Shown here: piece by piece, positions 1 through 36,210 of the stretch | How positions within the stretch are numbered: the stretch's first letter is position 1 | How the letters are laid out: every line of letters starts with the position of its first letter | Source: Nanobdellota archaeon | GTDB lineage: Archaea > Nanobdellota > Nanobdellia > Pacearchaeales > GW2011-AR1 | Assembly: GCA_038045425.1 (NCBI GenBank) | Contig: JBBSYD010000045.1 | Span: 1-36,210, forward strand | Direction of reading: 5' to 3' | DNA length: 36,210 nt | The notes under the pieces: generated by a model | Database searches by the model: none | What the model was told of the DNA's origin: nothing | Seen by the model: only the letters and a program-made list of their open reading frames with translations | Position numbers and translations under genes: made by a program

Positions 1-3000
1 GGAGGAGTAACTGGCAATGTTTTGATTGAAGATGCTTATGTTTATGATGGAAAAGTTGTGGAGGGAGAGGACTTTGAGTATACTCTTGAAGAAGGGCAGA
101 GTGCAGAATTAGTTTTGGGGAGTGTTAAAGTTAATGGTGAATTGATTGACGATGCTCATATTAATGTTGAGGTGCAAGGGAGAAAAGTTATTGTTTCAAC
201 TGATTATGAGATTGTTGAGGAAGGATTTGGAGAGGATTATCTTGGAAGTTCAAAGATAAAATTAAATGTAAATTTATCTGCTTTAGGGATACTTGTTGAA
301 GGAGACAAGTTGACTTTGAAGTTGATTTATGGAAATAATACTCTTGCTAATATTCAAAAGACTTTGCTTATAGATTATTTAGAGGAAAATGTTTCGAATT
401 TAAGTTTTGTTAAATTAATACCTACGATTAGAATTGCTAAGAATGGAAATTATGAATTGAATTTAAATAATTATTTTGAAGGGGCAGAAAGATATGTTTT
501 CAGTAGTAAGAATATAAGTTTTACAGGAGATAATGGGATTTTAGTATTATCTCCGTTTGAAGATTTTACTGGAGCAGTTAAAGGAATTGTTACTGGATAT
601 TCTGGAAATAATAGTGTTGAAAGTAATGAGTTTACGATTTTAGTTTCATCAGGAGGAATTAACATTAGTACGAGTAGAGAAAAAATTAAAGTTGGAGAGC
701 CAGTTAAATGGACTAAGAAAGTTAATGTAGAGGTTTCTGAAAATGTTAGCGTTAGTATTCCTTTTGATGCAGAAAATGTAGTAGTAACTAAGTTTGGGGG
801 TTCTGAAGAAATTGTTTCAGATGTGATAAATGAAAATACTATTTTGGAGGAAAATTTGAGTAAGGGTATTACTGGAAATGTAGTTTTTGAAATAAATTCT
901 CGAAAAGAATTTTTCTTATTTGGATGGGCTAGAGAGATATTTAGAGGAGTAACTGGAAATGTTATTTCTGAAGAAAATGGGATTAATTCGGTTGAAACAA
1001 AGGAGATTTTGTTAGGGCAAGATTCTTCTGTGGAAAGTTATACTATTGAATATGAGACTTCTGCTCCAATGGCTATTGAAAGTGAAACTTCTTCTGGAAA
1101 AGAAGTAGTTATTTCTGGTCCAGATGCTCTTCATTATACTGATGTAATTGCGTCTGCTAATATTAGTAGAAATATTTCTATTGAAAATTCTGGAAGAATT
1201 AAGATTTATTGGAAGGACTATTCTTTGACTTCTGAGAAGATTAAGAAAGTTGATGAAGTTCTAGATGAGGAGGTTGTTGAAGAGGTTTCTAATTCTAATT
1301 TAGATGAGGAAGATATTGTTGAAAATTTAGTAGATAATCAAAGTGATAGTTTAGATAGTTATTCTGAAGGAATGTTAATAACTGGAAATGTTATTAGCGG
1401 TTCTGAAGAAAATTATTTAGAAGTGAATAATTCAGAGGGTATAACTTCTAATGTTAATAATTCAGAGGTTTTGGAGGTTGTTAATGGTAAAGAGTATGTT
1501 TTGAGAGAAGTTCCTTTTGATTATTATGACTTAGATGGAGATGGAAATGTGGATTATGTTGAGTGGGTTGTTCCTCATTTGAGTAATCAGACTTATCAAA
1601 TTATTTATATTACTCATGCTGAAGAGTTAGATAGTAATAGAACTTTCGTTAGAGATATATATAATGAGGTTAAGGCGAGAGATGATAATTGGACGACCAT
1701 TTCTGCTGGGAATTTTGTAAGGGTAATGTTTGAAATAAATTTGACTTCTAGTAAGGATATTACTCTTTATGCGAGGAGTAATAATTCTGGAAGAATAAAT
1801 GTTTATGAAAAAGATTCTGATGTGGAATTGGCTGATTTTGGAGTTATTGGGGAAGATGGAAAGTATAGAATTCTTTTGACGAATTTGATTGGGGAACAGG
1901 ATACTTTTGATTTGAAAGTTTTGAATGGGAGTGTAGAGTTTGATTGGATTGTTGACCCTACAACAATTCCTCAGCTTACTATCATTACTCCTCAAAACAA
2001 TCAGTATTATTCTACTTCTACTGTAACATTTAATGCAAGTTCGAATGAAAATGGTTCAGGATGGTATCTATTTGCTCCAGTCAGTACTCCTTCAGTTATT
2101 AATAATTCTCTTAAGATTTATTACGATTTCGATAGCTTTGTTGCACCAAGTAAAATTGTTGATTTAAGTCCACGAAAGAATAATGCTACAAATACAAGTT
2201 CTAAACAAACCACCTTGGGTAAATATGGGCAAGGATGGTATTTTGATGGAACGGACGATATCTATCTTTCTGGAAGTGCAGTCGGAATTAGTGGAAGTAA
2301 TTCTTGGAGTATTTCTATTTGGTTTAATTCTTCTTCTCTTGCTGGAGTTCGTCCATTATTTTATTGGGGTGTAGCAGGAACATTAGATTTAGCGATATTT
2401 GGAACTTCTGGAACTACCCCTATAGCTTGGAGTTATAGCGGGTGTGATTTAGTTGGAAATAATACTTTGACTACTGGAACTTGGTATAATATGATTGCAA
2501 CTTATAATGGGTCTAGAAAAAATCTGTATATTAATGGTGCAATTGTAGCTAATTGTACTGCAACTCTTTCTTTAGTTAGTACGGCGGTTAAAGGAGGAGA
2601 ATATACTTTATCTGGAGGATGGACAGATTATTCTGGATATCAGGATGAATTACTTATCTTTAATAGAACTCTTACTGCTTCTGAAATTGCTTCTTTGTCA
2701 TCTAGTAATCCTAAGACTTTGAGCTTTGTTAGTTCTTTAGATTCTCCAGTATATCTGATGACTTCAAACGCAACTGGGACTGGATTTAATTTCACTAATA
2801 CTTCTATTCCTGACGGAGTATATACTGTGAAATTTTTTGCTAATGATACTTATGGAAATATTAATTCAACAGTCGCAGCAATAAACTTTACTGTTGATAC
2901 TGTTGCTCCTAATGTTACCGTTGTTAATCCATTGAATCAGAATTATTCTACTTCAGTGATTAATTTCAATGTGACTACTTCGGAGAATGCTACTTGTAAT

Positions 3001-6000
3001 TATACTATTACTTCTGGGGCTACTAATTATACTATGACTGGAAATGCAACTGGAACTGGATTTGGAGCTGTTAATTCGAGTGTGCCTGATGGGCAGTATA
3101 CCGTTAGATATTATTGTGCGGATATTGCTGGGAATTTGAATTCATCTGTTACTCGAGCGTTTGGAATAGATACAGTTGCTCCTAACGTTGCAATACTTAG
3201 TCCAGCTAATCAGAATTATTCTACTTCTGTAATTAACTTTAATGTGACTACTAATGAAAATTCAACTTGTAATTATACTCTTAACGAAGGAGTTACTAAT
3301 TATACTATGACTGGAAATGCAACTGGAATAGGATTTAATGCAACTAATTCTTCAGTTCCTGTTGGACAATATACAGTCAGATATTATTGTGCAGATATTT
3401 TAGGTAATTTAAATGATGGCGCAACGAGAGAATTTGGAGTTCTTTCATCTACAATAAGTAGTTGTGGCTCTTACGGAACTTTGGGAGCGTATACTCTAAG
3501 TCAGAATATCTCAGGTACTGGAACGTGTATTACTTTAGAAGATTATAACAATATTGAAATTAATTGTCAAGGATATACTATAACTTATGGTACTTCTGCT
3601 GGAGCAACGGTGCATGGAATTTATGGTTCTTTTGCTTCAGTTAAGAATAATATTACCATTAAGAATTGTAATATCGTTAGAACAAATACCAGTACTGCAG
3701 GTTCTGGAATTTATGCTATAAGAATAAATGCTTCAACTATATTTAATAATACTATAAATGTAACTGGTAGTTCTGCAATTTCTGGAATAAATATTGGAAC
3801 TACTTCAGGTAATTTGAATATCTCTAATAATACTATTTATACTGGGGCTAGTGGAGCAGGAACTGCTGCAATTCTTACTTCTACCAGTGACGTGGCTGGA
3901 TTGTATATTGGGAGTAATCAGATTCTTTCAGGATATAATGGGGGAACTTCTGGATTTGATGGAATTTCTATTACTGCTGGATATGGTGCTGTTGTTGAAT
4001 ATAATAATATAAGTGTTTATGGCAGCGGAAGTAATAAGGGGATGTATGCTACTGGAACGTCTAATGCTAATTTTACAAGTAATACTTTGAGTATTTCTAC
4101 TTCTGCTGCTGATCATTATGGAATTGATATTGCAGGGGTTTCTGATGGAACGAGATTAGTAAATAATACTATTAGTTTAGTAGGAACTTCTACACAAAGA
4201 GGCATAAACTTAGGTTCAAATAGTATTTCTGTTATTAATAATAGTATTACGATGTTTGCTACTTCAGCACCGTATGGGATTAGTAATTTGGCTACTTATG
4301 ATAATGCATATATTTATGGAAATAATGTAACTGTAAATGGGACTAATGATGCTCATGCAATGATGATTGCAGGTTTTGTAGATAATCTCTGGATTGAAAA
4401 TAATAATTTTAAGACTAGTGGAACAACTAGGACGACTGCTACAAATGGACCAGATGTTGTTCAATTAGTTTCTTCTGCTTCTGGAGGATATATTACTAAT
4501 ATTACTTTTAAGAATAATATAATTAATCTTAGCGGAAAAGGAAGTGCTATAGAAATGGCAGGGTCGGGTGATTTTCCATATGATATTTATTTTATTAATA
4601 ATAATATTCCTCGAGGAGAATATCTTTATTTGTCAGTTCAAGATGATTATACTGGCTTGTATTTTTATGATCAGGATATTCCTGGAAATTATTCTTTTGC
4701 TGGGGCAGGTAGTACTGTGCGAGTAGAGAATACTAGTTCTGGGAGAATTTATTTTCTTAATTATTTAACTGGAACGGGAGATAATTTCAGTTCAGATATT
4801 GTTATAGGAAATAATAGTGCGTATGTTAATTCAGCTCAAACTGGGCTTAATACAAGTGCGAATGTTTCTCTTTACGGATTAAGAACTGACTTTTCTGATC
4901 CTAAGATACTTCGAAATGGAGTTCTTTGTACTACTTGTTATAACTTTACTTCTCTTAATGCTGGGAATGTTTCATTTAATGTGACTGGATGGAGTAATTA
5001 TAGTATTGGGGATATTTCAATAGTTCCTCCAGTTGTGGTATCGGTTATATTAAATTCATCTGATGGTTTGAATAGAACAAATGAGAGTTTGAGTTGTTAT
5101 ACTAATATAACTTCTAATCAAGCTACGGTTTATGCTAATTATACTTGGTATAAGAATGGAACTGTTAATTTATCTGGACAGAGTGCAGGATTTACTCAAG
5201 GAACTTTAGGTTTGGTTTCTGTGCTTGGTGCGGGGAATACTACTAAGGGAGATAATTGGACGTGCAGTGTAAAAGCTTATGATGGGGTATCTTATAGTGA
5301 TAATTGGACTAATGCTTCTTTAGTAATTTTAAATAGCCTTCCAGTTGTAACTCTTATTTCTCCTACTGATAAAAATTCAACTACAAATAGAGCTCAAGAG
5401 TTTACTTGGAGTGCGTCTGATTTGGATGGAGATAGTTTAGGATATCAGATTACTCTTAATTCATCTTCTTATATGGGTTCTCCACCTGTGGCTTGTAGTG
5501 AAAATATTTTGACTATTACTTCTTCATCTAGTTTCACTCCTTCTAGTGATTTAAGCTGTTTGTATGATAATGGATATGTTTACAATTGGAGCGTTAGAGC
5601 AAATGATAGTGAGGGTTATGGTGCTTGGAGTGGAATATGGAGTGTTAATATTACTGCAAGTCTCGCGATTAGTTTTGTTAATTCAAATGTGGCGTTTGGA
5701 GTATTATCTTTATTAGAATATAATGATACAACTAGTAATAATCCTACTCCGTTCATTATTCAGAATGATGGAAATGTTTTTGTTAATACTTCTTTGAATG
5801 GTACCTCTTTGTGGGAAAATACACCAAATCCAAGTAGATATTTCAAGTTTAAGATTGATAATAATACTTTTAGTGGACCAAATGAATTGGGAGCATTTAA
5901 TTGGGCGAATTCATTAACTAGTTGGACAAATGTTTCAACTTCATTAACTACTGCGATAACTTCTCTTAATTATTCAGATGCCAAGGATAGTGCGGAGATA

Positions 6001-6084
6001 GACATTTATGTTGAAGTGCCTTCAGGGGAATCTTCAGGAAGTAAATCATCAATTATCACATTCAATTCAATATTGGGAGAATAA
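1..6084 (+). CDS. Giant secreted surface adhesin-like protein, 5'-truncated by the window edge (>2027 aa): acidic N-region, split Ig-like domain with nested LamG domain, two more Ig-like repeats, parallel beta-helix region, C-terminal Ig-like modules
   Basis: Frame 1 is open from nt 1 (GGVTGNVLIE precedes the TTG at 22 used by the ORF track), so the true start is off-window. Stop is TAA 6082-6084. It carries a LamG_3-type pattern, 91-aa repeats, NxTIxN beta-helix rungs, a DLDGDGNVDY Ca-loop-like motif and very dense N-x-S/T sequons. Confidence 0.9.
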   Translation, partial: GGVTGNVLIEDAYVYDGKVVEGEDFEYTLEEGQSAELVLGSVKVNGELIDDAHINVEVQGRKVIVSTDYEIVEEGFGEDYLGSSKIKLNVNLSALGILVEGDKLTLKLIYGNNTLANIQKTLLIDYLEENVSNLSFVKLIPTIRIAKNGNYELNLNNYFEGAERYVFSSKNISFTGDNGILVLSPFEDFTGAVKGIVTGYSGNNSVESNEFTILVSSGGINISTSREKIKVGEPVKWTKKVNVEVSENVSVSIPFDAENVVVTKFGGSEEIVSDVINENTILEENLSKGITGNVVFEINSRKEFFLFGWAREIFRGVTGNVISEENGINSVETKEILLGQDSSVESYTIEYETSAPMAIESETSSGKEVVISGPDALHYTDVIASANISRNISIENSGRIKIYWKDYSLTSEKIKKVDEVLDEEVVEEVSNSNLDEEDIVENLVDNQSDSLDSYSEGMLITGNVISGSEENYLEVNNSEGITSNVNNSEVLEVVNGKEYVLREVPFDYYDLDGDGNVDYVEWVVPHLSNQTYQIIYITHAEELDSNRTFVRDIYNEVKARDDNWTTISAGNFVRVMFEINLTSSKDITLYARSNNSGRINVYEKDSDVELADFGVIGEDGKYRILLTNLIGEQDTFDLKVLNGSVEFDWIVDPTTIPQLTIITPQNNQYYSTSTVTFNASSNENGSGWYLFAPVSTPSVINNSLKIYYDFDSFVAPSKIVDLSPRKNNATNTSSKQTTLGKYGQGWYFDGTDDIYLSGSAVGISGSNSWSISIWFNSSSLAGVRPLFYWGVAGTLDLAIFGTSGTTPIAWSYSGCDLVGNNTLTTGTWYNMIATYNGSRKNLYINGAIVANCTATLSLVSTAVKGGEYTLSGGWTDYSGYQDELLIFNRTLTASEIASLSSSNPKTLSFVSSLDSPVYLMTSNATGTGFNFTNTSIPDGVYTVKFFANDTYGNINSTVAAINFTVDTVAPNVTVVNPLNQNYSTSVINFNVTTSENATCNYTITSGATNYTMTGNATGTGFGAVNSSVPDGQYTVRYYCADIAGNLNSSVTRAFGIDTVAPNVAILSPANQNYSTSVINFNVTTNENSTCNYTLNEGVTNYTMTGNATGIGFNATNSSVPVGQYTVRYYCADILGNLNDGATREFGVLSSTISSCGSYGTLGAYTLSQNISGTGTCITLEDYNNIEINCQGYTITYGTSAGATVHGIYGSFASVKNNITIKNCNIVRTNTSTAGSGIYAIRINASTIFNNTINVTGSSAISGINIGTTSGNLNISNNTIYTGASGAGTAAILTSTSDVAGLYIGSNQILSGYNGGTSGFDGISITAGYGAVVEYNNISVYGSGSNKGMYATGTSNANFTSNTLSISTSAADHYGIDIAGVSDGTRLVNNTISLVGTSTQRGINLGSNSISVINNSITMFATSAPYGISNLATYDNAYIYGNNVTVNGTNDAHAMMIAGFVDNLWIENNNFKTSGTTRTTATNGPDVVQLVSSASGGYITNITFKNNIINLSGKGSAIEMAGSGDFPYDIYFINNNIPRGEYLYLSVQDDYTGLYFYDQDIPGNYSFAGAGSTVRVENTSSGRIYFLNYLTGTGDNFSSDIVIGNNSAYVNSAQTGLNTSANVSLYGLRTDFSDPKILRNGVLCTTCYNFTSLNAGNVSFNVTGWSNYSIGDISIVPPVVVSVILNSSDGLNRTNESLSCYTNITSNQATVYANYTWYKNGTVNLSGQSAGFTQGTLGLVSVLGAGNTTKGDNWTCSVKAYDGVSYSDNWTNASLVILNSLPVVTLISPTDKNSTTNRAQEFTWSASDLDGDSLGYQITLNSSSYMGSPPVACSENILTITSSSSFTPSSDLSCLYDNGYVYNWSVRANDSEGYGAWSGIWSVNITASLAISFVNSNVAFGVLSLLEYNDTTSNNPTPFIIQNDGNVFVNTSLNGTSLWENTPNPSRYFKFKIDNNTFSGPNELGAFNWANSLTSWTNVSTSLTTAITSLNYSDAKDSAEIDIYVEVPSGESSGSKSSIITFNSILGE
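2110..2697 (+). other. LamG / concanavalin-A-like lectin domain (Laminin_G_3-type) inside the giant ORF
   Basis: LKIYYDFDS..DLSPRKNNATN..GKYGQGWYFDGTDDIYLSG..NSWSISIWFNSS..GTWYNMIATYNGSRKNLYINGAIVA..YQDELLIFNRTLTASEIASL follows the canonical Laminin_G_3 order of conserved positions. Confidence 0.8.
2893..3438 (+). repeat. Tandem in-frame duplication, 2 x 273 nt (91-aa Ig-like module)
   Basis: Copy 1 (2893-3165) reads VDTVAPNVTVVNPLNQNYSTSVINFNVTTSENATCNYT..QYTVRYYCADIAGNLN. Copy 2 (3166-3438) reads IDTVAPNVAILSPANQNYSTSVINFNVTTNENSTCNYT..QYTVRYYCADILGNLN. My hand count gives 70 of 91 residues identical. Confidence 0.9.
3441..4620 (+). other. Right-handed parallel beta-helix (PbH1-like) repeat region of the giant ORF
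   Basis: Rungs recur about every 22-25 aa: NITIKNCNIV, NNTINVTGSS, ISNNTIYTGASG, EYNNISVYGSG, FTSNTLSISTS, VNNTISLVGTS, INNSITMFATS, YGNNVTVNGTN, ENNNFKTSGT, FKNNIINLSGKG. Confidence 0.7.
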
Positions 6085-6579
6085 ATGGAAATAACAAAGA
6101 AACATATATATGCGATAGACTTTGCAATTATAGTTGGAACTTTGATTGTTTTATTTACTTTGGTAATTTATATGAGGCCTATGGTTATTTCTCCATTGGA
6201 TAATTTGGAAACTACAAATAATTCTATGCTTTTCTCATTTGAAAAGGGGAATATAATTTATCTTGATGATAATATTGAATTTACTTCTCCTGAAAAAATA
6301 TCCGCAGAAAATAATTTAATTATTAATTTAAAGCCGGGAGTTTATTATTGGAAAGTTGAGGGAGTTGTTAAGAGTGAAACAAGAACTCTAACAATAAAAT
6401 CGGAAATAGACTTGAGATTGAGAGAAGCGGGGGAGTTTTATGAAGTGGTTAACTCAGGAAATACTAGACTGAAGGTTGATATCTATAATAATAACACTCT
6501 TGTTGGTAATGTTATTTTAGAAAGTGATGAGAGTGCGAACGTTTCAGGGACTAAATTTGTGGGGGCTCAAGATGAATAA
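6085..6579 (+). CDS. Small membrane-anchored beta-rich protein (164 aa), function unknown
   Basis: The ATG abuts the TAA of the giant ORF, with GGGAG 5 nt upstream. It has one N-terminal TM helix (IYAIDFAIIVGTLIVLFTLVIY) followed by a ~120-aa ectodomain. Confidence 0.65.
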   Translation: MEITKKHIYAIDFAIIVGTLIVLFTLVIYMRPMVISPLDNLETTNNSMLFSFEKGNIIYLDDNIEFTSPEKISAENNLIINLKPGVYYWKVEGVVKSETRTLTIKSEIDLRLREAGEFYEVVNSGNTRLKVDIYNNNTLVGNVILESDESANVSGTKFVGAQDE

Positions 6580-7771
6580 ATTATTATTTAGTATTTTGTT
6601 TGTGTTGTTATTGGCGTCGAATGTTTATGCTTTAGGAATAACTCCTGCAAGAGCACCTGTAGATTATTCTGCTGGTTTAGAGAAGGATATTGTATTTACA
6701 GTTATAAATTCAGAACATAAGGATATGGATTTGAGTATTTCTGTGCAGGGAGAGATGAGCAGTGGAGTTATACTGGAAAAAGATAGAGTGCATGTAAGTG
6801 CAGATGATGGTGAAATTAAAGTGAATGCTAAATTTAAAGTTCCAGAGGGATTAACTCCTGGAAAACATGATGCGAATATTGTATTTTCACAAATTCCTGA
6901 AAGTCAAGGGAGCTCGGGAGGAGCGTCTGTCCAAGCAGTATTAGCAGTCACTTCACAGATTTCTCTTTATGTTCCATATCCTGGAAAATATCTAGAGGGA
7001 GAATTAAAGGTTTCTGGAACTGGAAAGGAAAAAACCTTTGTAATTAGTATGCTTAATAGAGGTAAAGATAATATCGGGAAAGTTTCTGCTTCAATTCATA
7101 TTTATGATTCTTCTGAGAAAGAAGTTAGAGTGTTAAAGACTAATGAGATTTCTTTGAATTCTCCAGGTAGTGGGGAAGTTAATGCTTTGTGGAATTCAGA
7201 TGTTCCCGAGGGTAAATATCATGCAAAGGCAGTTGTTAATTATGATGGGCAGGAAATTTTATTTGAAAGTCCATTTGAAGTTGGAGAACTTGTTTTAGAT
7301 TTACAACAAATAGTTGTTAAAGATTTTACTTTAGGAGGGATTGCTAAGTTTGATATGATTGTGATGAATAAATGGAATGAACCAATTACTCAAGCATATG
7401 CTGAGATGAGGGTGTATGATGATAACATGAAGGAGATTGTTAGTATGAAATCTTCAACTTATGATATTCCTGCAGGAATGCAAACTACTATGAATTATTA
7501 TTGGGATACTAAGGGTGTTTCTGAAGGATTATATAATTCAAATATAATTTTGTATTATTCAGGAAAGAAAACACAGCAGGATCTTAAGTTGGATGTTAAG
7601 AGTGATAGAATTGATGTAACTGGATTGGGTTATGTTATTTCTTCAGAAACTAGTTCGGGAAGCGGAGGAATGATTAATATTCTTATAATTGTTGTTGTGA
7701 TATTAGTTTTAATCAATGTTTTATGGTTTTTGGCTTGGAGAAAAAAGAAAGTTGGGCAATTGAAGAGCTAA
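6572..7771 (+). CDS. Secreted, C-terminally anchored multi-CARDB/Ig-like surface protein (module protein A1)
   Basis: I trimmed the start from 6524 to ATG 6572, which gives the signal peptide MNKLLFSILFVLLLASNVYA|LGITPA and an 8-nt overlap with the upstream stop. The protein has an SSGSGG linker, a TM helix and RKKK at the C-terminus. It is a paralog of 8702..9853, sharing PGKH, GGAS..VPYPG(K/R)YLE, G(K/N)Y..NY and G(L/R)Y..N(I/L)(I/L)LxY. Confidence 0.8.
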   Translation: MNKLLFSILFVLLLASNVYALGITPARAPVDYSAGLEKDIVFTVINSEHKDMDLSISVQGEMSSGVILEKDRVHVSADDGEIKVNAKFKVPEGLTPGKHDANIVFSQIPESQGSSGGASVQAVLAVTSQISLYVPYPGKYLEGELKVSGTGKEKTFVISMLNRGKDNIGKVSASIHIYDSSEKEVRVLKTNEISLNSPGSGEVNALWNSDVPEGKYHAKAVVNYDGQEILFESPFEVGELVLDLQQIVVKDFTLGGIAKFDMIVMNKWNEPITQAYAEMRVYDDNMKEIVSMKSSTYDIPAGMQTTMNYYWDTKGVSEGLYNSNIILYYSGKKTQQDLKLDVKSDRIDVTGLGYVISSETSSGSGGMINILIIVVVILVLINVLWFLAWRKKKVGQLKS

Positions 7772-7824
7772 TTTTACTAAAAAAATGCTTTTTTGACGGA
7801 AATATTTATAAAGGAGTTATTGTA

Positions 7825-8037
7825 ATGTATGATATGGTTAAAAAGAATGTGGCGATGATTTTACTTGTTATTGCAGTAATTTTGGTTGGAGTTTGTATTT
7901 ATACTTATTTTTATGGGGCTGAGAAGATTTCTTCTGATGACTTAGGGGCATCACAGGAAGGTAGTTCTGGTGGTGGGCAAGTTGGAATTGTTATATTACC
8001 TCCGGAGGTAGAGGATAGAGGAAATGGCAGTGGTTAA
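7825..8037 (+). CDS. 70-aa single-pass membrane protein (module protein B1)
   Basis: I trimmed the start to ATG 7825, which has AAGGAG at 7811-7816. It has a TM helix (VAMILLVIAVILVGVCIYTYFY), a GSSGGGQ segment and an acidic tail. Confidence 0.5.
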   Translation: MYDMVKKNVAMILLVIAVILVGVCIYTYFYGAEKISSDDLGASQEGSSGGGQVGIVILPPEVEDRGNGSG

Positions 8038-8659
8038 GAAAGTGAATGAGGTGTCTGAGAATGAGTGGTATAGTTATGTTGCTTATATTTCTATGGTAGT
8101 TATTGTTTTAGCAGTTATTTATTTGGGTTTGGGTTCTCAAGTTATTACTGGGAATGCTACTTTTAATACGACTCAAGGAACTGTAAATGTTAGTATTAAT
8201 AATCTAACTGCTATTAATTTTACGGCTAATAATATTAATTTTGGAGCTGGTGGAGTAACTATAGGTACTTCTACTGCTTATCTTTATTCAAATAATGGAA
8301 CTACCACGGGGGGGTCTTGGAGTTTTTCTGCGCAGAATCTTACTTTAGAAAATATAGGTAATAATAATCTTACTATGGTAAATGTATCCTTTGGAAAGAC
8401 TGCGGATACTCTCATTGGAGGAGCGGGCGCATTATATCAGTTTATGTATAATGATGCTGAGGCTGGAAGTTGTACTGGAGGTACTGTTACTGCTAATACT
8501 TGGACTAATACACTTACTACTAATCAGACGATTTGTACTCTTTTCCCTGCAACTGATACTAGCGATAGCATTTATATTAGTATTAAGTTAGGAATACCTT
8601 CTGCTTCAGCTTATACAGGTTCTTTAGGAGATGTTGTAACTGTTACAGTTATGACTTAG
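8024..8659 (+). CDS. Secreted beta-rich protein with a TasA/camelysin-like sequence pattern; candidate fibre subunit (module protein C1)
   Basis: GAGGA lies 8 nt upstream, and the start overlaps the B1 stop by 14 nt. A signal-anchor is followed by ITGNATFNTTQGTVNVSI..INFGAGG..LTLENIGNNNLTM..KLGIPS. The protein is collinear with 10265..10852. Confidence 0.7.
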   Translation: MAVVKKVNEVSENEWYSYVAYISMVVIVLAVIYLGLGSQVITGNATFNTTQGTVNVSINNLTAINFTANNINFGAGGVTIGTSTAYLYSNNGTTTGGSWSFSAQNLTLENIGNNNLTMVNVSFGKTADTLIGGAGALYQFMYNDAEAGSCTGGTVTANTWTNTLTTNQTICTLFPATDTSDSIYISIKLGIPSASAYTGSLGDVVTVTVMT

Positions 8660-8670
8660 TGAGGGGAAAA

Positions 8671-8680
8671 ACTATAAAAA
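8671..8680 (+). promoter_or_regulatory. TATA-like box for the 8702 gene (leaderless arrangement)
   Basis: ACTATAAAAA is centred about 26 nt upstream of ATG 8702, with no SD-like purine run placed correctly in between. Confidence 0.4.
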
Positions 8681-8701
8681 GGGAGTATTGGTTTTATTAG
8701 G

Positions 8702-9853
8702 ATGGTGAGATATTTTAGAATTGTTTTTTGCTCTTTGCTCTTTGCTCTTATGATTTTACCTGCGGTTTATGCCGGCTCTTTAGGTATGAGTCCTTCCAAT
8801 TTTAGGTTTGATTTTAAACCTGGACTGGAAGAAATGATTACTATTAAAGTAGGAGATTCTGATTTAAATCAACTTATTAGTATTTCTGTTTCGGGAGATT
8901 TAAGTCAATATGTAAATGTAAGTGCTACTAGTTTTGTAGGAACTGGAGAATTAAAGGTAAAATTAAAACTTCCAAAGAGTATTGATAAACCTGGAAAACA
9001 TAGGATACTTATTGGAGCTACTGAAAATTTCGTTTCTGAAGGGAAAGAAATGTTTGGAGGGGCGTCTTCAGTTTTAGTTCCTATAGATATAATTGTTCCT
9101 TATCCAGGCAGATATCTGGAAGCAGAATTTAATATATTCAATGCAAATGAAAATGAGGACATCCCTTATAATTTAATAATTAATAATCTTGGAGTACAGG
9201 ATGTAAATTTTAGTTACGAGGTTGCTATTTTTAGTAATGTTTCTACTTCTCCATTAATTAGTTTTGGGAATTTGTCTTATCTAGAGTCGACACAGGGAAT
9301 TTTAATTTCAGATTTTATAAAAAATTCTAGTTTGAAACCCGGAAATTATATGGGATTTGCTAAGATAAATTATGGGTCCGAGATTAATCTTAATAGTAGT
9401 TTTAGAATAGGAACTTTTATTATTAATATAACTGATTATGATTATCAATTTATTGCTGGAAAAATTAATCCTTTTTCTATTCATACTAGTAGTTTGTGGA
9501 ATTCTAAAATAAATGAGGTATATATGGAAGTTTCAGTTGTAGCTCCAGAGATTATTAAAGATTATTTTAAGAGTTCAAGTTATTCATTTGAACCTTTAGA
9601 GGAAAAGAATCTTACTGGTTATATAGATGCTACAAATATTAGTGTTGGAAGATATGTAGGTAATATACTTCTTAATTACGATGGAAAATCAACTAGTAAA
9701 TTAGTAGCATTTTATTTTGTTGAACCTGAAATTACTGAAGCGGAGAAATTATTACACATTGCTGAAGGGGTTATTGTTTTATTGGGTTGTGTAACTTTAT
9801 TTTTGTTGACAAAAATGTTTATTAATCGAAGAAATATGAGGAATGTTAAATGA
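8702..9853 (+). CDS. Secreted, C-terminally anchored multi-CARDB/Ig-like surface protein (module protein A2)
   Basis: It has the signal peptide MVRYFRIVFCSLLFALMILPAVYA|GSLGMSP and a C-terminal TM helix followed by NRRNMRNVK. It is a paralog of 6572..7771. Confidence 0.8.
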   Translation: MVRYFRIVFCSLLFALMILPAVYAGSLGMSPSNFRFDFKPGLEEMITIKVGDSDLNQLISISVSGDLSQYVNVSATSFVGTGELKVKLKLPKSIDKPGKHRILIGATENFVSEGKEMFGGASSVLVPIDIIVPYPGRYLEAEFNIFNANENEDIPYNLIINNLGVQDVNFSYEVAIFSNVSTSPLISFGNLSYLESTQGILISDFIKNSSLKPGNYMGFAKINYGSEINLNSSFRIGTFIINITDYDYQFIAGKINPFSIHTSSLWNSKINEVYMEVSVVAPEIIKDYFKSSSYSFEPLEEKNLTGYIDATNISVGRYVGNILLNYDGKSTSKLVAFYFVEPEITEAEKLLHIAEGVIVLLGCVTLFLLTKMFINRRNMRNVK

Positions 9854-10278
9854 AAGCTAAGAAAATTATTTTTTTTGTAGGTTTAGGTTTATTATTTGTT
9901 TTAGTGTTATTCTTCATTTTTATTAATTTTAATACTCTTCAAAAACAAGAGTATGATACTACTTTTGAAATCGGAGAAACTTCAGGTTTTGATTTGAATA
10001 CTAGTGCTTTGACTTTTGGAAGAATATCCTTTAATTCTTCTTCAACTAGGTCTATTTTAGTTAGGAATGATTTTGCTATTCCTGTTTTTGTTTCATTATA
10101 TATCTCTGGAAATATCTCTAAATTAATTTCTATTTCTGAAAATGATTTTCGACTCGTTCCAGGGGAAAATAAATCAATTGAATTTAAGGCATATTCTAAT
10201 GCAGATTTAGGGAAATATACTGGCAAGGTCACTTTAGTTGTAAAAAGATATGAGGGTTTGTTTAATGGAAAATTATGA
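9850..10278 (+). CDS. 142-aa membrane-anchored single Ig-like/beta-sandwich protein (module protein B2)
   Basis: It has an ATGA start/stop overlap with A2, and GAGGA 7 nt upstream. An N-terminal TM helix is followed by an FG..S..R.I.V.N..VPGE.K.IEF..GKYTGKVTLVV pattern typical of small beta-sandwich domains. Confidence 0.65.
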   Translation: MKAKKIIFFVGLGLLFVLVLFFIFINFNTLQKQEYDTTFEIGETSGFDLNTSALTFGRISFNSSSTRSILVRNDFAIPVFVSLYISGNISKLISISENDFRLVPGENKSIEFKAYSNADLGKYTGKVTLVVKRYEGLFNGKL

Positions 10279-10852
10279 ATATTATTTTATTATAGTTTTT
10301 TTAATGGGAATTATTTTAATGGTTTTTATTCCTTATTCTACAGTTGGAAGGGCAATAGGAACGGCAGAGGGAACATTAAATGTTACTATTGAGACTACGA
10401 CTAGTCTTAATTTTACGGTAAATCTTGTTAATTTCGGTAGTGGAAGTGTAGCTCTTGGACATAGTAATGCTACACTGGATACTTTAGGTAATGTTATTGA
10501 TGGGAATTGGACTCCTGTAACGGATGGGTTTACTTTGGAGAATATTGGTAATACTAATCTTTCAGTTTATATAAAATCTGATAGCGATGCAGATATTTTT
10601 TTGGGTGGAACGAATCCAGCATATTATTATATGATGAGTAATCTTGAGTTGAATAGTTGTTCTAATGAGTCTTTACCTTTTTCTTCTTGGACTTCAGTGA
10701 ACACTACGGGTTATGGTGATAAAGTGTGTAATGAGTTTCAACCTGTTTTAACTAATAATAGTCTTAGACTTGATTTGAAATTAGTTATTCCTTCTGATGC
10801 TTTGCTGGGAGAAAGAACTGATACGTTTACAGCTACTGGAATAAGTTCCTAA
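10265..10852 (+). CDS. Secreted beta-rich protein with a TasA/camelysin-like pattern (module protein C2), paralog of 8024..8659
   Basis: I prefer ATG 10265 (GAGGG 8 nt upstream) over ATG 10250. A TM/signal segment is followed by AIGTAEGTLNVTIETT..VNFGSGS..FTLENIGNTNLSV..KLVIPS. Confidence 0.7.
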   Translation: MENYEYYFIIVFLMGIILMVFIPYSTVGRAIGTAEGTLNVTIETTTSLNFTVNLVNFGSGSVALGHSNATLDTLGNVIDGNWTPVTDGFTLENIGNTNLSVYIKSDSDADIFLGGTNPAYYYMMSNLELNSCSNESLPFSSWTSVNTTGYGDKVCNEFQPVLTNNSLRLDLKLVIPSDALLGERTDTFTATGISS

Positions 10853-10918
10853 ATTATTCTAATAATGTTTATATAGTTATTTTTCTATTGAAGTTTAATC
10901 AATATTGTGGTGATTTTC

Positions 10919-12907
10919 ATGAAAAAAGGAGCATTTATTTTGATAGGAGTATTTGTAATGTTATTTGTAATTTTTTTTAATATTTCTGCTTTAGAACAGA
11001 ATCAGGCGGAAGTTAGGTTTACTAATTTGGGGCAGCCAATTACAATAATTGAACCTCAAAATATAACATATAATTTTAATATCGGAGAGAATTATAGCAT
11101 TTTCATTAATGCGAGTTCTTCTTTTAATCTTAGTTTTTGGAGGTATACTTTATTTGATGTTACTCATGGAGTTGAAAAGGCGGGGACTTTTTCTATAGGT
11201 AATAATAATGCTTCTGCAGTAAGTGGATTTATGGATGCTTATAGATGGAGTAATAAGTTTACTATTTTTGGAAAGGATGTTAATAATCAAGAGTATAATA
11301 AATCAGTATTCTTTTTTGTTAATATTTCAAATTCTGCTCCGATTATAGAGAATTATTCAGAGCAAATCTTCGTGTGTGAGAATACATCTCTTAAGGCATA
11401 TTTTACTTCTTACGATGTTGATGAAAATGCTATGAGTGTTTCTATTTATCCGTTATCTCCATTTTATATTACTCCTTTTGTTTCTATAGGATATACTAGA
11501 TTAGTAGCAGAGATTTATTCTGGAATTTTGGGAAAGAGCAGAGTGGGCAATTATCAGAGAACTATAAGTGTTAGTGATGGACAATATTCAGATTCAAAAT
11601 CAATCAATATTACAGTTATAGGGATAAATAATCCTCCAGTTATTCAGAATTTAGGAGTTCAGACGGTTTGGTTAGTAGGTGCTAATAGCATGTTTAATAA
11701 AACTCTCCAGGTAACTGATTTGGAGGATGGAAATCAGGATTTAGGTAATCTAAATTTAACCATTAATTTTTCTGGAAGAAGATTATTTGAAATTAATTCT
11801 AGTGGGGAAATGTATTATATTCCTATTGAGAGCGATATCGGAGTTCACAATATTACGGTTTGTGCAGAAGATAATGGATTGAGTTCGGTTCATCAAAATA
11901 TTAGTTTATGTAATAAAACTGGAGAGAAAATTAAAACTTGTAATAATTTTAGTTTAACTGTGACAAATGAGAATAGAGCACCAACAATAACTTCTTATTT
12001 TCCTAGTAATTTATTTTTAAGTGTTAATGGGGAGGAATCTATCTTGTTTAATATTACTAAATATGACCCTGATTTTACTATTCCAGATTCTTATTGGTAT
12101 GTTGATGGAGTTTTAACTAATTATTATTCTGGTAGTTCTAATGATACCTTTAATTATTTATTTGGTTGCGGAGTTTTTGGGAATCATACTATAAAAGTAG
12201 AAATAACTGATGGTGCTTTAAATGATTCTTTGACTTGGAATGTAGGTGTTTCTCTTATTTCTTGTTCAGTTCCTGAATCTAGTGGCGGGGGAGGAGGTGG
12301 TGGAGGCGGAGGAGCATCTTGTGAGGCTAAGTTTGCATGTGATGAGTGGGCAGTATGTCAGAATGCTGAAGAGTCGCTTACTAATGGAATTATTTCTGGA
12401 GAAGATTATAGAGTTATTAAAGAGAAATGTAATAATTTAGGATATAATGATAATAATTGTGGATTTCAACTTAGATATTGCACTGATTTAAATAATTGTA
12501 CTAGAGTATTGCCTTCTGGTTCAAGTTTAAATGAGTGTTTTTTTACGGTTAATCCTAGTTGTAATGATGGAATAAAGAATTGCCACGATACTGGATGTGA
12601 ATTATTAGTTGATTGCGGAGGGCCTTGTTCAATTTGTCCTACTTGTTCAGATGGGTTGCTTAATCAGAATGAGCAAGATGTTGATTGCGGAGGGCCTTGT
12701 CCATTTAGTTGTAAAAAAGTCGAAAGTTCAAATTTATGGACTGTGTTCTTATCGTTTTTGAATAGTAGTCCAGGTATTCAGATTGTTTTGGCAGGATTAA
12801 TTTTAGTTGTAGTGATACTAATTATTTACTTAATTAGAAGGATATCGTTAATTAAACAGGAGAAAAAGAGATTGATATATAGATATTTCAAAAACAAAGA
12901 TGAATAA
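10919..12907 (+). CDS. Anchored surface protein: cadherin-like/Ig repeats, Gly hinge, Cys-rich DCGGPC modules, TM anchor
   Basis: I trimmed the start to ATG 10919 (MKKGAFILIGVFVMLFVIFF). Repeat boundaries are NSAPIIEN, NNPPVIQN and NRAPTITS, with acidic D.DE/DLEDGN loops. About ten Gly codons at 12284-12313 are followed by the Cys-rich region and a TM helix with a basic tail. Confidence 0.85.
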   Translation: MKKGAFILIGVFVMLFVIFFNISALEQNQAEVRFTNLGQPITIIEPQNITYNFNIGENYSIFINASSSFNLSFWRYTLFDVTHGVEKAGTFSIGNNNASAVSGFMDAYRWSNKFTIFGKDVNNQEYNKSVFFFVNISNSAPIIENYSEQIFVCENTSLKAYFTSYDVDENAMSVSIYPLSPFYITPFVSIGYTRLVAEIYSGILGKSRVGNYQRTISVSDGQYSDSKSINITVIGINNPPVIQNLGVQTVWLVGANSMFNKTLQVTDLEDGNQDLGNLNLTINFSGRRLFEINSSGEMYYIPIESDIGVHNITVCAEDNGLSSVHQNISLCNKTGEKIKTCNNFSLTVTNENRAPTITSYFPSNLFLSVNGEESILFNITKYDPDFTIPDSYWYVDGVLTNYYSGSSNDTFNYLFGCGVFGNHTIKVEITDGALNDSLTWNVGVSLISCSVPESSGGGGGGGGGGASCEAKFACDEWAVCQNAEESLTNGIISGEDYRVIKEKCNNLGYNDNNCGFQLRYCTDLNNCTRVLPSGSSLNECFFTVNPSCNDGIKNCHDTGCELLVDCGGPCSICPTCSDGLLNQNEQDVDCGGPCPFSCKKVESSNLWTVFLSFLNSSPGIQIVLAGLILVVVILIIYLIRRISLIKQEKKRLIYRYFKNKDE

Positions 12908-15900
12908 AAATAAAATTAGTTGTTGTAATGAAAGAATGGGTTTTAGGTATTTAGGTATTTTTGTTTTTGTTTTGATATTTTTTACTGGAATTGCGTGGGC
13001 GATTGATTGGATAGGTACTCCTTGGACTACAACTACTCAAGGAACTGAAGATGGTAGTCCTTCAGTTAGTTTTAATTTAAGTCAGTATATCTCTTATACT
13101 GCTGGAGAACTTCCTTTAAGTTTTATGTTTGGTGCTGATCAAAATATCTCTTCTTCTCTTTACGGTTCAAAGGTAACTTCCTTTTATTCTTGGATAACAT
13201 TGAATTCTTCTAGTGGGATACTAACTATTAATTCAACAAATGATAATCAAACGGGAGAATTTAATATTTCTTTAGTTACTTATGAAATTGGAGGGACTAG
13301 TGTTGCTGCTAAAGTATTTCCTTTTTTGATAAATGCAACTAACGATGTTCCTAATTTTACTCTTGTAAGTAATTATACTATGAGTGTGATGAGCACGAAT
13401 AATACCAATTCATTTAATTTAACTGGAAGTGATGAAGAACAGCATTATCCTCTTAGTTATAATATAAGTTTTAATTCATGTTCTTTGGCGGCTTGGAGTT
13501 CTAGAATTGGAACTTCTAATAATTGTAATCTTTCTTATCTTATAACTGGTTCAAGTAATATTACTTCGGTATTGAATATAACTGATTATGGGGGCAATGA
13601 TATTGGAACTTATAATGTAACTATTTGTGCAAAGGAAAATGTTAATTCTGTAGCTTTACCTACTTATCGGGATTCTAGTTATAACACTAATAGGTCAGTT
13701 TGTAAGAATACTACTTTGATTGTTGAAAGAGCATTGTCGATAAATGTTTCTAATTGTTCTAATAGTATTCTTAATGAAAGTGTTGCTTTTAGTTGTTATG
13801 TTAATGTAACTACTAAGGGTGAAATCGATTCTTTGCTTGCTTGGAGTAATTCTACTTTAAGAAACACTGGAGCAGGACTTTCGAATTCAAGTTGGTTTTT
13901 TCTTAGTAACTCTTCTAGTTCAAGTAACTATTCTCAGTCATATTATATTGCTGTAACTCCTCAGAAGACCGAGATTGGAAATTTAACTGTAAATTTTACA
14001 GTTAGAGATATTACTACTGGTGAAAATTCTTCTTCTTTGATTTATATTTATGTTAATAGAACTACAAATTCTGTTCCAGTTATAACTTCCATAAGTAATG
14101 TCGTTACTTCAGTAGATTTACCTACTAATATTTCTTTTAATGTTTCAGATAATGATTTATTAATTCCTGATAAGGCGTTATATAATGAAAGTGCGAATAT
14201 TACTTGGAGTATACTTAATGTTTCAGATAATAGTCAAGTATTAAGTTTAAGTGATTTTGATATTTTAAGCTCTGGAACGGGATTGGGAGTAATTAGTAAT
14301 TTGACGAGGGCTAGAATTGAGTTTACTGCGAGTTCAATTGAATCGGGGAATTATACTATTAATTTAAGTGTTCGTGATGAGGATGATGCTTTAGCGTATA
14401 CTTTATTCAATATTAGTATCTTAAATAATCATCCTCCTTTATGGATTAATCCTATTCAAACTACTTTTATGGTAAATGAAACGCAAAATGTTTATCTTAA
14501 TTTATCACTTAATGTTTCGGATGAGGATGAAGATATTCTTACTTTTTCTTATGTGTTGAATAATTCTTTTCCTTCTTTTAATTTAAATTCTTCTACAGGG
14601 ATAATCAATTTTACAGGGAATGATTCGGATGTTGGGCAACATTTGGTTAATATTACGGTTAATGATGGATATTTAAGTAATGTTACTGAGTTTAATTTTA
14701 CTATTCTAAATCTTAATGATAATTTGACGATTGAGTCTTTTTCGGATTATGGCTTTTTGAACTCAACTACAAATTCTAATACTACTGAAGATACTTTGAC
14801 TAATATTACTCTTTGGATATATGATAACGATATTTTAATTCCTTCTGGGCAAAAAGCATTTTATAATGAGAGTTTTATGATTAATGTTACAATAGAAGGA
14901 GCTAATACTTCGCTGTTTAGTAGTTTTTCAAAAACTTCTGCATTTCCTGATTCTAGTTATCCGAATAAAACTGAATATATTGCAAATTTTACTCCTGGAA
15001 AAGCAGATGTGGGAAATTATAATATTACTATTAATGTAACAGACGCAAGTAATTATTCTAGCGTTTTGAGATTTAATATGACTGTATTAGAATTAAGTCA
15101 TAATCCTACTTTAACTGCAGTGAGTAATCAAACTGCATCCATTTTACAAACGTTCAATTATAATTTTAGTGCATCAGATGTTGAAGATGGAAATTCAAGT
15201 ATTTCTGGAAACACTAATTTTATATTTTATATAAATGATTCCTTAAGTTTAATTAATTTTAATTCAAGTTATTTTAATAATAATACTGGAGTTTTATCTG
15301 TTCTTTTCAATCAGACTCAAGCAGGAAATCATCTTATTTCTCTTACTGTTTCCGATAGTGATGGAATGAACGCTAGCACTACTTTTGGGTTGAAAGTTTA
15401 CGATTATCCTAATGTTACTTATCCTTCTAATTTGACTTCCTATAACGCTACTGAAAATTCTTCAACTAATTTTATCTTTGCTATTAATCATACTGTTGCA
15501 GATTCTCTTAATTATTCTTTTTATTTGAATTCAGTTTTAATTAATGCTTCTTATTCAATTGCGAACGGGAGTAATATAACTTTTATATTTACTCCTAATT
15601 TTACTCAAGAGAGTTATGGTACGAATTCTAATTTGAGTTTGTTTGTTTATAATTCGGTTTATTCTGAATTAAACTCTACAGGTTTGTTTTACTTTAATAT
15701 AAGTCATGCTAATTATCCTGTTGTGCTATATGCTAATATCTCAAATCAGAGTTCTTCTTCTAATTTGACTTTATCTCTTAAAGATTATTTTAGAGATTTT
15801 GATGCGGATGATGTTAATATAAATCAATCGATTAGATTTAATTATACTTTAGTTAATCTTTCTTCTGGAGCAATTTCTATTACTCAAAATAATTGGGTTA

Positions 15901-16763
15901 ATGGTAGTAGCCCGAATATTACATTTAGTGCGAGTGCGTCTTCTTCTGCTATTTATTCAATTAGTGCATATGAATATAATGAAAGTAACGATTCTCAGAT
16001 TATTAGAAATCTGTCAAGTAATAACTTTTCTGTTGATTTAAATGTTGAAGTGGTTTCTACTCCTTCTCCTTCTACTGGTGGGGGCGGTGGAGGAAGTTCG
16101 GATACAGTTAATACTATAAAGATTATAGTTTCTCCTCTGGAAGTTATAGAACAAGATGGATATTTTAGTATTCCTTTTCAGATAAAAAATACTGGGCAGG
16201 GGACTCTGAGCGGAATAAATCTTGATAGTCTTTTGGCTTTGAGCATACAGGGGGAAGTTAATATTAGTCTTTCTAAATTGTACATCGATTCTCTTTCTTC
16301 TGGAGAATCTGAAGAGGTAATTCTTTATATCTTTGCAGATACTAATAAATCTGGAAAATATTTAGTTACTTTATTTGCAAATGTTACTTCTCCTAAGATT
16401 TCTGATTGGGCAGATTTTTATTTAGAAATTATAGAACCTAAGCGGAAAGTTAAAGAGATAATCATATTTACGGAACAACTTATGGTAGATAATCCTGAAT
16501 GTAGAGAGTTAAATGAGTTGCTCAATGAGGCTAAGAGTTTAATGGCAAATAATGATTTTGATGCTGCTTTCAATAAGGCACAAGAAGCAATTGATGGTTG
16601 TAGGAAAATAATGGCTCTAGATAGTAAGAGGAGTCTAACTCAAAATTTGTATGGGGATTACACTTATTATTTTCTTCTTACATTTTTAGTAATGGCTATG
16701 TTCTTAATCTATATTTTATACAAAAGAGCAAGGTTTAAAAGTAAATTTCCCCATAATATATGA
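12900..16763 (+). CDS. Giant anchored surface protein with multiple cadherin-like repeats, Gly hinge, CARDB-like domain, helical stalk, TM anchor
   Basis: ATG 12900 overlaps the upstream stop by 8 nt. The signal-anchor is GFRYLGIFVFVLIFFTGIAWA. Repeat boundaries are NDVPNFT, NSVPVIT, NHPPLWI and SHNPTLT. Six Gly codons sit at 16077-16094. The C-terminal TM is YYFLLTFLVMAMFLIYILYKRARFK. Confidence 0.9.
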   Translation: MNKNKISCCNERMGFRYLGIFVFVLIFFTGIAWAIDWIGTPWTTTTQGTEDGSPSVSFNLSQYISYTAGELPLSFMFGADQNISSSLYGSKVTSFYSWITLNSSSGILTINSTNDNQTGEFNISLVTYEIGGTSVAAKVFPFLINATNDVPNFTLVSNYTMSVMSTNNTNSFNLTGSDEEQHYPLSYNISFNSCSLAAWSSRIGTSNNCNLSYLITGSSNITSVLNITDYGGNDIGTYNVTICAKENVNSVALPTYRDSSYNTNRSVCKNTTLIVERALSINVSNCSNSILNESVAFSCYVNVTTKGEIDSLLAWSNSTLRNTGAGLSNSSWFFLSNSSSSSNYSQSYYIAVTPQKTEIGNLTVNFTVRDITTGENSSSLIYIYVNRTTNSVPVITSISNVVTSVDLPTNISFNVSDNDLLIPDKALYNESANITWSILNVSDNSQVLSLSDFDILSSGTGLGVISNLTRARIEFTASSIESGNYTINLSVRDEDDALAYTLFNISILNNHPPLWINPIQTTFMVNETQNVYLNLSLNVSDEDEDILTFSYVLNNSFPSFNLNSSTGIINFTGNDSDVGQHLVNITVNDGYLSNVTEFNFTILNLNDNLTIESFSDYGFLNSTTNSNTTEDTLTNITLWIYDNDILIPSGQKAFYNESFMINVTIEGANTSLFSSFSKTSAFPDSSYPNKTEYIANFTPGKADVGNYNITINVTDASNYSSVLRFNMTVLELSHNPTLTAVSNQTASILQTFNYNFSASDVEDGNSSISGNTNFIFYINDSLSLINFNSSYFNNNTGVLSVLFNQTQAGNHLISLTVSDSDGMNASTTFGLKVYDYPNVTYPSNLTSYNATENSSTNFIFAINHTVADSLNYSFYLNSVLINASYSIANGSNITFIFTPNFTQESYGTNSNLSLFVYNSVYSELNSTGLFYFNISHANYPVVLYANISNQSSSSNLTLSLKDYFRDFDADDVNINQSIRFNYTLVNLSSGAISITQNNWVNGSSPNITFSASASSSAIYSISAYEYNESNDSQIIRNLSSNNFSVDLNVEVVSTPSPSTGGGGGGSSDTVNTIKIIVSPLEVIEQDGYFSIPFQIKNTGQGTLSGINLDSLLALSIQGEVNISLSKLYIDSLSSGESEEVILYIFADTNKSGKYLVTLFANVTSPKISDWADFYLEIIEPKRKVKEIIIFTEQLMVDNPECRELNELLNEAKSLMANNDFDAAFNKAQEAIDGCRKIMALDSKRSLTQNLYGDYTYYFLLTFLVMAMFLIYILYKRARFKSKFPHNI

Positions 16764-17755
16764 TGCGAAATAAAGAGCGTAGATATATTCCTGAAAGTGT
16801 TCTTCAAAAAACTTCAAGGGATATAGAAAAAATTGAGGAAGAGGTTTCTAAGGTTGTTATGGGTCAGAAAGATATAGTTCAACATATTATTCAGGCAATT
16901 TTATGTAATGGGCATATACTAATTGAAGGAGTACCTGGAGTTGCTAAGACTTTAATTGTTAGAGCTCTTGCGGCAGTTACCGGGTGCGATATGAAAAGAA
17001 TTCAGTTTACTGTAGATTTGTTACCTAGCGATATAATTGGAATTAATAGCTATAATCCTTCTACTAAGGTGTTTAGTTTTAAAGAAGGACCTGTTTTTAC
17101 TAATTTTCTTATAGCTGATGAAATAAATAGAAGTCCTCCAAAAACGCAGTCTGCTCTTCTTCAGGCAATGCAGGAAAAGGAAGTCTCTGTTGGAAATGAT
17201 ACTCATGACATAAAAAAACCTTTTTTAGTTATGGCAACTCAAAATCCAATTGAACAATCTGGGGTATATAATCTTCCAGAGGCAGAAGTGGATAGATTTT
17301 TATTTAAAATAAACATTGATTATCCTCAGTTTGCAGAGGAGATAAGTATTTTGGATACTAATATTACTATGCATAATTTTGATGATTATAACCTTAAGGA
17401 AGTGATTTCTCGAGTGGATATACTAAATTTGCAACAAAGGGTAAAAGAAGTTTTTAGTTCAAAGGAGATAAAAGACTATCTTGTAAAAATTGTTCATTTA
17501 ACTAGAGATAAGAATAAATCTTATTCTAAGTATATAAGTTTGGGAGCTAGTCCTAGAGGAGCAATTGCATTACATATAGCTTCAAAGGCTAAAGCTTTAA
17601 TGAGCGGAAGGGATTATGTTCTTCCGGAAGATGTAAATGCTGTTGCTAAGCCGGTTTTAAGGCATAGACTTATTTTAAATTATAAAGCTGAGGCAGAGAA
17701 GGTTACTCCAGACAAAGTCATAGAAGAGATATTAAATCATTTAAATCCAGCTTAA
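16760..17755 (+). CDS. moxR: MoxR-family AAA+ ATPase
   Basis: It has an ATGA overlap with the upstream giant gene. Motifs present are Walker A GVPGVAKT, Walker B FLIADEINR, ATQNPIEQSGVYNLPEAEVDRF and the C-terminal GASPRGAIAL lid. Confidence 0.95.
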   Translation: MMRNKERRYIPESVLQKTSRDIEKIEEEVSKVVMGQKDIVQHIIQAILCNGHILIEGVPGVAKTLIVRALAAVTGCDMKRIQFTVDLLPSDIIGINSYNPSTKVFSFKEGPVFTNFLIADEINRSPPKTQSALLQAMQEKEVSVGNDTHDIKKPFLVMATQNPIEQSGVYNLPEAEVDRFLFKINIDYPQFAEEISILDTNITMHNFDDYNLKEVISRVDILNLQQRVKEVFSSKEIKDYLVKIVHLTRDKNKSYSKYISLGASPRGAIALHIASKAKALMSGRDYVLPEDVNAVAKPVLRHRLILNYKAEAEKVTPDKVIEEILNHLNPA

Positions 17756-17756
17756 A

Positions 17757-18659
17757 ATGGGAGTTAAATTACAATTAGATTATCCAGAGGCAATTTCTGA
17801 GTTTGAGAGAATATTAAGAAAATTTAATATGAAAAAGAAAATTTATAAGTTGTTATTTAGTGGAAGAGGATTGGAATTTGAGCAATTTAGGAATTTTGAA
17901 GATTCCGATGATGCTTCAGGTATAGACTGGCCAGCTAGTTTGAGGGCAGATAAGCTTTTAATAAAACAATATGTGGAAGAGAAGGACATTAACTTTTATT
18001 TTGTTGTTGAGGTGAGTAAGAGTATGCTTTTTGGTTCTGGAAATAAACTTAAAGCAGAATATGCTGCAGATATTATTCTTTCTTTAACTGATTTAGTTTT
18101 TACTTCGCAGGATAAATCCGGACTTGTAATGTTCAATGATAAGGTTGTTAATTATGTTTCTCCAAAGAATTATAAGAAACAATTTTATTCTATGGAAGAA
18201 TTATTGTCTAACATGGAAGGTTATGGCGGGGGAACTGATTTTAAAGGAGTAATAGACTTTTTACTTCAAATTATCAAGGGAAAGAATAATATGGTAGTTT
18301 TTATATCTGATTTTTTGCATATGCCTTCTAACATAGGTGCAGATTTTGATTTATTAACTAAAAAATCTGAAGTTATTGCTATTGCTGTGAGAGATTTATT
18401 AGATTTAGAATTGCCAAAGACTAGTAATTTGCTGGTTCTTAGAGATCCTATTTATGATGAGGCGTTGGTTGTGGATACTTCTATTGTAAAAAATTCTTAT
18501 GAAGAAATTACTAGAAAACAAACGCAGGCAGTAAGAGAGGTTTTTAAAAATACAGAAATAGATTATCTTGAACTTAGAGCTGATTCTCCATTTGTTATTC
18601 CAATAATACAATTTTTACAACAGAGGGTTGGAGGGATTAATCATGGCCATCTTTTCTAA
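17757..18659 (+). CDS. DUF58-family protein (degenerate VWA-like), the usual MoxR partner
   Basis: It starts 1 nt after the moxR stop. DDASGIDWPASLRADKLLIKQYVEEKD matches the DUF58 signature (D..R.IDW.AS.R...L.V..Y.EE), and the FYFVVEVSKSM strand follows it. Confidence 0.8.
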   Translation: MGVKLQLDYPEAISEFERILRKFNMKKKIYKLLFSGRGLEFEQFRNFEDSDDASGIDWPASLRADKLLIKQYVEEKDINFYFVVEVSKSMLFGSGNKLKAEYAADIILSLTDLVFTSQDKSGLVMFNDKVVNYVSPKNYKKQFYSMEELLSNMEGYGGGTDFKGVIDFLLQIIKGKNNMVVFISDFLHMPSNIGADFDLLTKKSEVIAIAVRDLLDLELPKTSNLLVLRDPIYDEALVVDTSIVKNSYEEITRKQTQAVREVFKNTEIDYLELRADSPFVIPIIQFLQQRVGGINHGHLF

Positions 18660-19590
18660 TCTGGGAATTCAACTGATATTTGACTATCCTCAATTTATTA
18701 TAGGTTTGGTATTGATTCCTATTTTTGTTTTTATTTATTTATTTGGAATGTTTTACAAAAATAAGAGAACTATTGATTTTCCAAATTTTGAAGCACTTAG
18801 AAGAACTGGATTAACTGAAGTCCATTCTAGAAATACATTTTATCTTTATATGTTCATGGTTATTATTCTTTGTTTAGTATTATCTTTGGCAGGAACAAGA
18901 ATTAGTTTTAATTCAAATAGTGGAGATTATTCTTATGTTTTAGCAGTGGATAATTCGGATAGCATGAGAGCTAAAGATCTTGAACCTGATAGATTATCTG
19001 TTTCAAAAATTGCTGCTAAGAATTTTATAAGTAATCTTCCTATGGGGGTTAAGGTAGGAGTCATTACTTTTTCTGGAGATGTAAAAATTGTTTCTTCGCT
19101 GGACAATTATAAATTGGGACATTTAGGAAAGATAGACAGTATTGATTTTAGTGATGTTGCAGGTACTAATATTAGAGATGCTGTTCTCCTCGGGGGAGAA
19201 CTTTTGAAAAAGGAAAAAGCCAAGTCCATAATTATTATCAGTGATGGACAAATTAATTTAGGTAATTTGAGTGAGACTATAGAATATGCACAAGACAATA
19301 GTCTAGTTATTAATACTATTGCAATTGGGACGGTTTCGGGAGGAGATACAGGTTATGGATTTATTTCTAAAACTGATGAGTTGACTTTAAAATCTCTTGC
19401 TTTTAACACAAATGGGAGATTTTTTAGTGTGACTAATACTCGAGAGATGAATATTTCTTTTGATGAAATGTTAAGTAATTCTGCTGGACGTATTGAAATA
19501 AATATTTCATACTATTTATTGATGTTAACTATTATTCTCATAACTTTATATTGGGTGCTTTATAATTTTCGCTTTAGAAACTTTCCTTAA
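18643..19590 (+). CDS. Membrane-anchored von Willebrand factor A protein (BatA-like) with an intact MIDAS motif
   Basis: I trimmed the start to ATG 18643 (GGAGGG at 18630-18635), which overlaps the DUF58 stop by 17 nt. It has two N-terminal TM helices, the MIDAS motif DNSDSM, then GTNIRDA and IIIISDGQ, and a C-terminal TM helix. Confidence 0.9.
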   Translation: MAIFSNLGIQLIFDYPQFIIGLVLIPIFVFIYLFGMFYKNKRTIDFPNFEALRRTGLTEVHSRNTFYLYMFMVIILCLVLSLAGTRISFNSNSGDYSYVLAVDNSDSMRAKDLEPDRLSVSKIAAKNFISNLPMGVKVGVITFSGDVKIVSSLDNYKLGHLGKIDSIDFSDVAGTNIRDAVLLGGELLKKEKAKSIIIISDGQINLGNLSETIEYAQDNSLVINTIAIGTVSGGDTGYGFISKTDELTLKSLAFNTNGRFFSVTNTREMNISFDEMLSNSAGRIEINISYYLLMLTIILITLYWVLYNFRFRNFP

Positions 19591-19807
19591 GTATATTTGG
19601 TATAAGCAGGTAAAATATATTTTGGGAGTTATTTGATGTTTGATTTGAAGATTATTTATTATTATCCGTAATACCCCATAGCTTGCTGTTGGGATAAAGC
19701 AAAGCAGGGATAGAATTTAGAAATAAAATAATTTAAGAGAAATAATTATCTGATGTATGATGAAGTTAAGTTGTTGCATAAGCTAACAAGGTTTTATTCT
19801 TTTGATG

Positions 19808-19859
19808 CCCCACTTCGTCTGCAGACGGATTTGTTCTCAGGCAAAAGCTTGCGGTGGGG
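19808..19859. ncRNA. Candidate structured RNA element: GC-rich three-stem nested hairpin (class unknown)
   Basis: The outer stem is CCCCAC (19808-19813) pairing with GTGGGG (19854-19859). It encloses the palindrome CGTCTG/CAGACG (19816-19827) and CAGGC-AAAA-GCTTG (19838-19851). This is a local GC island in an AT-rich 750-nt noncoding gap. Strand is undetermined. Confidence 0.25.
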
Positions 19860-20060
19860 AGCTTCACTTGCTGACTTGACTTTGCCGCATAAGAAAAATA
19901 AAAATATATTACTCATAAAGTTTTGACACTTGGCTCTTTTTCTGGATTTTTTAGCATATTTTGAGTCAAAAGTTAACAATTTTTTGAAAAAATAGCATAA
20001 AAATAGCTCTTTTCGGAGGAAATCCAAGTAAAAATAGGTATCTTATTCAACAATTTATCC

Positions 20061-20160
20061 ATCTGTCAAACTAATTCAAATTTTTTTGAGTGAACTTATA
20101 AGTTTACACGGGAAATCGACTAAAATTATCTGTCAAACTAATTCAAGTAATTTTGAGTAA
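20061..20160. repeat. Two direct repeats of ~33 nt with 67-nt period
   Basis: ATCTGTCAAACTAATTCAA is identical at 20061-20079 and 20128-20146. The similarity extends through TTTTGAGT(G/A)A to about 33 nt with four mismatches. Confidence 0.85.
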
Positions 20161-20343
20161 TTCTCATAAAAGCAATAATTGGAATAGTTTATTCAACAGG
20201 CGAAGTCAAGTTACTGAAGATTATTTTATGGGATTGGTAATAAGTATTATTGAATTGTATATTTGTGTGGAGTTGCTCCGCAGGTCATTAACTTGTACAG
20301 AATTAGATATTTGTAGTGCGTTGTCTTGCAGGGCATTAAAGGG

Positions 20344-21015
20344 TTACTTTTTTTTAGTTTGATTTGAGTAATATAATTTAATAATTTTATCATACAGGTT
20401 ATTCATTTTTCCTAAGATTCTTGGATCTTTTATGGGATATTTTTTTTGAATTTTTTCTAGTTTTGAAAAAGATCTTTCTGCTTCTTTATGATTCTTATTT
20501 TTAACATGTTCTTTAGATTTATTAATTATATCGATTACTTCTTTATGTATCTTTTTTTGCATTTTTAGATTTATCTTCATTTTTTTCATGTCTAATTCGT
20601 TCAATGGAATATTTTTTATTGAAACTTTAAGAAGAGAAATCATTTTTTTCATTGTTTTTTCATCCATATCCATATCTTTGTAATAATACTTAAGCATTAA
20701 TTCAGAGAATTCTTTTTGTTCTGGCATTTTTACTTTTTCAAAGAATGTAATTATCTCAGAATAAGGGGCATTTAAGTCTAGTTCATAGTAATCATTAAAC
20801 AATTTTTTAGAAATTGTCCTTATTTTATCCATTTTTTTCTCTAAATCTTTTATCTTTTCTAATTCAGAAACTTTATGTAAGTAATACTCAATTATCTTTT
20901 TTTTATTGTCTAGAGTTAGGAGTTCTCGTTTATTTAGTCTTTCTATTAAGTAAAGAATTACTAATAAGACTATAGCTAAGGTTATAATTACAATTATTGC
21001 GGTTTGAATTTCCAT
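20344..21015 (-). CDS. N-terminally anchored K/E-rich coiled-coil protein (223 aa)
   Basis: It has an ATG start and an N-terminal TM helix (AIIVIITLAIVLLVILYLI). The remainder is a Lys/Glu-rich helical sequence. Confidence 0.7.
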   Translation of the reverse strand: MEIQTAIIVIITLAIVLLVILYLIERLNKRELLTLDNKKKIIEYYLHKVSELEKIKDLEKKMDKIRTISKKLFNDYYELDLNAPYSEIITFFEKVKMPEQKEFSELMLKYYYKDMDMDEKTMKKMISLLKVSIKNIPLNELDMKKMKINLKMQKKIHKEVIDIINKSKEHVKNKNHKEAERSFSKLEKIQKKYPIKDPRILGKMNNLYDKIIKLYYSNQTKKK

Positions 21016-21133
21016 TTTTCTCTTTTAATATCTTATATCTCGGGGAGTATAAAAAGCTTTTTAGTCGCTTAGAGAGGGATTTTTTGGATGCCCGTTAGTC
21101 AATTAATTTTATTATCGCTGAAGAGATAGAAAC

Positions 21134-21143
21134 TATTATAAAT
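21134..21143 (+). promoter_or_regulatory. TATA-like box for the 21164 gene (leaderless)
   Basis: TATTATAAAT is centred about 25 nt upstream of ATG 21164, with no SD. Confidence 0.4.
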
Positions 21144-21163
21144 GTAGTATTATTCTATATTTT

Positions 21164-22810
21164 ATGAGGAAAGAGGGCAAGAGTATGTTTGTGAGAAATG
21201 GGTTTTTGATTGCTATTTCATTTATTTTTTTATTGAGTTTTGTGTCGGCAGAGTTTGATTTAACTATTACTTCTAGTGTTGCCGGGGCAGGTGGGCAGAG
21301 TGATTTAGTTATAGATACTAGTTCTTTGGCTAGTTCTGGAGTTGATGGATTTGATTTACAAGTTCCTAGTCTTCCTGAAAGTAGTCCATCGTTGATATCT
21401 TCAGTTGTTGGAACTTCTTTGGTTATAGATAGTTCAAATGTAGATGCAAGAACTTTAAATTTAAGTTATGGACCAATTACTTCAGCAAGTACTTTAGTAT
21501 TAGATTCTGCAGCGTTTAGTTCAAGTTATTCAGTAAGTTTACAAAGTTGTGGAAGTGATACTACTTATACTTCATGTGGGGCGAGTACTACTTTATTAAG
21601 TGGAGGAGATTCTTTAACTTATTCTTTGGGTGTAGGAGATATCGTTGCAGGATATAGATATTTTAAGATGAGTGTTAGTTTGACTAGTATAACTGTGGAT
21701 GTAAGTGATTCTGGAGATTCTAGTGGCGGAGGCGGAGGTGGAGGCGGAGAGGCATTGTTGGAATTGATTGCTCCTATTGTTTCTTCTTTAAATGTTAATG
21801 AGAGTGCTGGAGTTACAGAACAAATTAGATTCAAATATTCTGGAAATGTACACCATGTTTCTATACAAAGCATACGAGAAGGAGAAGCAGATATTGTTGT
21901 TCAGAGTGTACCTCAAAGGGCAACATTACTATTAGGTGAAAAGAAAAATTTTGATATTAATGAAGATGGAGTTGATGATGTTTCTATTAAATTATCGAGT
22001 GTAGATATAGATAGCCAAAGAATAGTTTTGGAAATTGCTCCTTTGAAATCTAATCTAGATTTAAGTGTAGATGTTTCTTCTTTAGTGTTTAATACTATTA
22101 TTGAAAAAGATTATGAAAAAGAAGTTTTGATTACTAATAATGGTGCGCAGGATTTAGAATTGAGTATAGTTATAGATGGTCTTGAGGGTTCTTTGAAGTC
22201 TAATGAGAATAAAATAAGTTTGAAATCTGGAGAATCTAAGAATGTGATGTTTGAAGCTAATACCAGAAGAAAGTCGGTGTTAAATGGAAAAATTTTATTT
22301 AAGTATGGGAATCAAGTAGCTTTGGAGATTCCAGTAATTATTAATGTGAGAAGTGCTAATTTTTTGTTTGATGTTGTTCTTAATGTTCCTGCGGGATTCA
22401 AGTTGATTAGTCCCGGAGAGACTTTGAGAACAGAAGTTAATTTGATTGAGGTAGAAAATCAGATAGAGAATGTGGATGTTGTTGCTACCTATGTTATAAA
22501 AGATTATTATGGAAATGAGTATCTTAAGGATAGTGAGACTTTTGCAGTGAGTGGAAGTAAAAGTTACGTAAAAGAATTTGATACTTCTAAGTTACCAAAT
22601 GGGAAGTATGTTGTTGGACTGGAAATTGTTTATCCTGGAGCTTTTGCAATATCTAGTTCTGAATTTGAAGTTGGAAAAAATACTATAAATAATACTATTT
22701 TGTTTATTCTGGTAGTTGTTGTTATTTTAGTTAGTTTAGTGGGGTTGGGAGTCTGGAATAGAAATAGAACTAGCGTAATTAGCTCAAAGGTAAACAGACG
22801 TAAGGTTTAA
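21164..22810 (+). CDS. Anchored surface protein: Ser-rich distal region, Gly hinge, CARDB-like domains, TM anchor
   Basis: The signal peptide is FLIAISFIFLLSFVSA|EF. Eight Gly codons sit at 21725-21748. The CARDB-like segment reads LNVPAGFKLISPGETLRTEVNL..GKYVVGLEIVYPG. The C-terminal TM helix is followed by NRNR. Confidence 0.85.
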   Translation: MRKEGKSMFVRNGFLIAISFIFLLSFVSAEFDLTITSSVAGAGGQSDLVIDTSSLASSGVDGFDLQVPSLPESSPSLISSVVGTSLVIDSSNVDARTLNLSYGPITSASTLVLDSAAFSSSYSVSLQSCGSDTTYTSCGASTTLLSGGDSLTYSLGVGDIVAGYRYFKMSVSLTSITVDVSDSGDSSGGGGGGGGEALLELIAPIVSSLNVNESAGVTEQIRFKYSGNVHHVSIQSIREGEADIVVQSVPQRATLLLGEKKNFDINEDGVDDVSIKLSSVDIDSQRIVLEIAPLKSNLDLSVDVSSLVFNTIIEKDYEKEVLITNNGAQDLELSIVIDGLEGSLKSNENKISLKSGESKNVMFEANTRRKSVLNGKILFKYGNQVALEIPVIINVRSANFLFDVVLNVPAGFKLISPGETLRTEVNLIEVENQIENVDVVATYVIKDYYGNEYLKDSETFAVSGSKSYVKEFDTSKLPNGKYVVGLEIVYPGAFAISSSEFEVGKNTINNTILFILVVVVILVSLVGLGVWNRNRTSVISSKVNRRKV

Positions 22811-22816
22811 AATAAT

Positions 22817-24022
22817 ATGAAACTATGTGATAAAATGAAGGGGATGATTAACGGGGTTTTAGTATTAGTTATTATAGTATGGTTAACTTCTTTGGGAGTT
22901 GCTCAAGGAGAAGTTTCAGAGACTTTTGATTTGAATAGTTTGGTTATGAAGTCTACTCTTAAACAAGATAGTTCAGTTACTAAGGTGTTAACTATCAATA
23001 AAGGAAATGGACAGCAAATTAATCTTGAAGTTGTTGGTTTGACTGGAATTAGTTTAAGTGAAGGTAGTTTTATTTTGAATGATGTTAAGAATGTAAACGT
23101 TAAATTTGATTCTTATGGACTAGCTGATGGAGTTTATATAGGAAGTATCAAAGTGAGCGATAGTAAAAATTTTTATTATCTTCCTGTTATTTTAGAAGTA
23201 GAATCTGATGAAGTGTTATATGATGTTAATTTAGACATTCCTCCTGTTTATTCTTCGATTGCGCCTGGGGGTAAATTGATTGCACAGGTTAAGGTTTTCG
23301 ATTTAACTTCTGGGGGAACTGGTGCAGGATTGGGAGTGAATTCAGTTGATATAGAGTATACTATTAAATCAGTTACTGGAGAGGTAATTAGTTCAGAATT
23401 GGATAATATAGTAGTCGATAAACAAAATCAAGTTACTAAGGCAATTACTTTTTCTAAAAATATTCCTAGTGGAGAATATGTATTTTCGGTAGTTGTAAAG
23501 TATAAGGGCAGTGTTGGAGTTTCTAGTTACTTGTTTAGCATAGGCAAGAAATCTGGAGAAAGTATTCTTACTGGATTATTTAATGGATTTTCTACTTCTG
23601 TTGTGGTCATTACTTTATTGGTTTTGGGTTTCTTTTTTAGTTTAATTTGGCTTTTTGTTTATGCTGTTAAAGATAGAGACAAGATGATCCTTGAAATGAA
23701 AGAACATATGGAAAATGATTATAAAAGAAGTTTAGATTTAATAAATAGACAGGAAAGAGCATTAAGAGCTAAGGGAATTCCTGAGAAGGAGATTGTGAAA
23801 GAGAAAATCAAGAAGATAAAGAAATTGGAGATTAAACATGTTCAGGCTAAGAAGCATGTTGAAAAATTGAAGCATACTAATAATAACGGGGGAATGGAAA
23901 AAAAGTTATTGGAATGGAAGAAGAGAGGATATAATACTCAAGGAATGGAATATAAGCTTTCTGGACTTAGTGTTGGAGAGATGAAGAAAATTATTAATGA
24001 ATGGAAGGAGGAATACAAATAA
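22817..24022 (+). CDS. Bitopic protein: extracellular CARDB-like domains, TM helix, cytoplasmic K/E-rich coiled-coil tail
   Basis: It has a signal peptide (the start could be 22817, 22835 or 22844). The CARDB-like segment LDIPPVYSSIAPGGKLIAQVKVFDL..GEYVFSVVVKYKG is paralogous to the 21164 gene. The TM helix is VVVITLLVLGFFFSLIWLFVYAV, followed by a ~120-aa charged helical tail. Confidence 0.8.
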   Translation: MKLCDKMKGMINGVLVLVIIVWLTSLGVAQGEVSETFDLNSLVMKSTLKQDSSVTKVLTINKGNGQQINLEVVGLTGISLSEGSFILNDVKNVNVKFDSYGLADGVYIGSIKVSDSKNFYYLPVILEVESDEVLYDVNLDIPPVYSSIAPGGKLIAQVKVFDLTSGGTGAGLGVNSVDIEYTIKSVTGEVISSELDNIVVDKQNQVTKAITFSKNIPSGEYVFSVVVKYKGSVGVSSYLFSIGKKSGESILTGLFNGFSTSVVVITLLVLGFFFSLIWLFVYAVKDRDKMILEMKEHMENDYKRSLDLINRQERALRAKGIPEKEIVKEKIKKIKKLEIKHVQAKKHVEKLKHTNNNGGMEKKLLEWKKRGYNTQGMEYKLSGLSVGEMKKIINEWKEEYK

Positions 24023-24030
24023 TCGAAGGG

Positions 24031-24038
24031 TATAAAAA
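24031..24038 (+). promoter_or_regulatory. TATA-like box for the 24063 gene (leaderless)
   Basis: TATAAAAA is centred about 28 nt upstream of ATG 24063, with no SD. Confidence 0.4.
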
Positions 24039-24062
24039 CTAGATTTATTATATAATGTTAAG

Positions 24063-26117
24063 ATGGTGAAAAGTGAGGCGATAAAAAAGGAGTTTAATGA
24101 ATTTGCTAAGAAGATTTCTGATTTGGAATCTTTAAGGCAGGAATTACATGGATTAGATTATTCTGGATTTGAAAAAGAAGCGAAGATAATTGAATCTCAG
24201 TTGCATGATGTTAAGGCACTTCCTCAAATACGAAGAGAATTAGATATCCTGAGAGAAAAAATTGCAAGAAAAGTTGTTTCTAATAATCCTGAGCTTGGAG
24301 GAGTTAAGAAAAAGATAAGGGAAATTGAAAAAGAGTTGGAGAAGAGGAGGAATGAAAAGGCGTTGAATAAATCTGAAATGGAAAATGTTAAGGATATTCC
24401 TAAACTTGAAGGGGAATTACATTCCTTGAATAGGAAAATGAGTGAGCATCTAGGGCATGCTAAGGTTAAAGTTGATTCTGGAGTTGGAGTTTTAGTGGAT
24501 AGTAAGTTTGATGATTTTATTGAGGAGATTAAAGGAGAATTAAGCAATAGAGTTAAAGATAAGGAAGAGGCAATTAAACAGAGATTGACTAATGATTTGA
24601 ATGAGAGAGAGCAGGTTTTTGCAGAGCATTATAAAGAATTGGTTAAGGAATATCATAATAAATATGCTGAAAGGGTAAAGAATGAGTTACATAAAGAAGT
24701 TAGAGAGAAATTTAATGAGGAATTAAATGAGAGGTTGAAGCAAGAAGAAAAAGAGATTATCTCTTCTTTAATTAAAGAAAATAATTTGAAATTAGCTAAG
24801 GAGAGAGAAGAGTTATTGGTTAAGTTAGATAAGGAGTATGCTAATAAGAGTGCTAAGTTAGAAAGAGAATCTGCTGATAAGTTGAAGAAAGAAGAGGCAA
24901 GGTTGAGTTCAAAGAGTTCTGCTTTTTCTGAAAAATTGAAAGAATTAGATGAAAAAGAGAAAGTTTTAGTTATTAAAAATGATAAAGATAGAAAGAAAAT
25001 ATTGGAAGAAAAAGCTATTTTGGATTCTACTCTTGCAAAGTTGAAAAGGGAAAAAGAAGAGAATTTACTTAGAGTAGAAGAGCAGTTAAGAAAGCATAAA
25101 GAATTTTTAGAAGATGCTCAAAAGGAGAAGAAAAAGATTGCTTCTGAAAAAAATAAGATTTCTGGAACTGAAATTATGCTGAAAGAGAAAAAGGAAAAAT
25201 TAGAGAATGAGATTGCTGAGAGAAAAGTAAGATTTGAGATGATGTTAAAAGAGAAAAATAAGAATTTAGCAAAGAAAGTTCAAGAGGTTACAAGTAGTGT
25301 TGAAAGAATGTCTAACGAGAAAAATGAAAAACTTGAAAGAGAGATTATTGAAAAAAGAAAGAAGGCAGAAAAAGAAGCATTGATGATTGCGAATAAAGAA
25401 AAAAAGAAAGTTGAAAAGGAGATTATTGAGAATATTAAGAAAGAGAAAAAAGAATTTTTGGAGAAGGCGAAGAAGAAGGAAAAAGAAATCAGTTTGATGA
25501 AGAAAATTGTTTCTCAGGCAGAAAAGAAAGTTAAGGGTGAAAAGAGGATTGCTGTGCAGGAAATTTCGAAGAAACAAAGAGAGCTTAAAAATAAATTTGT
25601 AAGGTTGAAGAAATTGGAACAGAAACTTGGTAAAACCAAGGAAACAGAAAATAAGAAAATTGCTAGAAGTAAATTGAAGTTGGGGAGAATTATTACTAAA
25701 TTGAATGTTCGTGGGCAGAGGGAAATAGAAAAGACGAAAATTAAAATAGAAAAACAGTTGGAGCAGTATAAACAGAGAGAAGATAATGAGTTTGGAAAGA
25801 GAGTTAATCTTGCAAAGCAACAGATTAAGAAAGAGATGCAAGAGAGATTTACTAAAGTTCAAGCTCAACAGAAAATACTTATGAATGCTGAAAAACAATC
25901 TTTTGCTTCTAAACTTAGGGCGGAATTAAGGAAAGAAGAAGAGCAGAAAGTTAAGCATTTGGTTTCTGTGAAGGAGAAGGAATTGAGGGCAGTGTTAGAT
26001 AGTGAGTATAATTTGAAGTTGCAAGAGGAATTAAGAAAGAGAGAATCTGCATTACAAAGTAAGAAAGTCGAACTTGAGAAGCATATTATGGCTCAGGCAA
26101 GAAGATTGTTTAAGTAA
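24063..26117 (+). CDS. 684-aa soluble K/E-rich coiled-coil protein
   Basis: This is a long uninterrupted ORF of heptad-like charged sequence with no TM helix or signal peptide. Codon usage is consistent with its neighbours. Confidence 0.8.
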   Translation: MVKSEAIKKEFNEFAKKISDLESLRQELHGLDYSGFEKEAKIIESQLHDVKALPQIRRELDILREKIARKVVSNNPELGGVKKKIREIEKELEKRRNEKALNKSEMENVKDIPKLEGELHSLNRKMSEHLGHAKVKVDSGVGVLVDSKFDDFIEEIKGELSNRVKDKEEAIKQRLTNDLNEREQVFAEHYKELVKEYHNKYAERVKNELHKEVREKFNEELNERLKQEEKEIISSLIKENNLKLAKEREELLVKLDKEYANKSAKLERESADKLKKEEARLSSKSSAFSEKLKELDEKEKVLVIKNDKDRKKILEEKAILDSTLAKLKREKEENLLRVEEQLRKHKEFLEDAQKEKKKIASEKNKISGTEIMLKEKKEKLENEIAERKVRFEMMLKEKNKNLAKKVQEVTSSVERMSNEKNEKLEREIIEKRKKAEKEALMIANKEKKKVEKEIIENIKKEKKEFLEKAKKKEKEISLMKKIVSQAEKKVKGEKRIAVQEISKKQRELKNKFVRLKKLEQKLGKTKETENKKIARSKLKLGRIITKLNVRGQREIEKTKIKIEKQLEQYKQREDNEFGKRVNLAKQQIKKEMQERFTKVQAQQKILMNAEKQSFASKLRAELRKEEEQKVKHLVSVKEKELRAVLDSEYNLKLQEELRKRESALQSKKVELEKHIMAQARRLFK

Positions 26118-26119
26118 GC

Positions 26120-26140
26120 AATTTTTTATTATTGTTTTTA
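26120..26140 (+). terminator. Oligo-T archaeal-type terminator after the 684-aa gene
   Basis: A T6 run (26122-26127) and a T5 run (26135-26139) lie immediately after stop 26115-26117. Confidence 0.45.
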
Positions 26141-26150
26141 TTGGGGGGGA

Positions 26151-26162
26151 AAGATTTAAATA
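26151..26162 (+). promoter_or_regulatory. BRE/TATA box AAGATTTAAATA for the AbrB-PIN operon (leaderless)
   Basis: The TATA centre is about 26 nt upstream of ATG 26184. The same 12-mer class recurs at 27618, 29084 and 31090. Confidence 0.55.
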
Positions 26163-26183
26163 TCTCCGTATCATTCTTGTATC

Positions 26184-26402
26184 ATGGAAATAGAAGCAAT
26201 GACTAGGAGATGGGGAAATTCAATTGTAGTAGTTATACCTGCAAATGTAGTTGAGAGTGGGAAGTTTAAGGAGAATGAAAAAGTGAAATTTAGGGTTGAA
26301 AAAAGTAGAAAATTGAAAGTTAAGCACGTTTTTGGATTATTAAAAGATTGGAAGAGGCCTACGGACGAAATAATTAAAGAGGCAAGAAAGGGATGGGATT
26401 AA
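26184..26402 (+). CDS. vapB: AbrB/SpoVT/MazE-fold antitoxin (VapB-like)
   Basis: It carries the looped-hinge-helix motif RRWGNSIVVVIPANVV. It is small (72 aa) and overlaps the downstream PIN gene by 10 nt. Confidence 0.8.
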   Translation: MEIEAMTRRWGNSIVVVIPANVVESGKFKENEKVKFRVEKSRKLKVKHVFGLLKDWKRPTDEIIKEARKGWD

Positions 26403-26764
26403 ATTATTTTTTTGATAGTTATGCAATTATAGAGATAGTAAAAAATAATCCTAAGTATCTGCCTTATTCAGAGGAAGATATTGTTTTGACGTTGTTTAAT
26501 TTAGCCGAGGTTTATTGGTCAGCATTATTAGATTATGGGGAAGAAAGGGCGGATAAGATTTTTTCTGACTTTAGGGATAATATTGTAGAAGTAGATGATG
26601 AAACGCTTAAAGAAGCTATAAAATTTAGAAAAGAGCATAAAAAACAAGATCTTTCTTATACGGATTGTATTGGATATATTTATTCAAAACGTAATAATGT
26701 TAAATTTTTGACGGGAGATAGTCAATTTGAAAATTTCCCTTTTTTGGAATTTTTAACGAAGTAA
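26393..26764 (+). CDS. vapC: PIN-domain toxin (VapC-like)
   Basis: Acidic positions fall in canonical PIN order: YFFDSYAI, NLAEVY, LSYTDCIGY and FLTGDSQF. Confidence 0.8.
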   Translation: MGLNYFFDSYAIIEIVKNNPKYLPYSEEDIVLTLFNLAEVYWSALLDYGEERADKIFSDFRDNIVEVDDETLKEAIKFRKEHKKQDLSYTDCIGYIYSKRNNVKFLTGDSQFENFPFLEFLTK

Positions 26765-26874
26765 ATTATATTCTATTTTAAAATGGATTTTATGTGTAGA
26801 GATTTTATTTGATAAAAAGTTATTCGGTTTTGGGCTTTGGTGACTACGAAAAAAATAGCCTCAATAGTAAGTGA

Positions 26875-26896
26875 GGCGCGAAGCGCCGAACGCGCC
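26875..26896. other. Isolated GC-rich element with two mutually exclusive hairpins
   Basis: One fold is GGCGC-GAA-GCGCC (26875-26887). The alternative is GGCGCG (26875-26880) pairing with CGCGCC (26891-26896). It lies in an AT-rich intergenic region. Confidence 0.5.
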
Positions 26897-26938
26897 CGAC
26901 ATAGGAGATTATAATATATGAAATTGGATTTAAAACGG

Positions 26939-26958
26939 CGGTTAATAGTTATTAACCG
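26939..26958. repeat. Perfect 9-bp inverted repeat, CGGTTAATA-gt-TATTAACCG
   Basis: I checked the reverse complement by hand. It is intergenic. Confidence 0.85.
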
Positions 26959-27118
26959 AAGAGAAAAGACAAGTTAGTTAATTAGGTTTTTGATAATAAC
27001 AATCTTTAAATAGAATTTTAATTTTTACATGGGATGATAACATTGAGGAAAATATGATAGTTACATTTGCACACTGCACGAATTGCGTATTCGCTGGTAT
27101 GCAAAACAGGAGAAATAA

Positions 27119-27364
27119 ATGATAATCTGTTTTGCACATTACAAAGGTGGAACGGGGAAGACAACGAGTTGTTTGAGTGTTGCTGGATGGTTGGCTAAAT
27201 ATGGAAAAAGAGTTTTAGTTATTGATCTTGACCCTCAGGGGAATGCTACTTCTGGACTGGGAATTGATAAGAAAACTATTGATAAAAGTATGTTTGAAGT
27301 TATGAATAGAAAAAGTAATGGATTAATGAAAGCGGTTGTTCTTGAAACAGGAATTGATGGTTAA
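27119..27364 (+). pseudogene. ParA/Soj/MinD-type ATPase, N-terminal ~80 aa only (truncated fragment)
   Basis: AGGAG lies 6 nt upstream. It has the deviant Walker A YKGGTGKTT, then VLVIDLDPQGNAT. The ORF stops at residue 81, whereas family members are about 250 aa. Confidence 0.75.
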
Positions 27365-27455
27365 GGAAGCAATGGAATTGGGAGCTGAGGACTTTATTGT
27401 AAAGCCATTTGATGCTTCTAAGGTTGAATCGACTATAAAGAAGTTGTTGAAGTGA
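27357..27455 (+). pseudogene. C-terminal ~30 aa remnant of a CheY-like receiver domain
   Basis: VKEAMELGAEDFIVKPFDASKVESTIKKLLK* matches the alpha4-beta5-alpha5 end of receiver domains (GA.DFI.KPF). It is in a different frame from the abutting parA fragment. Confidence 0.6.
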
Positions 27456-27617
27456 GATTTAAATCGGAAAGAAATCTTTGCATTTCTGCTGTGATTGGGC
27501 GTTTCATATTTTTAAATTCTTCAAGATTAAGGTTAGAAAGTTCTGAATAATACAAAAGTGTACTAAAATTGTGTTATGGTGGAGTATCTTAAGGATATTT
27601 CGTTCAACGGTAATGAC

Positions 27618-27653
27618 AAGATTTATAAATACTATAAACTATAAGGTTTATAG
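27618..27653 (+). promoter_or_regulatory. BRE/TATA (AAGATTTATAAA) plus an 8-bp inverted-repeat operator for MNT/HEPN pair 1
   Basis: The TATA lies at 27618-27629. CTATAAAC (27632-27639) and GTTTATAG (27646-27653) form a perfect inverted repeat over the expected transcription start, 12 nt before ATG 27665. Confidence 0.5.
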
Positions 27654-27664
27654 CTATCAACCAA

Positions 27665-28273
27665 ATGGAGATAAAGAATAATACTTTAGACAAGATATTA
27701 AGCAGGTTAATCAAAGAACCTTTTGTGGATCATAGTGCTACTTCTCTAGCAAAATCTTTAGGTATAACACGACAAGGTTTATGGAAAACATTAAATAAGT
27801 TATCTAAGGATAATCTAATTTCTCTTAAGTCTATAGCAAATACAAAAAAAAGTACATTAAACATAAAGCTAAATTATAAAAATCTTATAACTGAAAAAGT
27901 TATTTCTTTATTATTGACAAAAGAGTCTTTAAATTATGAGAGATGGAGATTTAATTTTACTGAAATTAGCGATTATTCTAAATTTATTATATTATTTGGT
28001 AGTATTCTTCATTCTCCAAAAGAAGCTAATGACATTGATCTACTTTTAGTAGTGGATGATAAAAAGGATTTTAATACGATAAATAAAATAATGTGGAAAC
28101 TACAACAGACGCAAGTAAAGAAAATTCATTTTATCGCTCTTACAGAAAAAGAGTTAAAAGAGGAGTTTCAAATTAATAAAAATAAAGCTTATATCGATGC
28201 TTTTAAGAAAGGTATCGTTCTATTTGGTCAGGAGGATTATGTTAAATTTGTAGCAGGATTAAATAAAGAATGA
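27665..28273 (+). CDS. wHTH-fused minimal nucleotidyltransferase (MNT antitoxin-like), pair 1
   Basis: The N-terminal region is wHTH-like (ATSLAKSLGITRQGLWKTLNKL). The nucleotidyltransferase motif is GSILHSPKEANDIDLLLVVDD (GS-x9-DxD). Confidence 0.8.
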   Translation: MEIKNNTLDKILSRLIKEPFVDHSATSLAKSLGITRQGLWKTLNKLSKDNLISLKSIANTKKSTLNIKLNYKNLITEKVISLLLTKESLNYERWRFNFTEISDYSKFIILFGSILHSPKEANDIDLLLVVDDKKDFNTINKIMWKLQQTQVKKIHFIALTEKELKEEFQINKNKAYIDAFKKGIVLFGQEDYVKFVAGLNKE

Positions 28274-28824
28274 AAATAGAACAAGAGCTAAAAGACTGTT
28301 TTAGGACAGCAGAGAAAAACGAGAAAGCAGGAACAAAGCATAAGGGTTTACTGGCAAGAAGCCCAAATCAAGAAGAAGCAAAGGGATATATAGAAAAAGC
28401 TAAGAGGGAGCTTGAGCTTTGCAGTCTTTATAAAGAAAAAGGGTTTGATTATAAATTACCTGAAGAATGGTTTTACATATTATATTATTGTGCAATTGCG
28501 ATATTAGCTAAATTCGGAGTTGAATCGAGGAGCCAACGATATACTGCTCTCTTTCTTAAGTATGTTAAAGAGAAAGGCGTTATAGATTATGATAACGAGT
28601 TTATAGCGATGATTATAGTTCATGTAAAAAAAGGCGAAGTATCTCATGTTGATAAAAGAGAAGAAGCAAGGTATGGGCATTTAATTAAAATAGAAGGTAT
28701 AGAAAAAGAGTATGAAGAAACGACCCAATTATGCAAGAGAGCTATATTTCAAGCAGAAGAAATAGTATTTTCAAATAAAGAGTTTAAGGTTCCTGACGAG
28801 CTTTTAGGGATGACTGAAAAATGA
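28270..28824 (+). CDS. HEPN-domain protein (toxin-like), pair 1
   Basis: It has an ATGA overlap with the MNT gene. It is helical, with WFYILYYCAIAILAKFG and a late REEARYGH motif (R-x6-H). Confidence 0.65.
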   Translation: MKIEQELKDCFRTAEKNEKAGTKHKGLLARSPNQEEAKGYIEKAKRELELCSLYKEKGFDYKLPEEWFYILYYCAIAILAKFGVESRSQRYTALFLKYVKEKGVIDYDNEFIAMIIVHVKKGEVSHVDKREEARYGHLIKIEGIEKEYEETTQLCKRAIFQAEEIVFSNKEFKVPDELLGMTEK

Positions 28825-28870
28825 AAAAATTTGAGAATTTTTGCCTCTTAAACTCTAAAGGAGATTTAAG

Positions 28871-28918
28871 ATGATAAAAGTATTAGTTGTAGATGATAGC
28901 AGTTTTTCAGTTAATTAA
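28871..28918 (+). pseudogene. N-terminal 15 codons of a CheY-like response regulator, then a stop
   Basis: AAAGGAGA lies 7 nt upstream. MIKVLVVDDSSFSVN* reproduces the canonical receiver beta1 start (M.KVLVVDDS). Confidence 0.55.
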
Positions 28919-29060
28919 AAGAACGCAGGAAGAGAGATTCAAGCAGGGAACTATATCTGCGTTGGTTTACAATGTGAGAATGCAGAAATATAATGAAAAA
29001 TTGGCTAAGATTAATGAAGAATTGCCTGTGATGGAAGAGTTGTTGAAGAGTTATAAATAA
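28893..29060 (+). other. Orphan 55-codon ORF, probably a C-terminal remnant of an unidentified gene
   Basis: The frame is open and reads ..FQLIKRTQEERFKQGTISALVYNVRMQKYNEKLAKINEELPVMEELLKSYK*. It has no promoter or SD of its own and overlaps the receiver fragment. Confidence 0.25.
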
Positions 29061-29083
29061 CTTGATTTTGCGGTTACTTGCGG

Positions 29084-29133
29084 AAGATTTAAATATATCA
29101 AAATAGATATAATATTATATCAAAAAAGATATA
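29084..29133 (+). promoter_or_regulatory. BRE/TATA (AAGATTTAAATA) plus two tandem inverted-repeat operators for MNT/HEPN pair 2
   Basis: TATATC-n6-GATATA occurs twice, at 29094-29111 and 29116-29133, between the TATA box and ATG 29142. Confidence 0.5.
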
Positions 29134-29141
29134 ACTATAAT

Positions 29142-29738
29142 ATGTTAACAAAAACACATGGAAAAATCTTAGAAGTATTTGTATCAAAGATAAATAAGAA
29201 GTTTAGTATAAATGAGATTGCTCTGCTTTTGGGAAAGCCTTACGCTTTAATTTATAATTCAATTCAAGAACTAATTAAGTTAGAATTTATTAATTCTGAT
29301 GACAGAAAGTTATTGTCAATTAATTATTTTAATAACTTTGCTGAGCTTGCATATATTGAGTCGGGAAGAACTAAGGAAAGATTGAAAGGTGAAAAATCTG
29401 TTTCTTTGTTTATTAAGGATTGTTTGAAAGAGATTAATGAAGATTTTTTTACTTTTTTAATATTTGGTTCTTTTGTAGAAAAAAAGAGTTTTAATGATTT
29501 GGATGTTTTAATTATACTAGATAATTTTGATAAGATTGAAAAAAATGAAAAGATTATTAAAAATATTGCTTCAGACTTTTCATTTAAAGTGGATTTGCAG
29601 GTTATATCTAAAGAAAGTGTTCAGGAAATGCTTTCTAAGAAAGAGCAGAAAAATGTTATAAATGAGTCTTTAAATAAACATTTAATAGTTTTTGGAGGAG
29701 AGAACTATTACAAAATATTATCAAATGATAGAGGATAA
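29142..29738 (+). CDS. wHTH-fused minimal nucleotidyltransferase (MNT antitoxin-like), pair 2
   Basis: It has an N-terminal wHTH-like region. The nucleotidyltransferase motif is GSFVEKKSFNDLDVLIILD (GS-x8-DxD). The architecture matches 27665..28273. Confidence 0.8.
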   Translation: MLTKTHGKILEVFVSKINKKFSINEIALLLGKPYALIYNSIQELIKLEFINSDDRKLLSINYFNNFAELAYIESGRTKERLKGEKSVSLFIKDCLKEINEDFFTFLIFGSFVEKKSFNDLDVLIILDNFDKIEKNEKIIKNIASDFSFKVDLQVISKESVQEMLSKKEQKNVINESLNKHLIVFGGENYYKILSNDRG

Positions 29739-30309
29739 ACGGATAGAGGAAGCAAAGAGTAATGCTATCAAGAGTATAAATTCTGGAGTGATAGTGAAGA
29801 CTAAAGAAAGTTCTTATGTCGATTTTTTTATTAAAAATGCAAAAGATTCTCTTGATTCTGCAAAAATATTATTTGAATCTTCTATTAACGAAAAAACAAA
29901 AGTTGCTTTAGGAATGCCTAAATTTAATGGTTTTTTATGGGTAATAAATTCAAGTTACTACTCTATGTTTTACATGGCACGTGCTTTATTGGAAAGTGTT
30001 GGAGTAAAAATAAAAACGGATGAATCAATTCATTTTCTAGTGTACAATGCACTTATTTATTATTTTTATTCTACTGGAAGATTAGAGAGACATTTTATAG
30101 ATGATTTTGAAAATGCTCAAGATGAAGCAGTTCAAATCTTGGGAAAGGAAAAAGCAAGGGAGATGATAAGCAGTTATTCTAATGAAAAGGAAAAGAGAGC
30201 AAAGTTTACATATGAACTTGGTGAAATTGCTATGCTTGGGAAAGCTGGAACCTCTTTAGATAGGGCTAAGAGATTTATGGAAGAAGCAAGGAAGATACTG
30301 GATAGATAA
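29725..30309 (+). CDS. HEPN-domain protein, pair 2
   Basis: I prefer ATG 29725 (14-nt overlap with the MNT stop) over TTG 29692. It has SSYYSMFYMARALLESVGVKIKTDESIHF and a late KRAKFTYE motif, with no His after the Arg. Confidence 0.65.
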   Translation: MIEDKRIEEAKSNAIKSINSGVIVKTKESSYVDFFIKNAKDSLDSAKILFESSINEKTKVALGMPKFNGFLWVINSSYYSMFYMARALLESVGVKIKTDESIHFLVYNALIYYFYSTGRLERHFIDDFENAQDEAVQILGKEKAREMISSYSNEKEKRAKFTYELGEIAMLGKAGTSLDRAKRFMEEARKILDR

Positions 30310-30374
30310 AAGTATATTTTCTGAAATATACGTTACAGGGATAGGTTTTTAAATATAAAATTGCTGTATTATGT

Positions 30375-30725
30375 ATGGCAGAAGGGGCGAGAATAGAGTT
30401 GCAGAAGTTCTATGTTGGACGAACTACTTTATTTGGTTTGTATTACGGGGTTGTTTTGGGAGTTATATTTGGGATTTTTGCGTTTATTGTTTTAACAGTT
30501 GTTACTTTTCCAGATGGATTTGTTTCTTTCATGGAAGAGAATATTGGGCTTAGATTTAATATTGTTTTGTCTTCTGCCGTTTTTCTTTTGTTTGTAGTTT
30601 CTGGTTTAATTGCAGGTTCTCTAGGGTCTTGGTTATATAATATTGCGGCATCTATGCATGGAAAGATGCAATTTTATTTGATGGAAATAGATGAAGAACC
30701 TAAATTTGAGATGGGAAGCGTTTAG
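30375..30725 (+). CDS. Small integral membrane protein (116 aa, 2-3 TM helices)
   Basis: Hydrophobic segments are LFGLYYGVVLGVIFGIFAFIVLTVV and IVLSSAVFLLFVVSGLIAGSLGSWLY. A TTTTTAAATA box lies about 25-30 nt upstream. Confidence 0.65.
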   Translation: MAEGARIELQKFYVGRTTLFGLYYGVVLGVIFGIFAFIVLTVVTFPDGFVSFMEENIGLRFNIVLSSAVFLLFVVSGLIAGSLGSWLYNIAASMHGKMQFYLMEIDEEPKFEMGSV

Positions 30726-30832
30726 GTAGGATTTTGGAAGTAGTTATATGATGTTTTATTTTGTTTGAGAAATATTGTTGGATAAATAAAAATTACTAAT
30801 ACTAATAAAGGATGTTGTATCTGTTGAATCAT

Positions 30833-31036
30833 TTATTTCTTCTTCCAAAAGAAACCCGCTTTGCTTTCTAATCTTTCAATCTTATTTTCATTTGCTAAAT
30901 CCATTAAAATTCTGTATAACAAGTGCCAATTTATTATTTTATCTACTTTCTTTTGAAGTTCTGAAAGAATCTCATTTGTGCTTTTTATCGTTGTTTTTGA
31001 TAAGATTTCTAAGACATTTTCTTTGTATTTGCTCAT
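30833..31036 (-). CDS. Small winged-helix DNA-binding protein (67 aa)
   Basis: I trimmed the start from TTG 31042 to ATG 31036. NVLEILSK..STNEILSELQKKVDKIINWHLLYRILMDLANENKIERL follows an H2-H3-wing pattern. A TATA box lies on the minus strand at 31058-31065. Confidence 0.6.
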   Translation of the reverse strand: MSKYKENVLEILSKTTIKSTNEILSELQKKVDKIINWHLLYRILMDLANENKIERLESKAGFFWKKK

Positions 31037-31057
31037 ATACAAAGGTTTGTATTAATA

Positions 31058-31065
31058 CTTTATAG
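31058..31065 (-). promoter_or_regulatory. TATA-like box (CTATAAAG on the minus strand) for the wHTH gene
   Basis: It is centred about 25 nt upstream of the minus-strand ATG at 31036. Confidence 0.4.
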
Positions 31066-31089
31066 CCCAATATCCAAACCTTTGGACTA

Positions 31090-31101
31090 AAGATTTATAA
31101 A
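31090..31101 (+). promoter_or_regulatory. BRE/TATA AAGATTTATAAA for the 31126 gene (leaderless), divergent from the wHTH gene
   Basis: The TATA centre is about 29 nt upstream of ATG 31126. Confidence 0.5.
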
Positions 31102-31125
31102 CGAGGAACTTTTATATCTTTTATT

Positions 31126-31737
31126 ATGAAAGAAAATCATAAGAATAGAAATAGATTTTGGATAGGCATTATAGTGATTATTGCTATCGCGATTATTTTT
31201 GTTTTTATTTTAAATAATACTTCTCAAAATGACTTAATTTGTAACTCTCCTTATATTAAAGTTGGTAATTCTTGCTGTTTAGATCAAAACTCAAATAGCG
31301 CTTGCGATGCAGATGAAAAAACACTAGAAGGAAAGGGGGCAGTTTACGCTTCTCTTACAAATTTTTATGGTGAACTTAAATGGACTAATCTTCTAGACAT
31401 TACATATTCTTCTGCAGGTTTGGTTCCAGATAAATGCCCCAATGGTAAAAATAAGGGAGATATAATTATGGAGTTTAGTTTGAAGAACTTAGAGGATGAT
31501 AGCTTTGATTATAGATGTGAAATTGAGTTAACCGAAGGCGAAGACATTGGAGTTTATAGTCCAAGTTCAGATGTATGGATTCTAAGAAAGAGCGAGGGAT
31601 ATTCCCTGAGTGGTAAGGTTGCTTTGGAACAGAGTTTAAGAAATCAACATACTATCAAAGTTTGTTGTGCGCCATATTTAGATATAAATCAAGATCAAAA
31701 TATATGCAAATATCTAATATTGCCTTCTTTTTGCTAA
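31126..31737 (+). CDS. Membrane-anchored Cys-rich extracellular protein (203 aa)
   Basis: An N-terminal TM helix (FWIGIIVIIAIAIIFVFIL) is followed by CNSPYIKVGNSCCLDQNSNSACDADE and further paired cysteines. Confidence 0.7.
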   Translation: MKENHKNRNRFWIGIIVIIAIAIIFVFILNNTSQNDLICNSPYIKVGNSCCLDQNSNSACDADEKTLEGKGAVYASLTNFYGELKWTNLLDITYSSAGLVPDKCPNGKNKGDIIMEFSLKNLEDDSFDYRCEIELTEGEDIGVYSPSSDVWILRKSEGYSLSGKVALEQSLRNQHTIKVCCAPYLDINQDQNICKYLILPSFC

Positions 31738-31738
31738 T

Positions 31739-32182
31739 ATGAAAAATAATACAAAATGGATAATTGGAATTATTATCAGTATTTTAATTGTAATTGGATT
31801 TTTTAATAGTCCTAATATAAAATTGGTTCGCCAGTCTGGGTCGGATTATACTTGTCCAAACATCTTATATCCTTTTTTTGATGTATCCTTTTCAAATGAG
31901 GGAAGTGCGGGTACTGATTTATGCATTAATTTGAATTCTCCGAATGAAAATGTTAGTTTTATAAAAAATAATGATTGTTTATTTATTGGCTCAAATGAAC
32001 AAACACAATTTAAGTTTGTTATAAATGAAACTTCTCTTTCTAGATTGGATAATGTGTCAATAATATATAGTTATAATTATAAAAAATGGTTTTTTAATCA
32101 TGAAAATAATACAATTTCTTGTGAATATGCTAAAGAAAATAATTGGCAGTTTATATTAAGATCTCAAAAAACACTAAATTAA
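31739..32182 (+). CDS. Membrane-anchored extracellular protein (147 aa)
   Basis: It starts 1 nt after the upstream stop and has an N-terminal TM helix (WIIGIIISILIVIGFF). Confidence 0.65.
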   Translation: MKNNTKWIIGIIISILIVIGFFNSPNIKLVRQSGSDYTCPNILYPFFDVSFSNEGSAGTDLCINLNSPNENVSFIKNNDCLFIGSNEQTQFKFVINETSLSRLDNVSIIYSYNYKKWFFNHENNTISCEYAKENNWQFILRSQKTLN

Positions 32183-32217
32183 ATTCCAGTCTAGTTCACT
32201 CTTTCTTTCATAATTTC

Positions 32218-34557
32218 TTAAAACAGCTTTTGTTGTTTGGCGCCTTGTTGGATGTCTTTGAAATCCTTGTTTAGAAGGGTGAGAATTTGATTTGCAATTG
32301 GTGAGATTTGTTTTTCTATGTAATGGTCGTAATCTATGGGGTGCTTGAGCTTTTGAATTGGTTCTGGGCCTGCTGTTGTTTGATAATAGCTAATTGTGCT
32401 GGAGTCTAGATGATCTAATTGTCTTGCTGCTTTTACATGGGGAGGAGTGGTTTTGGTATATTCTGTTAAGTCTTTTCTTATGGATTTTCTATATACTAGT
32501 TTTGCATCTAATTTACCTTCACGTATTTTAGCAATATATTCTTTTATGAATTTTTCTACTTGTTCTTCATGGAATACTTTCATTAATAATTCTCTTTGAA
32601 AGTCTTGAGCTGCGTCTGTCCAGTCTCCTCTTATTGCTTCTAGTCCTACTATTTCTAATTCTTCTTTTCCATTTTCTTCGACTAGACCTGCGTATCTTTT
32701 CTTTGCCGCTTTTTCCTTATTGCCTTCTTTTCCTTGGGCACGAATTTGAGGAAATGCTAGAGAAAGATAGAGTTTCTTAAATTCTAATTCTAAAAATGAT
32801 TCTCTATGATAGTTTTCTTTAAGGTAGTCTTTATAGTAGCTATTTATTGTATTTTGAATTTCTTTACCTAAATGAATTGCTTTTTCTTTAGGAAGATTGG
32901 TAATTACAAATACTGAGTCTGTATCGGAATAAATAACTTGATATCCTTTTTTTTCTATTTGGTCTGCAGTCATTTTAATTATCATTTGGGCGAAGTTGGT
33001 AATTGAAGAGGCCATATCAAAATTAAAATATCTACAATTTTCTGATGCAAGAACCCCGTAGAATGAGTTCATTATTATTTTAATTGCATAACTTGACAAT
33101 TCTCTTTTTTCTTTCTTTGCTTTTTCTCTTGCTGCGTGAAGTTTGGTAATTATCTGAGGAAGAACTCCTTGTTGATTTTTGAAATGAGCATGATTTGGAG
33201 TTTCTATTAGTGATTTATCCTCCTTTGAAGGATTTGGAACAAATGAGGCAGGATCTATGTTAAATGAGGTTATAATTGAAGGATATAGAGATTTGAAGTC
33301 TAGGACTGCTACATTGCGATAAATTCCTGCTTCGGGAAGTTTTACGTAACCTCCCATTATTTTTTCATCTTTTTGTAGATATCTTGTGGCTGGGGAAACA
33401 AGACCAATTTTTCTTGCTTCTCTTATATACAAAGAGTCAAATGCTGCGATTGATGCAGTAAGTCTATTTAATTCTAAACCTACAAGTTGAGAACGTTCTA
33501 TTGCTAAGTCAATCATTTTGGTTTTTTCTAGAATGTCATAAACCAATTTGCAGTCCATAAGATTGTATTCTACTAATTTCTTTTGATTTTCTAGATAGAG
33601 TTTTTCTATTTCTTGATGTCTTGATTTTCCTTTTATTAGTTTGCCTGAACCTAGAATTGCTTGGGAGACATCTTCTAAAGAGTAGGATTCAAATTCTGCT
33701 TTTTTGATTGAGGGGGCTTCTTTGATGAATGGGTCTCTGATTAGTGAAAGGGCATCAAGAACTTGTCTTCCAGAGATGTCTGCGCTTGAAGATTTAAAGA
33801 AATTTCCTTCTATTCTTAATCTAGAGTTATCTAATGTTCTCCCTAAATCAAATGAGATTTTATGTTTTTTGAATAGCTTTTGTAATTCGGCAAGGTCAAA
33901 GTCTATTAAATTCCATCCCGTGATTATATCTGGATCAAATTTTATTAATTCTTTTTTGAATTCTTCTAGGCAATCTGATTCAGATTTACAGGAAATGGCA
34001 TTTTCTATTTTTTGAGTTGAGACTAGAAAGTTCTTTTGATAGTTTTTGGAATGTAAACCTATACAGAATATTCCCTGGGCATTTGATTCTATGTCTAATG
34101 AGAGTATTTTTAATTCTGGGGTGAAGTTTGAAGGTTTAATTTCTGGATTTGAGTATATTCTGTCTACTCTTTCTGAGCTTTGGAAATCTCCTTCAATTTC
34201 TAGACTTCCTAGAATGTCTTTATCCATAAGAAATCGAGTGTTTGGTTTAATGTCCGATTCATAGGTTTCGATGTCTAATTTATGTAATGCTGAAGAGAGT
34301 TTGTTTAGCTCTGTGTGTAAGTCTGATGAGATTTTAATTACTATATTGCCTTGAAATGTTTTTAGTGTTGTTTTGGAATGGGTGAATTTTGAGAGGTATT
34401 TTTCTGCTTTTTTGAAGTCGGTTTCTTTAATAAAAAAATAAGGTTGCAAATTATGAACTGAGGCAAAGGATTGGCCATTTTCTAGTCTTCCAAATAGTTG
34501 GACTATTGACTTATTGTCCTGAATGTCATATGTTGAGTAAACTACAAACCCCTTCAT
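32218..34557 (-). CDS. polB: Family B DNA polymerase (779 aa), intact exonuclease and polymerase motifs
   Basis: Motifs present: Exo I LSLDIES, Exo II ITGWNLIDFDL, Exo III YNLMDCKLVYD, Pol A LDFKSLYPSII, Pol B KIIMNSFYGVL, Pol C VIYSDTDSVFV and KKRYAGL. Confidence 0.97.
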   Translation of the reverse strand: MKGFVVYSTYDIQDNKSIVQLFGRLENGQSFASVHNLQPYFFIKETDFKKAEKYLSKFTHSKTTLKTFQGNIVIKISSDLHTELNKLSSALHKLDIETYESDIKPNTRFLMDKDILGSLEIEGDFQSSERVDRIYSNPEIKPSNFTPELKILSLDIESNAQGIFCIGLHSKNYQKNFLVSTQKIENAISCKSESDCLEEFKKELIKFDPDIITGWNLIDFDLAELQKLFKKHKISFDLGRTLDNSRLRIEGNFFKSSSADISGRQVLDALSLIRDPFIKEAPSIKKAEFESYSLEDVSQAILGSGKLIKGKSRHQEIEKLYLENQKKLVEYNLMDCKLVYDILEKTKMIDLAIERSQLVGLELNRLTASIAAFDSLYIREARKIGLVSPATRYLQKDEKIMGGYVKLPEAGIYRNVAVLDFKSLYPSIITSFNIDPASFVPNPSKEDKSLIETPNHAHFKNQQGVLPQIITKLHAAREKAKKEKRELSSYAIKIIMNSFYGVLASENCRYFNFDMASSITNFAQMIIKMTADQIEKKGYQVIYSDTDSVFVITNLPKEKAIHLGKEIQNTINSYYKDYLKENYHRESFLELEFKKLYLSLAFPQIRAQGKEGNKEKAAKKRYAGLVEENGKEELEIVGLEAIRGDWTDAAQDFQRELLMKVFHEEQVEKFIKEYIAKIREGKLDAKLVYRKSIRKDLTEYTKTTPPHVKAARQLDHLDSSTISYYQTTAGPEPIQKLKHPIDYDHYIEKQISPIANQILTLLNKDFKDIQQGAKQQKLF

Positions 34558-34577
34558 GATTTTATTATGTGATTGGG

Positions 34578-34587
34578 TTTTATAAGG
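34578..34587 (-). promoter_or_regulatory. TATA-like box (CCTTATAAAA on the minus strand) for polB (leaderless)
   Basis: It is centred about 26 nt upstream of the minus-strand ATG at 34557. Confidence 0.45.
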
Positions 34588-34764
34588 TTGTTGAATATCT
34601 GATTATTTGTACAATTCTGAAGCGGGGCGTATAAAACTAGCTGTTCTATAGTCTGGTTTTGGAGTTCTGTCTTTTCCTAATAGCGAGTTTAATTTATTCC
34701 CTTTTATTCTTATGTTTAAACCGCCATAAAGACTTGCTAGACTTTCTTGATAAGTCCAATATTT

Positions 34765-35139
34765 TCAGTTTTTAATACCAGATTTAGTAATAGTATCTCC
34801 ATTTGCTATGTGAGCTAATTCGTGTCTAATAACTCCTCTAGTCATTCCTAATTTATCTCTTATAACTATTCCATTACAATATGAGTCGCTATAGCAATAT
34901 GCAGGAGTCATTTTTCTTTTCCAGATATTTTCACTGTGATCTATTATTCCAATATTTCTTTGATTTCCTATTCCTAATTTATCTGCTTCTTCTAAAATTA
35001 CTTGTTGAAGATGTTGTTTGTCTTTTATTCTTTTTGAAAAAAGTTGAGGGAGCCCAATTATAACATTTGTTGTTAAATAAACTTCTAGTCCTAATAAAAT
35101 TCCTTTAAGTACGGTTTTTAATTTTTCTTGGAGGTACAT
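34765..35139 (-). CDS. M48/HtpX-like zinc metalloprotease N-terminal part (124 aa), ending at a TGA 11 codons after HExxH
   Basis: A TM helix is followed by IGIIDHSEN..NGIVIRDKLGMTRGVIRHELAHIANGD. This resembles the HtpX HE(I/L)xHIANGD signature. The usual downstream third Zn ligand region is missing before the stop. See the finding at 34603-35139. Confidence 0.6.
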   Translation of the reverse strand: MYLQEKLKTVLKGILLGLEVYLTTNVIIGLPQLFSKRIKDKQHLQQVILEEADKLGIGNQRNIGIIDHSENIWKRKMTPAYCYSDSYCNGIVIRDKLGMTRGVIRHELAHIANGDTITKSGIKN

Positions 35140-35140
35140 G

Positions 35141-36145
35141 TTATTTTCTCTCCAGACAGGCTTCGAGATTGAATCCTACTTCTTTTGCTAGAAACTGCAT
35201 TTTTTGAGCATATCTTGAATCTGGGTTTTGCGTAAGTGCTTTTGCTTCTTGAGGTTTTTGAAATATATATCTCATTGTTTCACCTATGTCTTCAAATTGA
35301 GATGTTCCAGCATAGGGAGATATTAATCCTTCTTTTGGACTATTTGCGCTATTACGTAGGGAAGTATATTGATTAATTCGAGCATTATGTTCTGTTATAA
35401 ATTCGCTAAGTGTAGAACGTTTCTTTTCAAATTCTTCTGCTGCCAAACTGTAAGTTCTTCCGGTTTCTGCATCTGGAATAATTCCGGTTTTAATTACATC
35501 TGAATATTTTGAATATATTTGTTCATTTAATCTTGTTAGGTTGTTTTCTTCTGATTGTATTTTTTCTTTTTCTTGAGTAATTTGTTCGTATAATCCTTTA
35601 ATTTTTTTAGTGTCTATGTTTCTCCAAGTTGATCCATTAGAAGTATTTCTATCGTTATACTCGATTCTTGCGATTGCATTCCATTCTTTTAAAATTCTTT
35701 TTCTTTCAGAATCTGGCTTTGAATCAATCCAAGCATGTCCTAATTCATGAGGGAGGGCTCTAAATAACGAATTAGTAGAGTATATCTCTATCATTCCTCC
35801 TCCTTCTATACCACCATCACGTTCATCTTGAGTGTCAATTGAAACACTTTTGGCAGAGGTTCTTAAGGTAATTGGAAGAGTTTGGGCATATGAGTCTACT
35901 AAATTTTCTACATTTTTGTCTGGAGTTTTAAGATAAAGGTCGAATCCTGCCTTTGCTTTAAATCCTGGAACCTTTGAATATCCATTATTATTTTGAAAGC
36001 TTTCTGTAAGTTCTTCAATTGTTTTTTCTTTAGAACCATTTTCAGGAGATTGAAAGCTCGTGTTTATAATAAAATTCTGTGCTGCTAGTTGAATTGCTAA
36101 TGCTAGGTATGTTACTCCTTTTGCTAATTTACTCTTTAATGTCAT
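35141..36145 (-). CDS. Signal-anchored HExxH metalloprotease-like protein with a coiled-coil segment (334 aa)
   Basis: It has an N-terminal hydrophobic segment (VTYLALAIQLAAQNF), the motif LPHELGHAWID, and a stop 1 nt before the next ATG. Confidence 0.6.
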   Translation of the reverse strand: MTLKSKLAKGVTYLALAIQLAAQNFIINTSFQSPENGSKEKTIEELTESFQNNNGYSKVPGFKAKAGFDLYLKTPDKNVENLVDSYAQTLPITLRTSAKSVSIDTQDERDGGIEGGGMIEIYSTNSLFRALPHELGHAWIDSKPDSERKRILKEWNAIARIEYNDRNTSNGSTWRNIDTKKIKGLYEQITQEKEKIQSEENNLTRLNEQIYSKYSDVIKTGIIPDAETGRTYSLAAEEFEKKRSTLSEFITEHNARINQYTSLRNSANSPKEGLISPYAGTSQFEDIGETMRYIFQKPQEAKALTQNPDSRYAQKMQFLAKEVGFNLEACLERK

Positions 36146-36210
36146 GAAAAACTTGATTTATGAGAGTGACCCTATACCGGAATGATTATAAACTCTAATT
36201 TCTTCTAATT

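Follow-up and report, generated by a model that had tools for sequence, protein, structure and literature searches.

Gene content and organization of the locus

The stretch analyzed here (the window) comprises 36,210 nucleotides of a small-genome groundwater archaeon of the Nanobdellota (contig JBBSYD010000045.1). Its open reading frame list and a read-out of the gene junctions place 13 consecutive plus-strand genes at positions 1 to 19590 (Table 1), the last three of which encode a MoxR ATPase (AAA_3), DUF58, and a membrane VWA protein of BatA type. Seven junctions are start/stop overlaps, at 6572/6579 (ATGAATAA), 8024/8037, 9850/9853 (ATGA), 10265/10278, 12900/12907, 16760/16763 (ATGA), and 18643/18659, and the others are gaps of 0 to 66 nt, which reproduces the layout given in the initial annotation. 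An alternative start of g10 at 12936 would replace its overlap with a 28-nt gap, and starts are also ambiguous for g13 (TTG at 18628) and g04 (7723 or 7825). Bases 1 to 21 contain no stop codon, g01 being cut by the window edge; on the source contig (L170), where g01 is complete, a gene for a further surface protein (548 aa, Big_9) precedes it, and the train therefore begins upstream of the window.

Table 1. Genes of the surface gene train, with coordinates in the window
Gene	Product	Position	Strand	Features
g01	Giant secreted adhesin	1..6084	+	LamG, Big_13, beta-helix-like repeats; 5′-truncated by window edge
g02	N-terminally anchored protein, 164 aa, fold unassigned	6085..6579	+	Conserved directly after g01; orthologues in 26 loci
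g03	WxLIP-like membrane anchor	6572..7771	+	Signal peptide, three Ig-like domains, C-terminal TM helix
g04	Single-TM protein of ~70 aa	7825..8037	+	Alternative start 7723; always precedes pilin-like gene
g05	Small domain X protein	8024..8659	+	N-terminal TM or signal helix, conserved GTVNVTI segment, beta-sandwich
g06	Second WxLIP-like membrane anchor	8702..9853	+	Paralogue of g03
g07	N-terminally anchored single Ig-like domain, ASH/Cep192 (PapD-like clan) type	9850..10278	+	Sub-threshold Pfam matches
g08	Second small domain X protein	10265..10852	+	g05 paralogue, 32% identity, 6e-29; profile match 8e-67
g09	Type-I membrane protein	10919..12907	+	Cadherin-like repeats, Gly linker, Cys-rich module, C-terminal TM helix
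g10	Type-I membrane glycoprotein, 1287 aa, cadherin-like	12900..16763	+	Ig/cadherin-like repeats, Gly linker, CARDB-like domain
MoxR	MoxR-type AAA+ ATPase (AAA_3), cytoplasmic	16760..17755	+	PF07726 and PF17863; ATGA overlap with g10
DUF58	DUF58 protein, cytoplasmic VWA-like adaptor, no TM helix	17757..18659	+	PF01882 7e-36
g13	BatA-type membrane VWA protein	18643..19590	+	Double-TM N-terminal domain, VWA with MIDAS, C-terminal TM helix

Other parts of this compact genome are also rich in start/stop overlaps (26393/26402 and 28270/28273, among others), so by themselves they are ordinary operon features; what exceeds chance is the conservation of the gene arrangement across genomes. The region consists of two adjacent surface modules, module 1 (g01 to g08 or g09) and module 2 (g10, MoxR, DUF58, and the BatA-type VWA protein, usually preceded by g09). 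TATA-like and oligo-T strings were seen by eye in three short intergenic gaps, which is weak evidence in a genome of 31% GC, and Rfam and folding searches of the non-coding stretch 3′ of the VWA gene found nothing. Further downstream, g15 and g16 (21164 to 24022) show a faint Ig-domain match to the WxLIP-like profile; as the match is only faint and related loci do not have these genes conserved, we do not count them as part of the system.

The upstream module: anchors and a shared beta-sandwich domain

The giant g01 protein has 2324 aa at full length, matches Laminin_G_3 (1e-12) and Big_13 (2e-10) in Pfam, in agreement with its first description as a LamG/Ig protein of more than 2000 aa, and carries 5.0 N-glycosylation sequons per 100 aa. 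Its C-terminal ~150 aa are homologous to the domain that makes up g05 and g08 (hmmsearch 2e-15; hhalign 98.9%, E 2e-17), here called domain X. The paralogous anchors g03 and g06 (30% identity, 3e-29) had been labeled CARDB-like and appear better described as WxLIP-like: PF11797 is matched by 44 of 83 family members (best 4e-8) and PF06030 by 1 of 83, and the g03 AF2 model (pLDDT 91.5) matches Enterococcus faecium WxLIP in Foldseek (9i25_C, E 5.7e-9, TM 0.25/0.39). The anchor encoded in the window itself has no Pfam match.

The g02 family (27 members) has no Pfam match, and homology between g02 and g07 was rejected. In the g07 family, Cep192_D4 is found in 11 of 32 members (best 4e-5) and ASH in 4 of 32, all below threshold. 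Orthologues of g04 (65 to 69 aa) lie directly 5′ of g05 homologues in L001, L005, L087, L089, and L125. At the end of this facultative module, g09 carries a highly conserved Cys-rich module, C.DG..NCH..CELL.DCGGPC...TCSDG..NQ.E..DCGGPC.

The domain X family is unannotated and comprises 2602 clusters at 50% identity; the matches listed in a full-database profile search with domain X are close family members, remote links to TasA or WxL lying beyond the reach of that search. No Pfam or PDB sequence match was found for the g05 family, and searching PDB sequences with g05 and g03, or with profiles built from them, yielded no usable match. The best Foldseek matches of the g05 AF2 model (pLDDT 91.4) are donor-strand pilins with weak scores (CsuA/B, Fim, Pap, and Saci_0406; E ≥ 0.014, TM 0.34 to 0.43), from which the fold appears to be a weakly pilin-like beta-sandwich and not demonstrably TasA. 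The TasA-like label previously given to these secreted proteins was not borne out: PF12389 (Peptidase_M73/TasA) is matched by 0 of 110 g05-family members, and neither TasA (5OF1) nor AbpA (7UEG) is in the Foldseek top 50. A marginal type-IV pilin match (6w8u, E 0.5) was discarded because it covers the hydrophobic N-terminus only. A class III (type IV pilin) signal peptide was also considered, but the g05 N-terminus has neither the usual short charged leader nor the G/A cleavage motif.

Two known kinds of system offer a comparison. In the Firmicutes WxL, or Csc, clusters, small and large WxL proteins are accompanied by a WxLIP of DUF916-DUF3324-TM architecture (PMC10599100, PDB 9I25). Module 1 appears to have in common with them a membrane-anchored tandem-Ig WxLIP-like protein, and it shares small anchored accessory proteins and a small single-beta-domain protein together with a giant that has binding domains and the same domain at its C-terminus. 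This small-plus-large likeness is one of analogous architecture only, as the common domain is not WxL: PF13731 is matched by 0 of 110 g05-family members, and their consensus has no WxL motifs. Module 1 differs further in that its anchor has three Ig domains and that archaea have no peptidoglycan to bind. To our knowledge, no MoxR module has been reported for WxL clusters.

The archaeal bundling pili AbpA/AbpB and Bacillus TasA/TapA provide the second comparison (PMC9245690). Shared features are a secreted beta-rich subunit of ~200 aa with a three-domain beta-sandwich partner of ~400 aa, a conserved N-terminal segment as candidate donor strand, and no chaperone or usher; the monomer model of g05 shows no structure for its conserved GTVNVTI segment. 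The partner here, however, is TM-anchored and WxLIP-like, and no sequence or Foldseek link to these pili was found. Chaperone-usher pili, which use a PapD-like periplasmic chaperone and an outer-membrane usher, differ as well: no usher is present here, and the PapD-like clan is seen only as the sub-threshold ASH/Cep192 matches of g07.

The downstream module: g10 and the MoxR-DUF58-VWA trio

The C-terminal part of g10 is made up of a helical stalk with conserved Cys residues and a TM helix, followed by a short tail, predicted to be cytoplasmic, that is also conserved (YKRVRFNKS..DEYV). The protein carries 7.6 sequons per 100 aa, and its orthologues show Big_9, He_PIG, and PKD matches, all below threshold. 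MoxR matches PF07726 at 6e-60 (201 bits, cut-off 27) and PF17863 (AAA_lid_2) at 3e-24 (85 bits), and its motifs are intact in translation: Walker A GVPGVAKT, Walker B LIADE (LIADEINR), and the sensor and Arg segments ATQNP and GASPRG. The DUF58 gene follows 1 nt 3′ of MoxR and is overlapped by the VWA gene; its MIDAS-like motif here is ExSxS.

The g13 protein is above Pfam cut-offs for PF13519 (VWA_2) and PF00092 (VWA) and just below for PF07584 (25.4 bits, cut-off 25.9), with weak, below cut-off matches to the NCBIfam BatA models. The intact MIDAS that had been noted in this membrane VWA protein stands, DxSxS...T...D being invariant in 13 aligned orthologues and in 39/39 loci. From the predicted topology, the VWA domain of g13 is expected to face outward, and in Borrelia BB0173, which has the same architecture, experiments place the VWFA domain in the periplasm (PMC5700661). 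The density of sequons lends no support to an extracellular position of this domain in g13, whose orthologues have 0.15 sequons per 100 aa, like the cytoplasmic DUF58; the clearly secreted g03, however, has none either. Conserved in g13 as well are the putative cytoplasmic loop (NKKKAVLFSNFEAMERF) and tail (NLRFKVIP).

The g10 tail and the DUF58 motif vary together. DUF58 has the canonical DxSxS in 24/24 loci whose g10 tail carries FNK...(D/E)xY, and the motif is degenerate in 13 of 15 loci whose g10 tail is without it. As this co-variation falls largely on one clade of the MoxR tree, it represents few independent events.

Conservation of the arrangement across genomes

The relatives compared are MAGs of Woesearchaeota, Pacearchaeota, and Nanoarchaeota. 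The gene immediately 5′ of MoxR-DUF58-VWA is g10 in all 12 DPANN species genomes (MoxR identity 51 to 63%, g10 28 to 38%) and in one further MAG (L087). In the metagenomes, MoxR follows g10 within about 1 kb in 36/36 loci, these being the loci with at least 1.2 kb downstream of g10. Adjacency of g10 and MoxR is thus 100% across about 49 loci at g10 identities of 28 to 54%, and the junctions within the unit are overlaps or gaps of 0 to 42 nt. The flanks vary: on the upstream side, L018 has nothing, whereas other loci have as much as two anchor modules and a giant, and on the other side VWA is followed by a convergent gene that differs between loci, with 11 classes in 40 loci. Some synteny extends downstream of the cluster in several of these genomes, however, and inherited gene order may therefore explain part of the conservation. 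Homologues of g09, g10, g03, and g05 occur in 0 of 68 non-DPANN MoxR loci (judged by tblastn counts; ORF calling is unreliable in high-GC bacterial loci).

The linkage of the trio to surface genes in relatives is therefore real, and module 2 is a conserved DPANN operon; the initial annotation would have called the linkage accidental had related genomes shown no such conservation, and this condition is not borne out. The stronger proposal of the initial annotation, that the trio is hard-wired to an adhesin and fiber gene set, holds for g10 but not for g01 to g09; of 45 loci, 9 have the latter set but neither g10 nor the trio. We conclude that g10 is the invariant partner of the trio and that g01 to g09 are a separate, facultative neighboring module.

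These counts bear on another account, which we consider a credible though rather unlikely one, that the region is a co-regulated envelope island in which the trio has the generic Bat-like job it has in bacteria (membrane or envelope homeostasis, stress tolerance) and is co-transcribed with abundant surface proteins without acting on g10 specifically. Bat-type trios are widespread without g10-like genes, including in Altiarchaeota L022; bacterial ones work without a g10-like protein, which makes a general envelope role possible, and compact genomes often pack unrelated genes in tight same-strand runs. Against this account stand the complete g10-MoxR adjacency at g10 identities of 28 to 54% despite variable flanks, a conserved g10 cytoplasmic tail that co-varies with the DUF58 motif, and the absence of the BatB, BatC, and BatD partners. 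Accidental synteny is excluded by the same counts. Together with it we rate as very improbable a MoxR-vWA conflict or defense system: MoxR-vWA ternary conflict systems have been described (PMC7159879), and a weak Pfam bpMoxR match (7e-10) points in their direction, but AAA_3 is far stronger (6e-60) and no effector or beta-propeller partners are present. A defense-system reading was also rejected on a PADLOC search, which was empty apart from a marginal IetA match.

Relation of the trio to described systems

The initial annotation knew of no described system of this composition. Our literature search found no publication describing it either, but MoxR-vWA modules beside archaeal Ig-like or S-layer-like proteins had earlier been predicted to form a surface complex (PMC5898192), and this prediction, the bifidobacterial PFNA cluster, and the Bat operons are the nearest precedents. 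In Bat (Bacteroides aerotolerance) operons (e.g., Borrelia BB0170-BB0176), as here, genes for a MoxR ATPase of AAA_3 type, DUF58, and a protein of BatA type are tightly coupled, the BatA likeness of g13 lying in its N-terminal double-TM domain, VWA domain with MIDAS, and C-terminal TM helix. No gene for a second VWA protein (BatB), a TPR protein (BatC), or BatD was found in the window or the 12 DPANN loci, and in contrast to Bat operons the upstream gene always encodes a giant type-I membrane glycoprotein of cadherin-like build, in an archaeon that has no outer membrane. The PFNA cluster (pkb2-fn3-MoxR-DUF58-tgm; PMC8430577) likewise places MoxR and DUF58 immediately beside a surface protein of Ig-like (FN3) domains; it lacks a BatA-type VWA protein and includes a Ser/Thr kinase as well as a transglutaminase, and the organisms and surface proteins are unrelated.

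Makarova, Galperin, and Koonin (2015) predicted from an arCOG01314 (DUF4350)-MoxR-vWA-Ig/S-layer association a "secretion or membrane remodelling complex," in which the ATPase was taken to control how a surface complex is assembled or what state it is in (PMC5898192). The likeness is that of an archaeal operon in which genes for a MoxR ATPase (COG0714) and a vWA protein are combined with several for Ig-like proteins, either secreted or in the membrane. The locus described here differs in its BatA-type VWA protein with a separate DUF58, in the unrelated families of its Ig proteins g09 and g10, and in its DPANN lineage.

It could be speculated that g09, g10, and the trio form a membrane apparatus for the export or assembly of the giant adhesin and the domain X proteins encoded upstream, a reading we judge unlikely; such an apparatus would be the DPANN counterpart of that predicted archaeal complex. 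The published prediction for MoxR, vWA, and Ig-like/S-layer-like proteins in euryarchaea (PMC5898192) speaks for it, as does the finding that 80% of g09 loci have both modules in one same-strand run. Against it, besides the nine loci in which module 1 stands without g10 and the trio, L018 has the trio, g09, and g10 without module 1, and the pilin-like gene can stand alone, as in the genome that contains L011, where a lone g04-g05 pair is found at a great distance from the trio. Moreover, the window proteins include no polytopic channel-like protein and, with no Pfam match to DUF4350 (pfam14258) or pfam07760, no arCOG01314 homologue. As a further point in favor of an assembly role, a MoxR protein (p618) and a VWA protein are reportedly implicated in the extracellular tail growth of the virus ATV.

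A proposed role for the two modules

Our preferred joint explanation, whose chances we consider evenly balanced, is that the trio serves g10 as a dedicated trans-membrane AAA+ chaperone or remodeling unit and that module 1 is a WxL-cluster-like surface complex. For module 2, we infer an ATP-dependent maturation or remodeling of g10 by the trio. Gene content, domain identities, intact motifs, and conserved linkage are observed, whereas membrane topology, physical contacts, and the dependence on ATP are predictions. The BatA-type g13 would present an outward MIDAS able to bind an acidic ligand on the ectodomain of g10 or g09; its cytoplasmic loop and tail, with the cytoplasmic tail of g10, would dock the cytoplasmic DUF58 adaptor; and a MoxR hexamer would spend ATP, leading to assembly, activation, or turnover of the adhesin. 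For module 1, the anchors g03 and g06 would hold the small (g05 and g08) and large (g01) proteins with their common beta-sandwich domain, perhaps by beta-strand complementation, and the small proteins may form short fibers.

It is conceivable, if decidedly improbable, that in episymbiotic DPANN archaea g10-MoxR-DUF58-BatA acts much like an integrin, as an "inside-out" adhesion switch driven by ATP. The MIDAS-like site of cytoplasmic DUF58 would then grip the acidic end of the g10 cytoplasmic tail while MoxR pulls, and the outward MIDAS of the BatA-type protein would clamp the cadherin-like ectodomain, so that the host is engaged or released on demand. If true, this would give the widespread MoxR-DUF58-BatA trio its first defined substrate and mechanism.

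Trios of MoxR, DUF58, and VWA (Bat-type) belong to the most widespread AAA+ modules of prokaryotes, and we know of no client for them. As an invariable neighbor across deeply diverged genomes, with a tail type that tracks the state of the DUF58 motif, g10 is a concrete candidate client, and a vague role as a chaperone of something is thereby turned into a specific, testable pairing of g10 with the trio. Module 1 further indicates that the logic of the Firmicutes WxL clusters, an anchor with small and large proteins that have one domain in common, also exists in DPANN archaea, where some of the components are homologous (WxLIP-like) and others come from a new, unannotated domain family of about 2600 clusters at 50% identity. 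Each of the two modules is a candidate for the machinery by which episymbiotic archaea attach to their hosts.

Conservation of the linkage between g10 and the trio

The MoxR, DUF58, and VWA genes form an invariant unit with the cadherin-like giant g10 ahead of them. When GTDB species genomes were scanned with the MoxR protein, 12 DPANN loci were recovered from Woesearchaeota, Pacearchaeota, and Nanoarchaeota MAGs, with MoxR 51 to 63% identical; the remaining matches, none above 49% identity, came from bacteria or from other archaea. Each of the 12 DPANN loci has a g10 homologue (28 to 38% identical) immediately ahead of MoxR-DUF58-VWA, as the initial annotation's linkage of the trio to surface genes would have it, and this homologue is preceded by the second giant, g09, wherever the DNA suffices. 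Homologues of g09, g10, the anchor g03, and the small protein g05 were absent from 68 non-DPANN MoxR loci. Further upstream in the DPANN loci, the anchors, the domain X genes (g05/g08 family), g02, and the LamG giant g01 occur in varying numbers, and one locus (L018) has none of them. In another MAG (L087) the entire window architecture is repeated, with a LamG giant of 4664 aa.

The reciprocal test, a metagenome scan with the g09 profile, yielded 80 loci. Among the 45 with at least 6 kb downstream, 36 carry g10 and the trio and 9, all metagenome loci, do not. MoxR lies within about 1 kb of g10 in 36 of the 36 loci having at least 1.2 kb past g10; in 5 of them the two are separated by a small TM gene of PRC-barrel-like type or by an extension of the MoxR N-terminus. 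It follows from these counts that g10-MoxR-DUF58-VWA is the invariant unit, and g01 to g09 a module attached often (80%), not obligatorily. The hard-wiring of the trio to an adhesin and fibre set, as first proposed, thus stands for g10 and falls for g01 to g09. A secretion or assembly machine serving that upstream module would suit the loci in which both are present; set beside the nine in which g09 occurs without g10 and the trio, we consider this reading improbable. A lone g04-g05 pair is found elsewhere in the genome that provides one of the compared loci (L011). The first gene past VWA, mostly convergent, was sorted into 11 classes over 40 loci.

In one subclade, an additional gene of about 185 to 215 aa separates g10 and MoxR (L121, 16050-16819; L095, 12903-13808; L096, 16030-16938). 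The product of this gene combines a TM segment with a C-terminus that resembles a PRC barrel, and MoxR there is N-terminally extended. The MoxR orthologue of L096 (16938-19535) is also interrupted, within the AAA+ domain, by an in-frame insertion of about 1.4 kb that reads like an intein containing a homing endonuclease.

The train of 13 plus-strand genes in a row (bases 1 to 19590) was reproduced from the ORF list, together with all seven start/stop overlaps (including ATGA at 9850/9853 and 16760/16763); the remaining gaps measure 0 to 66 nt. A few starts are ambiguous, for example that of g10 (12900 or 12936). The first gene of the train, g01, is indeed a giant but not the start of the series, being cut by the window edge with no stop in bases 1-21. 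The contig from which the window comes (ENA ERZ1292629, Hainich groundwater well H43, 78,920 bp) has g01 complete, at 2324 aa, and upstream of it another surface protein, of 548 aa and Big_9/cadherin-like. As overlapping junctions occur elsewhere in this compact genome (31% GC), those of the train are by themselves ordinary, and the significance of the arrangement comes from the cross-genome evidence.

The giants, the trio, and their possible interaction

Both g09 and g10 are predicted to be type-I membrane proteins with Ig/cadherin-like repeats, on the basis of Cadherin_4, Big_9, He_PIG, and PKD matches, all sub-threshold, and of DxD and NDxAP-like linker motifs in the consensus. They share a poly-Gly linker and carry 3.8 (g09) and 7.6 (g10) N-glycosylation sequons per 100 aa. 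The best conserved part of g09 is a membrane-adjacent Cys-rich module. The C-terminal part of g10 consists of a CARDB-like domain, a helical stalk bearing conserved cysteines, a TM helix, and a short tail in the cytoplasm, which reads YKRVRFNKS..DEY[VI] in most orthologues. Short matches of high identity show the DCGGPC-type Cys-rich motif of g09 in secreted proteins of about 440 aa a few kb downstream of the trio in two loci (L009, 11326-12654; L016, 18471-19784); the Cys-rich module is therefore present in other surface proteins of those genomes.

Within the trio (domain matches in the table), the AAA+ motifs of MoxR are intact in translation. The MIDAS of the membrane VWA protein g13 was rightly called intact: DxSxS...T...D is unchanged in 13 orthologues and the DxSxS core is present in 39 of 39 loci. 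DUF58 lacks TM segments, and its MIDAS-like site is only partial. If the positive-inside rule is applied, g13 would run from an outside N-terminus through TM1, a conserved Lys-rich loop inside, TM2, the VWA domain outside, and TM3 to a conserved RFK tail inside. The VWFA domain of Borrelia BB0173, which has an architecture identical to that of g13, is periplasmic by experiment (PMC5700661); sequon density did not corroborate the outside location of the g13 VWA domain. DUF58 and MoxR are predicted to be cytoplasmic, and the only conserved cytoplasmic features that could be open to contact with them are the g13 loop, the g13 tail, and the g10 tail.

Of 39 scored loci, 24 have FNK...(D/E)xY in the g10 tail, and in all 24 the metal-site motif of DUF58 is canonical DxSxS; in 13 of the 15 without the FNK motif it is degenerate (DxGxN, DxSxN, DxGxS, or DxSxR, and ExSxS in the window itself). 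Since the FNK-type loci form a single clade of the MoxR tree, this co-variation is suggestive and no proof.

Sequence, predicted structure, and gene neighbourhood are the basis of every functional statement made here. With moderate confidence, the trio may be viewed as a dedicated trans-membrane AAA+ chaperone or remodeller acting on g10. Its members belong to the MoxR (AAA_3), DUF58, and BatA families; BatB, BatC, and BatD are absent, so that this is not a full Bat operon. A generic Bat-like envelope function, merely co-transcribed with surface genes, we judge unlikely with g10 constantly adjoining, if somewhat less so than service to the upstream module. A defence system, for which PADLOC returned nothing beyond a marginal IetA match, or an accident of gene order is very improbable.

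The upstream surface module

Pfam assigns Laminin_G_3 and Big_13 to g01, and no match above threshold to the eight proteins between g01 and g10. Two paralogue pairs, g03/g06 and g05/g08, are 30 to 32% identical (about 1e-29); homology between the small TM proteins g02 and g07 was looked for and not found. The g03/g06 family comprises 261 clusters by profile search. Among 83 scanned members, 44 match PF11797 (WxL-interacting protein host-binding domain, DUF3324; best 4e-8), 1 matches PF06030 (DUF916), and only 3 match CARDB. In the AF2 model of g03 (pLDDT 91.5), three Ig-like domains lie between a signal peptide and a C-terminal TM helix. Foldseek pairs the model with the Enterococcus faecium WxLIP structures 9i25_C (5.7e-9) and 9i1y, and also with tandem-Ig arrays of a generic kind (hydin ASH domains, complement MG domains, RbmA, and the DraB chaperone). 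The earlier CARDB-like label accordingly gives way to WxLIP-like.

A word search put the g05/g08 family, which carries no annotation, at 112 clusters, and full HMMER at 2602 (clustered at 50% identity). In the AF2 model of g05 (pLDDT 91.4), an N-terminal TM or signal helix is followed by an unstructured conserved segment (consensus GTVNVTI) and a beta-sandwich. Foldseek matched this model best to donor-strand pilins (CsuA/B 7zl4, FimG, FimA, PapA, and PapE) and to 7pnb, a subunit of the Sulfolobus thread, with weak scores throughout (E of at least 0.014, TM 0.3 to 0.45). The TasA-like label was not upheld: PF12389 (TasA) and PF13731 (WxL) match none of 110 family members, PDB sequence searches gave no match, and TasA and AbpA are absent from the Foldseek top 50. 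The family is therefore named domain X and described as putatively pilin-like.

Homology to domain X extends over the final 150 or so residues of g01 (domain E-value 2e-15 by hmmsearch --max; 98.9% probability and E 2e-17 when 26 g01 C-termini were compared with the g05 family by hhalign), and one database protein of 1066 aa likewise terminates in this domain. Given this homology, the predicted contents of the module are small proteins consisting of domain X only, a giant adhesin with a terminal domain X, and WxLIP-like membrane anchors. Of the other small proteins, g07 is an anchored protein with a single Ig domain (ASH/Cep192 matches sub-threshold) and g04 a TM protein of about 70 aa, always followed by a domain X gene. 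In one locus with g01 to g09 and neither g10 nor the trio (L125), the g04-g05 pair stands three times in tandem (3896-6536) after the first anchor gene. A domain X protein of 199 aa, identical in the two, has an LSM gene after it in a MAG contig (L001) and a g06-g07 module in a metagenome contig (L003), which suggests that the strains differ or that one of the assemblies is mis-joined.

The remainder of the window

The stretch after the VWA gene has no Rfam match and folds no better than its shuffles; its 31-nt repeat has CRISPR-like geometry, yet just two copies. A homologue of the 223-aa coiled-coil protein is the first gene past VWA in 10 of 40 related loci, and a MinD/ParA-like ATPase occupies that place in 16 others. 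The proteins at 21164-26117 match the WxLIP-like profile only faintly, and their genes are not conserved beside the trio in relatives.

Features of the trio and of the region downstream of it
Feature	Position	Strand	Remarks
MoxR ATPase	16760-17755	+	AAA_3 (6e-60) and AAA_lid_2 (Pfam)
DUF58 gene, next after MoxR	17757-18659	+	DUF58, 7e-36 (Pfam)
g13, last train gene	18643-19590	+	VWA_2, VWA, BatA N-terminal double-TM domain (Pfam)
Non-coding stretch, 753 nt	19591-20343		After VWA gene
Hairpin-like segment	near 19800-19880		GC-richer
31-nt direct repeat, two copies	20061-20091, 20128-20158		90% identical, 67 nt start to start
223-aa protein, N-terminal TM, Lys/Glu-rich coiled coil	20344-21015	-	Convergent to operon
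Two signal-peptide and C-terminal-TM Ig-like proteins (548, 401 aa), then 684-aa extremely Lys/Glu-rich coiled-coil protein	21164-26117
Cluster of probable toxin-antitoxin-type pairs	26184-30309
PIN-domain gene, overlapped by that of a 72-aa protein	26393-26764
ParA/MinD-like N-terminal fragment, 81 aa	27119-27364
Two HTH-nucleotidyltransferase genes, each overlapped by a partner of ~185-205 aa	27665-28273, 29142-29738
Family-B DNA polymerase-like ORF, 779 aa	32218-34557	-	Reading of translation only
Two ORFs with HExxH-like motifs	34765-36145	-	Neighbouring polymerase-like ORF

Comparison with known systems

In archaea, the nearest conceptual precedent is a complex of arCOG01314, MoxR, vWA, and Ig/S-layer proteins that Makarova et al. 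predicted (PMC5898192); the DUF4350 and pfam07760 components that define it are not present here. In the bifidobacterial PFNA cluster an FN3 protein is adjoined by MoxR and DUF58 (PMC8430577), and vWA and MoxR/GvpN pairs were noted near some archaeal type IV pilus loci by Makarova et al. 2016 (PMC4858521). The upstream module follows the same logic as the WxL clusters of Firmicutes, with their small WxL proteins, large WxL proteins with N-terminal binding domains, and WxLIP, a hairpin of which is predicted to insert beside the WxL N-terminus (PMC10599100). A second analogue is the AbpA/AbpB pair of archaeal bundling pili, a 204-aa subunit with a three-domain partner of 410 aa (PMC9245690). No description of a DPANN MoxR cluster, or of this gene composition, was found in the searchable literature. 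The analysis singles out one specific protein, g10, as candidate client of a Bat-type trio, and brings to light what may be an archaeal WxL-cluster-like surface complex built on a large unannotated domain family.

Follow-up and report, generated by a model that had tools for sequence, protein, structure and literature searches.

A conserved DPANN locus encodes WxLIP-like stalks and a β-sandwich module whose N-terminal strand co-evolves with a membrane-tethered peptide

Results

The genes at positions 6085–10852 of the window (the whole 36,210-nt stretch of DNA analyzed here) are the middle of a 10–13-gene locus of DPANN, tiny symbiotic archaea, and the cluster is conserved in hundreds of them. 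Within it, B1 is paired with C, B2 with A2 and preA with A1, and a giant adhesin encoded upstream bears a C domain. The order giant adhesin, preA, A1, B1, C (one to four tandem paralogs, a single gene in most loci), A2, B2, P666, P1287 and MoxR/DUF58/vWA is conserved among 80 DPANN loci sampled besides the window from Nano-, Woese-, Pace-, Parv- and Aenigmarchaeota, which supports the proposal of a first-pass annotation of this DNA that the products work together. A protein search gave 361 homologs of A1, and a scan of GTDB species genomes gave 235 confirmed stretches with a relative of A1; the named records in both sets are almost all DPANN. All seven ORFs between 6085 and 10852 are present on the + strand at the coordinates first annotated, with one transmembrane (TM) helix per product and a positive-inside topology that predicts the protein bulk to be extracellular. 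The overlaps between B1 and C1 and between B2 and C2 (14 nt each) are real, and further ones join preA to A1 (8 nt) and A2 to B2 (4 nt). The TATA box annotated ahead of A2 does exist as a TATA-like CTATAAAA at 8672–8679, ~27 nt before the A2 ATG; it is not beyond chance, as AT-only 8-mers of this kind occupy 2.5% of positions in the 31% GC window.

A1 (6572–7771, + strand) consists of a signal peptide, three Ig-like domains (aa 21–134, 141–237 and 242–357), a linker, a C-terminal TM helix (7670–7738) and a basic tail, and A2 (8702–9853, + strand; TM helix 9770–9823) has the same type of architecture. Their annotated paralogy is borne out by 30% identity over 344 aa (E=3e-29), with every quoted motif found, and by the alignment of the A2 set with the A set in hhalign (E=1.8e-74). 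A1-type and A2-type orthologs separate from each other and both occur in most loci, with one C set between them; the two types are ancient paralogs. The AF2 model of A1 (pLDDT 91.3) retrieved the Enterococcus faecium WxLIP chains 9i25_C and 9i1y_A in Foldseek at E 5e-8 to 1e-7, within a list made up mostly of generic multi-Ig proteins. Pfam WxLIP_HBD is matched by 46 of 85 A members (best 4e-8) and WxLIP_PGBD by 9 of 85, A1 itself remaining under the WxLIP_HBD cut-off (15.6 vs 28.9 bits); the PGBD motif NQIDKxxxYFDLK is absent from A, and the A profile matched no WxLIP chain among PDB sequences. A1 also has a faint match to the S-layer model NF033506 (17.6 bits vs a cut-off of 110). Overall, these data show A1 and A2 to be membrane-anchored three-Ig stalks, distant homologs of bacterial WxLIP. 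Of the earlier label "anchored CARDB-like", the membrane-anchored multi-Ig part is retained, while CARDB is a generic match (5 of 85 members vs 46 of 85 for WxLIP_HBD).

B2 (9850–10278, + strand) carries an N-terminal TM helix (9865–9930) followed by one Ig domain of the ASH/PapD clan. It aligns with domain 1 of A in hhalign (probability 95.9%, E=5e-9), Pfam ASH is matched by 10 of 21 B2 members, and a search of the B2 profile against the PDB matched the ASH domains of FAP65/hydin. The gene was found in 34 of 56 loci, always directly 3' of A2. Profile comparison thus shows B2 to be a copy of A domain 1 tethered to the membrane. More A/B2-like Ig proteins are encoded elsewhere in the window.

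The C family, of which 1490 clusters at 50% identity were found and which is uncharacterised, is represented by two free genes. C1 (8024–8659, + strand) has a TM/signal helix (8069–8134), a conserved ITG (8141–8152), a strand GTVNVSIN (8177–8200) and a β-sandwich with two invariant cysteines (C150 and C171). C2 (10265–10852, + strand; strand GTLNVTIE, 10370–10393) is a second free module, collinear with C1 as first annotated (32% identity, E=6e-29). No separate B1 accompanies it, and a C gene lies 3' of B2 in only 4 of 81 loci (L019, L062, L078 and the window), C2 being a lineage-specific extra copy. In the AF2 model of C1 (pLDDT 91.8) the sandwich begins at residue 64 and residues 38–63 are unpaired, i.e., modelling shows an N-terminal strand predicted to be without a partner in the monomer. 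The best Foldseek match is CsuA/B (7zl4; E=0.01, probability 0.99, TM 0.47), followed by FimG, CsuE, the TasA fibre (8aur; E=0.055, TM 0.36), the Saci_0406 thread, FimA and PapA/E, the top ones at E 0.01–0.06; all of these fold matches are weak (E 0.01 or worse, TM 0.47 or lower). C has no match among Pfam families and PDB sequences, including Peptidase_M73 and WxL, and no homology to pilin families was found. The description of C as TasA-like accordingly keeps only the weak fold match to 8aur, and hhalign gives a probability of 0.5% for C vs TasA. As C also lacks WxL motifs and the WxL chain of 9i25 is absent from the best 50 fold matches of C1, its parallel with WxL proteins is architectural rather than one of homology.

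B1 (7825–8037, + strand; 70 aa) is composed of an N-terminal TM helix (7849–7914), a Gly/Ser linker and a C-terminal strand GQVGIVIL (7975–7998). Its orthologs, 58–87 aa long, lie directly 5' of C for 48 of 60 C genes; conversely, the B1 HMM has 60 matches, of which 54 are immediately 5' of a free C and none falls in the 16 loci that lack a free C. The B1 strand resembles the N-terminal strand of its own C more than that of others (cognate similarity 14.28 vs 11.34 +/- 0.52 for non-cognate pairs; 0 of 5000 shuffles as high). At position 8, B1 has E in all 19 loci where C has E and in 2 of 24 otherwise (Fisher p=2.6e-10), with at least 9 independent switches between E and non-E on the A1 tree, and positions 5 and 7 of the two strands give p=0.004 each. 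A scan of the strand against columns of C, A1, A2, B2, preA and the giant tail yielded none that survives multiple testing, the best being K/R at WGSG[KR]V (p=1e-4). This covariation shows B1 as a membrane-tethered peptide of ~65 aa whose extracellular C-terminal strand co-evolves, residue for residue, with the strand near the N-terminus of C, and supports the view that B1 behaves as an adaptor for C. The adaptor role suggested for the B genes is borne out for B1; B2 belongs to a different family and has A2 as its partner.

The annotated left boundary of the module at 6085 lies too far right, since the ORF upstream belongs to the system. This ORF (1–6084, + strand) is open from base 1 and comprises the giant adhesin gene except for its 5' part (the 3'-terminal 6.1 kb fall within the window, the N-terminus outside it); on the parent 78.9-kb Hainich groundwater contig it is complete and encodes 2324 aa. 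The giant has no C-terminal TM helix, and its Pfam matches are Laminin_G_3 and Big_13. Its N-terminus displays a conserved basic motif, a TM helix and then FTG-NASLDL; the TM region is conserved across giants, as is the occurrence of a "TG + strand" motif at giant N-termini, and, if uncleaved, this helix would itself anchor the giant without other proteins. At its C-terminus (5641–6084, + strand) lies a C-like domain, C-family HMM positions 90–198 matching giant residues 1904–2014 (E=5e-10), and the same match was recovered within the last ~110–150 residues in each of the 59 giants compared from other loci. The domain core starts at about 5731 and is preceded by a strand-A equivalent, SVNITASLAISF (5641–5676), retained in cis, by which the domain could be self-complemented. 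These matches show C to be a β-sandwich module of ~165 aa that occurs both free (C1, C2) and at the C-terminus of the giant.

A giant ortholog lies 5' of preA in nearly all loci of the 80-locus set. preA (6085–6579, + strand) encodes an N-terminal TM helix (6106–6171) and a β-rich ectodomain of ~125 aa, and was found in 65 of the 76 loci whose upstream DNA was long enough, always directly 5' of A1. It is unrelated to B2, A and C and belongs to no Pfam family, its sole PDB match being a marginal one to the cannula protein CanX (E=0.024). Free C and B1 are both absent from 16 of 58 loci that nevertheless keep the giant, preA and A, and can therefore be regarded as accessory to a giant–preA–A core. 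Downstream, two large proteins of 666 and 1287 aa (10907–16763, + strand) have a TM helix at each end and cadherin-like/Ig repeats, with weak matches to Cadherin_4 and tandem-95; orthologs are located 3' of B2 in 29 loci for P666 and in 20 for P1287. They are succeeded by a MoxR AAA+ ATPase, a DUF58 protein and a BatA-type vWA membrane protein (16760–19590, + strand; Pfam AAA_3 6e-60, DUF58 7e-36 and VWA_2/BatA), which adjoin the locus in at least 13 loci and are inverted in some.

Discussion

On balance, we lean towards a model where the locus builds a WxL/Csc-like cell-surface complex joined by β-strand complementation. C and the giant would be exported by Sec and cut after their common [ILF]-T-G motif, and the C domain would be an incomplete sandwich that a strand donated in trans completes. 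B1 may provide a membrane-anchored copy of this donor strand, as proposed for the TapA N-terminus with TasA, and the WxLIP-like A proteins together with B2 may keep C domains at the membrane, as predicted for WxLIP and WxL. The giant adhesin and one or few C modules would in this way be tethered non-covalently to the wall-less cell, presumably serving attachment to a host cell or surface.

The first-pass annotation recognised no described system; no published description of such an archaeal system was found in the literature either, but the WxL/Csc clusters of Gram-positive bacteria (Lactobacillales, Bacillales) have the same four-part logic, with CscB a small WxL protein, CscC a large WxL protein, CscA a WxLIP (DUF916-DUF3324) and CscD a small LPxTG protein. 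A1 and A2 match WxLIP by the succession of signal peptide, Ig domains and C-terminal TM helix (PMC10599100), and for WxLIP, insertion of a strand into WxL is predicted (PMC10599100; PMC9772566). C is a secreted single-domain protein of ~170–180 aa like small WxL; the giant is a large adhesin with a β-helix-like and Ig region and a C-terminal domain that is a shorter version of C, like large WxL; and B1 is a small, separately anchored protein. In contrast, WxL proteins are reported to be >91% from Firmicutes, and the hosts here are archaea without peptidoglycan; C has neither the motifs of WxL nor any likeness to it in sequence or top-50 folds, a third Ig domain is present in A and NQIDKxxxYFDLK is not, B1 uses an N-terminal TM helix as its anchor in place of LPxTG, and preA, B2, the two large anchored proteins and MoxR/DUF58/vWA are additional conserved components.

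A true donor-strand pilus is an alternative that we consider less likely. Mature C would polymerise head-to-tail, with the N-terminal strand of one subunit entering the next, the giant would sit at the tip via its C-like domain, B1 would plug the basal groove and anchor or prime the fibre, and A1, A2 and B2 would form an assembly platform or chaperone, in a chaperone-usher- or TasA-TapA-like logic without usher. Such an arrangement is consistent with a C strand that is conserved yet unpaired in the model, with its mimicry by and covariation with B1, and with one to four tandem C paralogs per locus, comparable to major and minor pilins. As in chaperone-usher pili (Csu, type 1, P), the best C1 folds are pilins (CsuA/B, FimG, CsuE, FimA, PapA/E, beside the TasA fibre and Saci_0406), the subunit has a conserved Cys pair, B2 and A domain 1 carry PapD-clan Ig domains, and the giant would be a tip adhesin in two parts, the C-terminal one a pilin-type domain (FimH logic), in a polarity that fits (the giant body lies N-terminal of the C domain and B1 is donor-only). 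However, the fold likeness is below conventional significance, no sequence relation to pilins was detected, and there is no outer membrane, usher or two-domain periplasmic chaperone. In addition, most loci have one C, a quarter retain the giant, preA and A without any C, the giant tail keeps its strand A in cis, and no filaments were found reported in the literature for these uncultured lineages. TasA-TapA of Bacillus and AbpA-AbpB of the Pyrobaculum bundling pili likewise set a ~200-aa Sec-exported, β-rich donor of an N-terminal strand beside a ~400-aa accessory protein of several β-domains. The N-terminus of TapA is similar to the donor strand of TasA, and complementation of TasA by it has been proposed (PMC9674648); B1 appears to carry a copy of the C donor strand. 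Here, though, the mimic lies on a separate 65-aa membrane peptide instead of the large accessory protein, A has a C-terminal membrane anchor and is like WxLIP and not like TapA, C resembles TasA only through the weak match to 8aur, and the annotated genes of the locus include no SipW-type peptidase.

It seems improbable that the products are merely co-located, independent envelope proteins (S-layer-like/glycocalyx) of a wall-less archaeon, with the B1/C strand likeness due to a sorting or processing signal or to gene conversion. All products are generic β-rich, Asn/Thr-rich surface proteins, A1 has its faint S-layer match, further A/B2-like Ig proteins are present elsewhere in the window, and "TG + strand" at giant N-termini is compatible with a common processing signal; yet strict order and translational coupling are kept over phylum-level divergence, B1 occurs only where C is present, and the anchor-less giant always has a C domain. 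The covarying strand is moreover C-terminal in B1 but near the N-terminus in C, which makes a shared sorting signal or plain gene conversion unlikely.

Least probable is the duplicated unit of the first-pass annotation, an anchor A, a TM adaptor B and a polymerising TasA-like C in tandem, for although the A and C paralogs follow the same order and B overlaps C in both sets, B1 and B2 give no BLASTP alignment and are different families with different fixed partners (a small C-linked family and an A-domain-1 homolog), A1 and A2 have separate orthologs with one C set between them in most loci, and TasA homology is unsupported. With B1 and B2 unrelated and C after B2 in only three of the 80 related loci, the apparent doubling of the triad is a lineage-specific accident, and BLASTP and the 80-locus gene order both contradict it.

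Organization and distribution of the surface locus

The first-pass annotation had read the surface genes of the window as a tandem duplication of a triad, composed of a CARDB-like anchor (A), a small transmembrane protein (B) and a TasA-like secreted protein (C), and preceded by preA, a transmembrane (TM) protein with a beta-rich ectodomain. All seven ORFs are present as described, i.e., preA (6085-6579), A1 (6572-7771), B1 (7825-8037), C1 (8024-8659), A2 (8702-9853), B2 (9850-10278) and C2 (10265-10852), all on the forward strand, and the gene overlaps are real. A1 and A2 are clearly paralogous (30% identity over 344 residues, E=3e-29, with every quoted motif found), as are C1 and C2 (32% identity, E=6e-29). 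B1 and B2, taken for diverged copies of one gene, give zero alignment in a pairwise comparison and are unrelated. Likewise, preA proved unrelated to B2-like and A-like domains, and its marginal matches, CanX at E=0.024 and DUF3992 at E=0.045, are too weak for use.

Stretches surrounding A homologs were collected from metagenomes and, by a scan with the A alignment, from GTDB genomes (one for each species), and the ORFs of these loci were annotated by BLAST and HMM. The scan of GTDB species genomes returned 274 pattern-matching stretches, 235 of which were confirmed by tblastn to carry a relative of A. Few multi-gene surface loci in DPANN genomes are as conserved as this one. In the 80 loci kept, the recurrent order is giant LamG protein – preA – A1 – B1 – C (1 to 4 copies) – A2 – B2 – 666-aa protein – 1287-aa protein – MoxR – DUF58 – vWA, with one C set between A1 and A2. 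Where enough upstream DNA is available, preA is present in 65 of 76 loci, and where enough downstream DNA is available, A2 is found in 43/58, B2 in 34/56 and a free (stand-alone) C gene in 42/58. A C gene downstream of B2 occurs only in the window and in three further loci (L019, L062 and L078), and this placement accounts for the apparent second triad. The split between A1-type and A2-type proteins is ancient, as each type has orthologs of its own. The real unit is larger than a triad, and the triad was not duplicated. A TATA-like element does exist upstream of A2, but it is no proof of the independent promoter proposed for a second set, because AT-only octamers occur at 2.5% of positions in this AT-rich window (31% GC).

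Homologs with a named source are nearly all labelled Nano-, Woese-, Pace-, Parv- or Aenigmarchaeota, which marks the organism as a DPANN archaeon. The 78.9-kb parent contig holding the window comes from a 0.1-µm metagenome of Hainich groundwater. Two loci with the complete archaeal order, L015 and L030, are MAG deposits named "bacterium" and "Patescibacteria group bacterium", and a C homolog on a 2-kb contig (P0287) is labelled Bacteroidetes; all three are probably mis-binned DPANN contigs rather than a sign that CPR bacteria have the system. In the literature searched on DPANN and donor strands and on DPANN and laminin G/surface proteins, no account of the locus was found.

A-family proteins probably share a domain with WxLIP

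Among described systems, the nearest is the WxL/Csc cluster of Lactobacillales, whose parts are a one-domain small WxL protein, a large adhesin with a shorter C-terminal WxL domain, a membrane-anchored WxLIP and a small LPxTG protein, and in which WxLIP is predicted to put a strand into WxL (PMC10599100, PMC9772566). WxL proteins are reported to be more than 91% from Firmicutes. The AF2 model of A1 (pLDDT 91.3) starts with a signal helix (residues 2-15) followed by three beta-sandwich domains, from which a short linker leads to the C-terminal TM helix (365-398); A1 thus has the signal peptide, tandem Ig-like domains and single C-terminal TM helix of WxLIP, with one extra Ig domain. The Pfam model WxLIP_HBD (DUF3324, PF11797) is matched by 46 of 85 A-family members at E<=0.1 (best 4e-8), several of them with a precomputed PF11797 assignment; A1 itself scores 15.6 bits, below the cut-off of 28.9, and A2 gives no match to this model. 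WxLIP_PGBD (DUF916, PF06030) is weakly matched by only 9/85 members (best 0.006), and the conserved WxLIP strand NQIDKxxxYFDLK is missing from the A family, where the consensus following the signal peptide is "LGITPGRTTxDF". Foldseek aligns A1 with the solved E. faecium WxLIP structures 9i25_C and 9i1y_A over 260 columns (E=4.5e-8 and 1.2e-7, TM-score on the target 0.36-0.38), in a list of generic multi-Ig matches many of which have an equal or better E-value. Membership of A in the CARDB, MG2 or S-layer families was rejected, the matches being scattered and weak.

B2 carries one Ig domain of the ASH/PapD clan, tethered at its N-terminus and homologous to A domain 1 (hhalign probability 95.9%). 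Two proteins further downstream, of 548 aa (21164-22810) and 401 aa (22817-24022), each have an N-terminal signal/TM helix and a second TM helix nearer the C-terminus; they match no Pfam family and show weak HMM similarity to the A/B2 Ig domains (E 1e-3 to 7e-6), and may represent further, more diverged A-family relatives.

The C family is distinct in sequence from WxL and TasA and recurs in the giant adhesin

An exhaustive HMM search delineates a C family of 1,490 clusters at 50% identity, in which two cysteines are invariant; free C is 195-211 aa long. No Pfam, NCBIfam or PDB sequence relative was found, whether by a single-sequence PDB search with C1 or by comparing a 62-sequence profile with PDB and Pfam. 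In particular, the Pfam WxL model (PF13731) is matched by 0/62 members at E<=0.1 and 0/10 at E<=10, and the pair of Trp-x-Leu motifs that WxL domains bear on neighbouring strands is missing from the C consensus, which has "INWGSG" and "GNWT" instead. Whereas WxLIP clusters encode at least two WxL-domain proteins, PF13731 was absent from C1, C2, the giant tail, the scanned C members and the other scanned locus genes, and C-domain proteins take the place of the partners. A appears to share a domain with WxLIP, and C is not a WxL domain. The locus suggests that archaea have relatives of the Gram-positive WxLIP scaffold, and that these work with another partner domain. Homology of C to TasA was rejected at the sequence level: hhalign of a 118-sequence C profile against the verified sequence of B. 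subtilis TasA (Peptidase_M73, PF12389) gives a probability of 0.5%, with an aligned stretch consisting only of the signal peptide and "SGTLDLSA". By fold, Foldseek matches C1 to the TasA fibre 8aur_A at E=0.055 (probability 0.90, TM-score 0.36/0.34).

The C domain is also found on the giant adhesin encoded at the start of the locus (1-6084, with its N-terminus outside the window): positions 90-198 of the C-family HMM match its last ~110 residues (E=5e-10), and an equivalent match is present in the tails of 59/59 orthologous giants tested. This distribution is like that of the WxL domain, which occurs both as a stand-alone secreted protein of ~180 aa and as a shorter C-terminal domain of large adhesins from the same cluster. 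The giant comprises LamG and Big_13 domains according to Pfam and a beta-helix-like region read from the sequence, and its C-terminus has no TM helix. On the parent contig the complete protein has 2324 aa; a conserved basic motif comes first, then a TM helix and "FTG-NASLDL", a pattern repeated in other loci. The basic motif, ~35 aa on the cytoplasmic side of the TM helix and without a Pfam match, reads (M)V[HY]KKYTYK[DN]GK[RS][FY]GPY[YL]Y...R[VI].G[KN].[IV]T.Y[LE]G; on the parent contig it is located at L085:3026-3250, a short way upstream of the window, and it is also present in L018, L020, L021, L027, L042, L069 and L070. It may serve very large exported proteins as an extended signal-peptide region, or else act as a docking motif in the cytoplasm.

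A strand of B1 covaries with the N-terminal strand of C

An ORF of 58-87 aa lies immediately upstream of the first C gene in 48/60 cases. The B1 HMM gives 60 matches, 54 of them immediately upstream of a free C gene and none in the 16 loci devoid of free C. In B1, a TM helix with N-in topology is joined through a Gly/Ser linker to a C-terminal strand, G-x-[VI]-x-L-x-[VI]-E, whose register is that of the C N-terminal strand. Cognate B1 and C strands are more similar than shuffled pairs (mean BLOSUM score 14.28 vs 11.34±0.52), with 0/5000 shuffles as high. At strand position 8, B1 has Glu in 19/19 loci where C has Glu and in 2/24 otherwise (p=2.6e-10), and matched pairs of L, of Q and of N are also seen; covariation extends to positions 5 and 7 (p=0.004 each). 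On the A1 tree the Glu/non-Glu state switches at least nine times, B1 and C nearly always changing together. As the same residues are kept in both strands, the pattern is best explained by the two strands serving one and the same binding site. This covariation test is the main evidence for the link between the two strands, replacing a PSSM built from the C strand, which detected the B1 motif collectively (z=8.4) with weak individual scores. A search for the acceptor residue by column covariation produced no column surviving multiple testing, the best being the K/R in "WGSG[KR]V" (p=1e-4).

Positions 4-6 of the C strand form an N-x-[ST] glycosylation sequon in C1 (8177-8200), in C2 (10370-10393) and in the C family generally, with Asn in 43/46 loci, and B1 has G or S at the corresponding position. 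If it is glycosylated, this Asn would show which face of the strand points to the solvent.

Possible modes of assembly

Because all four WxL/Csc roles are reproduced by the archaeal locus (C, giant, A and B1), because A and WxLIP appear to have a domain in common, and because the B1/C relationship parallels that of TapA and TasA, we lean towards a surface complex assembled by strand complementation and tethering the giant adhesin. The latter parallel refers to the TapA N-terminus, reported to be similar to the TasA donor strand (PMC9674648). In such a complex the products would be in physical contact, with putative cleavage of signal peptides after "TG". The likeness to AbpA/AbpB of Pyrobaculum (Pcal_0910, Pcal_0909; PMC9245690) is limited to sizes and gene pairing, and 7UEG is not among the top 50 fold matches of C1.

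The fold of C1 bears on the main alternative, a polymer of C subunits. Its model (pLDDT 91.8) shows a TM/signal helix (12-37), an unpaired stretch (38-63) containing the conserved motif T-G-T-[AV]-N-L-T-V-E-S, and a nine-strand sandwich; a free segment in the monomer and a covarying copy of its strand on B1 are both features relevant to donor-strand exchange. The best fold matches, nearly all to subunits of strand-exchange fibres, are CsuA/B (E=0.01), FimG, CsuE, the TasA fibre, the Sulfolobus thread, FimA and PapA/E; none reaches E<0.001, and no WxL chain is among the top 50. Pfam and NCBIfam scans of the ORFs from the giant to the vWA gene, and of several downstream ORFs, reveal no usher or PapD family, the only PapD-related signal being one Ig domain of the ASH/PapD clan, in B2 and as domain 1 of A. 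The pilus would be a chaperone-free and usher-free donor-strand fibre, with B1 as the base (a 65-aa membrane-tethered donor strand), polymerising C subunits as the shaft, the 2000-3000-aa adhesin as the tip, joined via its C-terminal pilin-type domain, and A1, A2 and B2 as an assembly platform of WxLIP-like Ig stalks. This is a possibility that we consider less likely; if true, it would represent a hitherto unknown class of archaeal pilus, the likely host-attachment organelle of Woese-, Pace- and Nanoarchaeota, and would connect strand-exchange assembly with the WxL/Csc system of Firmicutes, whose mechanism is poorly understood.

DPANN archaea, Woese-, Pace- and Nanoarchaeota among them, are believed to live attached to other cells. 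The locus offers a concrete and testable scheme for how giant surface proteins might be held on their wall-less cells, one that names the anchor, the module and the key strand, down to the residue level with position 8 switching together in B1 and C, and the archaeal relatives of WxLIP could help explain WxL/Csc assembly.

Other features of the window

The surface locus is followed by genes for a MoxR AAA+ ATPase, a DUF58 protein and a BatA-type vWA membrane protein (16760-19590), in the window as well as in at least 13 related loci, inverted in some, which suggests a link between the surface genes and a chaperone-type MoxR/vWA module. The window also encodes a family B DNA polymerase. Runs of 6-11 glycines (e.g., SSGGGGGGGGGGAS) separate a repeat-rich ectodomain from a C-terminal module in three large surface proteins, namely at 12246-12290 in the anchored 666-aa protein and at ~15900 in the anchored 1287-aa protein, both encoded within 10907-16763, and at ~21720 in the 548-aa protein; the 666-aa protein also has a Cys-rich C-terminal region ahead of its TM helix. 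Directly downstream of the A-like proteins lies a gene (24063-26117) for an extremely Lys/Glu-rich 684-aa protein, predicted to form a coiled coil and lacking a Pfam match. Finally, a PIN-domain protein (26393-26764) and two consecutive nucleotidyltransferase gene pairs (27665-28824 and 29142-30309) lie downstream of the surface genes; each nucleotidyltransferase is followed by a second ORF, confirmed as HEPN in the second pair only, and together they look like toxin-antitoxin-type modules.
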